Assembly (NCBI GenBank): GCA_030668825.1
Contig: DAOVET010000017.1
Location: 1 to 40,632, forward strand
Length of the DNA stretch: 40,632 bases
From: Candidatus Heimdallarchaeota archaeon
Lineage (GTDB): Archaea > Asgardarchaeota > Heimdallarchaeia > Heimdallarchaeales > Heimdallarchaeaceae
Reading direction: 5' to 3'
Below, in pieces: positions 1 to 40,632 of this stretch. Positions within the stretch are counted from its first letter, which is position 1. The number at the start of each line of letters is the position of its first letter. A program made the translations under genes and the position numbers. The notes beneath the pieces were generated by a model. It was not told the origin of the DNA. It saw only the letters and a list, made by a program, of their open reading frames with translations, and did not search any database.

Positions 1-906
1 ATGAGTGGTACTCTCAGAGATGATCATCTAGTCTTAGATGGCGATCAACTACAATTAAGAAATGAATTGAAAACACTTATTGAATTTATTCCAGATAGCA
101 AAGTAATTACTATTGAAGACTTCATTGATACTGACATCAAGGAGCACATACAGGATACAGAAGTCATTATTCATCCTATTGAAGATACAAAAACCGCTAG
201 AATCATTAATTTACTAACTGAAAATATAGAAGAAATTAGAGAAATAATAATTCAAGAGGTTAGCGAAACATCGCCAAAAGACAGTAATAAGTTACGCTCA
301 AATTTCTACCATAACCTTCCACTTCTTTCTGTTGAAACAGAACTTGTTGAAAAATTGAATAGACTCCTTCTCCTCAGGAAATATGTTTATTCAATGCCTG
401 CACAGACTTATCAAAATTACTTAATAAGATATGGAATTGAAAAAAGTGAACTAGATGATTTACCTGAAATTAGCGGTAAAGAACTAAAAGTGATCAAGAT
501 AGCTAAAGAATATCAAAAAACCACAATCCTTTGCTCCTTTCTTTCTACAGTTGAATCTCTATCGCAACTTCTAACAAAGGAGAATTTTGAAGTTTTCAAT
601 GTAACAGGTAAAATCAAGAATAAGATGGAGATTCTTGAAAATTTCAAGATGACAAATAAGCAATCTGTTCTTATTATGTCACCTGTTGGAGAGAGAGATA
701 TAGATCTCCCTCATACTGAAATGATAATCGTTTTTGACCTGGTGAATTCTCCGAAAACTGTTTACCAAAAGATGAAAAGAGGTCGTGGTGGCAAAGTTAC
801 TCTCCTATTTTATGATGAGACCTCTGAGAAAACGAAAGTTAAAAATGTTGTAGATAAGATAGCTGTACGCTATCCATGGTCGCTTATATTCTTCATTAAG
901 AGCTAG
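1..906 (+). CDS. Superfamily-2 helicase-like protein, C-terminal part (5' truncated by window edge)
   Basis: Begins MSGT, which resembles SF2 motif III (S-A/G-T), so the ATG at 1 is probably internal. C-terminal RecA2-like region has a motif V-like SPVGERDIDLP and a motif VI-like YQKMKRGRG. Confidence 0.65.
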   Translation: MSGTLRDDHLVLDGDQLQLRNELKTLIEFIPDSKVITIEDFIDTDIKEHIQDTEVIIHPIEDTKTARIINLLTENIEEIREIIIQEVSETSPKDSNKLRSNFYHNLPLLSVETELVEKLNRLLLLRKYVYSMPAQTYQNYLIRYGIEKSELDDLPEISGKELKVIKIAKEYQKTTILCSFLSTVESLSQLLTKENFEVFNVTGKIKNKMEILENFKMTNKQSVLIMSPVGERDIDLPHTEMIIVFDLVNSPKTVYQKMKRGRGGKVTLLFYDETSEKTKVKNVVDKIAVRYPWSLIFFIKS

Positions 907-1008
907 TCTGAATGAACTAATATAGTCTTGATTCATAATCTTTTTAATATATCCTAAAACCCTCTTACTGCGAGGACATTAGTTTTTATTTGGTATATAG
1001 GTGTTCAT

Positions 1009-4000
1009 ATGACCAAGAAAAAAGGTAAAGCAGATCCAAATAGTCGATGGGTTCTAGTAAATTCTATGTTTGACGAATTAGGACTAGTTCGCCAACATCT
1101 AGATTCTTATAATGATTTCATTGAAAAAGGATTGCAATCTGTGATTAATGAAATTAAAGTTATTGAACCAGAAGATTCTGAATTTTATGTGAAACTTAAA
1201 AAAGTTGAGGTTGAGGAACCAACAATTAGAGAAGCTGACGGTTCCCAGAGTTCGATATATCCTATGGAAGCAAGAATTCGAAACCTTACTTATGCTTCAA
1301 GATTAAACCTTCACATGATCCCCATTAAAAAAAGTGGGGAAGATGGTGTGGAAACTCCATTAGAAGAGATTAGTGTCTTCATTGGTTATCTTCCTATAAT
1401 GTTAAAATCCAAAAGCTGTCAATTATACAACAGAGCTCCAGAATCTCTTGTTAAACTCGGTGAGGATCCTAAAGATCCAGGTGGCTATTTCTTAGTGAAT
1501 GGAAGTGAAAGAGTGATAGTCACACAAGAAGATTTAGCTCCAAATAGAATTTTGATTGAAAAATCGTCAAGTAAAGGAAATGTGACTAGTGAAGCTAAAG
1601 TTTTCAGTGTAATTCATGGTTTTAGAGCACCTGTTACAGTAGAACATACCAGTGACGTTCAATTAAGAGTTAGTTTTCCAAGCATGCCAAGAAAAATATC
1701 GCTTATCTTGCTGATGAGAGCACTTGGTATCGACAGAGATGATATGATTGCAATGGCAATAAGTCCTACACCTGAATTGCGTGCTCGTGTAATGTCGATT
1801 TTAATGCGTGAATCCTCAGAAATTGATACTACTGAAGAGTCACTAGATTATATCGGAAAAAGAGTAGCTGTTGGACAAACTAAAGAATATCGTATTAACA
1901 GAGCCATGCAAGTTTTAGATAAATATTTACTACCTCATCTCGGAAGTGACACAGAATCACGATTAAAGAAAGCATTCTTCCTAGCTAGGATGGCTCAAAG
2001 ACTTCTTGAATTAGAAGCGGGTATCAGACCTGAAGATGATAAAGATCACTATGCAAATAAACGATTGAAACTAGCAGGTGATCTTTTATTAATGCTGTAT
2101 CGAGTTGCCTTTCACGCTCTTTGTAGAGATATCAAGTATCAATTAGAAAGAGTTACTGTCAGAGGTAGAAAACCAAATCTTAAAACCGCTGTTCGCGCAG
2201 ATTTAATTACAGAAAGATTGCGTCATGCATTAGCTACAGGAAATTGGACTGGAGGAAAATCAGGAGTAAGCCAACTTCTAGATAGAACAAACTATATGTC
2301 AGCCTTAAGTCATCTACGAAGGGTGGTAAGTCCTCTCAGTAGAAGTCAACCTCACTTCGAAGCAAGAGATCTTCATCCAACTCATTTTGGCAAAATATGT
2401 CCAAATGAAACACCAGAAGGACCAAATTGTGGTTTAGTAAAGAATCTCGCACTTCAAGCATATATTAGTGTAGGTTTAAATAGTAAAGATGTTGAGAAAA
2501 AACTTGTTGATGGTTTAGAATTAAATAAAATTAAAGCTGCAGATTTAGTTGAATCTAGCTCTGACCTCGCTAAGAAAGTTGCTAATCCAAATTACTGCAA
2601 GGTTTTCTTAAATGGAAGTTTTCTAGGGGTAGTTCAAAACGGTGAAGAGTTCTACGAAAAAGCAATAGAAAAGCGAAGAACAGGTGACTTTCATCATGAA
2701 GTTAATGTTTCTTATTATCCGGACACCAATGAGATAATGGTTAACTGTGATGCAGGTAGAGTTCGCCGCCCTCTTATTATTGTCAAAGAAGGAGAACCAC
2801 AGCTTACCAAAGAAAAGTTCAACTTGATTAAAAGTGGTAAATGGACATGGAGTGATTTGATAAGAAATCAAATTGTTGAGTATGTTGATGCAGAAGAAGA
2901 AGAAAATCTCTATATTGCAATAGATGAAGATGCTTTGAATCCTGAAATTACTCATATGGAAATTACTCCAAGCACCATTCTTGGGATATGTGCTTCATTA
3001 ATTCCATTCCCTGAGCACAATCGTTCTGATCGTAACGTCTATGAAGCAGGAATGGCAAAACAAGCACTTGGAATCTTTTCTGCTAATTTTAGATATCGTA
3101 TGGATACCAGAGCACATATTCTGCATTATCCACAAAAACCTTTAGTTAAAACTCACGGTATGGATTCTATTGGATTTGAAAGCCGTCCTGCTGGACAAAA
3201 CTTTATCGTTGCTGTGTTATCTTATGAAGGATATAATATGGAAGATGCCCTTCTAATAAACAAGGCAGCCATTGAAAGAGGATTAGGGAGAAGCACTTTC
3301 TATCGAACCTACGATGCGGAAGAAAGAAAGTATCCAAATGGTCAAGAGGATACTTTTGAAATTCCTGATGATACAGTAAGAGGTTACAAAGATGAATCTC
3401 AATATGTTCATCTAGGGGAAGATGGAATCATAGAACCAGAAATTGCTGTTGATGGACACAGAGGAGAGGTTTTAATTGGTAGGACCAGTCCTCCAAGGTT
3501 TTTGGAAGAGTATACTGAATTTGATGTCCCACCTCAAAATAGAAGAGAAACAAGTAAAGCCATGAGACATGGTGAGAATGGTTTATCGGATATGGTTGTG
3601 CTAACTGATACAAATGAAGGAAACAGACTTGTAAAAGTTAAAGTTCGATCAGAGAGAATTCCAGAAATAGGAGATAAATTTGCTTCAAGACATGGACAGA
3701 AGGGTGTTATTGGTTTAATTATTCCTCAAGAAGATATGCCTTTCACTGAATCAGGTATTGTTCCCGATATAATCATTAATCCTCATGCAGTTCCTTCAAG
3801 AATGACAATTGGGATGCTAATGGAATTACTAGCCGGAAAAGTAGCAGCTTATGCAGGAGAAGCAATTTATGGCACTGCATTTAATAAAACTAGCTTAACA
3901 GATTTGCATAATACTCTAAAAGCTCAAGGCATGCACCCACTTGGTAGAGAAGTGATGTATGATGGTAAAACTGGCAGAAGACTAGAAGGAACTATCTTTG

Positions 4001-4407
4001 TAGGATCTCAATTCTATCAAAAACTTCACCATCTAGTGCAAGATAAAATCCACGCTCGAGCTCGAGGTCCAATTCAAATGCTTACAAGGCAACCAACTGA
4101 AGGAAGAGCCAGAGAAGGAGGGTTAAGGTTCGGTGAAATGGAAAGAGATTGTCTTATAAGACATGGAACATCCATTTTGCTTAAGGAAAGATTACTTGAT
4201 GAGTCTGATAAAACAGATGCTTTAATCTGCTCCAAATGTGGATTCTTAGCTATGTATGATAGAAACAAAGACAGATATCATTGTCCAATATGCAGAGAAG
4301 AAACTACTGTTTCAAAAGTAGTTATCAGTTATGCGTTTAAACTACTATTGCAAGAATTAATGAGTCTAGGAATTGCGCCTCACATAGAACTTGAAGATAT
4401 TGCTTAA
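1009..4407 (+). CDS. rpo2: DNA-directed RNA polymerase subunit Rpo2 (B), unsplit
   Basis: Motifs GYFLVNGSERV, PNETPEGPNCGL, GDKFASRHGQKG, GGLRFGEMERD and C-terminal Zn ribbon CSKC..CPIC. SD-like AGGTG before the ATG. Confidence 0.99.
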   Translation: MTKKKGKADPNSRWVLVNSMFDELGLVRQHLDSYNDFIEKGLQSVINEIKVIEPEDSEFYVKLKKVEVEEPTIREADGSQSSIYPMEARIRNLTYASRLNLHMIPIKKSGEDGVETPLEEISVFIGYLPIMLKSKSCQLYNRAPESLVKLGEDPKDPGGYFLVNGSERVIVTQEDLAPNRILIEKSSSKGNVTSEAKVFSVIHGFRAPVTVEHTSDVQLRVSFPSMPRKISLILLMRALGIDRDDMIAMAISPTPELRARVMSILMRESSEIDTTEESLDYIGKRVAVGQTKEYRINRAMQVLDKYLLPHLGSDTESRLKKAFFLARMAQRLLELEAGIRPEDDKDHYANKRLKLAGDLLLMLYRVAFHALCRDIKYQLERVTVRGRKPNLKTAVRADLITERLRHALATGNWTGGKSGVSQLLDRTNYMSALSHLRRVVSPLSRSQPHFEARDLHPTHFGKICPNETPEGPNCGLVKNLALQAYISVGLNSKDVEKKLVDGLELNKIKAADLVESSSDLAKKVANPNYCKVFLNGSFLGVVQNGEEFYEKAIEKRRTGDFHHEVNVSYYPDTNEIMVNCDAGRVRRPLIIVKEGEPQLTKEKFNLIKSGKWTWSDLIRNQIVEYVDAEEEENLYIAIDEDALNPEITHMEITPSTILGICASLIPFPEHNRSDRNVYEAGMAKQALGIFSANFRYRMDTRAHILHYPQKPLVKTHGMDSIGFESRPAGQNFIVAVLSYEGYNMEDALLINKAAIERGLGRSTFYRTYDAEERKYPNGQEDTFEIPDDTVRGYKDESQYVHLGEDGIIEPEIAVDGHRGEVLIGRTSPPRFLEEYTEFDVPPQNRRETSKAMRHGENGLSDMVVLTDTNEGNRLVKVKVRSERIPEIGDKFASRHGQKGVIGLIIPQEDMPFTESGIVPDIIINPHAVPSRMTIGMLMELLAGKVAAYAGEAIYGTAFNKTSLTDLHNTLKAQGMHPLGREVMYDGKTGRRLEGTIFVGSQFYQKLHHLVQDKIHARARGPIQMLTRQPTEGRAREGGLRFGEMERDCLIRHGTSILLKERLLDESDKTDALICSKCGFLAMYDRNKDRYHCPICREETTVSKVVISYAFKLLLQELMSLGIAPHIELEDIA

Positions 4408-4442
4408 TAATTTCTTTCACTCTATTCTTTTTATTTTTGAAG

Positions 4443-4850
4443 TTACTCTGAGATTTTGTCTTTTATTATCTGATTATAATCCTCATCAGAGATTTTTTTT
4501 AGATTATAATACTGTAACTCTTCTCCAATTACTTTAGCTAATAAGTGATAACATAGTGTTTTTTCTCCTCTGCTCAAAACTCGGATTTGAAAATCCTTGC
4601 ATTCACAATAGTTGCTATCAATCAAGATATAGTTTCCACCTGTTCCTTCAATTTCCCATATGGCAATTCTCTCATTAAGAATTAATTTGTGGAGTCTATT
4701 TTCTCGTAGAGCTTTCACTGCTTTTTCACCCCGAGATTCAAAAAGTGAGATAATCTCATTTTCTGTAATTTCAGATAATGTTCCCTCTTCTTTTATTAGC
4801 TTAATCAGTTTAACTAATTTTTCATTATCTGATAATGATGGATTTATCAT
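4443..4850 (-). CDS. SWIM zinc-finger protein (ZSWIM7/Sws1-like archaeal family)
   Basis: CECKDF-x(n)-CYHLLA matches the SWIM CxC...CxH signature. Confidence 0.75.
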   Translation of the reverse strand: MINPSLSDNEKLVKLIKLIKEEGTLSEITENEIISLFESRGEKAVKALRENRLHKLILNERIAIWEIEGTGGNYILIDSNYCECKDFQIRVLSRGEKTLCYHLLAKVIGEELQYYNLKKISDEDYNQIIKDKISE

Positions 4851-4947
4851 GTAATCACATTCTTCAATATTTTGTCTATTGAATATGCTACTTTAATTTT
4901 TTCTAAAAATCATAGAAGAAAACAGATTTTTGAAGAAATTTAGCTAT

Positions 4948-5382
4948 TTATTGCTTGATCATAACATCAACAATGTCAAATTGTCGGAGAACCAGATTTT
5001 TTACTTTATTTATGTTTTTTCCATTTCTTCCAATTGCTCTTCCTTTATCCTTGTTATCAACTTCAACTGTAGCAGCTTTTCCATTTCTTCTATCCAAAAA
5101 GGTTACTTCTCTTATGATAATTGGTAAGAAACAATTTCTAATGAATTTAGCGGGATCTGATGAATGCTCAATGATTTCTACATCCTTTGCAATCATTTCT
5201 TTTAACTTGTTTATGTTCATTCCACGCTTCCCAATTGCTAATCCAGCTTGTCCCCCAGAAACAACAAAGACGACTTTGTTATCTTCTTCATCAACAATGC
5301 AATCTTTTATGGTGACGTTAACGATTCCTTGAAGGATAGTTATATATTGCATTTCTGTTTGTGATAGTTTAACTGCAGGCAT
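4948..5382 (-). CDS. nusA: Archaeal NusA-like transcription factor (two KH domains)
   Basis: GLAIGKRGMNI and GRAIGRNGKNI KH GxxG loops; 144 aa; downstream of L30e as in the canonical cluster. Confidence 0.96.
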   Translation of the reverse strand: MPAVKLSQTEMQYITILQGIVNVTIKDCIVDEEDNKVVFVVSGGQAGLAIGKRGMNINKLKEMIAKDVEIIEHSSDPAKFIRNCFLPIIIREVTFLDRRNGKAATVEVDNKDKGRAIGRNGKNINKVKNLVLRQFDIVDVMIKQ

Positions 5383-5548
5383 TTTATTTCATCCATATCT
5401 TAAAGTCATATTTTTGTATTTATTGACATAAATCTATTTTGATAAGAGTTGTCCCCTTTCTTCCCGATTCAAGTAATCTTTATAGTTTGGATGTTTAAAA
5501 GTCTATTTAAACATTAGTTGGATACGGTTTTACAATACTCACTTGTAT

Positions 5549-5851
5549 TTATTTCTTTTTAATCGCCTTGAGTATATCGCTGTCTCCCATTTCATAGATA
5601 GTTAAAGCTGCAACAAAGTGTGGTCTTCCACAAATTGCACCTAAATCTAACGATGAACCTGTGAATTCTAAAATAGGTATTTCAGAAAGATTTGCATACC
5701 TATATACATCCTCTTTAACTTTTTGAGGAGCGTTGTTTGATAATATTACCAGTTTAGCTTGTTTGTTTAATAGTGCGTTATTTGCAGTGTCTGCACCATA
5801 AGAAACTTTTCCGGTATCTACTGCGATTCTAATGCTTCGGTTGAGGTCCAT
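5549..5851 (-). CDS. rpl30e: 50S ribosomal protein L30e
   Basis: AVDTGKVSYG, AKLVILSNNAP, LGAICGRPH, GDSDIL; SD AGGTGA upstream. Confidence 0.97.
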   Translation of the reverse strand: MDLNRSIRIAVDTGKVSYGADTANNALLNKQAKLVILSNNAPQKVKEDVYRYANLSEIPILEFTGSSLDLGAICGRPHFVAALTIYEMGDSDILKAIKKK

Positions 5852-5945
5852 AAATTCGTCACCTTTCTTTTGCTTGAAGCTGTCTTTCTGCTTAAATTAT
5901 TAAATATTTGCACTTTTGAGTTTTATTTCTTATATGCTTTTTAGA

Positions 5946-6836
5946 TTAGATTTCAAATGCTCCAGAAAACAAAACATCCCATGCTTTGCTCCAACGTTCA
6001 GGATGGGCAACATCTATCCAGAATACATTTTTGGGGCAGAGATATGCCTTTACTTTGTTATCATCAATCAAATGTGGTAAAGTATCTCCTGAAATAGATT
6101 TTCCTTCTGAATTAGACAAATAATCCATGATTTGCGGTTCAAAAACATAAATTCCAGTATTTATGTAACCACTTTGCTGTGATTTCGTGGGCGGTTCCTC
6201 AAATCTTGTTACTAGTTTATTAATCATATCATCTATGTAGAACACTCCATAATCAGAAAAAAGTCCTTTATCTGCAGTTTTTCCCATAATCTGATAATAA
6301 TTATTTACCCCAATCCCGCAAACAGTAGCTATTATATCCTTTTTGTGATTCTTGTGATAGTCAATCAAACTTACTAGATTTATATCTGTTAGAATATCAG
6401 AATTCATGACAATAAATGTATCAGAAACGAGATTTCGAGCATTATATATTGCCCCTGCTGTATCCAAGTTTGTAGACTCACTCACATAACTTATATCCAA
6501 TCCATTCCATTTTTGACCAAAGTGTTTCATAATTCTATCACCTAATTTTCCTATCAGTAGGACAATATCAGTAATTCCACTTTTGGCAATTAATTCAAGA
6601 TTGTATTCAAGTAATGGTCTGTAACCAACAGGAATCATTGCTTTGGGAATGGTTTCTGTTAATGGTTTTAGACGAGCTCCTTCACCACCAGCCAAAATTA
6701 AAACTTTGTTTTTTCTTAACTCAAATTCTTTTTCTATTAATCTGACTAAGAAGTCCTTTATCGAACCAGCTCCTTTCTTATCCTGAATTGCTTTCCATAT
6801 ATTTTCAGGAAATTCAACAGTAAATTTATGAACCAT
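5946..6836 (-). CDS. Sugar-phosphate nucleotidyltransferase-like protein with N-terminal ribbon-helix-helix-like extension
   Basis: ILAGGEGARLKPLTETIPKAM signature, DTAGAI, INTGIYVF and WIDV. The first ~40 aa (HKFTVEFPENIWKAI...SIKDFLVRLIE) fit an RHH strand-helix-helix pattern. Confidence 0.8.
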   Translation of the reverse strand: MVHKFTVEFPENIWKAIQDKKGAGSIKDFLVRLIEKEFELRKNKVLILAGGEGARLKPLTETIPKAMIPVGYRPLLEYNLELIAKSGITDIVLLIGKLGDRIMKHFGQKWNGLDISYVSESTNLDTAGAIYNARNLVSDTFIVMNSDILTDINLVSLIDYHKNHKKDIIATVCGIGVNNYYQIMGKTADKGLFSDYGVFYIDDMINKLVTRFEEPPTKSQQSGYINTGIYVFEPQIMDYLSNSEGKSISGDTLPHLIDDNKVKAYLCPKNVFWIDVAHPERWSKAWDVLFSGAFEI

Positions 6837-7007
6837 TGCTTGCCACCTTTCTAGTAAATTCTTTATTTAGCTCATTTAGTTTACCATTCTTTTTTAGTTT
6901 TCCCCTTAGAAATAGCATTCAAATCTGATGAAGGATACTTTTATAATCATTGGAATTTTCTATTTCTCAAATTTGACTAGATTGTTCAAAAAAGATAGGT
7001 GAAATAG

Positions 7008-8111
7008 CTGTCTAACAGGATTTCTATTACTAAACATGCGCTTGATCGGATAAAGAAGCATCAGGAAATTGCTGATAAATATAACCTAAATATAGATCAA
7101 ATTCTTGATCTTAGCTTAGGTGATAATCTCTTTGTTCCACCCGCCCTAGTTCAGAAAATCATCACAAACACCATTCAATCAATAGATCCAAGAGACAGCT
7201 ATCCAATAAATTATTTCTCTTTCATTGAAGAGATTTCACGTTTTGCTGGCGTTGAAGTACCTACAATTTATCCTGGATTAACTCACACTCAGCTTCTGCA
7301 AAGAATGATTTCGATTACAACAAAACCAAAAAATGATATCATTTTACTAGCTCCTGATAAGGAAATTTATGATGTAATTGCTCAAAATCAGAAGCTTAAT
7401 GTTCAAAAAATTAGCTTAATGGACAACTTTGAACTAGATATAAATGCAATAATTGAACTAGCAGAAAAGACATCTCCAAAAGCAATTATCTTTTCCTCAC
7501 CACACTATCCTACTGCAAATCAATTTGACGAAGGTGCTGTTCTAACTCTAGCAAGAGAACTTGAAATCCCCATAATAGTTGATGAATCTTATGTTGAATT
7601 TGGAAAATACAGTTTGATAAATCAGGTGCAGTATTTTGATAATTTAACTGTAATTAGGTCTTTTGCCAAAGCATGGGGATTGGGGGCAACTTCTTCTGCA
7701 TATCTTATCTCTGATCCAAAGTATATTAATTTGCTAAAAGAAAATTATTTCATTGAAGAAATCCCCCCAATTCATATTTTAGCAACAACACATATTTTAC
7801 AAGCACCTTATAAGTTCGTAGAATTGATAAATAACTTCATTGCTGAAAGAAAACGAGTAATGGAACACTTGAAAATACTCAGTGGGTTAAATGTTTCTCG
7901 AAGCGATACAAATTTTCTATTCATACGCTATAAGAATGAAATTAGCGAACTGTATGACCAACTCTGCAGTAAGGGTATAATTGTTCAGATTTTTGACAAC
8001 AATCAATCTTTCAAAGATAAAGAAAAATCTTTTCTTGTTACTCTAGGTGATACAGCTACAAATGAAAGATTCATTTTAGCTGCAATAGAAGCTTTAGAAA
8101 CCATGCTTTAA
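7008..8111 (+). CDS. HisC/CobD-like class I/II PLP aminotransferase-fold protein, divergent; probable CTG start at 7008
   Basis: The frame is open from CTG 7008 (immediately after in-frame TAG 7005-7007) to the listed ATG 7305. SD AGGTGA at 6997-7002. The extension contains ILDLSLGDN (HisC-like N-terminal motif); downstream IVDESYVEF and IRSFAKAWGL (PLP lysine). Confidence 0.8.
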   Translation: MSNRISITKHALDRIKKHQEIADKYNLNIDQILDLSLGDNLFVPPALVQKIITNTIQSIDPRDSYPINYFSFIEEISRFAGVEVPTIYPGLTHTQLLQRMISITTKPKNDIILLAPDKEIYDVIAQNQKLNVQKISLMDNFELDINAIIELAEKTSPKAIIFSSPHYPTANQFDEGAVLTLARELEIPIIVDESYVEFGKYSLINQVQYFDNLTVIRSFAKAWGLGATSSAYLISDPKYINLLKENYFIEEIPPIHILATTHILQAPYKFVELINNFIAERKRVMEHLKILSGLNVSRSDTNFLFIRYKNEISELYDQLCSKGIIVQIFDNNQSFKDKEKSFLVTLGDTATNERFILAAIEALETML

Positions 8112-8134
8112 AAGCGAAAAATTATTCCCGTTCC

Positions 8135-8662
8135 TTATTTTCTCTTGTAATAGCGTTTTGTAGGACTACCACAATCAGGACAACCATCCACTTTATGCTT
8201 AAATTTACTTCCGCAAACAGTACATTTCCAGAAGTATTCACGTTGATGTTTTATCTTGAATTGAAAAGATTGAAATTTCACATTCAGCTTATTACAAACA
8301 TTTTGAACAGCATTATCATCGCTAAGAACTACACTATTGGGGTAGTCTTGTGATAAAGCAATTACATTTAAATCAGTTTTTGATAATGAAGAATAATCAC
8401 CAGATTCCTTAGCAGAATTAGTTACCAAAGAAACAGCGGATTCTGTTGGAGTAGCAAAAACAATTTGTCTTTCTTCTTTCAACAAAGCTAAATTTGATTT
8501 AGCTTGAAAAGATACAATTTCTTCTTTGAGCGTCTCAGGAATTATCAAAACCTCATTATCATCAATTTTTCTTTCAAAAATAAAATGATGAATAATAGCA
8601 GTTGAATCAACTATGAAATATTGGGGGTGGGGTTCCTGTCTATGCCCATTCATCTGAATCAT
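8135..8662 (-). CDS. nob1: Nob1-type PIN endonuclease with Zn ribbon (16S rRNA maturation)
   Basis: IVDSTAII, SGDYSSLSKTD, VLSDDNAVQNV and C-terminal CTVC..CPDCG. Confidence 0.9.
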   Translation of the reverse strand: MIQMNGHRQEPHPQYFIVDSTAIIHHFIFERKIDDNEVLIIPETLKEEIVSFQAKSNLALLKEERQIVFATPTESAVSLVTNSAKESGDYSSLSKTDLNVIALSQDYPNSVVLSDDNAVQNVCNKLNVKFQSFQFKIKHQREYFWKCTVCGSKFKHKVDGCPDCGSPTKRYYKRK

Positions 8663-9501
8663 CAGAGGTTAAATCTTAGTAGTTTTTCTCTCACACGAGG
8701 AACATAATTATCAGCAAATCTTATGAAACTTATTCTTTCAGAAGACTTCTTTATCTCTATTGATTCCTTATATCCTAAACTGAAGTAGGTCTTTCCATCA
8801 ATCACGACACTGCCAGACCTGTATTCACTTAGATTTGTTACTTTGATTGTAGATTCCAGAGAAAATACCATAGGTACAATGCTTCTTGAAATCGGACAAA
8901 TTGGTACTAAAGTAATAGCTTCTATTGAAGGAACAATCAGAGAACCACCAGCAGATAAAGCATAGGCGCTAGAACCTGTACTAGTAGCAATTATAAGCCC
9001 ATCACTATTCAAGGTGTAAAGGAATTGATCATCTACATGTACCCCCAATGTGATAACATGTCCTATTTTGTTAGAGGTAACAATAGTATCATTTGCTGCG
9101 GGAACAGTTGGAGAATTTTCTGAAGAAACATCTATGGTATAATAATCTTCAATGAAATATTCTATATTTTCAAGCTTCACTAAAGCTTCATCTACTTCTT
9201 CTGGCTGTATTTCGGTAAGAAAGCCTACTTTTCCACAGTTTACTCCAAAGATTGGACTATTTTTCCAAGTTGCAAATGTTTTTAGAATTGTTCCATCACC
9301 ACCAAAAACAAAAATCATGTCTACTTTTGTTTTAGGGCACGAATGTTCGGGAGAACCTTCCTTCTTAGCGAGAAATGTATCTAGATACACAGTATAACCT
9401 TGATTCTTCAGCTTCTCAAATAACTTAAGTGCTGATTTTTGGGCATGATCATGACTTGAACTTGTTATTAGTAGGCATGAATCTTTGGAAAATAAACTCA
9501 T
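8662..9501 (-). CDS. nadK: NAD(+) kinase
   Basis: FGGDGTIL, GVNCGKVGFL, AAND and DGLIIATSTGSSAYALSAGG motifs. Confidence 0.95.
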   Translation of the reverse strand: MSLFSKDSCLLITSSSHDHAQKSALKLFEKLKNQGYTVYLDTFLAKKEGSPEHSCPKTKVDMIFVFGGDGTILKTFATWKNSPIFGVNCGKVGFLTEIQPEEVDEALVKLENIEYFIEDYYTIDVSSENSPTVPAANDTIVTSNKIGHVITLGVHVDDQFLYTLNSDGLIIATSTGSSAYALSAGGSLIVPSIEAITLVPICPISRSIVPMVFSLESTIKVTNLSEYRSGSVVIDGKTYFSLGYKESIEIKKSSERISFIRFADNYVPRVREKLLRFNL

Positions 9502-9542
9502 CTTATGGTTAAAATTGAATAGAAATTAAAAAAGGTTCGGTA

Positions 9543-10730
9543 TTACCTTTTTGGTTTATTAGCCTTAGCAATAAAATATCCCAATGTAGGTTGTTCTCCC
9601 GGAATAAACCTTTGAACAGGATATGTTCTATTTTCAACTATTGAACCCGAGTTGTGTAAAGTATACCGTTGCTCTACAATCTTCAATCTTAATTTCTCAC
9701 TAGCATAATCAATAACTTCTTCATTTTCTTCTTTTGTGATAGTACAAGTTGAATAAACCAACGCGCCACCTGGTTTTAATAAATTATTGCAGGAATGCAG
9801 AATTGCTTTCTGGTACATTGCTGTTGCTTTGATAGTTTTTCTGTCTGTTTCTAGTAGCAATCTAGGTCTTAATCCTAAGGAGGTACAGGGTGGATCAACT
9901 AAGACTTTATCAAATTTCATAGACCAACTTCTACTGAAACTAATTATGTCTCCTACTTTTGTTTGAATGTTTTTTAGTTTATATTTCTCTATTTTCTTGT
10001 TTAGTTTCTGTATTCTGTTCTTTGATCTATCAATTGCAACAATCACTGCTTCACTTTTTGAAAGTTCATTAAGATGAATTGTTTTGTTACCAGGTGCTGC
10101 ACAACAATCAAGAATCTTTTCATTTGCTTTTGGTTCCAGATTCATACTGGTTAAATAAGCAGGTAAACTTTGAAAGTATGCAGGAAAACCATCTAAACCT
10201 ACTTGTTGAAGGTTTGGAACCTTGAACGGAGAAACCAGATTCCTTGCTGCAACTCCTTTCCTTTTAACCAGTATATCATGATGATTTAGTAAAGCCTTAG
10301 CTTTTGCTACAGGAATTTTTACTTGGTTCAGTACCTTAACTATATCATTCATCCTTACTTTATTCGCTCTTTTAACTCCTGGGATAAAAATATCTGATCC
10401 TTGATAGATCATCTCTGCTGCACGATTATCAACAACCATCTCTTTCGTATTTTCTTCAAATTCTAAAGGAAATGGTCCTTTTGGTTTCGTTACTATTACA
10501 TTGGGGAACTTGCTATGTACTTTGGTTTCATATCCAATCCGTTCAAAACTGTCTACTATTCTCTCCATCATATCATGCTTCTGAAAAACATGAAGTGTGT
10601 ATTCTTCCATGGGTGTAGATATTTTTTCAAAATATTTCTTAGCTAAAATACCACCAAAGAGTTCTTCAACATATTCTCTAAACTCTTTCCCGATGACCCT
10701 TCCATTGGAATGTAAATGAGAATATGTCAA
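9543..10730 (-). CDS. RsmB/NOP2/NSUN-family RNA m5C methyltransferase with PUA domain (NSUN6-like)
   Basis: PUA-like AAEMIYQGSDIFIPGV; LDCCAAPGNKT, VLVDPPCTSLGLRP and LVYSTCT (both catalytic Cys); TTG start after GGGGA. Confidence 0.9.
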   Translation of the reverse strand: MTYSHLHSNGRVIGKEFREYVEELFGGILAKKYFEKISTPMEEYTLHVFQKHDMMERIVDSFERIGYETKVHSKFPNVIVTKPKGPFPLEFEENTKEMVVDNRAAEMIYQGSDIFIPGVKRANKVRMNDIVKVLNQVKIPVAKAKALLNHHDILVKRKGVAARNLVSPFKVPNLQQVGLDGFPAYFQSLPAYLTSMNLEPKANEKILDCCAAPGNKTIHLNELSKSEAVIVAIDRSKNRIQKLNKKIEKYKLKNIQTKVGDIISFSRSWSMKFDKVLVDPPCTSLGLRPRLLLETDRKTIKATAMYQKAILHSCNNLLKPGGALVYSTCTITKEENEEVIDYASEKLRLKIVEQRYTLHNSGSIVENRTYPVQRFIPGEQPTLGYFIAKANKPKR

Positions 10731-10739
10731 TTCTTTCCC

Positions 10740-11234
10740 CTAATCTAGTGAATGAAACTCTACTTTACGTGTTGTTGTATCAAGAATTGCCACCGTCGGA
10801 TGATCATATAAATCAAAAGTTTCCCCAGGATTTATTATGATAGTTTTTCCAACTTTCTTCAGAAGTTTCTTATGGGTATGTCCCGTTATAATATAATCAT
10901 AAGGGTCTTTCGAATAAATCAGTGAATTAAGTACAAGCTCTTCTGTACCATGATAGAGAGCAAACTTCTGTCCATCTAAACTGATTTCACCTATTTCTGG
11001 ATAAAAGAATCCAACTTCTTTCATCATTTCTGATATGACCGCCGTATCACCTTTATTGTTCCCTGAACAAAGATAAAATTTACCTTTGTATTCTTCAAAC
11101 ATTTTTACACAAAATGGGGAAACTAAATCTCCAGCATGGATTATTGTTTCTATTTCTTTCTCTGTAAAAAGTTCCAAAGCTTTTCTTATATTTGATCGGT
11201 GATCATGACTATCACTCATGATTCCTATTTTCAT
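10740..11234 (-). CDS. YfcE/MJ0936-family metallophosphoesterase (Vps29-like fold)
   Basis: MSDSHD, HAGD, GNN, YHG, GHTH and NPG motifs. Confidence 0.92.
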   Translation of the reverse strand: MKIGIMSDSHDHRSNIRKALELFTEKEIETIIHAGDLVSPFCVKMFEEYKGKFYLCSGNNKGDTAVISEMMKEVGFFYPEIGEISLDGQKFALYHGTEELVLNSLIYSKDPYDYIITGHTHKKLLKKVGKTIIINPGETFDLYDHPTVAILDTTTRKVEFHSLD

Positions 11235-11273
11235 AATTTACACCTATGTTTTTGATAAAACTGATTATCACTT

Positions 11274-11358
11274 TGGTGCGGGAAGGGAGATTCGAACTCC
11301 CGGACCACTAAGGACTAGAATCTGAATCTAGCGCCTTTGACCACTCGGCAATCCCCGC
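11274..11358 (-). tRNA. tRNA-Leu(CAG)
   Basis: Minus strand reads GCGGGGA...CTAGA-TTCAGAT-TCTAG, long variable arm, GGGAG-TTCGAAT-CTCCC, TTCCCGC-A-CCA; 85 nt. Confidence 0.96.
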
Positions 11359-11451
11359 AAGGAAGGCTGGTTTTTCTATCGTTTTCTTTCTAACAAGATA
11401 TTTAAATCATTGTATCTTATGTTTTTTGTATTCAGAGGAAGTTGTGAATTT

Positions 11452-12732
11452 ATGAGCTTACGACCCTATCTTGAAACACTTAAGCAATCTGATTTTCTAA
11501 TTGAGATTAATGATGAAGTTAAGTTGGAATATGAGATTACGAAGCATCTTCAATCGAACTATAATAAAGCTGTTTTGTTTTCCAATGTTAAAGATTCACA
11601 CTTTCCTCTCTTAGGCAATACTATCTCTTCCCGCGAGCAACTTAAACTCGTTTTAGACGAGCATGAGGACTATTATAACTTCTTTCAACAATCACTTCTT
11701 AACCCTCAAAATCCTTCGGAGGTTGAAACTAGTCTTACTTTCTCTAACACCAAACCCGTTAATCTCTCCCATCTCCCTATCCCCAAATTCTTTCCTATTG
11801 ATGCTGAGAGATATCTCACCTCAGGTATTGTTTTCGCACAATTTCCCAATACTGATGTTCCTAACATGAGCATCCATAGAATTATGGTTCTCAATGATCA
11901 ACAAGGGGTTATTCGTATTGTTCCCCGAAATTTACATAAGATCTTCTTAGAGAACAAGCGTAGGGGTTTGGATACTCCTATTGCTGTCGTTAATGGTTAT
12001 CATCCCATTCTAGCTTTGGCAGCTTCTTCTCCTTCTCCTTCAGGTAAATCTGAACTTGCTATTGCTAACTCTCTCATGAGGGGGAATCTTTCCATTCTCA
12101 AAACTCCCCGTTATGGTATTCCTGTTCCTTCCGATGTTGAATTTATTCTAGAGGGGAGAATCCTAGCCGATGAAGAAGTAGCCGAAGGGCCTTTTGTTGA
12201 TATAACAGGCACCCCCGATGATATTCGTACCCAGCCCATCGTTCAATTTGAAGACTTACTGTATCGAGATGATCCTATTTTCCAGACTATTCTTCCTGCT
12301 TATGAAGAACATTTCATTCTTATGGGGTTTCCACGTGAAGCAGAAATTCACAACCGTGTGAGTGAAGTTGTCCCCAAAGTGCATGGGGTTTACCTAACTC
12401 CCAGTGGGTGTGGGTGGTTAAGCGCGGTAATTTCAGTGACAACTCAAACAGATATAGATGGGCAGAAAGTTGGTCTAACAGCTTTTAAGGCACACCCTTC
12501 ACTTAAATGGTGTACAGTTGTGGATGAAGATATAGATATATGTGATATCAAAGCAGTTGAATGGGCAAGAATTACCAGAGCCGGGACCAATGATATAACC
12601 ATACTTGAAAATATGAGAGGATCATCACTTGATCCTTCACGCAATAGAGCTGGCAATACTTCAATAAAAGTAATAGTAGATGCAACAAAGAAAAGAGGGA
12701 AAACGGGATATGAGAGAGCAATACCATTTTAG
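11452..12732 (+). CDS. UbiD-family prFMN-dependent decarboxylase, resembling anhydromevalonate phosphate decarboxylase
   Basis: SIHRI, EGPFVDITGT, EHFILMGFPRE, GCGWLSAV and AHPSLKW..VVDEDID match the short archaeal UbiD type. ATG 11452 preferred over TTG 11410. The substrate is inference. Confidence 0.88.
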   Translation: MSLRPYLETLKQSDFLIEINDEVKLEYEITKHLQSNYNKAVLFSNVKDSHFPLLGNTISSREQLKLVLDEHEDYYNFFQQSLLNPQNPSEVETSLTFSNTKPVNLSHLPIPKFFPIDAERYLTSGIVFAQFPNTDVPNMSIHRIMVLNDQQGVIRIVPRNLHKIFLENKRRGLDTPIAVVNGYHPILALAASSPSPSGKSELAIANSLMRGNLSILKTPRYGIPVPSDVEFILEGRILADEEVAEGPFVDITGTPDDIRTQPIVQFEDLLYRDDPIFQTILPAYEEHFILMGFPREAEIHNRVSEVVPKVHGVYLTPSGCGWLSAVISVTTQTDIDGQKVGLTAFKAHPSLKWCTVVDEDIDICDIKAVEWARITRAGTNDITILENMRGSSLDPSRNRAGNTSIKVIVDATKKRGKTGYERAIPF

Positions 12733-12772
12733 AAGAAAAGAAAAAAACAAGCGAATTGCATAAGTTGTGGAA

Positions 12773-12808
12773 ATCTTACCACGTAAATTATTTATTGTGT
12801 GGTAAGAT
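12773..12808. repeat. Conserved palindromic element, copy 1 (ATCTTACCAC-N16-GTGGTAAGAT)
   Basis: Perfect 10 bp inverted arms with a 16 nt AT-rich spacer; identical arms at 36277-36312 and 38389-38424. Confidence 0.93.
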
Positions 12809-12892
12809 TCTCGAGAATTATGTTTTTACGTACTAGTGTGATTGAAAAAAATATTTAAAGAAAACATAGTGATGTTCTTCAGAGGATTAATT

Positions 12893-14221
12893 ATGAATTT
12901 AATGAATAACTTAGCTAATTCCGATCCAGAAGTTGCTGATATGCTTCTAAGAGAATTAAAGCGACAGGAAGAAGGCATAGAGCTTATTCCTTCTGAAAAT
13001 TACACTTATCGATCTGTTCTTCAGGCTATGGGGAGTGTTTTCACCAACAAATACTCCGAAGGTTACCCTAAGAAAAGGTACTATGGTGGAAATGAAATTG
13101 TAGATGAAGTTGAAATTCTAGCTATAGAACGCGCCATGGAGCTCTTTGGATGCGAACATGTTAATGTTCAACCGTATTCTGGCTCTCCAGCTAATCAAGC
13201 TGTTTTCTTTGCTTTACTAAATCTAAAAGATAAATTCCTAGGTTTCAGTCTTACATCAGGGGGTCATCTTACTCATGGAAGTCATGTAAACTTCTCTGGT
13301 AAGAATTATGCTTGTGTTAGCTATGATGTTGATAAAGAGACAGAAGTGCTAGATATGGCAGTTATCCATGAACTAGCTAGAAAAGAAAAACCCAAAATGA
13401 TTATATCTGGTTTAACCGCATATCCTAGAAAAATAGACTTTAAGGCTTTCCAAGAAATCGCAGAAGAAGTTGACGCATACCAACTTGCAGATATTTCTCA
13501 TATTGCAGGTTTAGTTGTAGGTGGAGTACATGAAAGCCCTGTTCCTTATGCTGATGTTGTAACAACTACAACTCACAAAAGTCTTAGAGGACCACGTGGT
13601 GCAATTATAATGTGTAAAACTGAAGATAGATTACATGATATTCACCACCCAAATAAAAAAACAAAAGCAGGAGAACCATTTAGTTTGGCTCGATTAATAG
13701 ACTCTGCAGTATTTCCTGGATTACAGGGGGGGCCCCATGATCATTCTACCGCAGCAAGAGCTGTTGCATTTGCTGAGGCTCTTAAACCTGAGTTTAAAGA
13801 TTATGCAAAGCAAATTGTCAATAATGCCAAAACATTGGCTGATGAATTAATGTCCCTTGGCATAAAACTTGTTACAAATGGAACCGACAATCATCTGATT
13901 CTCATTGATTTGCGACCTGAAGATTTAACCGGAAAAGGTGGTCCTATTCAAAATGCTCTGGATGAAGCAGGCATAACAGTGAATAAGAATACAGTTCCAT
14001 ATGAACCTTCAAGTCCCTTTCATCCTTCTGGACTTAGATTAGGTACACCAGCTATAGCTTCTAGAGGAATGAAAGAACCCGAAATGAAAGTAATTGCAGA
14101 AGGCATTGCTAAAGTTATAAAAGCCAAGGGTGATGCAGAAGTAAGTAAGCAAGTTCGAAAAGATATTCTCGAACTTACAAAGCAATTCCCACTATATCCT
14201 GGTATGTCGATATTGAAGTAA
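12893..14221 (+). CDS. glyA: Serine hydroxymethyltransferase (THF-type)
   Basis: LIPSENY, NKYSEGYPKKRYYGG, NVQPYSGSPAN, GGHLTHG, TTTTHKSLRGPRG and FPGLQGGP. ATG 12893 follows AGAGGA. Confidence 0.98.
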   Translation: MNLMNNLANSDPEVADMLLRELKRQEEGIELIPSENYTYRSVLQAMGSVFTNKYSEGYPKKRYYGGNEIVDEVEILAIERAMELFGCEHVNVQPYSGSPANQAVFFALLNLKDKFLGFSLTSGGHLTHGSHVNFSGKNYACVSYDVDKETEVLDMAVIHELARKEKPKMIISGLTAYPRKIDFKAFQEIAEEVDAYQLADISHIAGLVVGGVHESPVPYADVVTTTTHKSLRGPRGAIIMCKTEDRLHDIHHPNKKTKAGEPFSLARLIDSAVFPGLQGGPHDHSTAARAVAFAEALKPEFKDYAKQIVNNAKTLADELMSLGIKLVTNGTDNHLILIDLRPEDLTGKGGPIQNALDEAGITVNKNTVPYEPSSPFHPSGLRLGTPAIASRGMKEPEMKVIAEGIAKVIKAKGDAEVSKQVRKDILELTKQFPLYPGMSILK

Positions 14222-14248
14222 TTTCAAAAAAGGAATATCTTCCCTTTA

Positions 14249-14620
14249 CTATTTTTTATCTTTTTCTTCAAAAAGAATCTTTTCTGTTTGCTGCATTATT
14301 TTCAAAATAAGTTCATTTGATGCTTCTTTCAGACTTAGAGATAACAAAATCAATTTCTGAGTCCGAGAAGCAAACCTTTCTCCCAACATTCTTACAAAAT
14401 GTGTATCTGATGAACCAGTAACATAAAGAGTTGATGCTTGCATAATGTCAGTACCTGGTACTGATATTGCTAAGGTTCCAAGCCTTGGAGTTTCCTCGTA
14501 TATAAATATTGAAACTGCATTTTCCAAAAAAACTGCAGTTATTTGATATTGTTGCCCATCTATTTCAATCATGGTACAGAGTGTAGGCTTTGTCATTGTT
14601 ATAGGGTTGATTATCATCAT
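14249..14620 (-). CDS. PAC4/PSMG4-like proteasome assembly chaperone (putative)
   Basis: The pattern LGTLAISVP...ASTL...RMLGERFASRTQKLILLSLSL resembles PAC4 (LAVAM..ST...LAQRLARKT.KQVFVS); size fits. Based on recalled family pattern only. Confidence 0.6.
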   Translation of the reverse strand: MMIINPITMTKPTLCTMIEIDGQQYQITAVFLENAVSIFIYEETPRLGTLAISVPGTDIMQASTLYVTGSSDTHFVRMLGERFASRTQKLILLSLSLKEASNELILKIMQQTEKILFEEKDKK

Positions 14621-14638
14621 CTAAATAGTTTTCTTGAA

Positions 14639-15574
14639 CTAGATACAAGGGTTTTTGTCTCCTTTTGCTTCATAGTCTGCATAATACTCTCGAATACATT
14701 TCTGAAGATTAAGGTCATCTTTTGCTTGTTTGAGCTCAAAAGCTAAAAGCAGGTTGCTTGCTAGCATACAAACGGTAGCTGGTCCACTTCCACCCGGAAC
14801 AGGGGAAATATAAGCGACATCATCTTTTAAGTCGTCAAAGTCTACATCTCCCATCAGTTTGCCATCCTCGAAGTTAACGCCTACATCTATAAGCACAACA
14901 TCTTCTTTCACCATACCTTTTCGAATAAGATGGGGGCGACCTACAGCTGCAACAAGAATATCTGCCTCACGAGTATATTTCTCAAGTGGTTTTGATCTTG
15001 AATGACATATTGTTACAGTTGCATGTTCTCGTAAAAGAAGGTGAGCTACCGGTTTTCCAACTATCATACTTCTTCCAACAACTACAGCATGTTTTCCGTG
15101 TAATGGTATTTTATAGTGTTTCAATAACGCAAGAACACCTAAAGCTGTTGCAGGAATTAAATTAGGGCTAGATTTTGTCCAAGCATGAACATTGCCAGGA
15201 GATAAACCTTCAATGTCTTTATTTAGAGAGATACTTTCTATGACTTTATCTTCATCCATATGTTTAGGTAAAGGCAATTGAACAAGTATTCCATTGATAC
15301 TATCATCATTATTTTGTTTATCAATTATTTCTAAAAGTTCCTCCTCTGTTGTTTCTTCAGGAAGCTGAAGAACATCAGATTTAACACAAAGATTTGCAAA
15401 AAACTTCTCTCTTATTCTACGATAAGACTCTGAAGCAGGATCTTTACCCACAAGTATGGTAGATAATTTTGGTGTTTTATTGTATTTTCCTTTGATAACT
15501 TCACAACGAGGTTTGAGTACTTTATCTGTATACTCTTGTGAAAACTTTCTTCCATCAATTATCATGAATATCAC
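14639..15574 (-). CDS. folD: Bifunctional methylene-THF dehydrogenase/cyclohydrolase
   Basis: GILVQLPLP, KDIEG, VVGRSMIVGKP, ATVTICHS, IDVG and SPVPGG.GP. Confidence 0.96.
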   Translation of the reverse strand: MIFMIIDGRKFSQEYTDKVLKPRCEVIKGKYNKTPKLSTILVGKDPASESYRRIREKFFANLCVKSDVLQLPEETTEEELLEIIDKQNNDDSINGILVQLPLPKHMDEDKVIESISLNKDIEGLSPGNVHAWTKSSPNLIPATALGVLALLKHYKIPLHGKHAVVVGRSMIVGKPVAHLLLREHATVTICHSRSKPLEKYTREADILVAAVGRPHLIRKGMVKEDVVLIDVGVNFEDGKLMGDVDFDDLKDDVAYISPVPGGSGPATVCMLASNLLLAFELKQAKDDLNLQKCIREYYADYEAKGDKNPCI

Positions 15575-15791
15575 TATACTATATTTTCATGTTCTTGATT
15601 AATAGTTTTTTAAGCTCCTAATAAATTATGAGGATTTACAGATTTCCTTTTCAAATGACCAAACGCACCTAGAACAGAATCTTAGCTTTGTAACTGGTTT
15701 GGAATCAATAAGTTTTTATCAAATACTAAAAGCCTTGTTGTAAAGTCACGTGACTAGTGTAGAGATTCTACGTTTTTGGGAGAAAAAAATA

Positions 15792-19753
<3,962 letters not shown>

Positions 19754-19898
19754 TCAAACTTTATTGTATCTCTACTTTTTTCTTTTATTCAAGTTAAAAC
19801 AAGTTAAAAGTAAGTGAACAGAAAGTTTTTATTAAAATCTTATGAGGGAACTTTAACTAATGGTTAATGTTTGAACTATTAAGCAAAAATGTGATATT

Positions 19899-20342
19899 AT
19901 GACAGGATCCAAAAGTCCGAAAGGCGAATTCGCTGCAAGAAAACTGAAAAACAAAAGAAAAAAATTCAGATGGAAGGATATGCAGTACAAGCGAAGAATG
20001 TTAAGATTAGATAAAAAAACAGATCCACTTGAAGGTAGTCCAGCGGCAAGAGGCATTGTTGTTGAGAAATATGGTGTAGAAAGTAAACAACCAAACTCAG
20101 CTTTAAGAAAATGTGTAAGAGTTAGACTTGCTAAGAATGGAAAGCAAGTGGGTGCTTTTGTTCCTCATGACGGTGGGCTCTTATATGTAGATGAACATGA
20201 TGAAGTAATTGTTTGTAGTATTGGAGGAGCTCAGAAAGGAGCAATGGGAGACATTCCTGGTGTTAAATGGCAGGTTACTCATATTAATGGAGTTGCTATC
20301 AAGCAAATTGTTATTGGTAAGAAGCCCAAACCTCAAAGATAG
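19899..20342 (+). CDS. rps12: 30S ribosomal protein S12 (uS12)
   Basis: [13 protein letters not shown] and GDIPGV; archaeal-type N-terminus. Confidence 0.98.
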
Positions 20343-20349
20343 TTCTTTT

Positions 20350-20378
20350 GATGGATAAATCCATCTCTTCTACTTTTA
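20350..20378 (+). terminator. Short hairpin plus pyrimidine tract after rps12
   Basis: GATGGA-TAAA-TCCATC followed by TCTTCTACTTTT. Confidence 0.45.
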
Positions 20379-20516
20379 AATTAACTCATAACTGATTCTA
20401 TTAGTTTACATTTCTGTATAAGATAGTTTGAAAATGATGACCAAAATCCTTTAAATATATTATATCAATTGAGCTTGTAAGTAAAAAAGAAAAGAATTTT
20501 CAAAGGGGATCAAAAA

Positions 20517-20930
20517 ATGTCTGAATATGATATTACACCAGTTAGAGCTAGCCAAATTAAGGAAGGAAATCATATTATTCAAAACGATGAAGTTTTTCTC
20601 GTTCGTTCAATTGAAAAATCAAAAAGTGGCAAACATGGTCACACAAAATGTAGAATGAAAATAGAAAATATATTTACAGGAAGTAAAACAGAAATTTCTA
20701 TTCCAGGTGACTTAAAGCTACAATCTCCAATCATTGATAAAAGAAATGCTCAAGTCATATCCGTTGGTGGCGACAGTGCACAAATGATGGATCTTGAAAC
20801 TTATGAAACATTTGAAACTGCGCTACCAAGTGAAGAAGAGATGAAGGCTCAAATTAAGGAAGGAGCTGAAGTTGAATACTGGAAAGCAATTGGAAAAAGC
20901 AAAATCATGCGAATAAAGAGTTCTGGATAG
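20517..20930 (+). CDS. eif5a: Translation factor eIF5A/aIF5A
   Basis: SKSGKHGHTK hypusine loop; MDLETYETFE. Confidence 0.97.
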   Translation: MSEYDITPVRASQIKEGNHIIQNDEVFLVRSIEKSKSGKHGHTKCRMKIENIFTGSKTEISIPGDLKLQSPIIDKRNAQVISVGGDSAQMMDLETYETFETALPSEEEMKAQIKEGAEVEYWKAIGKSKIMRIKSSG

Positions 20931-21036
20931 AATATTATTATTTTTCCTAATCAATCCTTTTTTGAAAAACTTCAATTTCAGAATTCTCTTTCTAAACTAA
21001 AATTTATTAATTGTTACAAAGGATGATATAACATTC

Positions 21037-21113
21037 GGGCCGATAGATCAGCCTGGTAGATCGCTTCGTTCGCAATGAAGTAGCCCCGGGTTCAAATCCC
21101 GGTCGGTCCACCA
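21037..21113 (+). tRNA. tRNA-Ala(CGC)
   Basis: Acceptor GGGCCGA/TCGGTCC with G3:U70; anticodon arm CTTCG-TTCGCAA-TGAAG; T arm CCGGG-TTCAAAT-CCCGG; encoded CCA. Confidence 0.97.
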
Positions 21114-21117
21114 GCAA

Positions 21118-21139
21118 GTTTAGATTCTATAATCTAAAC
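21118..21139 (+). terminator. Perfect 9 bp hairpin just 3' of tRNA-Ala
   Basis: GTTTAGATT-CTAT-AATCTAAAC followed by a T-rich tract. Confidence 0.5.
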
Positions 21140-21275
21140 AGGTATTTTATGGTTTGAGTTAACCGAATATTGTTCCTAAAGGCGCCTAATCGAATTTTGT
21201 CGCTATTCTATTAATAAGCAAAAAGATTAAAAGGTTGTAATATTAATTAAGCAATAAGTATATTGAGGAATTCCT

Positions 21276-22652
21276 ATGACAAAGGTGCTGAATTTTACAC
21301 GTACAATTCGAGATCCTATATACGATGAAGTACGTATGACAGAAATCGAGAATAAAATTATAGACACTCCCATCTTTCAAAGATTAAGATGGATCAGCCA
21401 ATTATCAGGTGTTAGACAAGTTTATCCTTCAGCTATACATTCCAGATTTACCCATAGTGTTGGTGTCATGCACTTAGCAGGTAAATATGCTGAAGAAGTT
21501 TTTAGAGAAGATGACGATGTAGTGGAAAAAACTCAACTAGCACGTTTAGCAGGACTCTTACATGACATAGGTCATGGTCCGTTTAGCCACACATATGATG
21601 ATGTTGTCTTTAAAAGAGTATATCCAAACGCACCTCATGGACATGATGTCCATCGAGACAAAATGGTTAACTCTGAGTTTCTAAAGCCCCTTATTGAAGA
21701 ATTTATCGCCCCGGAAGAACTCATGAAAGTCTGGGATGGAGAAAGTTATATTATGCACCCCCTGATTCAAGGAGCACTTGGTGCAGATAGATTGGATTTT
21801 ATGCTCAGAGATTCTTTCTTTGCAGGTACATTGCATTTTGGTATAATAGCTGTTAATCGAATTATTAACAATACAACGATTCAAAAACACCTCAGTAAAG
21901 ATGCAATTCACTATAATTGGAAATGTTTAGATGACATCTATTCATCCCTCATTGGAAGATTTTTCGAATACAAAAATGTGTATTTCCACAAAACTGCTAG
22001 AGCAGCAGATATAACGATTCATGAAATGTTAAGAGAAGCTTGTGAACCATTGAATCTCATAGAACGAACAAATGATTTGGCGGCATATACCTACTTAAAC
22101 GAATATACTCTTGTTGGTGAAATATTCTCAAAAGATTCAGAGAAGCTTGCAAAAGCAAAATCACTTGTTAAAGATTTGTTTGATCGTAGGCTCTATAAAG
22201 CTGTTTGGGAAAAGATTATTGATGAATCAACAGCTGAGAATTTAGGTGTTAGTGTTGAAGATTTATGCAATATAACTTCTCAAGAATCATTCATCAAGAA
22301 AATCAAAAGCCACACAGAAGAAAAGAACATTTCTTTGGAATTTGATATGAAAATTGATTCTACTTACAAACTATCAACAATTAATGAACAAGAATTTCAA
22401 GCATCAAATATCTATATTTATGATCCTTATGAGAAAATTCGTCCTGGCTCAAAATCATTCACACTTAATGAGGCTTTGAACACAACCTCCTATATTACAA
22501 CTTTCGCTGGTCCAAGAGCCTATAGGTCTCTTTTTACACTTGTAAGAGTTTATGCTCACCCAAATGATGCTGAAACAATTAAGAAAATCTGGAAGAAAAT
22601 AAGACCTAAAACATTAGCTAAAGACAAAGATGTTTCATTGACTTCATATTAA
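21276..22652 (+). CDS. HD-domain phosphohydrolase, SAMHD1/dNTP triphosphohydrolase-like
   Basis: IRDPIY, FQRLRWISQL, HSRFTHSVG, LLHDIGHGPFSH, DRLDFMLRD and VYFHK. Confidence 0.92.
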   Translation: MTKVLNFTRTIRDPIYDEVRMTEIENKIIDTPIFQRLRWISQLSGVRQVYPSAIHSRFTHSVGVMHLAGKYAEEVFREDDDVVEKTQLARLAGLLHDIGHGPFSHTYDDVVFKRVYPNAPHGHDVHRDKMVNSEFLKPLIEEFIAPEELMKVWDGESYIMHPLIQGALGADRLDFMLRDSFFAGTLHFGIIAVNRIINNTTIQKHLSKDAIHYNWKCLDDIYSSLIGRFFEYKNVYFHKTARAADITIHEMLREACEPLNLIERTNDLAAYTYLNEYTLVGEIFSKDSEKLAKAKSLVKDLFDRRLYKAVWEKIIDESTAENLGVSVEDLCNITSQESFIKKIKSHTEEKNISLEFDMKIDSTYKLSTINEQEFQASNIYIYDPYEKIRPGSKSFTLNEALNTTSYITTFAGPRAYRSLFTLVRVYAHPNDAETIKKIWKKIRPKTLAKDKDVSLTSY

Positions 22653-22658
22653 CTAATT

Positions 22659-23051
22659 TCAATAACCAATTCCAATATTTTTTGTTGAGAACAGCTTTTG
22701 TGCATCTTTCACAATTTGCATTCCAGAATCATATTCCGCTAAAGCATTTTCTAGATGTTTTGTTACTTCATTTAGATCATTATTAGGTATTTTGTCCGAA
22801 TCTTCGGCTAATGCATACATTCCATCATTTGTAAATCTAACAGTTTTATTTTTACATAAATCTTGTATATGAGATGAAACTGTTTCAGAAATAACTGAAT
22901 ATCCGTTAAAGTACCAGTCTACTATTTTCAATGTCTCATCTTCATTAGATATCAGAAATAAGCCACTATGGATTGATTCTTCATGTTTCGGAAAAAACCT
23001 TTCTACAAAACTTGCTATATAAGAAGAAATCTTTTTGTTGGGGTCCCCCAT
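22659..23051 (-). CDS. Hypothetical protein
   Basis: 130 aa ORF filling the intergenic space, with AGGTT upstream; no recognisable motif. Confidence 0.65.
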   Translation of the reverse strand: MGDPNKKISSYIASFVERFFPKHEESIHSGLFLISNEDETLKIVDWYFNGYSVISETVSSHIQDLCKNKTVRFTNDGMYALAEDSDKIPNNDLNEVTKHLENALAEYDSGMQIVKDAQKLFSTKNIGIGY

Positions 23052-23212
23052 AATTATAACCTTTATCGTACAACTGAAAAGCTTCTGTAATACTGAAGCT
23101 TTTTATCGAATTCTTCAAACAAATTATGAAAAAAAATTATGTTTGTTTTCTAACATCATATCAGACCGTTTTGTCTTATGATTCTATGAAGTTAAAATCA
23201 TGAAATCTTGTA

Positions 23213-24634
23213 TTATGCTAGTATTGTTCCATAAATTTTTGCTTTCAGTTTGTCTTTAACTAGAACATCAGTAACTGTTAAGTGAAGGATATTATATTCA
23301 TTTAGTAGTTTTTTTGAGATATCATCTATGACATCTGCCACGGCTATACAGAGAAAATGGTTTCTCAAACCTGCAATAGAACTCAAATTTTCAATTATCC
23401 TGTAAGCATGGTCTTGGGTCATTATATCTTTGAAAAACTTCACAAAAACATACGAAGAACCTTTTCGCAATACTAAATCAAAGTTTTCTTCAAATATCAA
23501 AGATTCTTTGAACTCAAATTCCTTGAAAATTTTACTGATTCTAACTTTCAAATATTCAGCATCAAAAACTGGATTCACTGTTCTTGGAACAGGTATTGTA
23601 AGATCATCGATTCTACTTGGGGCATATTTCTCTACCTCTTTTTTGGGTATCGGTTCTGAGCTAATGATTTTTGGTGTTTCAAGATTCCTACTACGAATAC
23701 TCTGGTATGGTTTCTTAGAATTTGGGAAGGGAAGAGAAACTACTTTATTTGGTTTTTGTTCTGGAATCTGGATTTGTTTCACACTTTCCTTTCTTTGTTC
23801 TATTATTTCATTTTTGGATACTGTATGATGTACTTCTATTCTAAGTGGGGGAAATAATCTGTTAATATTCAGCAAATCTTTAATGAAACCAGTAATCTTA
23901 ATCCATGGGACAAAGAATTGAAAATTTGTTTTATGTTTTACAATATCACGTTTTGAAACAAAGAGAAGCTGTCCATCTAATCTAACGGTAGTTGCTTTAA
24001 GATATCTTAAAAGAATAGCCTTTTTTCCCTTTATTGAATTCTTATCGTGACTTCTTGCAATAAAAAGAATTCCTAGAAATGGAACATTTCTTTGATTTTT
24101 TTCTCTCGAAACAAATTGTGAAATATTGACAGAAAATGCTTCTGCTTCAACTAAATCCTTCGTAAACTGTGTAAATCTCTTAACTATTGTATCTGCTTCT
24201 AAGTCTAAGCTAACCAGTTGACATGCTAGTACGTATTGCTTTGATTTATCACTGTGAGTAAAAGTCAAAACTTTGTCATCTTGTTCTATTCTTTGAATGT
24301 CTGAGATAAAGAAATTATCTGTATTTTCTTCAATTCTTAGTGAGTAAGTTGACATTAAATGTTTCAACATCTTTTCTAGTTTTTCTTTATTTGTTGATAC
24401 TTGATCAAAATTGTAAACAATCAAATATTGCTTTTTTTTTGCTATCCATATTGAATACATTAGTCCCTTTGAGTTCAGCTCATTAATTAGATTGGATATC
24501 TTTACTCCCATTTCAAAGCTAGACAACTCAAATAAGATAACATTGTCTTTATAATTTCGATTCAAATTCGTTTCATTTCCTTCACTAGCAGAAAAGATAG
24601 GACTCATATGACATCTACTCACTCTCTTGAACAA
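23213..24634 (-). CDS. Hypothetical protein with Pro/Lys-rich linker and C-terminal degenerate restriction-endonuclease-like (PD-(D/E)XK) domain
   Basis: Long ORF (alternative start ATG 24607). The C-terminal IFKEFEF...FDLVLRKGSSYVFVKFFK...LCIAVAD...YNILHL has Mrr-like topology but lacks ExK. Confidence 0.6.
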   Translation of the reverse strand: MFKRVSRCHMSPIFSASEGNETNLNRNYKDNVILFELSSFEMGVKISNLINELNSKGLMYSIWIAKKKQYLIVYNFDQVSTNKEKLEKMLKHLMSTYSLRIEENTDNFFISDIQRIEQDDKVLTFTHSDKSKQYVLACQLVSLDLEADTIVKRFTQFTKDLVEAEAFSVNISQFVSREKNQRNVPFLGILFIARSHDKNSIKGKKAILLRYLKATTVRLDGQLLFVSKRDIVKHKTNFQFFVPWIKITGFIKDLLNINRLFPPLRIEVHHTVSKNEIIEQRKESVKQIQIPEQKPNKVVSLPFPNSKKPYQSIRSRNLETPKIISSEPIPKKEVEKYAPSRIDDLTIPVPRTVNPVFDAEYLKVRISKIFKEFEFKESLIFEENFDLVLRKGSSYVFVKFFKDIMTQDHAYRIIENLSSIAGLRNHFLCIAVADVIDDISKKLLNEYNILHLTVTDVLVKDKLKAKIYGTILA

Positions 24635-24719
24635 TCTGTGTAATCAATATTCTAGTTGTAAGAAGTTATTTAAGCACAAGAATTCTTAAACATTATAGAA
24701 TTCCTTTAGATAACTTCAT

Positions 24720-26132
24720 CTAATAATCTGTGCCAAAAAGGACCGCTATAGACGAGATTGTATCTCCAAGACCAACTAATTTTCGAGAGTTTTTTACCAA
24801 TATTGTAGGTATCCCAATTAAAGAAAAAGAAGCTGTTTCCACTATACCTGTTTTAAATAAATTTCCTTTTACATTAAACTGTGACTCTAAGTATAATTGG
24901 AGATTTTTTAGCTCCTCATAACCTTTGGAAGATAAATTTAATTCAACATCATGTATCTCGTGGAAAGAGCCTATAGATCCTTTCTTAGCTTTTAATGCTG
25001 CAAAATATGATGACAAAATGAGAGCCTTTTTAGCCATATTAGCTTCTTTATTGTTTATTACTGGAGATAATACAAGGAAATATTCAAGATAATGAAGATG
25101 TATTCTTAAATGAGGATACTCGGAAAATAATCCATACAAAAATTGAAATAATGTTGTGGAAGTATTTTTTTTATCAAGTTTTTCTCCTTCTTGTTCCTTC
25201 TTTGTGGAAGAGAAAAAAATAAGTTCTTGTTCATTTACACCAATTGAATTTATTAATGGAAACAAATTTTTTTTGACAAAATTTCTTAATTTAGCATTAT
25301 TAGTTGAAGCAATCTCTAGATGAATATATAAATCAGGATTAACTTTCTTCCACTGTTCAATCATTTTTATTATGGGATTTATTATTTCCTCATAGCTACT
25401 CAATTGTTCATTGACAAGGTGAAAACCTGAGATTATAGCTAATGAATATTCACTGATAAAATTTGGACTAAATTCATGAAAACCCTTACTAAATTTAACC
25501 ATACTATTGACTTCATCATAGGAAACAATAAACCGATTATCTCTTGGAGAGACAAATTTTATTGAATTAACCTCATAATTTCCAGCTTTAAACTCAAAAA
25601 TATAATGAGAAATAGGTTCATTCTCTGTAAATTCTAATTCTTTAATTTCGCAAATTGAATATGAATTTGCTTTTTCAACAACAGTTAGAAGTGTTGGCTC
25701 CAATAAATTAACTAGTTGAGAGTCATATGTAGGTAGACTAAGCAAAACATTTCCAACATCAATATTCTTGAATAAATTAGCGATTATTCCAGCTTGACCG
25801 CCAATCTGAATATTCTTAATTTCGAAATTATTTTCAATCCAGTTTGCAATTTCCATTGAAGAGATTACTATTTCTACAGCCTTTCCACCCTTCATAGAAT
25901 CCAAGAAATAAAGCAAGAAATCCTCAATTGTACTAACTCTAGAAGGAAATTTCATTTTATCTATCGATTCGAGATCAACTCCTTCAGGTAATGCTAAACT
26001 TATTGTCTCTGGTGTAATTTCAATTATTTTGTCAATGTTAACATTGAAACCTATTATTGCATTCCTTTTTTTTATAAAACTCTTAGATTCTTGTTCCAAA
26101 GTCTTAGAATACTCGTCATGCCAGCTTATCAT
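24720..26132 (-). CDS. ADP-dependent glucokinase/phosphofructokinase family
   Basis: GFNVNID, IGGQAGIIAN, HYIFEF, NRFI, ISGFH, HLEIAS, SIGVNEQE and VGLGDTISS. Confidence 0.93.
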   Translation of the reverse strand: MISWHDEYSKTLEQESKSFIKKRNAIIGFNVNIDKIIEITPETISLALPEGVDLESIDKMKFPSRVSTIEDFLLYFLDSMKGGKAVEIVISSMEIANWIENNFEIKNIQIGGQAGIIANLFKNIDVGNVLLSLPTYDSQLVNLLEPTLLTVVEKANSYSICEIKELEFTENEPISHYIFEFKAGNYEVNSIKFVSPRDNRFIVSYDEVNSMVKFSKGFHEFSPNFISEYSLAIISGFHLVNEQLSSYEEIINPIIKMIEQWKKVNPDLYIHLEIASTNNAKLRNFVKKNLFPLINSIGVNEQELIFFSSTKKEQEGEKLDKKNTSTTLFQFLYGLFSEYPHLRIHLHYLEYFLVLSPVINNKEANMAKKALILSSYFAALKAKKGSIGSFHEIHDVELNLSSKGYEELKNLQLYLESQFNVKGNLFKTGIVETASFSLIGIPTILVKNSRKLVGLGDTISSIAVLFGTDY

Positions 26133-26188
26133 TGCTGTATCTAATTAGACGATAGTCTTATAAAGGATTTTTCCAAAAAAAATATTGA

Positions 26189-26269
26189 GTGTGGTAACTT
26201 GGACTGGAAATAGCTTCTACTGGTTTTTACTCACAAAACTGCGCAGTAGACTATGGTCCACTTCCATAT
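26189..26269 (+). ncRNA. Candidate ~80 nt structured RNA (long bulged hairpin) between divergent promoters
   Basis: Nested pairings GTGTGG/CCATAT (G-U), TGGAC/GTCCA, TAG/CTA, TCTACTG/CAGTAGA and GTTTT/AAAAC. Confidence 0.35.
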
Positions 26270-26312
26270 AATCAAGCTTTTAATTATTGCATTTTATTTA
26301 AGAGGTGTAGAA

Positions 26313-27422
26313 ATGAATCAGAATATAGAATCCCATGCAATTGAAAAAAGAGAGGATTATGAGAAAATTCTTTCTGAATTTGGCATTTCTAAGATTGACA
26401 AAATACTTCCAAGAATAGGCACAGATAATCTCTTTTTTAGGAGAGGAGTAGTATTTGCACATAGAGATTTCGGTAAAATCTTAGATAGGGTGGAACAGAA
26501 GAAATCTTTTGCAATAATCAGTGGTAGGGGGCCCTCTAATGATTTACATTTCGGTCATCTTATACTATACGATTTAATTAGACATTTACAAGATAAATAT
26601 GAATGTAAATACTTCTTACCCTTTTCAGACGATGAAAAATATGTTTTTCGTAAAGTAAATTCTTTAGAAGAAACCTACAAACTGGCTATACAAAATGCAA
26701 TTGACATCTTTGCTATAGGTTTTAAACCCGAAAATGTGAACGCATATATTTCGAGTATGACACCAAGAATACATTATCTAGCATTAACGTTTTCTGTAAA
26801 TCAAACATTTAATGCGGTCAGATCAGCACTTGGGCTAAGTGGAGAGGAAAATACAGGTGTTATTCATTATACAAATATTCAAGCAGCACATATTCTTCAT
26901 CCAACTACAGATTATGATTTACCTGTAGTTGTTCCTATTGGATTGGATCAGGATGTATTTATAAGATTGACAAGAGATGTTGCGAGAAAGAGAAAAATCA
27001 CACTTCCAGCGTCTTTATACATAAAATATCTCAAAGGATTAACAGGAGGACCTATGTCTTCATCCGTTGAGGAAACTTGCGTTTTCCTAAGAGATGAACC
27101 AAAAACGATTAAGAAGAAAATCATGAATGCTCTTACAGGAGGAAGAACAACTATTAAGGAGCAAAGAGAACTAGGTGCCAATCCCGAAATATGCACAATT
27201 TTCGATTGGTTCTCAAAATACTTCGTTGAAGATGATGATGAACTGGATAAGATTGAAGCAGGCTGCAGAGGTGGAGATCTAATCTGCGGACATGATTGCA
27301 AACCAAATCTGATTGAAATGGTTCTTAAATATCAAGAAAAGTATAACAGAAGAAAAGAAGAAGTAGTAAAAAATCTAGACAGATATTTCGAGCATGAAAT
27401 TGATTTATCAGTAATTGAGTAA
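26313..27422 (+). CDS. trpS: Tryptophan--tRNA ligase (archaeal/eukaryotic type)
   Basis: FFRRGVVFAHRD, SGRGPS.DLHFGH, DDEKY, PIGLDQD, MSSS and TGGRTT; ATG 26313 follows GAGGTG. Confidence 0.97.
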   Translation: MNQNIESHAIEKREDYEKILSEFGISKIDKILPRIGTDNLFFRRGVVFAHRDFGKILDRVEQKKSFAIISGRGPSNDLHFGHLILYDLIRHLQDKYECKYFLPFSDDEKYVFRKVNSLEETYKLAIQNAIDIFAIGFKPENVNAYISSMTPRIHYLALTFSVNQTFNAVRSALGLSGEENTGVIHYTNIQAAHILHPTTDYDLPVVVPIGLDQDVFIRLTRDVARKRKITLPASLYIKYLKGLTGGPMSSSVEETCVFLRDEPKTIKKKIMNALTGGRTTIKEQRELGANPEICTIFDWFSKYFVEDDDELDKIEAGCRGGDLICGHDCKPNLIEMVLKYQEKYNRRKEEVVKNLDRYFEHEIDLSVIE

Positions 27423-27435
27423 GAGAGTGGTTTGT

Positions 27436-28551
27436 TTGTCAGAGCAAAGGTATAAAGGTAACCCATTCAGAAGAGTCAGTTATATACCACCTATAGATGT
27501 GATTCTGTCAGTTGCTTTTAAACAAACCAAAAACCTTAGAATCAAATCATCAAAACGACGAATTTCAAGAGAGGAAAAAATAGCAAACTTAGAAAGGGAA
27601 AGGATTTCTACTCTTGCAATGGTTATAACAGAAAAATTAGAACGGATTATTAACCAATTTCCATGGATTGAAAGTCTCCACCCATTCTATGGTGAAATTT
27701 GCGATCTGATGGGCAATATCGACAAAATAAGGAGAATTTTGGGTCGTTTGGGTGGTATTGAAAACCAGATAAAAGAATTAGAAAGAGACCATATTGCCAG
27801 ACTAAAAGAAACAAAGCATCCTAACGAAATGGCAGAAATTAGGAATCAATCAAATGGACGAATGGCTTCTCTATTAAAAAAAGCCAAAGGTGATGTCAAT
27901 TATCTAATTAGGGTCATTAAAAAACTCAAAACGGTTCCTGATTTCAATGTTAACTATCCAACTGTTGTTATCGCAGGAGCTCCAAATGTAGGAAAATCCT
28001 CTTTGGTTATAGAAATATCTACCGGAAAACCAGAAGTTGGAGAATACCCTTTTACAACAAAGAAAATTATATTTGGTCATAGAGATATAGGAATGACCAA
28101 CATACAAGTAGTGGATACACCTGGTCTTTTAGATAGGCCATTTCGAGATAGAAATCTGATTGAACGACAGAGCATAATATCAATTAGACACATCTCTGAC
28201 ATTATTCTTTTCATGTTTGACATCTCTAAAGATGCAACTATCTCACTTGAGGAACAATTCAATCTTTTTGAAGATATTGAGAAAGAATTTCCTAATGTTT
28301 TGATTATACGAGTGTTGAACAAAACGGATCTACTATCTGAAGAAGAAATAATTGAAGGTAAAAAAACCCTAAAAACACAATTTCAGATAACTATTAAGGA
28401 TGTAAATTCCCTACAAGGATTAATAGAAGAAATAGAAGCCATTGTTAAAAACTCAGTATTGCAAACAGAGAAATTCAAGGAAATATTGAAACTAACAGTG
28501 TCAAAAGAATTTCTACAACCAGTAGAAGAAGAAATTAATTACGAGTTCTGA
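27436..28551 (+). CDS. nog1: Nog1-type OBG GTPase (large-subunit biogenesis)
   Basis: N-terminal FP..ESLHPFY; GAPNVGKSS, YPFTTK, DTPGLLDRP and NKTD. TTG 27436 after GAGTGG preferred over 27415. Confidence 0.92.
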   Translation: MSEQRYKGNPFRRVSYIPPIDVILSVAFKQTKNLRIKSSKRRISREEKIANLERERISTLAMVITEKLERIINQFPWIESLHPFYGEICDLMGNIDKIRRILGRLGGIENQIKELERDHIARLKETKHPNEMAEIRNQSNGRMASLLKKAKGDVNYLIRVIKKLKTVPDFNVNYPTVVIAGAPNVGKSSLVIEISTGKPEVGEYPFTTKKIIFGHRDIGMTNIQVVDTPGLLDRPFRDRNLIERQSIISIRHISDIILFMFDISKDATISLEEQFNLFEDIEKEFPNVLIIRVLNKTDLLSEEEIIEGKKTLKTQFQITIKDVNSLQGLIEEIEAIVKNSVLQTEKFKEILKLTVSKEFLQPVEEEINYEF

Positions 28552-28632
28552 GACTATTTATATGAAATAAAAGTTTGTGGAAATGAATCAATAACTTAGC
28601 TATATTACTGAAGCGCTGATTTTTCTAAATCG

Positions 28633-29376
28633 TTAGACAAACATTCCTTTATCTGAATCCACATCTGTATCTTTCCTAGATTTGCTTGCTTGTAATAAGG
28701 ATTCAATTTCCTTTTCGATTCTTTCAGCTTCTTCTAGAAGCTCTTGAACGTTTATTTTAATATCTAATACATTATTTATTGCATTTACAGCAACACTTGC
28801 GGCTATTGGATCGGGTCTTGAACGTTCAGCGTATGGTAAAAGAGCAACTGCAGGAAAATCATTAAGTTCATAGAACATTAACATATATGCCAAAGGTCCT
28901 GTAACATATAATCCTTCATCTAAAACTGGAATCTCTACCTCGGGTCTTTTTTCCATAAATGCTTGAGTATATATCGCTTTTATTTCATTTTCATCTTTTA
29001 ATCTTCTATCTAATCCGCCGATAAGAATTGATTGTTTGAATTTTTCACTTATAGACCATTCTACTAAGGTCTTTGTAAAAGCTAGATGTTCAGATTTTAT
29101 TGGTTCGAATATTGGTAGAACTACTACAAGGTTATCCTTTCTATATATCTCAAATGGAAAAGTAATTTTCTCATTTTTTATTGTTATAAATTGTGGAATA
29201 TTGTTTGTAATTATGAAACCGATTCTTTCAGCTTTGAGGTTGTCAACAAGATGGCTCATTGAAATAAAGCCGCACTCACCTATTCCATGCCAACCATTTA
29301 ATAATGTGCAACCTTCAAAATTCTGAGACTCTTTGAAAATGAATTCAACTTGCCCATAATCTTTCTTATCATCCAT
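28633..29376 (-). CDS. PAC2-family proteasome assembly chaperone (Pba-like)
   Basis: GWHGIGECG, IGGL, PDPIAA, LLEEAERIE; C-terminus GMFV is HbYX-like. Confidence 0.88.
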   Translation of the reverse strand: MDDKKDYGQVEFIFKESQNFEGCTLLNGWHGIGECGFISMSHLVDNLKAERIGFIITNNIPQFITIKNEKITFPFEIYRKDNLVVVLPIFEPIKSEHLAFTKTLVEWSISEKFKQSILIGGLDRRLKDENEIKAIYTQAFMEKRPEVEIPVLDEGLYVTGPLAYMLMFYELNDFPAVALLPYAERSRPDPIAASVAVNAINNVLDIKINVQELLEEAERIEKEIESLLQASKSRKDTDVDSDKGMFV

Positions 29377-29568
29377 GTTTAGTTATCTCCTAATTATCTA
29401 ATTGGTATAGACTTTATAATGACTATTTTTGTACAGCAAGTTTGGTGTGCTTAAATAGATTTGTCTTCCTTTGATATTGTTTATCTGATATTTAGAATCA
29501 TATATTATACTAAAAACAAGCAAAATTAAACATATGATAAAAATAAAAAAATAAAAGAAAATAAGAGG

Positions 29569-30303
29569 TTATTTCTTACCTCTTCTTCTACCGCTTCTTT
29601 TTGCTGCTATCAAACCTACTTTTCTTCCAGGTTGTGCATGTCTTGAAACGGTTGTTGAACGTGGGGGACTTTGATGAGCACCACCACCATGTGGATGTGA
29701 AACTGCGTTCATTGCTACACCTCTTACTTTAGGATAGTAGTGGCCTTTAGCTTTTTTATGATGATGCATGTTTCCAGCTTTAACAAAAGGTTTCTCTGTT
29801 CTTCCTCCTCCAGCAACAATTCCAACTGTAGCTCTGCATCTTTGGGGAATTTCTTTCATTTCTCCACTTGGAAGCTGTACTGTAACTTTGCCTTTATCGT
29901 GTCCTAAAATAGTTGCATATCCACCGCTGGCTCTTATTAAACGCCCACCATCTCCTGGTGTTAATTCAATATTGAAAACTGGAGACCCATCAGGAATAGC
30001 TTGTAAAGGCATTGTGTTACCTAGTTGAACTGCTGCACCTGTTCCATATTCGATTTTTTGTCCTACTCGAATGCCTTCAGAAGGCAGTATGATCTTCTTG
30101 AGTCCATCCTCAAAAAGTACTTTAGCTACAGGAGCCCCTCTACCAGGATCATGAACAATATCTTTAACAAATCCAGTAATTTTTCCTGAATATTCGATTT
30201 TTGCAACTTTTCTGTATTTTACACTACCTTTTTTCTTATGAGAAGCTGCTCTGAACTGTGATGTTCCTCTTCCACGTCTCTGAACTAGTATTTTCTTACC
30301 CAT
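29569..30303 (-). CDS. rpl2: 50S ribosomal protein L2
   Basis: QRRGRG, HDPGRGAP, VRGVAMNAVSHPHGGG. Confidence 0.99.
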   Translation of the reverse strand: MGKKILVQRRGRGTSQFRAASHKKKGSVKYRKVAKIEYSGKITGFVKDIVHDPGRGAPVAKVLFEDGLKKIILPSEGIRVGQKIEYGTGAAVQLGNTMPLQAIPDGSPVFNIELTPGDGGRLIRASGGYATILGHDKGKVTVQLPSGEMKEIPQRCRATVGIVAGGGRTEKPFVKAGNMHHHKKAKGHYYPKVRGVAMNAVSHPHGGGAHQSPPRSTTVSRHAQPGRKVGLIAAKRSGRRRGKK

Positions 30304-30315
30304 TCAAATCACCTT

Positions 30316-30576
30316 TTAGAATAATCCCATTCGTGATGCAATATCAGTAGCATCATCAAATTCACTTAGCCTTACGTATGCTTTCTTTGTTCCTTTGGGA
30401 GTTATTAATGTATTAACCTTATCTACCTTAACGTTGTATAGTATTTCAATTGCTTCTTTAATTTGCTTCTTCGTAGCTCTGAGATCAACCCATAGAACCA
30501 ATTTATTTTCTTTTTCTATTAGTTCAAAGTCCTTTTCTGAGATAAGTGGTTTCTTTATAATTTTGTACGGATCCAT
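30316..30576 (-). CDS. rpl23: 50S ribosomal protein L23
   Basis: [24 protein letters not shown]. Confidence 0.98.
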
Positions 30577-30582
30577 TTTTCA

Positions 30583-31368
30583 TCACCCAAAACGTTCTCC
30601 TAGAGATTTTATCGCATCCTCAGTCCAAATAGTAAGTCTTCCAGGATAAGTTCCTGGTGCTAGCATCTCTGTAGATAATTCCCTTACCGATATAATTGTG
30701 GTTCCTAGAATATTTCTACCTGCTTTAGATAATGGACATTCTCTATCGCCAACAACAATTAAAGGACCGACAGGAACTTTATATTTCCTTCCTCTTCCTT
30801 TACCTTTACCAGGGCGAACTTTCTTACCTATTTTAATTCTCATGAGTTCTAAAGACAAACCCAGATTTCCCAAGAATCTAACAACATCTTGTGTTTTTTC
30901 TATAACCTCTGCTTTCGATTCTACAATAATTGGAAATTCCATTTTATCTTCAAATCTGTGTCCTCTATCACCCACTGCGGTTTTTGATGCCGTATAAGCT
31001 ATAGCTGATTTAAGGGCAAGTAAGTGTTCTTTCCTATTTACTTTCTCTATAATCTTTTTCTCCGCTGTTGGAGGATGTGCTTTGTGGCCTCCTCTGGCTT
31101 GAGGAACAAATGCTGTTCTTTGAGCACTATGTGTTCTAGAACCTTTAATACGTGGTACACGAGCTGCCCCTCTTCCAGGACCCCAATTTTCAACAGCAAC
31201 CATACGCCCAGCTAGAGGGCTAACACCTTTAGGTTGTTTCTTCCAACTTTGCTCGGCTAAAACAGCACGTTTGATAACATCTGGACGAAATATTGTGGTA
31301 AAAACTTCAGGGAGTTCTACTTTTTCACTCATTTTCTGTCCTTTGATTGAATATTTTGATACATTCAT
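30583..31368 (-). CDS. rpl4: 50S ribosomal protein L4
   Basis: RPDVIKRA, WGPGRGAARVPR, LAPGTYPGRLTIWT. Confidence 0.98.
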   Translation of the reverse strand: MNVSKYSIKGQKMSEKVELPEVFTTIFRPDVIKRAVLAEQSWKKQPKGVSPLAGRMVAVENWGPGRGAARVPRIKGSRTHSAQRTAFVPQARGGHKAHPPTAEKKIIEKVNRKEHLLALKSAIAYTASKTAVGDRGHRFEDKMEFPIIVESKAEVIEKTQDVVRFLGNLGLSLELMRIKIGKKVRPGKGKGRGRKYKVPVGPLIVVGDRECPLSKAGRNILGTTIISVRELSTEMLAPGTYPGRLTIWTEDAIKSLGERFG

Positions 31369-31384
31369 TTTTATCTCCTCACAC

Positions 31385-32386
31385 CTAACCTTGTTGACTC
31401 CTTGTTGAGATATGCAGAATTTGTGGTTCTTTAATTGGTTGTGGAGCTTTTCTCATTGGTCCTCTAAGCATTACTGTTCGCTTTTTAGGTCCTGGTATTG
31501 ATCCTTTCACTAAAACATAGTTGTTTTTTACCACACCATATTTAACAAATCCACCTTTAGGTACTATTTGTAATCCATCAGATCCTATCTGCATTATTCG
31601 TTTGTTGTATTCAGTCCTCACATGGAACCCCATTTGTCCATATCTTGGAATAGTCCACATTGTTCTGGATGGTGTCCATGGCCCTATTGATCCAACACCA
31701 CGTTTGGTACCTTTGGACTTGTGTTGAAGTATTTTAACTCCATGTCTCTTTACTGGACCTTGGAAACCCTTACCTTTGGTTACACCAATTGAATCAACAA
31801 ATTCTCCTGCCTTAAACACATCCCTGATTAACAATTCTTTTCCAAGAAGAGAAAGACCGTATTCAAAACCTTCCTTTATATCGCTGCATCCAATTTTGAC
31901 TTCAGCTATTTGAGGTGTTTTCATTCCTATTCCAGTCAAGTAAGGTTGTGTATGAACAATTGCTCTTAACTCAACAATTTTTTCTAGTTTATCTTCCAAC
32001 TTCTTCTTGGCCTTTTCAAAATCATATTCTTTTGGAGTCTTAAGTCTACGTTTTAGCTCTTCCTTGGTTTCAGTTGCTAAAAGATCAGCAGCGATCTGAA
32101 GACCATACGCTGATTTTTCGTAACCCCGTAATCCAAAAATTACGATAGGAGGTGTTTCGATGCATGTTATAGCTGCAGTTACTTCTCTATTCGCCAAGTG
32201 ACTCCTTGGTCGATCTTCTATATATACGCAATGCGTCATCCCTGCTTTGATTCCGAGAAATCCCAATAGTTTGGGAGCACCCTCGTATTCTTGCCATGCG
32301 CGAGGTGCAGGGATAATTCTTCTTGCTCTTACCCTTCGATATCCTAGTGATGATCGATGGGGAGCACTTACCCTTCGATGCCCCAT
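31385..32386 (-). CDS. rpl3: 50S ribosomal protein L3
   Basis: GIKAGMTH, TKGKGFQGPVKR, GQMGFHVRTEYNK, GSIPG. ATG 32386 preferred. Confidence 0.98.
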   Translation of the reverse strand: MGHRRVSAPHRSSLGYRRVRARRIIPAPRAWQEYEGAPKLLGFLGIKAGMTHCVYIEDRPRSHLANREVTAAITCIETPPIVIFGLRGYEKSAYGLQIAADLLATETKEELKRRLKTPKEYDFEKAKKKLEDKLEKIVELRAIVHTQPYLTGIGMKTPQIAEVKIGCSDIKEGFEYGLSLLGKELLIRDVFKAGEFVDSIGVTKGKGFQGPVKRHGVKILQHKSKGTKRGVGSIGPWTPSRTMWTIPRYGQMGFHVRTEYNKRIMQIGSDGLQIVPKGGFVKYGVVKNNYVLVKGSIPGPKKRTVMLRGPMRKAPQPIKEPQILHISTRSQQG

Positions 32387-32546
32387 ATTTATCACTTTAT
32401 ATTGCTAATTTTAATTTATTAACGTCTTATTACTTATTCTTGCAGAACCTATGAATTGCGTTCTGACGTCGTACTCCGACTTCATTAGCATCATATAAAT
32501 ATGTCGTTACGAAAGAAATTGAATGAAATAGTCATTTCAGTATAAA

Positions 32547-33584
32547 CTACAAATCTTCAACAGTTATATGAAAACAATCTGATTTTCTTTCAATGTTAGT
32601 TTTTCTTTTTATAAACTTCTGAGTCAAGTCTATGTTGGTTTTAGTGTGGCTTGAGATGGTAGGTGTAGATATTTCTGATTTTCCTTCTGTTAATAACAGC
32701 GGTACAATCAACTGATCTGCAGCATATTCATCTACAGCTGCAGAACCATGAGAATTTCTTTCCCAAATCTTTGCACACAATCCTGCAACCTGTTCAGCAG
32801 TTATTCTTCTTTCACCTGGAATAAAACACCCAATTCTACTACCTGAAGAATAGATTCCAATAACTGTCAATCCTGAACCAGGATTTAGAGATTTAACATA
32901 GTTGATATGTCTATTAACATCAACATTTAGTTTTATTTTTTTTGTGAAAGCATCTGCTTGTCTTTCAGCAACATGTCTCCCCATTAATGATTGTGAAGCT
33001 ATTGAAAAAATTTCTACTTTTAGTAATTCCCCTTTTTCTGTTAAGTTTAGTGGGGAAAGCATATCATGGCCTTTAAACTGAAAAACGCATTTTGCTCCTC
33101 CTCTAGGATAAAAGCCATAGTGCATTGTACTTGTTTCTATTTTCTTATTCATTAATCCCATTAATTCATGAGTAATGTGTTGAATATATTCCACTGAAGG
33201 GGCCCATTTACCATGAGTGGCACCACCATCTATAGTTAATTCCAAATCTCGTTTTTGAGAAAAGGCATAGAATAAGACTGCTTGTGCAACTAAACCAATG
33301 CTTCCAGCTGTTCCAACTTTTACAAATGCTTTATCTGACTTTGCATTTTTCTTTGTTAAAATTAATTCTTCGTCTCCAATATTTGAATCAACCGAAATAA
33401 ATCCAGAAAATTGTTTAATTGCATTAATTGCTTCTATATGTTGAGCTCTTAAACCAGGATTTGATCTATTAGAACGAATGTTGAAAAGATTCAAATCAGT
33501 ATCTGTAGCAGCTGCTAAAGCTGAAGATATTCGTACTATAGAACCTCCACCTTCTCCAATGGAACAATCTAAATTGATAGTCAT
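32547..33584 (-). CDS. rtcA: RNA 3'-terminal phosphate cyclase
   Basis: GEGGG, IRSNRSNPGLRAQH, GFYPRGG, ADQL and the catalytic His in SSHTKTN. Confidence 0.95.
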   Translation of the reverse strand: MTINLDCSIGEGGGSIVRISSALAAATDTDLNLFNIRSNRSNPGLRAQHIEAINAIKQFSGFISVDSNIGDEELILTKKNAKSDKAFVKVGTAGSIGLVAQAVLFYAFSQKRDLELTIDGGATHGKWAPSVEYIQHITHELMGLMNKKIETSTMHYGFYPRGGAKCVFQFKGHDMLSPLNLTEKGELLKVEIFSIASQSLMGRHVAERQADAFTKKIKLNVDVNRHINYVKSLNPGSGLTVIGIYSSGSRIGCFIPGERRITAEQVAGLCAKIWERNSHGSAAVDEYAADQLIVPLLLTEGKSEISTPTISSHTKTNIDLTQKFIKRKTNIERKSDCFHITVEDL

Positions 33585-33616
33585 CTTAAATTGTATAAGA
33601 AAGGAAAGAAAAAAAT

Positions 33617-34021
33617 CTAACGGTAGGATTTTTGGAATCTTGATCGAGAACTTCTTCCACCAAAATGTTTGGGTTCAGTTCTTCTTGGATCACCTGAGAC
33701 GATTGTTTTATCATAAACAGTAAATTTTTCCTTCATTGTTAAATCATCATAATATTCTATCAATCCTCTTGCAATAGCAGTTCGGATTGCTTCAGCTTGA
33801 CCCATAAATCCTCCTCCCCTTACATTGACTCTTATGTCAATTGATTCTCGTACTTCCTCTCCTGCAATAATGAAAATCTCGCTAATTTTTATTTTACTTA
33901 ATTCATTTGGTAAGACTTCTAAAGGCACTCCATTAATTCTAATTCTGCCTTTGCCTTCTTTTATAGTAGCTCGAGCAATAGCTGTTTTTCTTTTTCCTGA
34001 AGATACAATTACTTTACCCAT
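33617..34021 (-). CDS. rps9: 30S ribosomal protein S9
   Basis: GKRKTAIARA, GGGFMGQAEA, C-terminal QKSYR; ATG 34021 follows AGGTGA. Confidence 0.98.
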   Translation of the reverse strand: MGKVIVSSGKRKTAIARATIKEGKGRIRINGVPLEVLPNELSKIKISEIFIIAGEEVRESIDIRVNVRGGGFMGQAEAIRTAIARGLIEYYDDLTMKEKFTVYDKTIVSGDPRRTEPKHFGGRSSRSRFQKSYR

Positions 34022-34034
34022 ATTCATCACCTAT

Positions 34035-34505
34035 TTATTCATTCCACCCAAATTCTTTACATAATTCACCAATGGTTATTTTCTTGCATGTTAGTTTGCT
34101 TGCATCTGCAAACTTAGGTTTAATCATTTCACTATCAGTAAACTCTTCTGGAACTCCAACGTATGTTAGTAATCTATGATATGCTTGCCTTCCCCTACTT
34201 TTCTTCCAAGGCAACATACCTCTAACTGTTCTCCTAACCAAACGATCTGGTCTTTTTGGGTGAAATGGACCACGTCTAGGATTAGTATGTGTATGTATCT
34301 GTTGCATATCTCTATATTCTCTTAAAATTGAATGCTTTTTACCAGAAATAACAGCTTTTTCACAATTTAGTATATTTACAGTATAACCTTCCAGCAAATA
34401 TTTGGCTACCTCTGTAGATAATCTTCCTAAAATTGCATTATCTGCATCAATATTAATTTTGGTAACTGAAATTTGAGTTCCAGTTGTTGTTGTGTTTTTT
34501 GCCAT
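34035..34505 (-). CDS. rpl13: 50S ribosomal protein L13
   Basis: ILGRL, RGPFHPKRPD, RTVRGMLP. Confidence 0.98.
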   Translation of the reverse strand: MAKNTTTTGTQISVTKINIDADNAILGRLSTEVAKYLLEGYTVNILNCEKAVISGKKHSILREYRDMQQIHTHTNPRRGPFHPKRPDRLVRRTVRGMLPWKKSRGRQAYHRLLTYVGVPEEFTDSEMIKPKFADASKLTCKKITIGELCKEFGWNE

Positions 34506-34517
34506 TTTTCACACCAA

Positions 34518-34883
34518 TTATACTATAATCTTAATTTTACTAACCTCTTGTTTTGATTCCAATAACTCATCAATGGTTATGTGTTTGCTTTTACTGGCTT
34601 TAATTTTCTCTTTTGCTCCCTCTGAGAATTTCAGAGCCGCAATTGTAACTTGATGGTTTAAGTATCCGGCACTTAGAACAGAACCGGGAACAACGATTAT
34701 ATCATTTTCTTTAGAATAACGACTGATCTTACTGAGATTGACTGTAGCTCTCTTTCTTCGAGGTCTTTCTATTTTGTCTGCTACAGTTTTCCATAATGCT
34801 GCTTGTGTTTCTGCAGTTTTCTTTTTTAATTTATGAATAAGTTCAAGTACATTTGGATCAGTAGTTCCTGTTCTTCTAGGCAT
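34518..34883 (-). CDS. rpl18e: 50S ribosomal protein L18e
   Basis: WKTVADKIERPRR, VNLSKISR, VVPGSVL, FSEGAKEKI. Confidence 0.97.
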   Translation of the reverse strand: MPRRTGTTDPNVLELIHKLKKKTAETQAALWKTVADKIERPRRKRATVNLSKISRYSKENDIIVVPGSVLSAGYLNHQVTIAALKFSEGAKEKIKASKSKHITIDELLESKQEVSKIKIIV

Positions 34884-34894
34884 TTTAGTTCACT

Positions 34895-35725
34895 TTATGA
34901 TTCTTTTTCCTCTGCCAATGTTGATTCAAGAGTCTTTTTGAATTCGTCGATTTTTGCGAGAATTAACTCACCAGATTTTGTTAATGTTGTTGAAGGATCT
35001 AAACCTCCATTAGTTTCAAAGGAAAAAATGACTTTTGTAGAATCTTTGCCGATTGTTATTGCATTTGGTTCGCAAACTTCAAGACAGTAATCACACAAAG
35101 TGCAATTTAAAGGATTAGCAATTTGGACTTTATCACCAGTCTTTTGGTAAACTCCCCTATAACATGCGTCTATACATGCTAAACAATTAGTACATTTTTC
35201 CTTATCTATAGTTGGGATTGGAAATGCTTGGTAACCCATGGCAGAGACAGGTTGCCATTTTGCATGTTCTTTTCCTTTGCCAAGTTGTGCCATACACTCT
35301 AGTTCCAGAGCTTGATTTGGTCCCAATTTTACAATTGGAATCACAGAACTTATAGGTTCAACTCCAGCCTGAGTTGAAATTAAATCCGAACTATAAACAA
35401 CAGTAGATGTTTGAGCATCTGTTTCTTTTGAGAGTGTTAATGTCACAGTGCATAAATTACAACCAATCCCTCCACAATCACATTCATCTCTGAAGTTTAA
35501 CTCCAAAGCATCAATGTCGAATTTTAAAGGAATTAATCCCAGTCTATGAGCTATGAACTCATCAAAAAGGGGTGATGTGTTTTTCAAAACATATACATCT
35601 TCAATTGTCAATGATGGCACTTCAGCTAATGCTGTTCTTCTAATTGTGTTAGCAAACGCTAATGTCACATCTGACAATATGAATTTTATTGAATTAGGAA
35701 ATAACTCTATAAGTTCTATATCCAT
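34895..35725 (-). CDS. rpo3: DNA-directed RNA polymerase subunit Rpo3 (D) with ferredoxin-like insert
   Basis: ANTIRR, NTSPLFDEFIAHRLGLIPL, GKGKEHAKWQP and two CxxCxxCxxxC motifs. ATG 35725 preferred. Confidence 0.97.
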   Translation of the reverse strand: MDIELIELFPNSIKFILSDVTLAFANTIRRTALAEVPSLTIEDVYVLKNTSPLFDEFIAHRLGLIPLKFDIDALELNFRDECDCGGIGCNLCTVTLTLSKETDAQTSTVVYSSDLISTQAGVEPISSVIPIVKLGPNQALELECMAQLGKGKEHAKWQPVSAMGYQAFPIPTIDKEKCTNCLACIDACYRGVYQKTGDKVQIANPLNCTLCDYCLEVCEPNAITIGKDSTKVIFSFETNGGLDPSTTLTKSGELILAKIDEFKKTLESTLAEEKES

Positions 35726-35895
35726 AGACGCACCCGGCAAAGGATTCTATATCCGACCCAATGATGATACTAAAAAAGGTTTTCCATCTTCAAGTTATTT
35801 AAACATCAACCAAAAGCATGTGAAAAAGTACTCAAGATGTTTAAAATCAGTTTTGTGGAGTTTAAATATTGTCCTTTATACAAATAATGAGAATT

Positions 35896-36072
35896 ATGTT
35901 AATGCTATTACAAGGGATAAAAGGTCTGATTTTCAAGAAGAAAAGAGGATCGCCTATATTAGAAGAAATTCTTTTGATAGGTGTCGCCATATTGATTTTT
36001 GCCATAATCTTTGGAATCATTTTCAGCTTGATTGACTGGTCAACAACCTCTTTTGATGATCTGTTTGGTTAA
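35896..36072 (+). CDS. Short type IV pilin-like protein (class III signal peptide)
   Basis: KKKRG/SPILEEILLIGVAILIFAIIFGII: basic residues, Gly at -1, Glu at +5, then a hydrophobic helix. TTTAAATA box at 35861-35868. Confidence 0.75.
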   Translation: MLMLLQGIKGLIFKKKRGSPILEEILLIGVAILIFAIIFGIIFSLIDWSTTSFDDLFG

Positions 36073-36081
36073 AATAGAAGC

Positions 36082-36166
36082 TGGTGCGGAGAGGGAGATT
36101 CGAACTCCCGGACCACTAAGGACTAGATCCTCATTCTAGCGCCTTTGACCACTCGGCAATCTCCGC
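36082..36166 (-). tRNA. tRNA-Leu(GAG)
   Basis: Minus strand reads GCGGAGA...CTAGA-ATGAGGA-TCTAG, long variable arm, T arm, TCTCCGC-A-CCA; 85 nt. Confidence 0.96.
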
Positions 36167-36276
36167 AAAGGTATGTATTAGACCGAGCCTACTGATTTTT
36201 AACTTTATCGGCATATGATTTTTAGTGTCCCAATCCCTCTTTGAAACAAAACTACAAGCAAAACTACGCTGGGAAA

Positions 36277-36312
36277 ATCTTACCACGTAAAATTAAATTT
36301 CTGTGGTAAGAT
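36277..36312. repeat. Conserved palindromic element, copy 2
   Basis: ATCTTACCAC-GTAAAATTAAATTTCT-GTGGTAAGAT. Confidence 0.93.
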
Positions 36313-36374
36313 AAATTGCGCTTACTGGGAGCACCTGAAAAAAACTCTGAAAGAGATAGGGGTAATTTGATGAT

Positions 36375-37949
36375 TTACAGCATCTTTCTAATTGTATCGT
36401 TTCCTTGCATTGTTAGATAATCTGACAATTTATACTCCAGTCTACTAAATCCATACTGTCTGCATTTCTTTATAGCCATGTATTGTAGAGCTGGTCCCAA
36501 TGAATCTCCATTCTTGTAGGCCCCTACTTGGATGAAAGCTTCCATGAAAACGCGCATTTCAAGCACTTCTATCTTATGAAGTTGATTTTCATACTTTCTT
36601 AGTAGTGGGGAGATTTCTGCAAACCGGTTGATTTTATAATATTCTTGAGCCGCAAGTAAGTCAGCAAAAGCTTTCTCGGTAAATGTCATTCTGTCTTCTA
36701 CAGGTCTTCTTTTTAGTTTAGAAGTATAATGCATAACTTCATTTTCATCAATAGTTGTTGTTTTTTCGATAAGGAAATTTATGATGTGTTCTACTCTTTT
36801 TGTGCTCGGATTATTTAAGTTTCTTATTTCAATCAGCTGCTCTTTGGTAAGGTTAGCATTCAAAAGAAATTCACAAAAGATTATTGCATTACTTTGAAAT
36901 CTTCTAACATTATCAAATATAGTTTGTACCAACACTTGAAAATCTTCGATTCGAAAGTTTTGTATTCTTGAAAAAATATAGAATTTTGTTAGATTAAAAA
37001 TGTGTTTCATTTGTTCTTTACTGAAAGAATCTAGATTTCTTGTAGCAATTCCTTCTTCAATTAATTCATCTACTTCTTTCATTTGTTTGTGAGCAGATTC
37101 AAGTTCTCCTTGAAGTGCATAAGTTGAAGCTAAGTAAGAGAGGGCTGTTATGTAGTAACCTGAGTAAATACTCTTATTGTATATGGGTCTCAAAATAGCT
37201 TGAGACTCTAGTAAATGCTTTTTTGCTTCATCGAGGTTTAAATTAAGCTCGTGGCCAATACCTATGAAGTAATGAATCATTGACTGGATTTCTTTAGGCG
37301 CTTTAAGCAAAAGTTCTCTTCCACTGAGAATTTTTCGAATTAATTTCATCATTCTTTCTTTATTTTGTGTTTGCATATAAATTATGATTAAAATACCTAA
37401 AGCCATTGCAAAACCGTGATAATAATAATTCAAATGGAAATATTCAGCAGAATTTTCCAAAATACTCACAACACTAAAATCTCTACAGGATAACCACTTA
37501 CTTACAGCATAGGAGTAATTACACATGTTGTAAGCATATGAATCTGCTTGTATTGAATTTCTAAGAAGTTCTACAGCTTGGCTAAACTCATAGTTGCTTC
37601 TTTCTCTATTTCCTTTCAGCAATTCAATGTATCCTTTGATTTGAAAAGACAGTGCTAAACCTTCGATGTAGTTAATTTTTGTTGCAATTTGACTCATTTC
37701 TTCTAAAAGCTCTTCTACTAATGGTAAATTTTCTTTAAAATGGTACAGTTGTTTGATTTTGAGTTCATATAGATCCACTACGAGTTTTAAGTCAGATGAA
37801 GATTTACTATACTCTAAAACACCATCTACAAGTTCTAGAACATCTTTTGATTTTTCATTAGCACATAGAATGCGTAATTCATTGATTATTAAGGGTAAAT
37901 TAGTTTCTTTCAGTTTTTCTCCAAACAATTTTCTTAATTCTTCTTTCAA
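36375..37949 (-). CDS. All-helical TPR-like (alpha-solenoid) protein of unknown function
   Basis: TPR-like helix pairs, e.g. GLALSFQIKGYIELLKGNRERSNYEFSQAVEL, IHYFIGIGHELNLNLDEAKKHLLESQAI and ALSYLASTYALQGELESAHKQMKEV. TTG start with GAGTGA SD and a TTTATAAA box upstream. Confidence 0.75.
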   Translation of the reverse strand: MKEELRKLFGEKLKETNLPLIINELRILCANEKSKDVLELVDGVLEYSKSSSDLKLVVDLYELKIKQLYHFKENLPLVEELLEEMSQIATKINYIEGLALSFQIKGYIELLKGNRERSNYEFSQAVELLRNSIQADSYAYNMCNYSYAVSKWLSCRDFSVVSILENSAEYFHLNYYYHGFAMALGILIIIYMQTQNKERMMKLIRKILSGRELLLKAPKEIQSMIHYFIGIGHELNLNLDEAKKHLLESQAILRPIYNKSIYSGYYITALSYLASTYALQGELESAHKQMKEVDELIEEGIATRNLDSFSKEQMKHIFNLTKFYIFSRIQNFRIEDFQVLVQTIFDNVRRFQSNAIIFCEFLLNANLTKEQLIEIRNLNNPSTKRVEHIINFLIEKTTTIDENEVMHYTSKLKRRPVEDRMTFTEKAFADLLAAQEYYKINRFAEISPLLRKYENQLHKIEVLEMRVFMEAFIQVGAYKNGDSLGPALQYMAIKKCRQYGFSRLEYKLSDYLTMQGNDTIRKML

Positions 37950-38049
37950 TATTACTCACTCGCACTCTAATCTTTAAATTCATTTATAAACCGTGATAAT
38001 ACTTAAAAGGAAAATCTAAGAAAAAAGAATAAGGAAAAAGGAGAGGATG

Positions 38050-38124
38050 TTAGTTTGGCATCCATGCAGGAGGTAGTATTGAATCATCTCCTTCGTCAGG
38101 GTCGTATTTTTGTTCGTACATCAT
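38050..38124 (-). CDS. Micro-peptide A, 24 aa: MMYEQKYDPDEGDDSILPPAWMPN
   Basis: ATG..TAA with SD-like GAGTTGA, a TTTTAATA box at 38167-38174 and a T-rich tract downstream. Paralog at 38518-38589 shows synonymous and conservative changes. Confidence 0.8.
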   Translation of the reverse strand: MMYEQKYDPDEGDDSILPPAWMPN

Positions 38125-38220
38125 GTTTCAACTCTTGGAAAGGTTACTCTAATAGTGGAATGAAACTATTAAAACACCCAAAAGAAAAATGTGACAATAA
38201 AAGAGAAAGAAAAAGGAAGT

Positions 38221-38292
38221 CTAACATCTAAAGCTATCAAGCAGATGGCAATATTCCATCGTCTCTTCAATAAAATCATATTGACTTTTCAT
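38221..38292 (-). pseudogene. Micro-peptide B: MKSQYDFIEETMEYCHLLDSFRC as read; apparently a 1-nt-deletion relative of A/C (shifted frame DDGILPSA*)
   Basis: Perfect SD AGGTGA 6 nt before the ATG. GAA G-A GAC GAT GGA ATA TTG CCA TCT GCT TGA aligns to A's GAA GGA GAT GAT TCA ATA CTA CCT CCT GCA TGG. Confidence 0.6.
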
Positions 38293-38388
38293 TGTTAATC
38301 ACCTAGAATTCTTGTTTAAGGATGACAAACAGGGGAATGAATTACATACTTTTCTAGATTTAAATCGCCAACGAAAATGAGCTGGAAA

Positions 38389-38424
38389 ATCTTACCACGT
38401 AAATTTAATTTTGTGTGGTAAGAT
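38389..38424. repeat. Conserved palindromic element, copy 3
   Basis: ATCTTACCAC-GTAAATTTAATTTTGT-GTGGTAAGAT, with outer arms AAAATGA (38374-38380) and TCATTTT (38433-38439). Confidence 0.93.
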
Positions 38425-38517
38425 AAACCTCGTCATTTTGCGAACTGGATAAATTTCCAAAAAAAGAATGGAACAATTAAATGAAATAAAAATAAAAAAT
38501 AAGTAGAAAATTCTACA

Positions 38518-38589
38518 TTAGGGGAGCCATAATGGGGGAGTTATGCTTTCATCTCCATCTTCTGGGTCGTATTTTTGTTCGTACATCAT
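38518..38589 (-). CDS. Micro-peptide C, 23 aa: MMYEQKYDPEDGDESITPPLWLP
   Basis: ATG..TAA with the same RBS as A, TTTATGTA at an equivalent distance (38634-38641) and a T-rich tract downstream. Confidence 0.8.
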   Translation of the reverse strand: MMYEQKYDPEDGDESITPPLWLP

Positions 38590-38862
38590 GTTTCAACTCT
38601 TTGGAAAGCACTATAATATTACAAGAAAGAACATACATAAACACAAGAAGAAAAGACTGACAGGTAAGAAACAGAAATAATTTACTTTTTTATATTCAAC
38701 ACTTACAGATATTTTTGATTTTAGCTTTGTTTCTAAAACTGTATTTTAAACCAAACAAAACCCCGTATAGGAAAAAGAACGTTTTTCAACAAAAGTTCAC
38801 TTTCAGAGATGTCTCTCTATTAAGTATAAATAGTAAATTCCCTTGACTATCTTAGAGACGAT

Positions 38863-40086
38863 ATGATGCACTCATCAGATGAAGAATATTTTAATTCGCT
38901 AATCAAAAAACCAACTGTATTCAAAAACATTGGTTGTTTGTCTGTTACATATACCCCTCCATATCTTCCACACAGGGAGGAAGAACTCAGGACTTTAGCT
39001 AAATACTTCAAAACAATTTTTGAAGAACAAGATGAACCATTGAGAAAAATTTGTATAACTGGACCAACAGGATCTGGAAAAACAACCCTCGCAAAACGGT
39101 TTGGTCAGCTTTTGGAAAATATAGACAAAAACAAGAATTTTTTGCTTGTCTACATTAATTGTAGAATTTACAAAAGTCCTTATCTCATTATTAGTACTCT
39201 TGCAAGGAAACTAAATAAGGCAATTCCTCCAAGAGGTTACTCCTTTGAAGAATTACAATCACTTCTCATTAGATTGCTTGATTTTTATTCTCCAAAGGTT
39301 CTGTTAGTTTTAGATGAGATCGATTATCTTATATCTAGAGTAGGCACAGATTTCCTTTACACTCTACTTAGAATTAGTGAAATGACAACTAAACAATGGA
39401 TTTCATATATTTTCATAGCAAGAAACCTGAATTTTATCCATCAACTAGATGCAAGTACTCAAAGCAGTTTTCAATCTAATCACATTTCCTTGGATCGATA
39501 CTCTGAAACTGATTTAAAAGACATTATTAAATCCCGATCAGAGCTAGCCTTTTATGATAGTACCATAACCGAAGACTCCGTTGAACTTATTGCGGATATA
39601 TCAAGTAAATCAGGAGATGCGAGATATGCAATAGAAATACTTTGGGGGGCAGGGCAATGCGCTGACGATGAGAGTTCTCCCATAGTTTATCCTGATCATG
39701 TAAGAAAAGCAAAAGCTTTGATTCACCCAGAAATAAGAAGAGAAGTAATTTTAACATTAACCTTGCATCAGAAATTGATACTGCTTGCGATTATAAGAAA
39801 ACTAAAACACACAAAAAACGCATATATCTCAACAAATGATGCAATTAGCTCTTATAGATTAGCTTGTGAGGAATATGAAGAGGAACCTAGACGGCATACT
39901 CAAATCTGGTCATATCTGAAAGAATTATCAAAACAAGATGTAATCAGTACAAAAATCTCAGGGGAAGGAATGCGTGGTAAAACTACACTAATCAGTATAC
40001 CAGACATATCAGTAGAAACTATAGAACTCTTTCTGATGAAGTCAATCGAAAATCAAAAGAAAACAGTAGAATATGCTGAAAAATAG
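38863..40086 (+). CDS. cdc6: Orc1/Cdc6 replication initiator
   Basis: YTPPYLPHREEE, Walker A GPTGSGKT, YINC, Walker B LDEID, sensor-2 GDARYAI and C-terminal WH with GMRGKTT. Confidence 0.97.
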   Translation: MMHSSDEEYFNSLIKKPTVFKNIGCLSVTYTPPYLPHREEELRTLAKYFKTIFEEQDEPLRKICITGPTGSGKTTLAKRFGQLLENIDKNKNFLLVYINCRIYKSPYLIISTLARKLNKAIPPRGYSFEELQSLLIRLLDFYSPKVLLVLDEIDYLISRVGTDFLYTLLRISEMTTKQWISYIFIARNLNFIHQLDASTQSSFQSNHISLDRYSETDLKDIIKSRSELAFYDSTITEDSVELIADISSKSGDARYAIEILWGAGQCADDESSPIVYPDHVRKAKALIHPEIRREVILTLTLHQKLILLAIIRKLKHTKNAYISTNDAISSYRLACEEYEEEPRRHTQIWSYLKELSKQDVISTKISGEGMRGKTTLISIPDISVETIELFLMKSIENQKKTVEYAEK

Positions 40087-40096
40087 GGGGAAAACA

Positions 40097-40396
40097 ATGA
40101 CAAAGGAAAGCGATAGAGAGATACAGCTTAAAATACCATTAGAAGATGTTTTCTCCTCAAGAGGAAGGGTAAGAATTCTAAAGTTATTAGCTGAATTAGG
40201 TGAATTAAACATTTCTGCGATATCACGAAGTATAAATCTCAATCATTCTGCAGTAAAAGGGCATTTAAAATATCTAACAGATGTAGGATTGATAAAGGAA
40301 AAGAGATTTGGTAGAATCTTAATATATCAATTCAAAGATAATAACATCTTGGCTCATTCTTTGAAACAATTATTCAAAATATGGGGAGAGAACTAA
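40097..40396 (+). CDS. ArsR-like winged-helix protein, co-oriented with cdc6
   Basis: FSSRGRVRILKLL..GELNISAI...LNHSAVKGHLKYL...GLI.EKRFGR; ATG 40097 follows GGGGG. Confidence 0.85.
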   Translation: MTKESDREIQLKIPLEDVFSSRGRVRILKLLAELGELNISAISRSINLNHSAVKGHLKYLTDVGLIKEKRFGRILIYQFKDNNILAHSLKQLFKIWGEN

Positions 40397-40404
40397 AAAA
40401 TTGT

Positions 40405-40482
40405 TGGTGCCTCGACCGGGATTTGAACCCGGGTCTGCGGAGTGAGAGTCCGCAATGATTGGCCAAGCTACACCATCGAGGC
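40405..40482 (-). tRNA. tRNA-Glu(CTC)
   Basis: Minus strand reads GCCTCGA...GCGGA-CTCTCAC-TCCGC...CCGGG-TTCAAAT-CCCGG-TCGAGGC-A-CCA. Confidence 0.96.
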
Positions 40483-40570
40483 CGTAATATACTGAAAATC
40501 ATTATGCTTTTTAATTTTTCTTCTTAATACACTAGGTTTTTAATTGTAACTAATTAAGGCTTCATGAGAA

Positions 40571-40632
40571 ATGAAGAGATATGCTGTACGTGTATTTTAC
40601 GAAGGTAAAGGATATTATGGTTATCAGAGGCA
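40571..40632 (+). CDS. truA: tRNA pseudouridine(38-40) synthase, 5' fragment (runs off window)
   Basis: MKRYAVRVFYEGKGYYGYQR matches the TruA N-terminal YxGxxFxGxQxQ pattern. Confidence 0.75.
   Translation, partial: MKRYAVRVFYEGKGYYGYQR

Follow-up and report, generated by a model that had tools for sequence, protein, structure and literature searches.

A palindrome with two 10-bp arms, ATCTTACCAC-N16-GTGGTAAGAT, occurs in three intergenic copies in the window, i.e. the whole 40,632-nucleotide stretch of Candidatus Heimdallarchaeota DNA analyzed here. We describe its anatomy, conservation, distribution, and gene neighborhood. The motif is clade-wide and the element is specific to Heimdallarchaeaceae-type Asgard archaea. 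On our reading, to which we assign a probability of about 0.4, the palindrome serves as a double-stranded DNA site to which a dedicated protein binds, and it acts independently of orientation. It would form the core of a unit of ~85 bp that is strictly intergenic and roughly dyad-symmetric. Asgard archaea are the closest prokaryotic relatives of eukaryotes, and almost nothing is known about their cis-acting DNA signals. A 20-base signal that is letter-perfect in at least 29 species, and for which there is a testable candidate reader protein, provides an experimental handle on chromosome organization, partition, or gene insulation in these organisms.

The palindrome in the window

An earlier note on this DNA had described three copies with identical arms, and this observation is confirmed. 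The palindrome has exactly three matches in the window (12773-12808, 36277-36312, and 38389-38424), all with zero mismatches even when three were permitted in the search. None of 100 dinucleotide-preserving shuffles of the window contained a match. Each copy is preceded by GGAA or GGAAA and has an AT-rich spacer of 16 nt that starts with GTAAA, as had also been noted. Sequence beyond ~40 bp is unrelated among the three copies.

Copy 1 (12773..12808, + strand; ATCTTACCAC / GTAAATTATTTATTGT / GTGGTAAGAT) lies 40 nt past the stop codon of a UbiD-family decarboxylase ORF (11410..12732, +; Pfam UbiD, UbiD_C, and UbiD_N). Its downstream neighbor is the serine hydroxymethyltransferase gene glyA (12894..14221, +; Pfam SHMT, E = 8e-158), whose ATG is visible at 12894. 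Orthologues of this copy are found at the equivalent place in 14 other genomes, with all 20 of 20 arm columns invariant. A box, TTGAAAAAAATATTTAAAGAAAAC (12842..12865, +), begins 33 nt after the copy and is nearly invariant in 15 orthologous spacers; it is probably the glyA promoter (BRE/TATA-like). The likely full footprint of copy 1 comprises the arms and ~25 bp on each side (12748..12833). By analogy, those of copies 2 and 3 would span 36252-36337 and 38364-38449.

Copy 2 (36277..36312, +; loop GTAAAATTAAATTTCT) is located between a 524-aa TPR-like ORF (36375..37949, -), the stop codon of which is 62 nt away, and tRNA-Leu(gag) (36082..36166, -), at a distance of 111 nt. The ORF, called a TPR gene in the earlier note, has no Pfam match. 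For this locus, the element is also present in eight other loci, and orthologues of the 524-aa ORF adjoin it in L001, L004, L033, L037, and L038. Copy 3 (38389..38424, +; loop GTAAATTTAATTTTGT) lies between two small peptide genes, namely the 23-aa MMYEQKYDPEDGDESITPPLWLP (38518..38589, -), which stops 93 nt from the copy, and its paralogue (38050-38124, -). It is 438 nt upstream of an Orc1/Cdc6 gene (38863..40086, +; Pfam Cdc6_lid, Cdc6_C, and AAA). This copy is lineage-specific: L001, L033, L038, and L067, where Cdc6 is 99% identical, have no counterpart in the orthologous spacer. The copy 3 spacer was aligned with four relatives to find the boundaries of the element, and the region proved too rearranged. 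The three stop-codon distances agree with the range given previously.

Distribution in related genomes

A search of related genomes, as the earlier note had proposed, recovered conserved copies. With perfect arms only accepted, the genome-collection scan identified 110 further exact sites in 29 Heimdallarchaeota species genomes, at 1-11 per assembly, with site counts inflated by orthology. The complete genomes L025 and L027 hold one exact copy each. In total, ~1.07 Mb of fetched DNA contained 125 core palindromes, including 113 with perfect 10-bp arms.

Four conserved loci fall within a ~95-kb stretch in which two orc1/cdc6 genes are also found. For example, sites are located at 58.6, 84.3, and 129.2 kb on DXJF01000011 and at 3.4, 43.2, and 66.8 kb on JAUVXV010000016. 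Each of the two most conserved loci is near a different orc1/cdc6 gene, at 0.5-2.6 kb for one locus and 2.8-5.1 kb for the other, with proximity to an origin judged from these genes alone. Association with tRNA genes was considered and rejected, as only the tRNA-Leu(gag) locus fits (9 of 113 sites). Likewise, the small-peptide gene family lies anywhere from 82 nt up to 9.9 kb from the element and is therefore not associated with it.

A Pfam scan of 81 + 48 + 20 neighboring proteins detected no Y1 transposase, ParB/ParA domain, integrase, or recombinase. In Rfam, only four tRNAs reached the gathering score in the window, and the sole match at the sites was mir-299 (21.9 bits vs. a gathering score of 67, E = 3.5). 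A search of literature listings found no publication on the motif.

Conservation of arms, spacer, and flanks

The conserved quantity is sequence, not structure. In nine of the 11 near-copies, differences are confined to the outer two pairs. A single outer-pair change (L072 250) is mirrored on the other arm, and the stem pairs show almost no compensatory change. Half-site 8-mers are found inside palindromes in 249 of 263 cases, and there are hardly any decayed copies or lone half-sites. Loop centers are unrelated between sites. As 20 specified bases are impossible to reach by point mutation, the copies must once have spread by some copying process.

The exact 16-nt spacing claimed for the window copies does not extend to all relatives: 99 of the 125 core palindromes have it, and the others have spacers of 15 (20 sites), 17 (3), or 19 nt (3). 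Within one genome, spacer length is uniform; between lineages, it differs. In CAZJUB01, for instance, all six sites, the orthologous TPR/tRNA-Leu site included, have a 15-nt spacer. Within-genome homogeneity of spacing reaches 115 of 125, whereas 5000 permutations averaged 101 and did not exceed 108. Such genome-uniform, lineage-variable spacing would be expected if the element co-evolved with one trans-acting factor. Half-site centers are, by arithmetic, 26 bp or ~2.5 helical turns apart.

Both flanks share one common composition profile to ~25 bp. In 168 non-redundant outward flanks, T predominates at +1 to +3 (56-60% of sites), and at +18 to +23 A declines to 9-13% and G+C is 40-50%. The tetranucleotide flanking the element is RAAA. 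An extended site-specific stem was rejected, with flank complementarity similar within sites (12.6) and across sites (12.3, p = 0.10). On the GT strand, 37 of 70 sites have a T-run of at least five within 30 nt downstream, compared to 24 of 70 on the opposite strand; most of these runs are 10-20 nt from the stem.

Anti-symmetry is seen at the loop ends. In 50 of 113 sites (22.2 expected), GT follows one arm and AC the other, and the combinations GT+GT and AC+AC were never seen (9.9 and 12.4 expected); none of 10000 permutations was as extreme. On one strand, the ends thus read GT..GT, which yields tandem G.T wobble pairs and never Watson-Crick pairs. The GT strand also tends to carry the T-rich loop center (agreement in 65 of 89 sites), and the loop is inverted between the orthologues in L038 and L001. 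The GT..GT ends hint at a single-stranded hairpin and are not predicted by a symmetric dimer on duplex DNA. A mutational origin by deamination was rejected on the grounds that the loops contain almost no other G.

Placement and orientation

The element is intergenic: no site lies inside an ORF with a Pfam match, and 3 of 113 lie inside 70-96-aa ORFs retained by a crude ORF caller. The 47 locus types comprise 14 convergent, 13 divergent, and 20 tandem arrangements, with the tandem types split between ten co-directional, nine anti-directional, and one tie. Element orientation flips within orthologous groups. Pairs and triplets 46-106 bp apart are found, often in opposite orientation, and as many as three hairpins can stand within 140 bp. 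No stop codon is nearer to a site than 29 nt, and 62 of the 74 non-redundant incoming genes stop 29-139 nt ahead of an arm. In divergent spacers, 6 of 14 sites are without a plausible small incoming ORF.

All three window copies do share + strand polarity, with GTAAA on the + strand, but no such rule holds elsewhere, and polarity over 113 sites is mixed (46 +, 43 -, 24 unassignable). The polarity argument of the earlier note was based on three window copies that happen to face alike; in the wider set, sites do not orient with transcription. A replichore-like polarity was rejected, given that copies on the same contig face both ways (L039/L043, L036, L102, and L029). A promoter in or beside the element was likewise rejected as a general rule: 29 outgoing flanks from different gene families share no distance to a TATA-like box, and glyA alone keeps a fixed one, the 33 nt to its conserved box. 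The mixed spacer types, the facing in either direction, and the flips between orthologues are poorly explained by a plain terminator, by a 3'-UTR element, or by a promoter operator.

A candidate binding protein

A gene for a clade-specific 148-aa protein directly precedes 1-3 element copies in 20 of 21 loci, an adjacency that could be conserved synteny. The elements start 31-98 nt past its last aligned codon, and the sole exact copies of the complete genomes L025 and L027 follow it; in L049, the gene is present without an element behind it. The structure model (pLDDT 81.5) has a small beta-rich domain at the N-terminus, joined through a flexible linker to a winged helix at the C-terminus; an earlier model from 12 sequences (pLDDT 55) was set aside. 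The predicted recognition helix and wing are invariant over orthologues of 60-100% identity, and all named close homologues are from Heimdallarchaeota. The nearest solved folds in Foldseek are MarR, ZitR, RosR, Sso10a, F93, and TubR, all weak matches (best E = 4.7e-3). A PDB sequence search returned nothing meaningful, and the homodimer prediction scored 0.00 vs. a mark of 0.42, which counts neither way. The winged-helix protein is unclassified and its gene has no partner ATPase nearby. From its gene position and predicted fold, we infer that this protein is the best candidate binder of the element.

In the mechanism that we favor, each invariant 10-bp arm would be the half-site for one DNA-binding domain, the fixed-length AT-rich spacer would bridge the two domains, and the A-rich/T-rich flanks would belong to the protein footprint. 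The bound complex would act regardless of the direction of neighboring genes, for example as a chromosome-organizing or boundary site and not as a promoter operator. That duplex DNA is the form recognized, and what the complex does there, represent our best reading. It is supported by the sequence-level conservation, the constrained spacing, the transcription-independent placement, the non-pairing flanks, the adjacency to the 148-aa gene, the invariant predicted recognition helix and wing of its product, and the four conserved loci in the orc1/cdc6 region. Counting against it are the anti-symmetric loop ends, a 26-bp half-site spacing that is awkward for a compact dimer, the L049 exception, the weak Foldseek matches, and the need for a past copying process. 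It is an unlikely extension of this reading that the element and the 148-aa protein together make up a new chromosome-organizing system (centromere-like, loading, or boundary) in the ~95-kb orc1/cdc6 region. A protein complex would then be nucleated by the invariant 10-16-10 site at a few intergenic locations, and the G.T-type spacer asymmetry would be a sign that the site is recognized when extruded or unwound.

Alternative explanations and known systems

The earlier note favored a DNA-level site over a terminator, and our results agree in part: copies in relatives, transcription-independence, the lack of compensatory arm change, and constrained spacing all point that way. Both strands do fold strongly as RNA (-14.6 to -21.2 kcal/mol, z -4.1 to -6.7). 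A transcribed hairpin with a 10-bp stem, additional G.U, U.G, and three A-U pairs, and a U-rich hexaloop could be a bidirectional terminator, 3'-end stabilizer, processing signal, or dock for an RNA-binding protein. It would make sense of the dominant G.U wobble ends with a U-rich loop center on the same strand, of the stop codons ahead of all three window copies and of most incoming genes, and of the downstream T-runs. The element resembles intrinsic terminators in having a stable hairpin with a 5' flank of A and a 3' flank of T, usually at 29-139 nt after a stop codon. However, hairpin terminators lie downstream of genes and co-oriented with them, which the 47 locus types do not; 13 of these types are divergent, tandem orientation is close to even and flips between orthologues, and up to three hairpins stand in a row. 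Terminator stems are not sequence-conserved, whereas this stem is invariant with hardly any compensation and the loop, the usual site of protein contact in RNA, is variable. In addition, there is no Rfam family match, and archaeal termination is generally ascribed to oligo-T tracts, which need no specific hairpin. We regard an RNA-level element as doubtful. Of the three DNA-level candidates in the earlier note, the dimeric-protein site fits best and a REP-like element fits partly. Under the latter, a REP/BIME-like or MITE-like repeat once spread by a transposase as single-stranded DNA would now be domesticated and kept intergenic. The spread of 20 exact bases needs a copying mechanism of some kind. 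The element is, like REP/BIME-RAYT repeats, an extragenic imperfect palindrome with a strand-specific mismatch signature (here, G.T-type at the loop ends, consistent with a DNA hairpin). It is scattered at random among spacer types (14:13:20) between convergent genes and elsewhere, often in oppositely oriented pairs. Variable copy number, the lineage-specific copy 3, duplicated copies within a variable region in L061 and L008, and a TnpB gene 378 bp from one copy in L039 are also in keeping with a mobile past. Yet 1-11 exact copies per assembly, as counted by the perfect-arm scan, are far fewer than the tens to hundreds of REPs. Copies within a genome share arms and loop ends only and differ in loop centers, so there has been no recent burst of copying. 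REPs are usually species-specific and flanked by GTAG, in contrast to the arms identical over 29 species and the RAAA seen here. Decayed copies are nearly lacking, the ~150 neighboring proteins scanned include no Y1 transposase, and a search for insertion ends found no empty site among the fetched loci, all of which were selected for carrying the element. This origin seems slightly more doubtful still.

A role in replication or recombination is very improbable. The arms would be inverted Orc1/Cdc6 (mini-ORB-like) half-sites around an AT-rich spacer, or the whole a site-specific recombinase site. The two most conserved loci near different orc1/cdc6 genes and the position of copy 3 in the cdc6 upstream spacer speak for the former. 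Inverted arms, a fixed asymmetric spacer, the L038/L001 loop inversion, and frequent changes of gene order at the element (L066, L037, and L025 vs. L019) recall the latter. Nonetheless, ORB and mini-ORB sites stand in several copies beside orc1/cdc6, around an AT-rich region that is unwound. Here, copy 3 is single in the cdc6 spacer and missing from the same spacer of close relatives, several genes separate the other copies from cdc6, and no repeated ORB-like array or G-string was found. A recombinase core site, the remaining candidate of the earlier note, is a poor fit, given a spacer of 16 bp that varies between copies. We know of no tyrosine or serine recombinase core with a spacer as long as this, and the neighbors scanned include no recombinase. 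Integron attC sites, which form like-oriented arrays after cassette ORFs and near an integrase gene, also differ, given the mixed orientation within arrays and the lack of an integrase among the same neighbors.

Returning to the duplex DNA site, several known sites read by dedicated proteins offer parallels. Archaeal MarR, TrmB, and ArsR-type operators likewise have inverted half-sites, presumably read by winged helices. However, known ones have short spacers and overlap BRE, TATA, or the transcription start, whereas the element has no fixed distance to such features in the 29 outgoing flanks, occurs in 14 convergent locus types, and has half-site centers 26 bp apart. In the Ter/RTP system of Bacillus subtilis, a small winged-helix gene also lies beside a pair of presumed sites, with more copies dispersed. 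There is no sequence or architectural similarity, and Ter is polar and located in the terminus region, in contrast to an element near orc1/cdc6 genes without consistent polarity. As with parS/ParB, the element is a short palindrome of clade-constant sequence in a few to a dozen copies per genome, independent of gene direction, with a tendency to regional clustering and a copy beside the gene of its presumed binder. It differs in being 10-16-10 and intergenic, whereas parS is a contiguous 16-bp palindrome often inside genes, and in that no partition protein with its ATPase (ParB or ParA domain) stands beside the sites among the neighbors scanned. Even if it were a domesticated repeat, the element would be useful as a clade marker, and it is a likely cause of assembly breaks.

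Results and Discussion

The element is a 36-bp palindrome composed of two 10-bp arms around a 16-nt spacer. When up to three mismatches are permitted, ATCTTACCAC-N16-GTGGTAAGAT matches the window three times, each time perfectly (copies 1 to 3, starting at 12773, 36277 and 38389); none of 100 shuffled windows yields a match. The window is archaeal, with about 34% G+C, and its genes include rpoB, rpoA'/A'', ribosomal proteins, orc1/cdc6, a ubiD-like gene, glyA and four tRNAs. All three spacers are AT-rich and begin with GTAAA, and GGAA(A) directly precedes each copy. The ubiD-like gene (+) ends 40 nt before copy 1, copy 2 lies 62 nt past a 524-aa ORF (-; the TPR gene), and copy 3 lies 93 nt past a 23-aa peptide ORF (-). 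An earlier note had described three exact copies with these spacers, preceding bases and stop-codon distances, and its description is correct. The copies show no relatedness beyond about 40 bp.

Distribution among relatives

A species-representative genome collection, which excludes the window's own genome, was scanned once for two perfect arms separated by any gap of 10-24 nt. This returned 113 stretches in 111 loci, 31 of which are represented by short stretches only (about 340-1250 bp). Bacteria account for nine loci; the gaps there, mostly G+C-rich, measure 11-22 nt, and these loci were treated as chance matches. All others derive from MAGs labelled Heimdallarchaeota, or only ‘archaeon’ or ‘Promethearchaeati’, with one ‘Thorarchaeota’; their gaps are all AT-rich and span 15-17 nt. 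Removing overlaps leaves 110 distinct exact sites, spread over 29 assemblies with 1-11 in each; these counts come from incomplete MAGs and include orthologues. The two complete Heimdallarchaeum genomes contain one exact copy each, at the locus of a 148-aa winged-helix protein.

Conservation of arms and spacer

As the scan required perfect arms, conservation was assessed in the surrounding archaeal DNA fetched for these loci (stretches numbered L001 onwards; about 1.07 Mb, some loci overlapping). This contains 125 core palindromes CTTACCAC-N-GTGGTAAG, including 113 with perfect 10-bp arms. Near-copies with one or two mismatches number only 11, and nine of these differ in the outer two pairs alone. 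Either half-site 8-mer falls inside a palindrome in 249 of 263 occurrences; 14 are solo, against about 20 predicted by chance from base composition, and three of the 14 are parts of degenerate palindromes. Matched change on both arms is seen at one outer pair only (L072, 250) and at none of the inner stem pairs. Across 15 species, the ubiD/glyA spacer has 20 of 20 invariant arm columns next to an unalignable upstream flank. Judged by sequence comparison, what is conserved in the arms is the sequence itself, beyond the mere fold.

Spacer length is 16 nt in 99 of the core palindromes, 15 nt in 20, and 17 nt and 19 nt in three each. It is constant inside one genome and varies between lineages: in CAZJUB01 all six sites have 15 nt, including its own TPR/tRNA-Leu site (the locus of copy 2), whose orthologues elsewhere have 16 nt. 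Within-genome homogeneity reaches 115 of 125; 5000 permutations averaged 101 and peaked at 108. The loop centre takes A or T freely, and constraint is confined to the loop ends. Read outward from the arms, GT at one end is combined with AC at the other in 50 of 113 sites (22.2 expected), and the truly palindromic combinations GT+GT and AC+AC are absent (0 sites each against 9.9 and 12.4 expected). Only five sites are symmetric at the loop ends against 27.2 expected, a value unreached in 10000 permutations. One strand reads GTAAA TTWWTT TTTGT, in which G.T, T.G and three A-T pairs lengthen the stem below a T-rich hexaloop. This wobble strand, hereafter the GT strand, is the T-rich strand in 65 of 89 sites and agrees weakly with flanking RAAA (53 of 85), although these counts, like those for the loop ends, are not independent because orthologues are included. 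At the locus of window 36277-36312, L038 (10001-10036) and L001 (7672-7707), from different species, have conserved flanks around 16-nt spacers of opposite orientation; with inverted arms on either side, the loop can turn over in place.

Flanks and gene context

The 168 non-redundant flanks, read outward, are T-rich at +1 to +3 and contain 42-48% T over +10 to +21. Between +18 and +23, A drops to 9-13% and G+C makes up 40-50%; past +27, A climbs to 33-44%. This profile is the same for neighbor genes pointing in or out, and near-identical on the two sides of oriented sites. Flanks of one site are no more complementary than flanks from different sites; hence the two are unpaired and their symmetry reflects common composition, not a longer stem. 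The unit spans about 85 bp, and the nearest stop codon is at least 29 nt from the element.

Neighbors on both sides were obtained for 77 sites by crude ORF calling, and sites were grouped by flanking protein families. The resulting 47 locus types comprise 14 convergent, 13 divergent and 20 tandem arrangements, with window copy 3 misclassed as divergent because its peptide genes fall below the 25-aa limit. The approximately 1:1:2 ratio is the expectation for blind placement into intergenic spacers. In six of 14 divergent sites, there is no incoming ORF of at least 25 aa with coding-like codon usage. Ten of the tandem types have a co-directional GT strand, nine have an opposite one and one is a tie, and orientation is mixed even inside orthologous groups (ubiD/glyA, nine co-directional and three opposite; TPR/rpoD, one and four). 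The neighbor genes share no common theme: they encode UbiD, SHMT, M42 peptidase, dCMP deaminase, cupin, NosD-like and DJ-1 proteins, as well as an aminotransferase, phosphatase, PAS kinase and restriction-modification methylase. No shared distance to TATA-like boxes was found. At glyA, the element lies a constant 33 nt from a promoter-like conserved box, also in L066 despite a different upstream gene. This box, TTGAAAAAAATATTTAAAGAAAAC (window 12842-12865), is almost invariant in 15 species within an otherwise divergent spacer and is probably the glyA BRE/TATA region.

In several genomes gene order breaks exactly at the element. Another gene lies upstream of glyA in L066 (9917-10141), ribosomal protein L2 replaces tRNA-Leu/rpoD in L037 (9942-10174), and the cdc6 block is on opposite sides in L025 and L019.

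A winged-helix protein and orc1/cdc6 genes near the element

The 148-aa ORF (P0001-P0003), a candidate binder, is followed by one to three elements in 20 of 21 loci, starting 31-98 nt past the last aligned codon. Three elements occur inside about 140 bp at L054, L072 and L087; at L049 the gene is present with no element behind it, and the gene is absent from the window. Pfam gives no above-threshold match, only weak MarR and Penicillinase_R similarity (E 0.006-0.09). All named close homologues are from Heimdallarchaeota, Heimdallarchaeaceae or Heimdallarchaeum, and one of six weak hits is from Bathyarchaeota. A profile search finds 253 representatives at E ≤ 1e-3; the 65 aligned members count 18 Penicillinase_R, three Cdc6_C and two MCM_C. 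The structure model based on this 65-member alignment (pLDDT 81.5) predicts an N-terminal beta-beta-alpha domain that a low-confidence linker joins to a C-terminal winged-helix domain. Its nearest solved folds (MarR, ZitR, OhrR, RosR, Sso10a, F93, TubR) are all weak matches, with E of 4.7e-3 or worse. The predicted recognition helix and wing do not vary among orthologues that are just 60% identical overall.

Two orc1/cdc6 genes are close to copies of the element: the window-type cdc6 is 0.5-2.6 kb away from the TPR/tRNA-Leu copy, and a second paralogue is 2.8-5.1 kb away from the 148-aa locus. Contig DXJF01000011 carries the winged-helix locus at 58.6 kb, the dCMP-deaminase/cupin locus at 84.3 kb and the TPR locus at 129.2 kb. 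JAUVXV010000016 has deaminase/cupin at 3.4 kb, tRNA-Leu/rpoD at 43.2 kb and ubiD/glyA at 66.8 kb. In the window, 23.5 kb separate the last two. About 95 kb thus contains four conserved loci and two orc1/cdc6 genes, as read from gene positions; because the positions are orthologous, this clustering counts as one evolutionary observation. The second paralogue (L019 8994-10653, L025 3802-5500; also L005, L029, L050, L055, L056, L064 and L071) is about 26% identical to the window's; upstream of it lie a DUF6788 gene and the gene of a 104-aa winged-helix protein. The window cdc6 is followed by an ArsR-type gene (40073-40396), which parallels this winged-helix neighbor.

Interpretation

The best explanation, to which we assign a probability of roughly 0.4, is that a dedicated protein binds the element as duplex DNA. 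This reading accounts for the invariant half-sites, the constrained and lineage-specific spacing, the symmetric footprint, the indifference to orientation and the arrays beside a clade-specific winged-helix gene. Against it stand spacer ends with G.T-type anti-symmetry and, on the same strand, a T-rich loop; these point to a hairpin of single-stranded DNA or RNA at some stage. An element acting at the RNA level is unlikely. The arm conservation, spacer and gene context fit poorly with a plain terminator, a 3'-UTR signal or a promoter operator. Rfam contains no family matching the element.

A REP-like repeat is slightly less likely still. Unrelated loop centers, the lack of decayed copies and arms identical in 29 species sit badly with a repeat family that is still active, although some copying process must have spread the element once. 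That the element serves replication or recombination is improbable. For parS, REP/BIME, Ter/RTP, operators and terminators, the general properties of each system were compared with the features found here. A full-text literature search found no paper on the motif.

Other features of the loci

The right arm GTGGTAAGAT (window 12799-12808 and other right arms) contains GGTAAGA, and its partner CTTACC. We take these to resemble the eukaryotic 5' splice-site consensus and the 5' end of U1 snRNA, respectively; as the elements are intergenic, the likeness is most probably coincidence. In about ten loci (L023, L035, L047, L065, L072, L075, L077, L083, L101, L104), the element is within about 300 bp of a contig end. 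By impression, this looks commoner than chance for contigs of 3-150 kb, and the hairpin may be what lowers coverage or breaks assemblies at these points.

Tiny acidic peptide genes (MMYEQKYDPDEGDD..PPAW.P, 22-25 aa) form a multi-copy family with a conserved leader of about 85-130 nt upstream. They occur in the window (38050-38124 (-), 38518-38589 (-)) and in L001, L007, L033, L038, L067 and L069, and the fetched loci contain 35 matches at the DNA level. Two to three members sit between cdc6 and the TPR-like gene, and no association of the family with the palindrome is seen. A second short palindrome, AGACCCCGGGTCT, recurs less than 100 bp from several elements (L010 about 1100-1150, twice; L013 about 9960-9990; L097 about 360-380). 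The TPR gene itself (36375-37949) has no Pfam match. The only transposon-related neighbor seen is a TnpB gene (OrfB_IS605/Cas12f-like TNB; L039 5095-6405 (-)), which starts 378 bp from the element. Three copies in L061 (10001-11812) and two in L008 (8930-9629) have near-identical loops and 30-nt flanks, and interleave with tandem small coiled-coil ORFs adjoining OLD-type/AAA ATPase genes. These look like recent local duplications in a variable, defence-like region.

Follow-up and report, generated by a model that had tools for sequence, protein, structure and literature searches.

Organization of the locus

Do the tiny open reading frames upstream of a solenoid protein gene in a Heimdallarchaeaceae genome encode peptides, and are these peptides ligands of the protein next door? 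The question comes from the window, i.e., the whole stretch of 40,632 nucleotides analyzed here, in which three micro-ORFs, co-oriented on the minus strand, all lie directly upstream of a 524-amino-acid ORF (36375-37949, minus strand, TTG start) that encodes a TPR-solenoid protein, a “type A” paralog in our classification. The intergenic region that bears them has a Cdc6/Orc1 gene (38863-40086) as its neighbor, and an Rfam search of the window returned tRNAs only.

The proximal micro-ORF, pepA (38050-38124), is a 24-codon micro-protein gene (MMYEQKYDPDEGDDSILPPAWMPN), and the distal copy, pepC (38518-38589), has 23 codons (MMYEQKYDPEDGDESITPPLWLP); these and the elements described next are all on the minus strand. 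A ribosome-binding site had been claimed for both, and each is indeed preceded by GAGTTGAAAC (38125-38134 and 38590-38599, respectively), an imperfect Shine-Dalgarno (SD)-like GAG.TGA. T-rich tracts follow each gene, as also described originally, at 38455-38517 past the pepC stop and at 38000-38049 directly past that of pepA, where they likely act as an archaeal terminator. In the promoter and leader of pepA (38125-38196) a TGTCAC box (38191-38196) is found upstream of the TATA-like TTTTAATAG (38166-38174), while those of pepC (38590-38662) contain the TATA-like TTTATGTATG (38632-38641) and a TGTCAG box (38657-38662), a variant promoter type that also precedes the distal peptides of loci L003, L009, and L016. 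The promoter-like region of the TPR gene (37955-37990) comprises the TATA-like TTTATAAAT (37982-37990) and an SD-like GAGTGAG (37955-37961).

Both pepA and pepC are inside an 85-nt direct repeat (79% identity) that includes ca. 18 nt of 5' leader. Their first eight codons are identical, and the differences first reported between them (CCT/CCA, GAC GAA/GAA GAT, TCA/AGC, CCT CCT/CCC CCA) are as stated. Of the three tandem micro-ORFs in the original prediction, all are present and co-oriented, but the third, pepB (38221-38292, minus strand), is a relic. Aligned at the DNA level with five intact copies, it shows a 1-nt deletion in a Gly codon that shifts the frame, together with CCT to TTT, CCACCT to CCATCT (with loss of the PP motif), and TGG (Trp) to TGA. 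Read as a peptide, pepB had no conserved homolog, its best other tblastn match (E value of 0.064) being on a member of the family. By sequence, pepB is a pseudogene relic of the same peptide family as pepA and pepC; the possibility that it represents a separate, different peptide was ruled out by the alignment to intact family copies.

A palindromic hairpin, ATCTTACCAC-N16-GTGGTAAGAT, not assigned to a strand, is located at 38384-38427, with the pepC stop 96 nt upstream, and a second copy, likewise strandless, at 36272-36315, with the TPR stop 60 nt upstream. Further copies follow unrelated genes on C72, C78, and C91. The hairpin is a generic 3'-end element with no specificity for the module.

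A family of acidic micro-proteins under coding-level selection

pepA and pepC encode intact members of a micro-protein family with the consensus M..KYDP[DE][DE]GD..ILPP.W.P, and 103 distinct peptides (18 to 32 residues) were gathered from related genomes. They are acidic, typically 21 to 25 residues long, and a hydrophobic segment was found in none of the 103. Only the 3 to 6 N-terminal residues form the variable part, and Cys, Ser, and Thr show no conservation. The genome of the window carries nine peptide copies beside four TPR paralogs.

The original prediction had read the codon differences as peptide-level selection, and the comparison of 53 aligned copies bears this out. The invariant D, P, G, P, P, and P columns are each encoded by two to four synonymous codons, and heterozygosity at codon positions 1, 2, and 3 was 0.178, 0.190, and 0.541. 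The position of the stop is conserved, with TAA used in 37 copies, TAG in 10, and TGA in 6. Pooled Nei-Gojobori dN/dS was 0.116 in frame versus 1.40 and 1.20 in the shifted frames. Thus, as judged from these alignments, selection acts on the peptides at the coding level, which in turn points to their translation. A search for sequencing runs that cover the stretch yielded none of RNA, the single candidate RNA run being probably DNA.

When 400 genomes of the phylum were scanned with a degenerate DNA pattern of the peptide core, 24 matched, every one from two genera (g1 and g10) of one family, and the reversed pattern used as a control matched 0 of 400, so that the family is far beyond chance. 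None of seven peptides searched for was present in a collection of 15 billion proteins.

The TPR protein and its relatives

The AlphaFold2 model of the 524-amino-acid protein (pLDDT of 89.5) is an all-helical solenoid of helical hairpins, which upholds the initial “TPR-like” label at the level of fold. Pfam matches stayed below the curated gathering thresholds: TPR_10, TPR_12, TPR_2, and TPR_MalT scored 17.9 (cutoff of 27.5), 16.1 (30.1), 16.0 (27), and 14.5 bits (45), and the protein is TPR-like by its predicted fold only. The predicted peptide-binding superhelix spans residues ca. 20 to 430. Three helical hairpins make up the nearly invariant C-terminal module (residues ca. 395 to 524); modeled separately, this conserved 130-residue part folds as three more TPR-like hairpins (best Z score of 11.3), which also match RRNPP receptors (Z of ca. 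11). No HTH was found by Pfam, and the model of the C-terminal 130 residues matched only TPR-like hairpins.

Among the structural matches, APC5 ranked at the top (Z of 19.1, 471 residues aligned), followed by the RRNPP receptors phi105 Rap (17.8) and NprR-NprX (17.2), LGN (4wng, 17.0), the APC6-CDC26 entry 3hym (16.0), the LGN/Pins entry 4a1s (15.8), PlcR-PapR (15.0), and AimR (14.8); the RRNPP receptors in this series are ones whose structures were solved with their peptides. Cut9-Hcn1 (2xpi) appeared in the Foldseek list.

All 164 TPR homologs are unnamed or “hypothetical” and belong to Heimdallarchaeaceae or Asgard records. Within the same genus, 23 of 24 genomes encode the protein, compared with 1 of 16 from other genera of the order, and up to 12 paralogs occur per genome. 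A profile search of 1.84 billion representatives recovered only 102 proteins at E values of ≤0.001, almost all of the same family as judged by length and score. These sequence searches place both the peptide and the TPR genes in two genera of a single family and nowhere else.

Peptide and TPR genes are paired

We collected 61 distinct type A ORFs of at least 450 amino acids, 59 of them with at least 250 nt of upstream DNA. In 58 of these 59 a co-oriented peptide gene was present within 700 nt upstream, and the sole unpaired ORF is an outlier at 20.6% identity. The gap between the proximal peptide gene and the TPR gene is mostly 60 to 130 nt, and one to three peptide genes accompany each TPR gene. 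Among the distant, type B paralogs, six of seven have a peptide gene; in five cases it is convergent, 33 to 55 nt past the TPR stop, and in two it is upstream. In the second genus, peptides located by the DNA pattern alone adjoin a TPR-A or TPR-B gene at four of four loci. The recurrence of micro-ORFs upstream of TPR homologs, proposed as a check, therefore holds in both genera, and the pairing is near-obligate. There are also orphan peptide genes with no neighboring TPR gene (L051, L052, and L053). At L057, a stand-alone peptide gene lies beside an ABC/FtsX transporter.

The layout seen upstream of pepA (SD-like motif, TATA-like box, and upstream box) recurs in most of 53 peptide upstream regions, and for the majority of the 52 TPR genes listed a TTTATAAAT-type box precedes the start by 30 to 45 nt. 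Past the peptide stop, most of the spacers listed contain T-runs. Judging from these motifs, peptide and TPR genes each carry their own promoter-like box. The array neighbors are pyrophosphatase, PEPCK, molybdopterin oxidoreductase, S-Me-THD-like, Cdc6, amidohydrolase, and M42 peptidase genes; a recurring modifying enzyme, protease, or dedicated exporter was not among them, and nothing was found that ties an effector or DNA-binding domain, an exporter, a protease, or an importer to the module.

Predicted binding

A complex prediction with controls gave the outcome that the original prediction anticipated, for one pair other than that of the window: the L046 peptide and its TPR protein scored 0.79 (runs of 0.81, 0.79, and 0.62) versus 0.01 for the best of three controls. 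The runs agreed in at least 39% of contacts with a partner pLDDT of at least 48, the weakest being that of 0.62 (partner pLDDT of 48). Among solved complexes, 58 of 80 attain the score mark applied, as do 2 of 110 mismatched pairs, counts that are only a rough guide here because the alignments were user supplied. The chain that was folded starts at an upstream in-frame ATG of L046 and has 31 residues, of which the first eight are probably 5' leader and not natural peptide.

In the model, residues 12 to 31 of the chain contact TPR residues 27 to 425, so that the 20 of 31 residues predicted to touch the receptor make up the entire conserved core. Columns at the interface are more conserved than the rest (entropy of 1.55 versus 1.97 bits; Mann-Whitney P = 7e-4) and include conserved basic positions (27, 111, 157, 179, and 425) and aromatic ones (146, which is invariant, 172, 228, 229, and 263). 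The modeled interface looks like a conserved groove for an acidic peptide.

Covariation and a predicted specificity code

The predictor alignments were unpaired (70 and 103 rows), which makes covariation between peptides and receptors independent of the complex prediction. For the residue after W, the four variable columns predicted to be in contact with it (67, 104, 108, and 143) rank 1, 2, 6, and 9 of 415 TPR columns, and for the x of PPxW column 183 ranks first (58 pairs). Across the top-10 lists of the nine variable peptide columns, 30 of 90 entries are interface columns versus 8.7 expected; in their union, the proportion is 21 of 69 (hypergeometric P = 2.9e-8). Peptide C-terminal positions track TPR columns 58 to 184 and N-terminal ones columns 232 to 426, which fits an antiparallel thread. 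Other predicted contact columns showed no covariation (150, rank 319 of 415; 177, rank 257; 184, rank 278; 111, rank 340), and a cruder test found none overall (mean normalized mutual information of 0.293 at the interface and 0.291 elsewhere; P = 0.41).

The covarying pairs are not independent, as they come from related genomes and tandem paralogs, and, with the peptide gene adjoining the 5' end of the TPR gene, shared recombination tracts could inflate covariation with N-terminal columns. When independent pairs were considered, the Pro-Asn (PN) tail and Lys at column 67 changed in the same direction in six to seven of eight, with none opposite (P of ca. 0.03). Among the seven of nine such tests that are listed, the first had a P value of <0.05, and the six others, underpowered, gave P values of 0.125 to 0.5 with none in the opposite direction.

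These associations can be read as a code in which, for instance, Lys at column 67 accompanies a C-terminal Pro-Asn tail and Met/Gln at column 183 accompanies Ala/Leu in PPxW. Proximal peptides fitted in 46 of 58 and 53 of 58 cases, figures that are partly circular since the code was derived from proximal peptides, and distal peptides in 11 of 26 and 10 of 26. In the window, pepA agrees with the code of the TPR protein (its PN tail matches K at column 67, and its PPAW matches M at column 183) and pepC does not. The predicted cognate pair would thus be pepA with the 524-amino-acid protein. The peptide-TPR system originally proposed is retained in that an adjacent peptide is predicted to bind the TPR protein, but not for pepC. 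Overall, prediction and covariation together support binding, its register, and the specificity positions.

What the peptides may do

We consider it probable that the micro-ORFs are real genes whose peptides bind the adjacent TPR superhelix as regulatory ligands in cognate pairs. The role as regulatory ligand, and with it the “signalling or regulation” first put forward, is the part that we infer. Each peptide gene would be its own transcription unit, running from a TGTCA box through a TATA-like box, an SD-like leader, and the ORF to a T-tract, directly upstream of a TPR-solenoid gene with a separate promoter. The peptide would be threaded in extended, antiparallel form within the superhelix, its invariant PP.W.P end packing on invariant or aromatic groove residues of repeats 2 to 5 (e.g., the invariant Tyr at column 146) and its acidic YDP[DE][DE]GD half lying along conserved basic residues of the later repeats. 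Three positions would set the pairing, namely, the x of PPxW, the residue after W, and the C-terminal tail, and the nearly invariant C-terminal module, common to all paralogs, would relay occupancy to one common partner.

The peptide might instead fill the groove as a constitutive structural subunit or a chaperoned client, a reading that we regard as unlikely. It would agree with the predicted burial of about 20 of 23 residues along the whole superhelix, a contact larger than is typical of a signal peptide, with the lack of a hydrophobic export segment, and with the presence of APC5 (top match), 3hym, and 2xpi among the fold matches, since in the APC/C the grooves of TPR subunits are occupied in this way by small partner subunits. 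However, the separate promoters and the distinct conserved box before the peptide genes suggest independent control, a TPR gene may have up to three peptide genes of which the distal ones are noncognate, and orphan peptide genes are intact with no TPR gene nearby. Moreover, the repeated switches at specificity residues are of the kind seen in diversifying recognition pairs, and a filler would not need them.

That the peptides are RiPP precursors, recognized or scaffolded by the TPR protein for a modifying enzyme whose gene is located elsewhere, is very improbable. Their genes are small, multicopy, tandem, and unannotated, down to their absence from the protein collection, and they combine a variable N terminus with a conserved core. 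Yet there is no leader/core split in so short a variable part, the residues Cys, Ser, and Thr are unconserved, and the array neighbors, with no recurring modifying enzyme, protease, or dedicated exporter, are housekeeping genes, for which reason this alternative is weak; the original prediction had likewise seen no modifying enzyme in the window.

Even less credit goes to cis-acting leader or arrest peptides (TnaC-like, with a Pro-stop end) that control the downstream TPR gene. Arrest peptides often end in a Pro-rich motif before the stop, and the micro-ORFs, with 21 to 25 codons, co-oriented 60 to 130 nt upstream and with a conserved PP.W.P end, look the part. Against this, a T-rich tract and an apparent TATA-like box belonging to the TPR gene separate peptide and TPR start at most loci, the type B peptide gene is convergent past the TPR stop in five of seven cases, orphan and distal copies occur, and a cis-acting arrest leaves the covariation with residues of the predicted groove unexplained. 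Finally, noncoding DNA elements (e.g., origin-recognition boxes for Cdc6/Orc1) or a small RNA with incidental frames, a notion prompted by the intergenic window copies beside Cdc6/Orc1 and by the repeat reaching into the leader, have next to no probability and are refuted as far as sequence comparison allows, considering that third positions vary three times as much as positions 1 and 2, dN/dS is 0.12 in this frame only, the stop position is kept with all three stop codons in use, most copies are away from any Cdc6 gene, and Rfam reports nothing but tRNAs.

If the regulatory-ligand pairs bind as predicted, two Heimdallarchaeaceae genera would possess a private, rapidly diversifying peptide-recognition network whose genes were missed by every annotation pipeline. 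A literature search found no publication on the system and no archaeal RRNPP-type or matched peptide/TPR-receptor system; the one described here would be the first such matched system in Archaea and a clean natural case of a readable specificity code. Synthesizable 23-residue peptides with a soluble receptor would offer a tractable handle on Asgard signaling or self-recognition. It would also show that micro-ORFs under the cutoffs of gene callers may supply partners that “hypothetical” repeat proteins have lacked. More speculative, and in our opinion doubtful, is that these are the first archaeal peptide cell-to-cell (“pherotype”) systems, and this in the family of archaea nearest to the eukaryotic stem. 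In such systems, acidic micro-proteins lacking a leader would leave the producing cell and be detected by matched TPR receptors in the cytoplasm, with the invariant C-terminal module leading to one common cellular decision. There could then be up to a dozen private channels per genome, and the transporter beside the L057 peptide gene would hint at an export route.

Comparison with known systems

The closest architectural parallel is the RRNPP group of Bacillota and their phages (Rap-Phr, NprR-NprX, PlcR-PapR, PrgX, Rgg-SHP, and AimR-AimP). As in those systems, a TPR-type receptor gene sits beside a tiny gene for its own peptide (58/59 type A and 6/7 type B), the peptide is extended in the TPR groove (here by prediction), and many diversified paralogous pairs with matched specificity coexist in a genome; besides, Rap, NprR, PlcR, and AimR are among the best fold matches (Z of 14 to 18). 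However, this match is no better than that to APC5 or LGN, so common descent cannot be deduced from it. The host here is archaeal, and no sequence relationship was detected either by Pfam or by the search of 1.84 billion representatives, a nameless library in which distant RRNPP matches are not recognizable as such. RRNPP peptides start out as propeptides that carry an export signal and are trimmed to a short C-terminal mature form (a 5- to 10-residue tail), while here there is no signal or leader segment and nearly the entire 21- to 25-residue product, strongly acidic, is predicted to be bound. The export signal is not an absolute feature, since leaderless RRNPP-type peptides are reported from Firmicutes. 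The effector part of RRNPP receptors is an N-terminal HTH, or in Rap an N-terminal helical bundle acting on a partner protein; for the receptor described here, no HTH was found by Pfam or in the model of the C-terminal 130 residues, and the system shows no link to an Opp-type importer or an exporter. The original prediction was therefore right that this would not be a standard RRNPP system, given that neither an obvious HTH nor a hydrophobic peptide segment was seen.

In the APC/C pairs APC6-CDC26 and Cut9-Hcn1, the groove of a long TPR superhelix likewise holds an extended, very small partner. These partners belong constitutively to a single conserved complex and occur in one copy each, whereas the proteins described here reach 12 paralogs per genome, switch specificity, and are restricted to two genera.

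The TPR domain of kinesin light chain is reported to bind W-acidic and Y-acidic short linear motifs (PMC6214655 and PMC13078783), and a TPR groove for short acidic Trp/Tyr peptides is thus shared, here with Y-D-P-acidic plus P-P-x-W. The kinesin motifs, however, are embedded in large cargo adaptors and are not free-standing gene products, and kinesin light chain entries were low in the fold lists (5oj8, Z of 8.4, with the C-terminal part; the KLC-like repeat 4y6w, Z of 11.5). The two systems thus resemble each other in their chemistry alone.

The ligands of LGN/Pins, a polarity scaffold of eukaryotes, are segments of large proteins (Inscuteable, Frmpd4, and NuMA), and this system differs from the archaeal module in having neither gene pairing nor paralog diversification; in its geometry, with an extended peptide of ca. 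20 to 40 residues threaded antiparallel along the inside of a TPR superhelix, it resembles the arrangement predicted here.

Organization of the module

The 524-aa TPR ORF (37949 to 36375) is preceded, all on the minus strand, by the proximal micro-ORF pepA (38050-38124), by pepB (38221-38292), and by the distal pepC (38518-38589). pepA has an SD-like GAGTTGAAAC upstream, a TATA-like TTTTAATAG at 38166-38174, and a TGTCAC box at 38191-38196; its stop is followed by T-rich tracts and then by a TTTATAAAT box (37982-37990) before the TPR gene. pepC has its own leader and boxes (38590-38662) as well as T-rich tracts 3' of the stop, and between these and pepB lies a 44-nt palindromic hairpin (38384-38427).

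The original prediction counted three micro-ORFs. Its account of pepA and pepC, codon differences included, was correct, and both are intact members of the peptide family, but pepB is a decayed copy. When aligned with intact copies at the DNA level, it carries four lesions: a 1-nt deletion in a Gly codon, a CCT-to-TTT change, a broken PP motif, and a TGG-to-TGA change. Judged from this alignment, pepB is the relic of a third peptide copy; its candidacy as a separate conserved peptide was rejected, no homolog having been found. One contig of the metagenome run X16 joins 38098 to 38564 with 465 nt skipped, and would so make a single chimeric gene of pepA and pepC; either a genuine deletion variant or a collapse of the assembly over a 38-nt shared stretch could account for the junction.

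On the other side of the module lie a Cdc6/Orc1 gene (38863-40086, plus strand) and then a small winged-helix gene of the ArsR type, the two together covering 38863-40396. A Cdc6 paralog is also found near the module in two other genomes (L033 and L036), and these Cdc6-adjacent modules possibly lie beside a replication origin. Beyond the TPR ORF come a second hairpin copy (36272-36315), a tRNA-Leu(GAG) (36082-36166), and a 67-aa ORF (35869-36072, plus strand) with a sub-threshold Pfam match to the archaeal type IV pilin N terminus (19.4 bits versus a cut-off of 25.2). The hairpin belongs to a palindromic element, ATCTTACCAC-N16-GTGGTAAGAT, with at least nine copies in the genome, mostly 45 to 100 nt downstream of the stops of unrelated genes (window 12775-12806, 36272-36315, and 38384-38427; contig C72 at 566, 1391, 4625, and ~8739; contig C91 at 12813, 12882, and 15088). 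Possible roles are those of a terminator or processing hairpin, a REP-like element, or a site for a dimeric factor. The idea that the 44-nt repeats were direct repeats flanking an element inserted at the tRNA-Leu was dropped because the hairpin is generic and lies downstream of unrelated genes.

Pairing of peptide and TPR genes

The fetched loci held 61 distinct ORFs of at least 450 aa coding for TPR proteins like the window's copy (type A), 59 of them preceded by 250 nt of sequence or more. In 58 of these 59, one to three peptide genes in the same orientation lie within 700 nt upstream, so that the recurrence of micro-ORFs upstream of TPR homologs, put forward as a test on seeing the window alone, holds in these loci; the lone unpaired TPR was an outlier with 20.6% identity. 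The gap between the end of the proximal peptide gene and the TPR start was mostly 60 to 130 nt. Among the distant paralogs (type B), six of seven genes had a peptide gene, five in a convergent arrangement 33 to 55 nt past the TPR stop and two upstream. We also ran a degenerate DNA pattern of the peptide core across the order, including a second genus that had not been sampled earlier by protein. This was a predictive test that was able to fail, and all four peptide loci of the second genus adjoined type-A or type-B TPR genes. In 400 genomes of the phylum, the pattern appeared in 24, all from these two genera, and a reversed control pattern in none (0/400). The pairing of peptide and TPR is real, selected, lineage-specific, and close to obligate.

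In three loci (L051, L052, and L053), intact peptide genes lack an adjacent TPR gene. The orthologous position of L053 in the window's genome holds a TPR gene, so it was the receptor that disappeared or relocated in L053, with the peptides retained.

The window's genome (138 contigs, 2.76 Mb, 33% G+C) has nine peptide copies by a six-frame motif scan (two in the window, six on C91, and one on contig C25) and, with the window's copy, four TPR paralogs. Those on C91 are 54% (13402-14988) and 45% (437-2004, minus strand) identical to the window's copy, and that on C25 (9274-10950) is a type-B gene with 21% identity. The paralog at 437-2004 is split into two ORFs near 1640 and keeps intact peptide genes both upstream (2080-2154 and 2422-2499) and downstream (177-254). 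Within the same genus, 23 of 24 genomes encode the TPR protein, a single genome holding as many as 12 matches; these often form tandem arrays, some copies of which are interrupted by stops. In other genera of the order it was found in 1 of 16 genomes, as a weak match (E 7.7e-6). Among 1.84 billion cluster representatives, a profile search returned only 102 proteins at E ≤ 0.001. The 164 homologs detected come from records of Candidatus Heimdallarchaeaceae, Heimdallarchaeota, or the Asgard group, and are unlabeled or labeled "hypothetical" or "TPR repeat protein."

The TPR protein and its predicted binding of the peptide

In Pfam, the 524-aa protein matches TPR families only below threshold, and its predicted fold is an unbroken stack of helical hairpins (pLDDT 89.5, pTM 0.87). 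No HTH was found in it, in agreement with the first reading of the gene, and no enzyme domain. Its most conserved part is the C-terminal 130 residues, in which 26 columns are invariant across 51 sequences; these residues are predicted to form six helices (pLDDT 85) and resemble further TPR hairpins only (the C-terminal repeats of Rgg2, PlcR, and LGN match best, at a Z of ~11 that is within the range common for helical repeats).

We folded the TPR of locus L046 (P0102, 528 aa, 70-row alignment) together with its proximal micro-ORF in a 31-residue reading (103-row alignment), which starts at an upstream in-frame ATG and whose first eight residues are probably leader. The complex scored 0.79 (runs 0.81, 0.79, and 0.62), as predicted confidence for this one pair, versus 0.01 for the best of three controls, in line with the proposed binding. 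The runs shared at least 39% of contacts with a partner pLDDT of at least 48. In calibration, 58 of 80 solved complexes and 2 of 110 mismatched pairs reached the same mark, a guide that is approximate here as the alignments were custom. The predicted contacts join peptide residues 12 to 31, which are exactly the conserved core, with TPR residues 27 to 425, and the most confident ones place the W-x-P end against TPR residues 104 to 184, including the family-invariant Tyr146. Conservation is higher in the interface columns than elsewhere in residues 20 to 430 (entropy 1.55 versus 1.97 bits, p 7e-4), and the interface includes a run of conserved aromatics and conserved basic positions (27, 111, 157, 179, and 425), which suit an acidic ligand. 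Variable grooves of this kind would feed one invariant C-terminal surface, where a common partner would be met. A rival reading, drawn by analogy, is that the peptide would be a constitutive subunit filling the TPR groove; its closest analog is found in the TPR proteins of the APC/C with their groove-filling small subunits.

Covariation and a proposed specificity code

Covariation was analyzed in 58 pairs of a type-A TPR and its proximal peptide. A crude measure (mean normalized mutual information per TPR column) was null (interface 0.293 versus 0.291, p 0.41) and was replaced by bias-corrected mutual information, ranked for each variable peptide position among 415 variable TPR columns; since all 415 lie on the same tree, this per-position ranking controls for relatedness. 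For the residue after the Trp, the four predicted contact columns that vary (67, 104, 108, and 143) ranked 1, 2, 6, and 9 of 415, and for the x of PPxW column 183 ranked first; the predicted contact columns 150, 177, 184, and 111 were without covariation (ranks 257 to 340). Over nine peptide positions, the top-10 lists contained 30 interface columns out of 90 against 8.7 expected, and their union 21 out of 69 (p 2.9e-8). C-terminal peptide positions tracked TPR columns 58 to 184 and N-terminal ones columns 232 to 426, which is the antiparallel register of the model. Shared recombination tracts could add to the N-terminal signal, the peptide gene adjoining the 5' end of the TPR gene, but they would not explain why the N-terminal half of the peptide tracks the far end of the TPR. 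With a FastTree phylogeny built without the tested columns, the PN tail and Lys67 switched jointly in 6-7 of 8 independent pairs and in none in the opposite direction (p ~0.03); among the other tests listed, none went in the opposite direction, with too few pairs for significance. Binding and a specificity code are therefore supported by the structure prediction and, independently, by the covariation.

In the window's TPR, column 67 is Lys and column 183 is Met. Family-wide, Lys67 goes with a Pro-Asn tail in 15 of 16 cases and Met183 with Ala in PPxW in 10 of 11, a code that matches pepA (PPAW..PN) and not pepC (PPLW..P). Hence, of the two intact peptides, pepA fits the adjacent TPR but pepC does not. 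Distal peptides fit the code of the neighboring receptor in 11/26 and 10/26 cases; the proximal ones do so in 46/58 and 53/58, values that are partly circular, since these same proximal peptides served to define the code. Being off-code, pepC would serve a different receptor, act in cross-talk or as an antagonist, or be an orphan.

Promoters, spacers, and neighboring genes

Most of the 53 peptide upstream regions contain a TGTCA box, a T-rich stretch, a TATA-like TTTTAATAG ~50 nt before the peptide ATG, and an SD-like GAGTGAT or GAGTTGA. T-runs follow the peptide stop, and most spacers then hold a separate TTTATAAAT-type box 30 to 45 nt before the TPR start. These separate boxes and T-runs, together with the convergent type-B layout and the distal and orphan copies, make it unlikely that the peptide is a cis-acting leader or arrest peptide. 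As read from the gene arrangement, they argue for separate, trans-acting products.

The TGTCA box is conserved ~17 to 20 nt upstream of the TATA-like box in nearly all peptide genes (38191-38196 and 38657-38662 in the window); too far upstream for a BRE, it is a candidate operator common to the family. In one TPR subgroup (L029 at ~1350-1430, equivalent to C91 at ~13305-13400 in the window's genome, and several other loci), a direct repeat ACTGCAAT..ACTGCAAT just upstream of a TTTAAATA box replaces the usual TTTATAAAT promoter context, and this repeat is a possible regulator binding site. Among public sequencing runs, no RNA run containing this stretch was listed; the sole matching run marked "RNA?" (X20) is probably DNA and spans only parts of the TPR gene.

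Housekeeping genes flank the arrays (pyrophosphatase, PEPCK, molybdopterin oxidoreductase, S-Me-THD-like, Cdc6, amidohydrolase, and M42 peptidase). No modifying enzyme or transposase recurs among them, extending to the other arrays the remark that the window holds no modifying enzyme, and this setting weakens the readings of the peptides as RiPP precursors or of the module as a mobile element. Downstream of an ABC ATPase and FtsX-type permease pair on C91 (8615-11273), at a distance of 260 nt, lies a lone peptide gene (11536-11610), with the same synteny in L053; this may be chance or may point to an export route.

Selection on the peptide genes

We aligned 53 distinct peptide copies from 30 related loci and the contigs of the window's genome; a larger set comprised 103 distinct sequences from 56 loci. 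Among the 53, codon choice varies silently at the invariant Asp, Pro, Gly, Pro, Pro, and Pro columns, with two to four synonymous codons at each, and the stop is constant in position while its codon varies (TAA 37, TAG 10, and TGA 6). The pooled Nei-Gojobori dN/dS of the core was 0.116 in frame versus 1.40 and 1.20 when shifted by one or two bases, and mean heterozygosity at codon positions 1, 2, and 3 was 0.178, 0.190, and 0.541, bearing out the selection at the peptide level that had been suspected from pepA and pepC. The synonymous codons, the kept stop, and the frame-specific dN/dS rule out origin-of-replication or other non-coding repeats, first suggested by the adjacent Cdc6/Orc1. None of seven peptides tested was present among ~15 billion predicted proteins, so gene callers miss these genes.

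In L031, L040, and L046, the SD-containing leader is in frame (ATG AGT GAT GCA AAA), giving an apparent N-terminal "MSDAK" extension that is probably leader and not protein. The main group of peptides reads DPDEGD, and a subgroup (e.g., L022:1017-1082 and L045:283-348) reads DPDGDGDEDI. DxDxDG is a calcium-binding loop pattern, which DPDGDGDEDI fits and DPDEGD does not.

Comparison with known systems

No description of such a system was found in the main texts of the literature searched; in the available part of PMC12700828 "archaea" occurs in the reference list only, and in that of bioRxiv 10.64898/2026.10.28.762692 the word "peptide" has 0 occurrences. By fold, a VIA-wide search matched the TPR protein to RRNPP receptors (Z 14 to 18) and also to APC5 (19.1), LGN (17.0), and MalT (16.6), and Foldseek against the PDB gave generic TPR proteins only (TM 0.16 to 0.54), with no RRNPP receptor among the matches listed. 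The statement that this would not be a standard RRNPP system stands: the module comes from another domain of life, no sequence relationship was found, the receptor is without an HTH, and, unlike in RRNPP systems, the peptide has neither an export leader nor a short mature form. It is therefore not a member of the RRNPP family. The module nevertheless works most like these bacterial and phage peptide-receptor systems (Rap, NprR, PlcR, PrgX, Rgg, and AimR), with which it shares a peptide gene next to that of the receptor, a TPR groove as the predicted binding site, and many diversified cognate pairs per genome.
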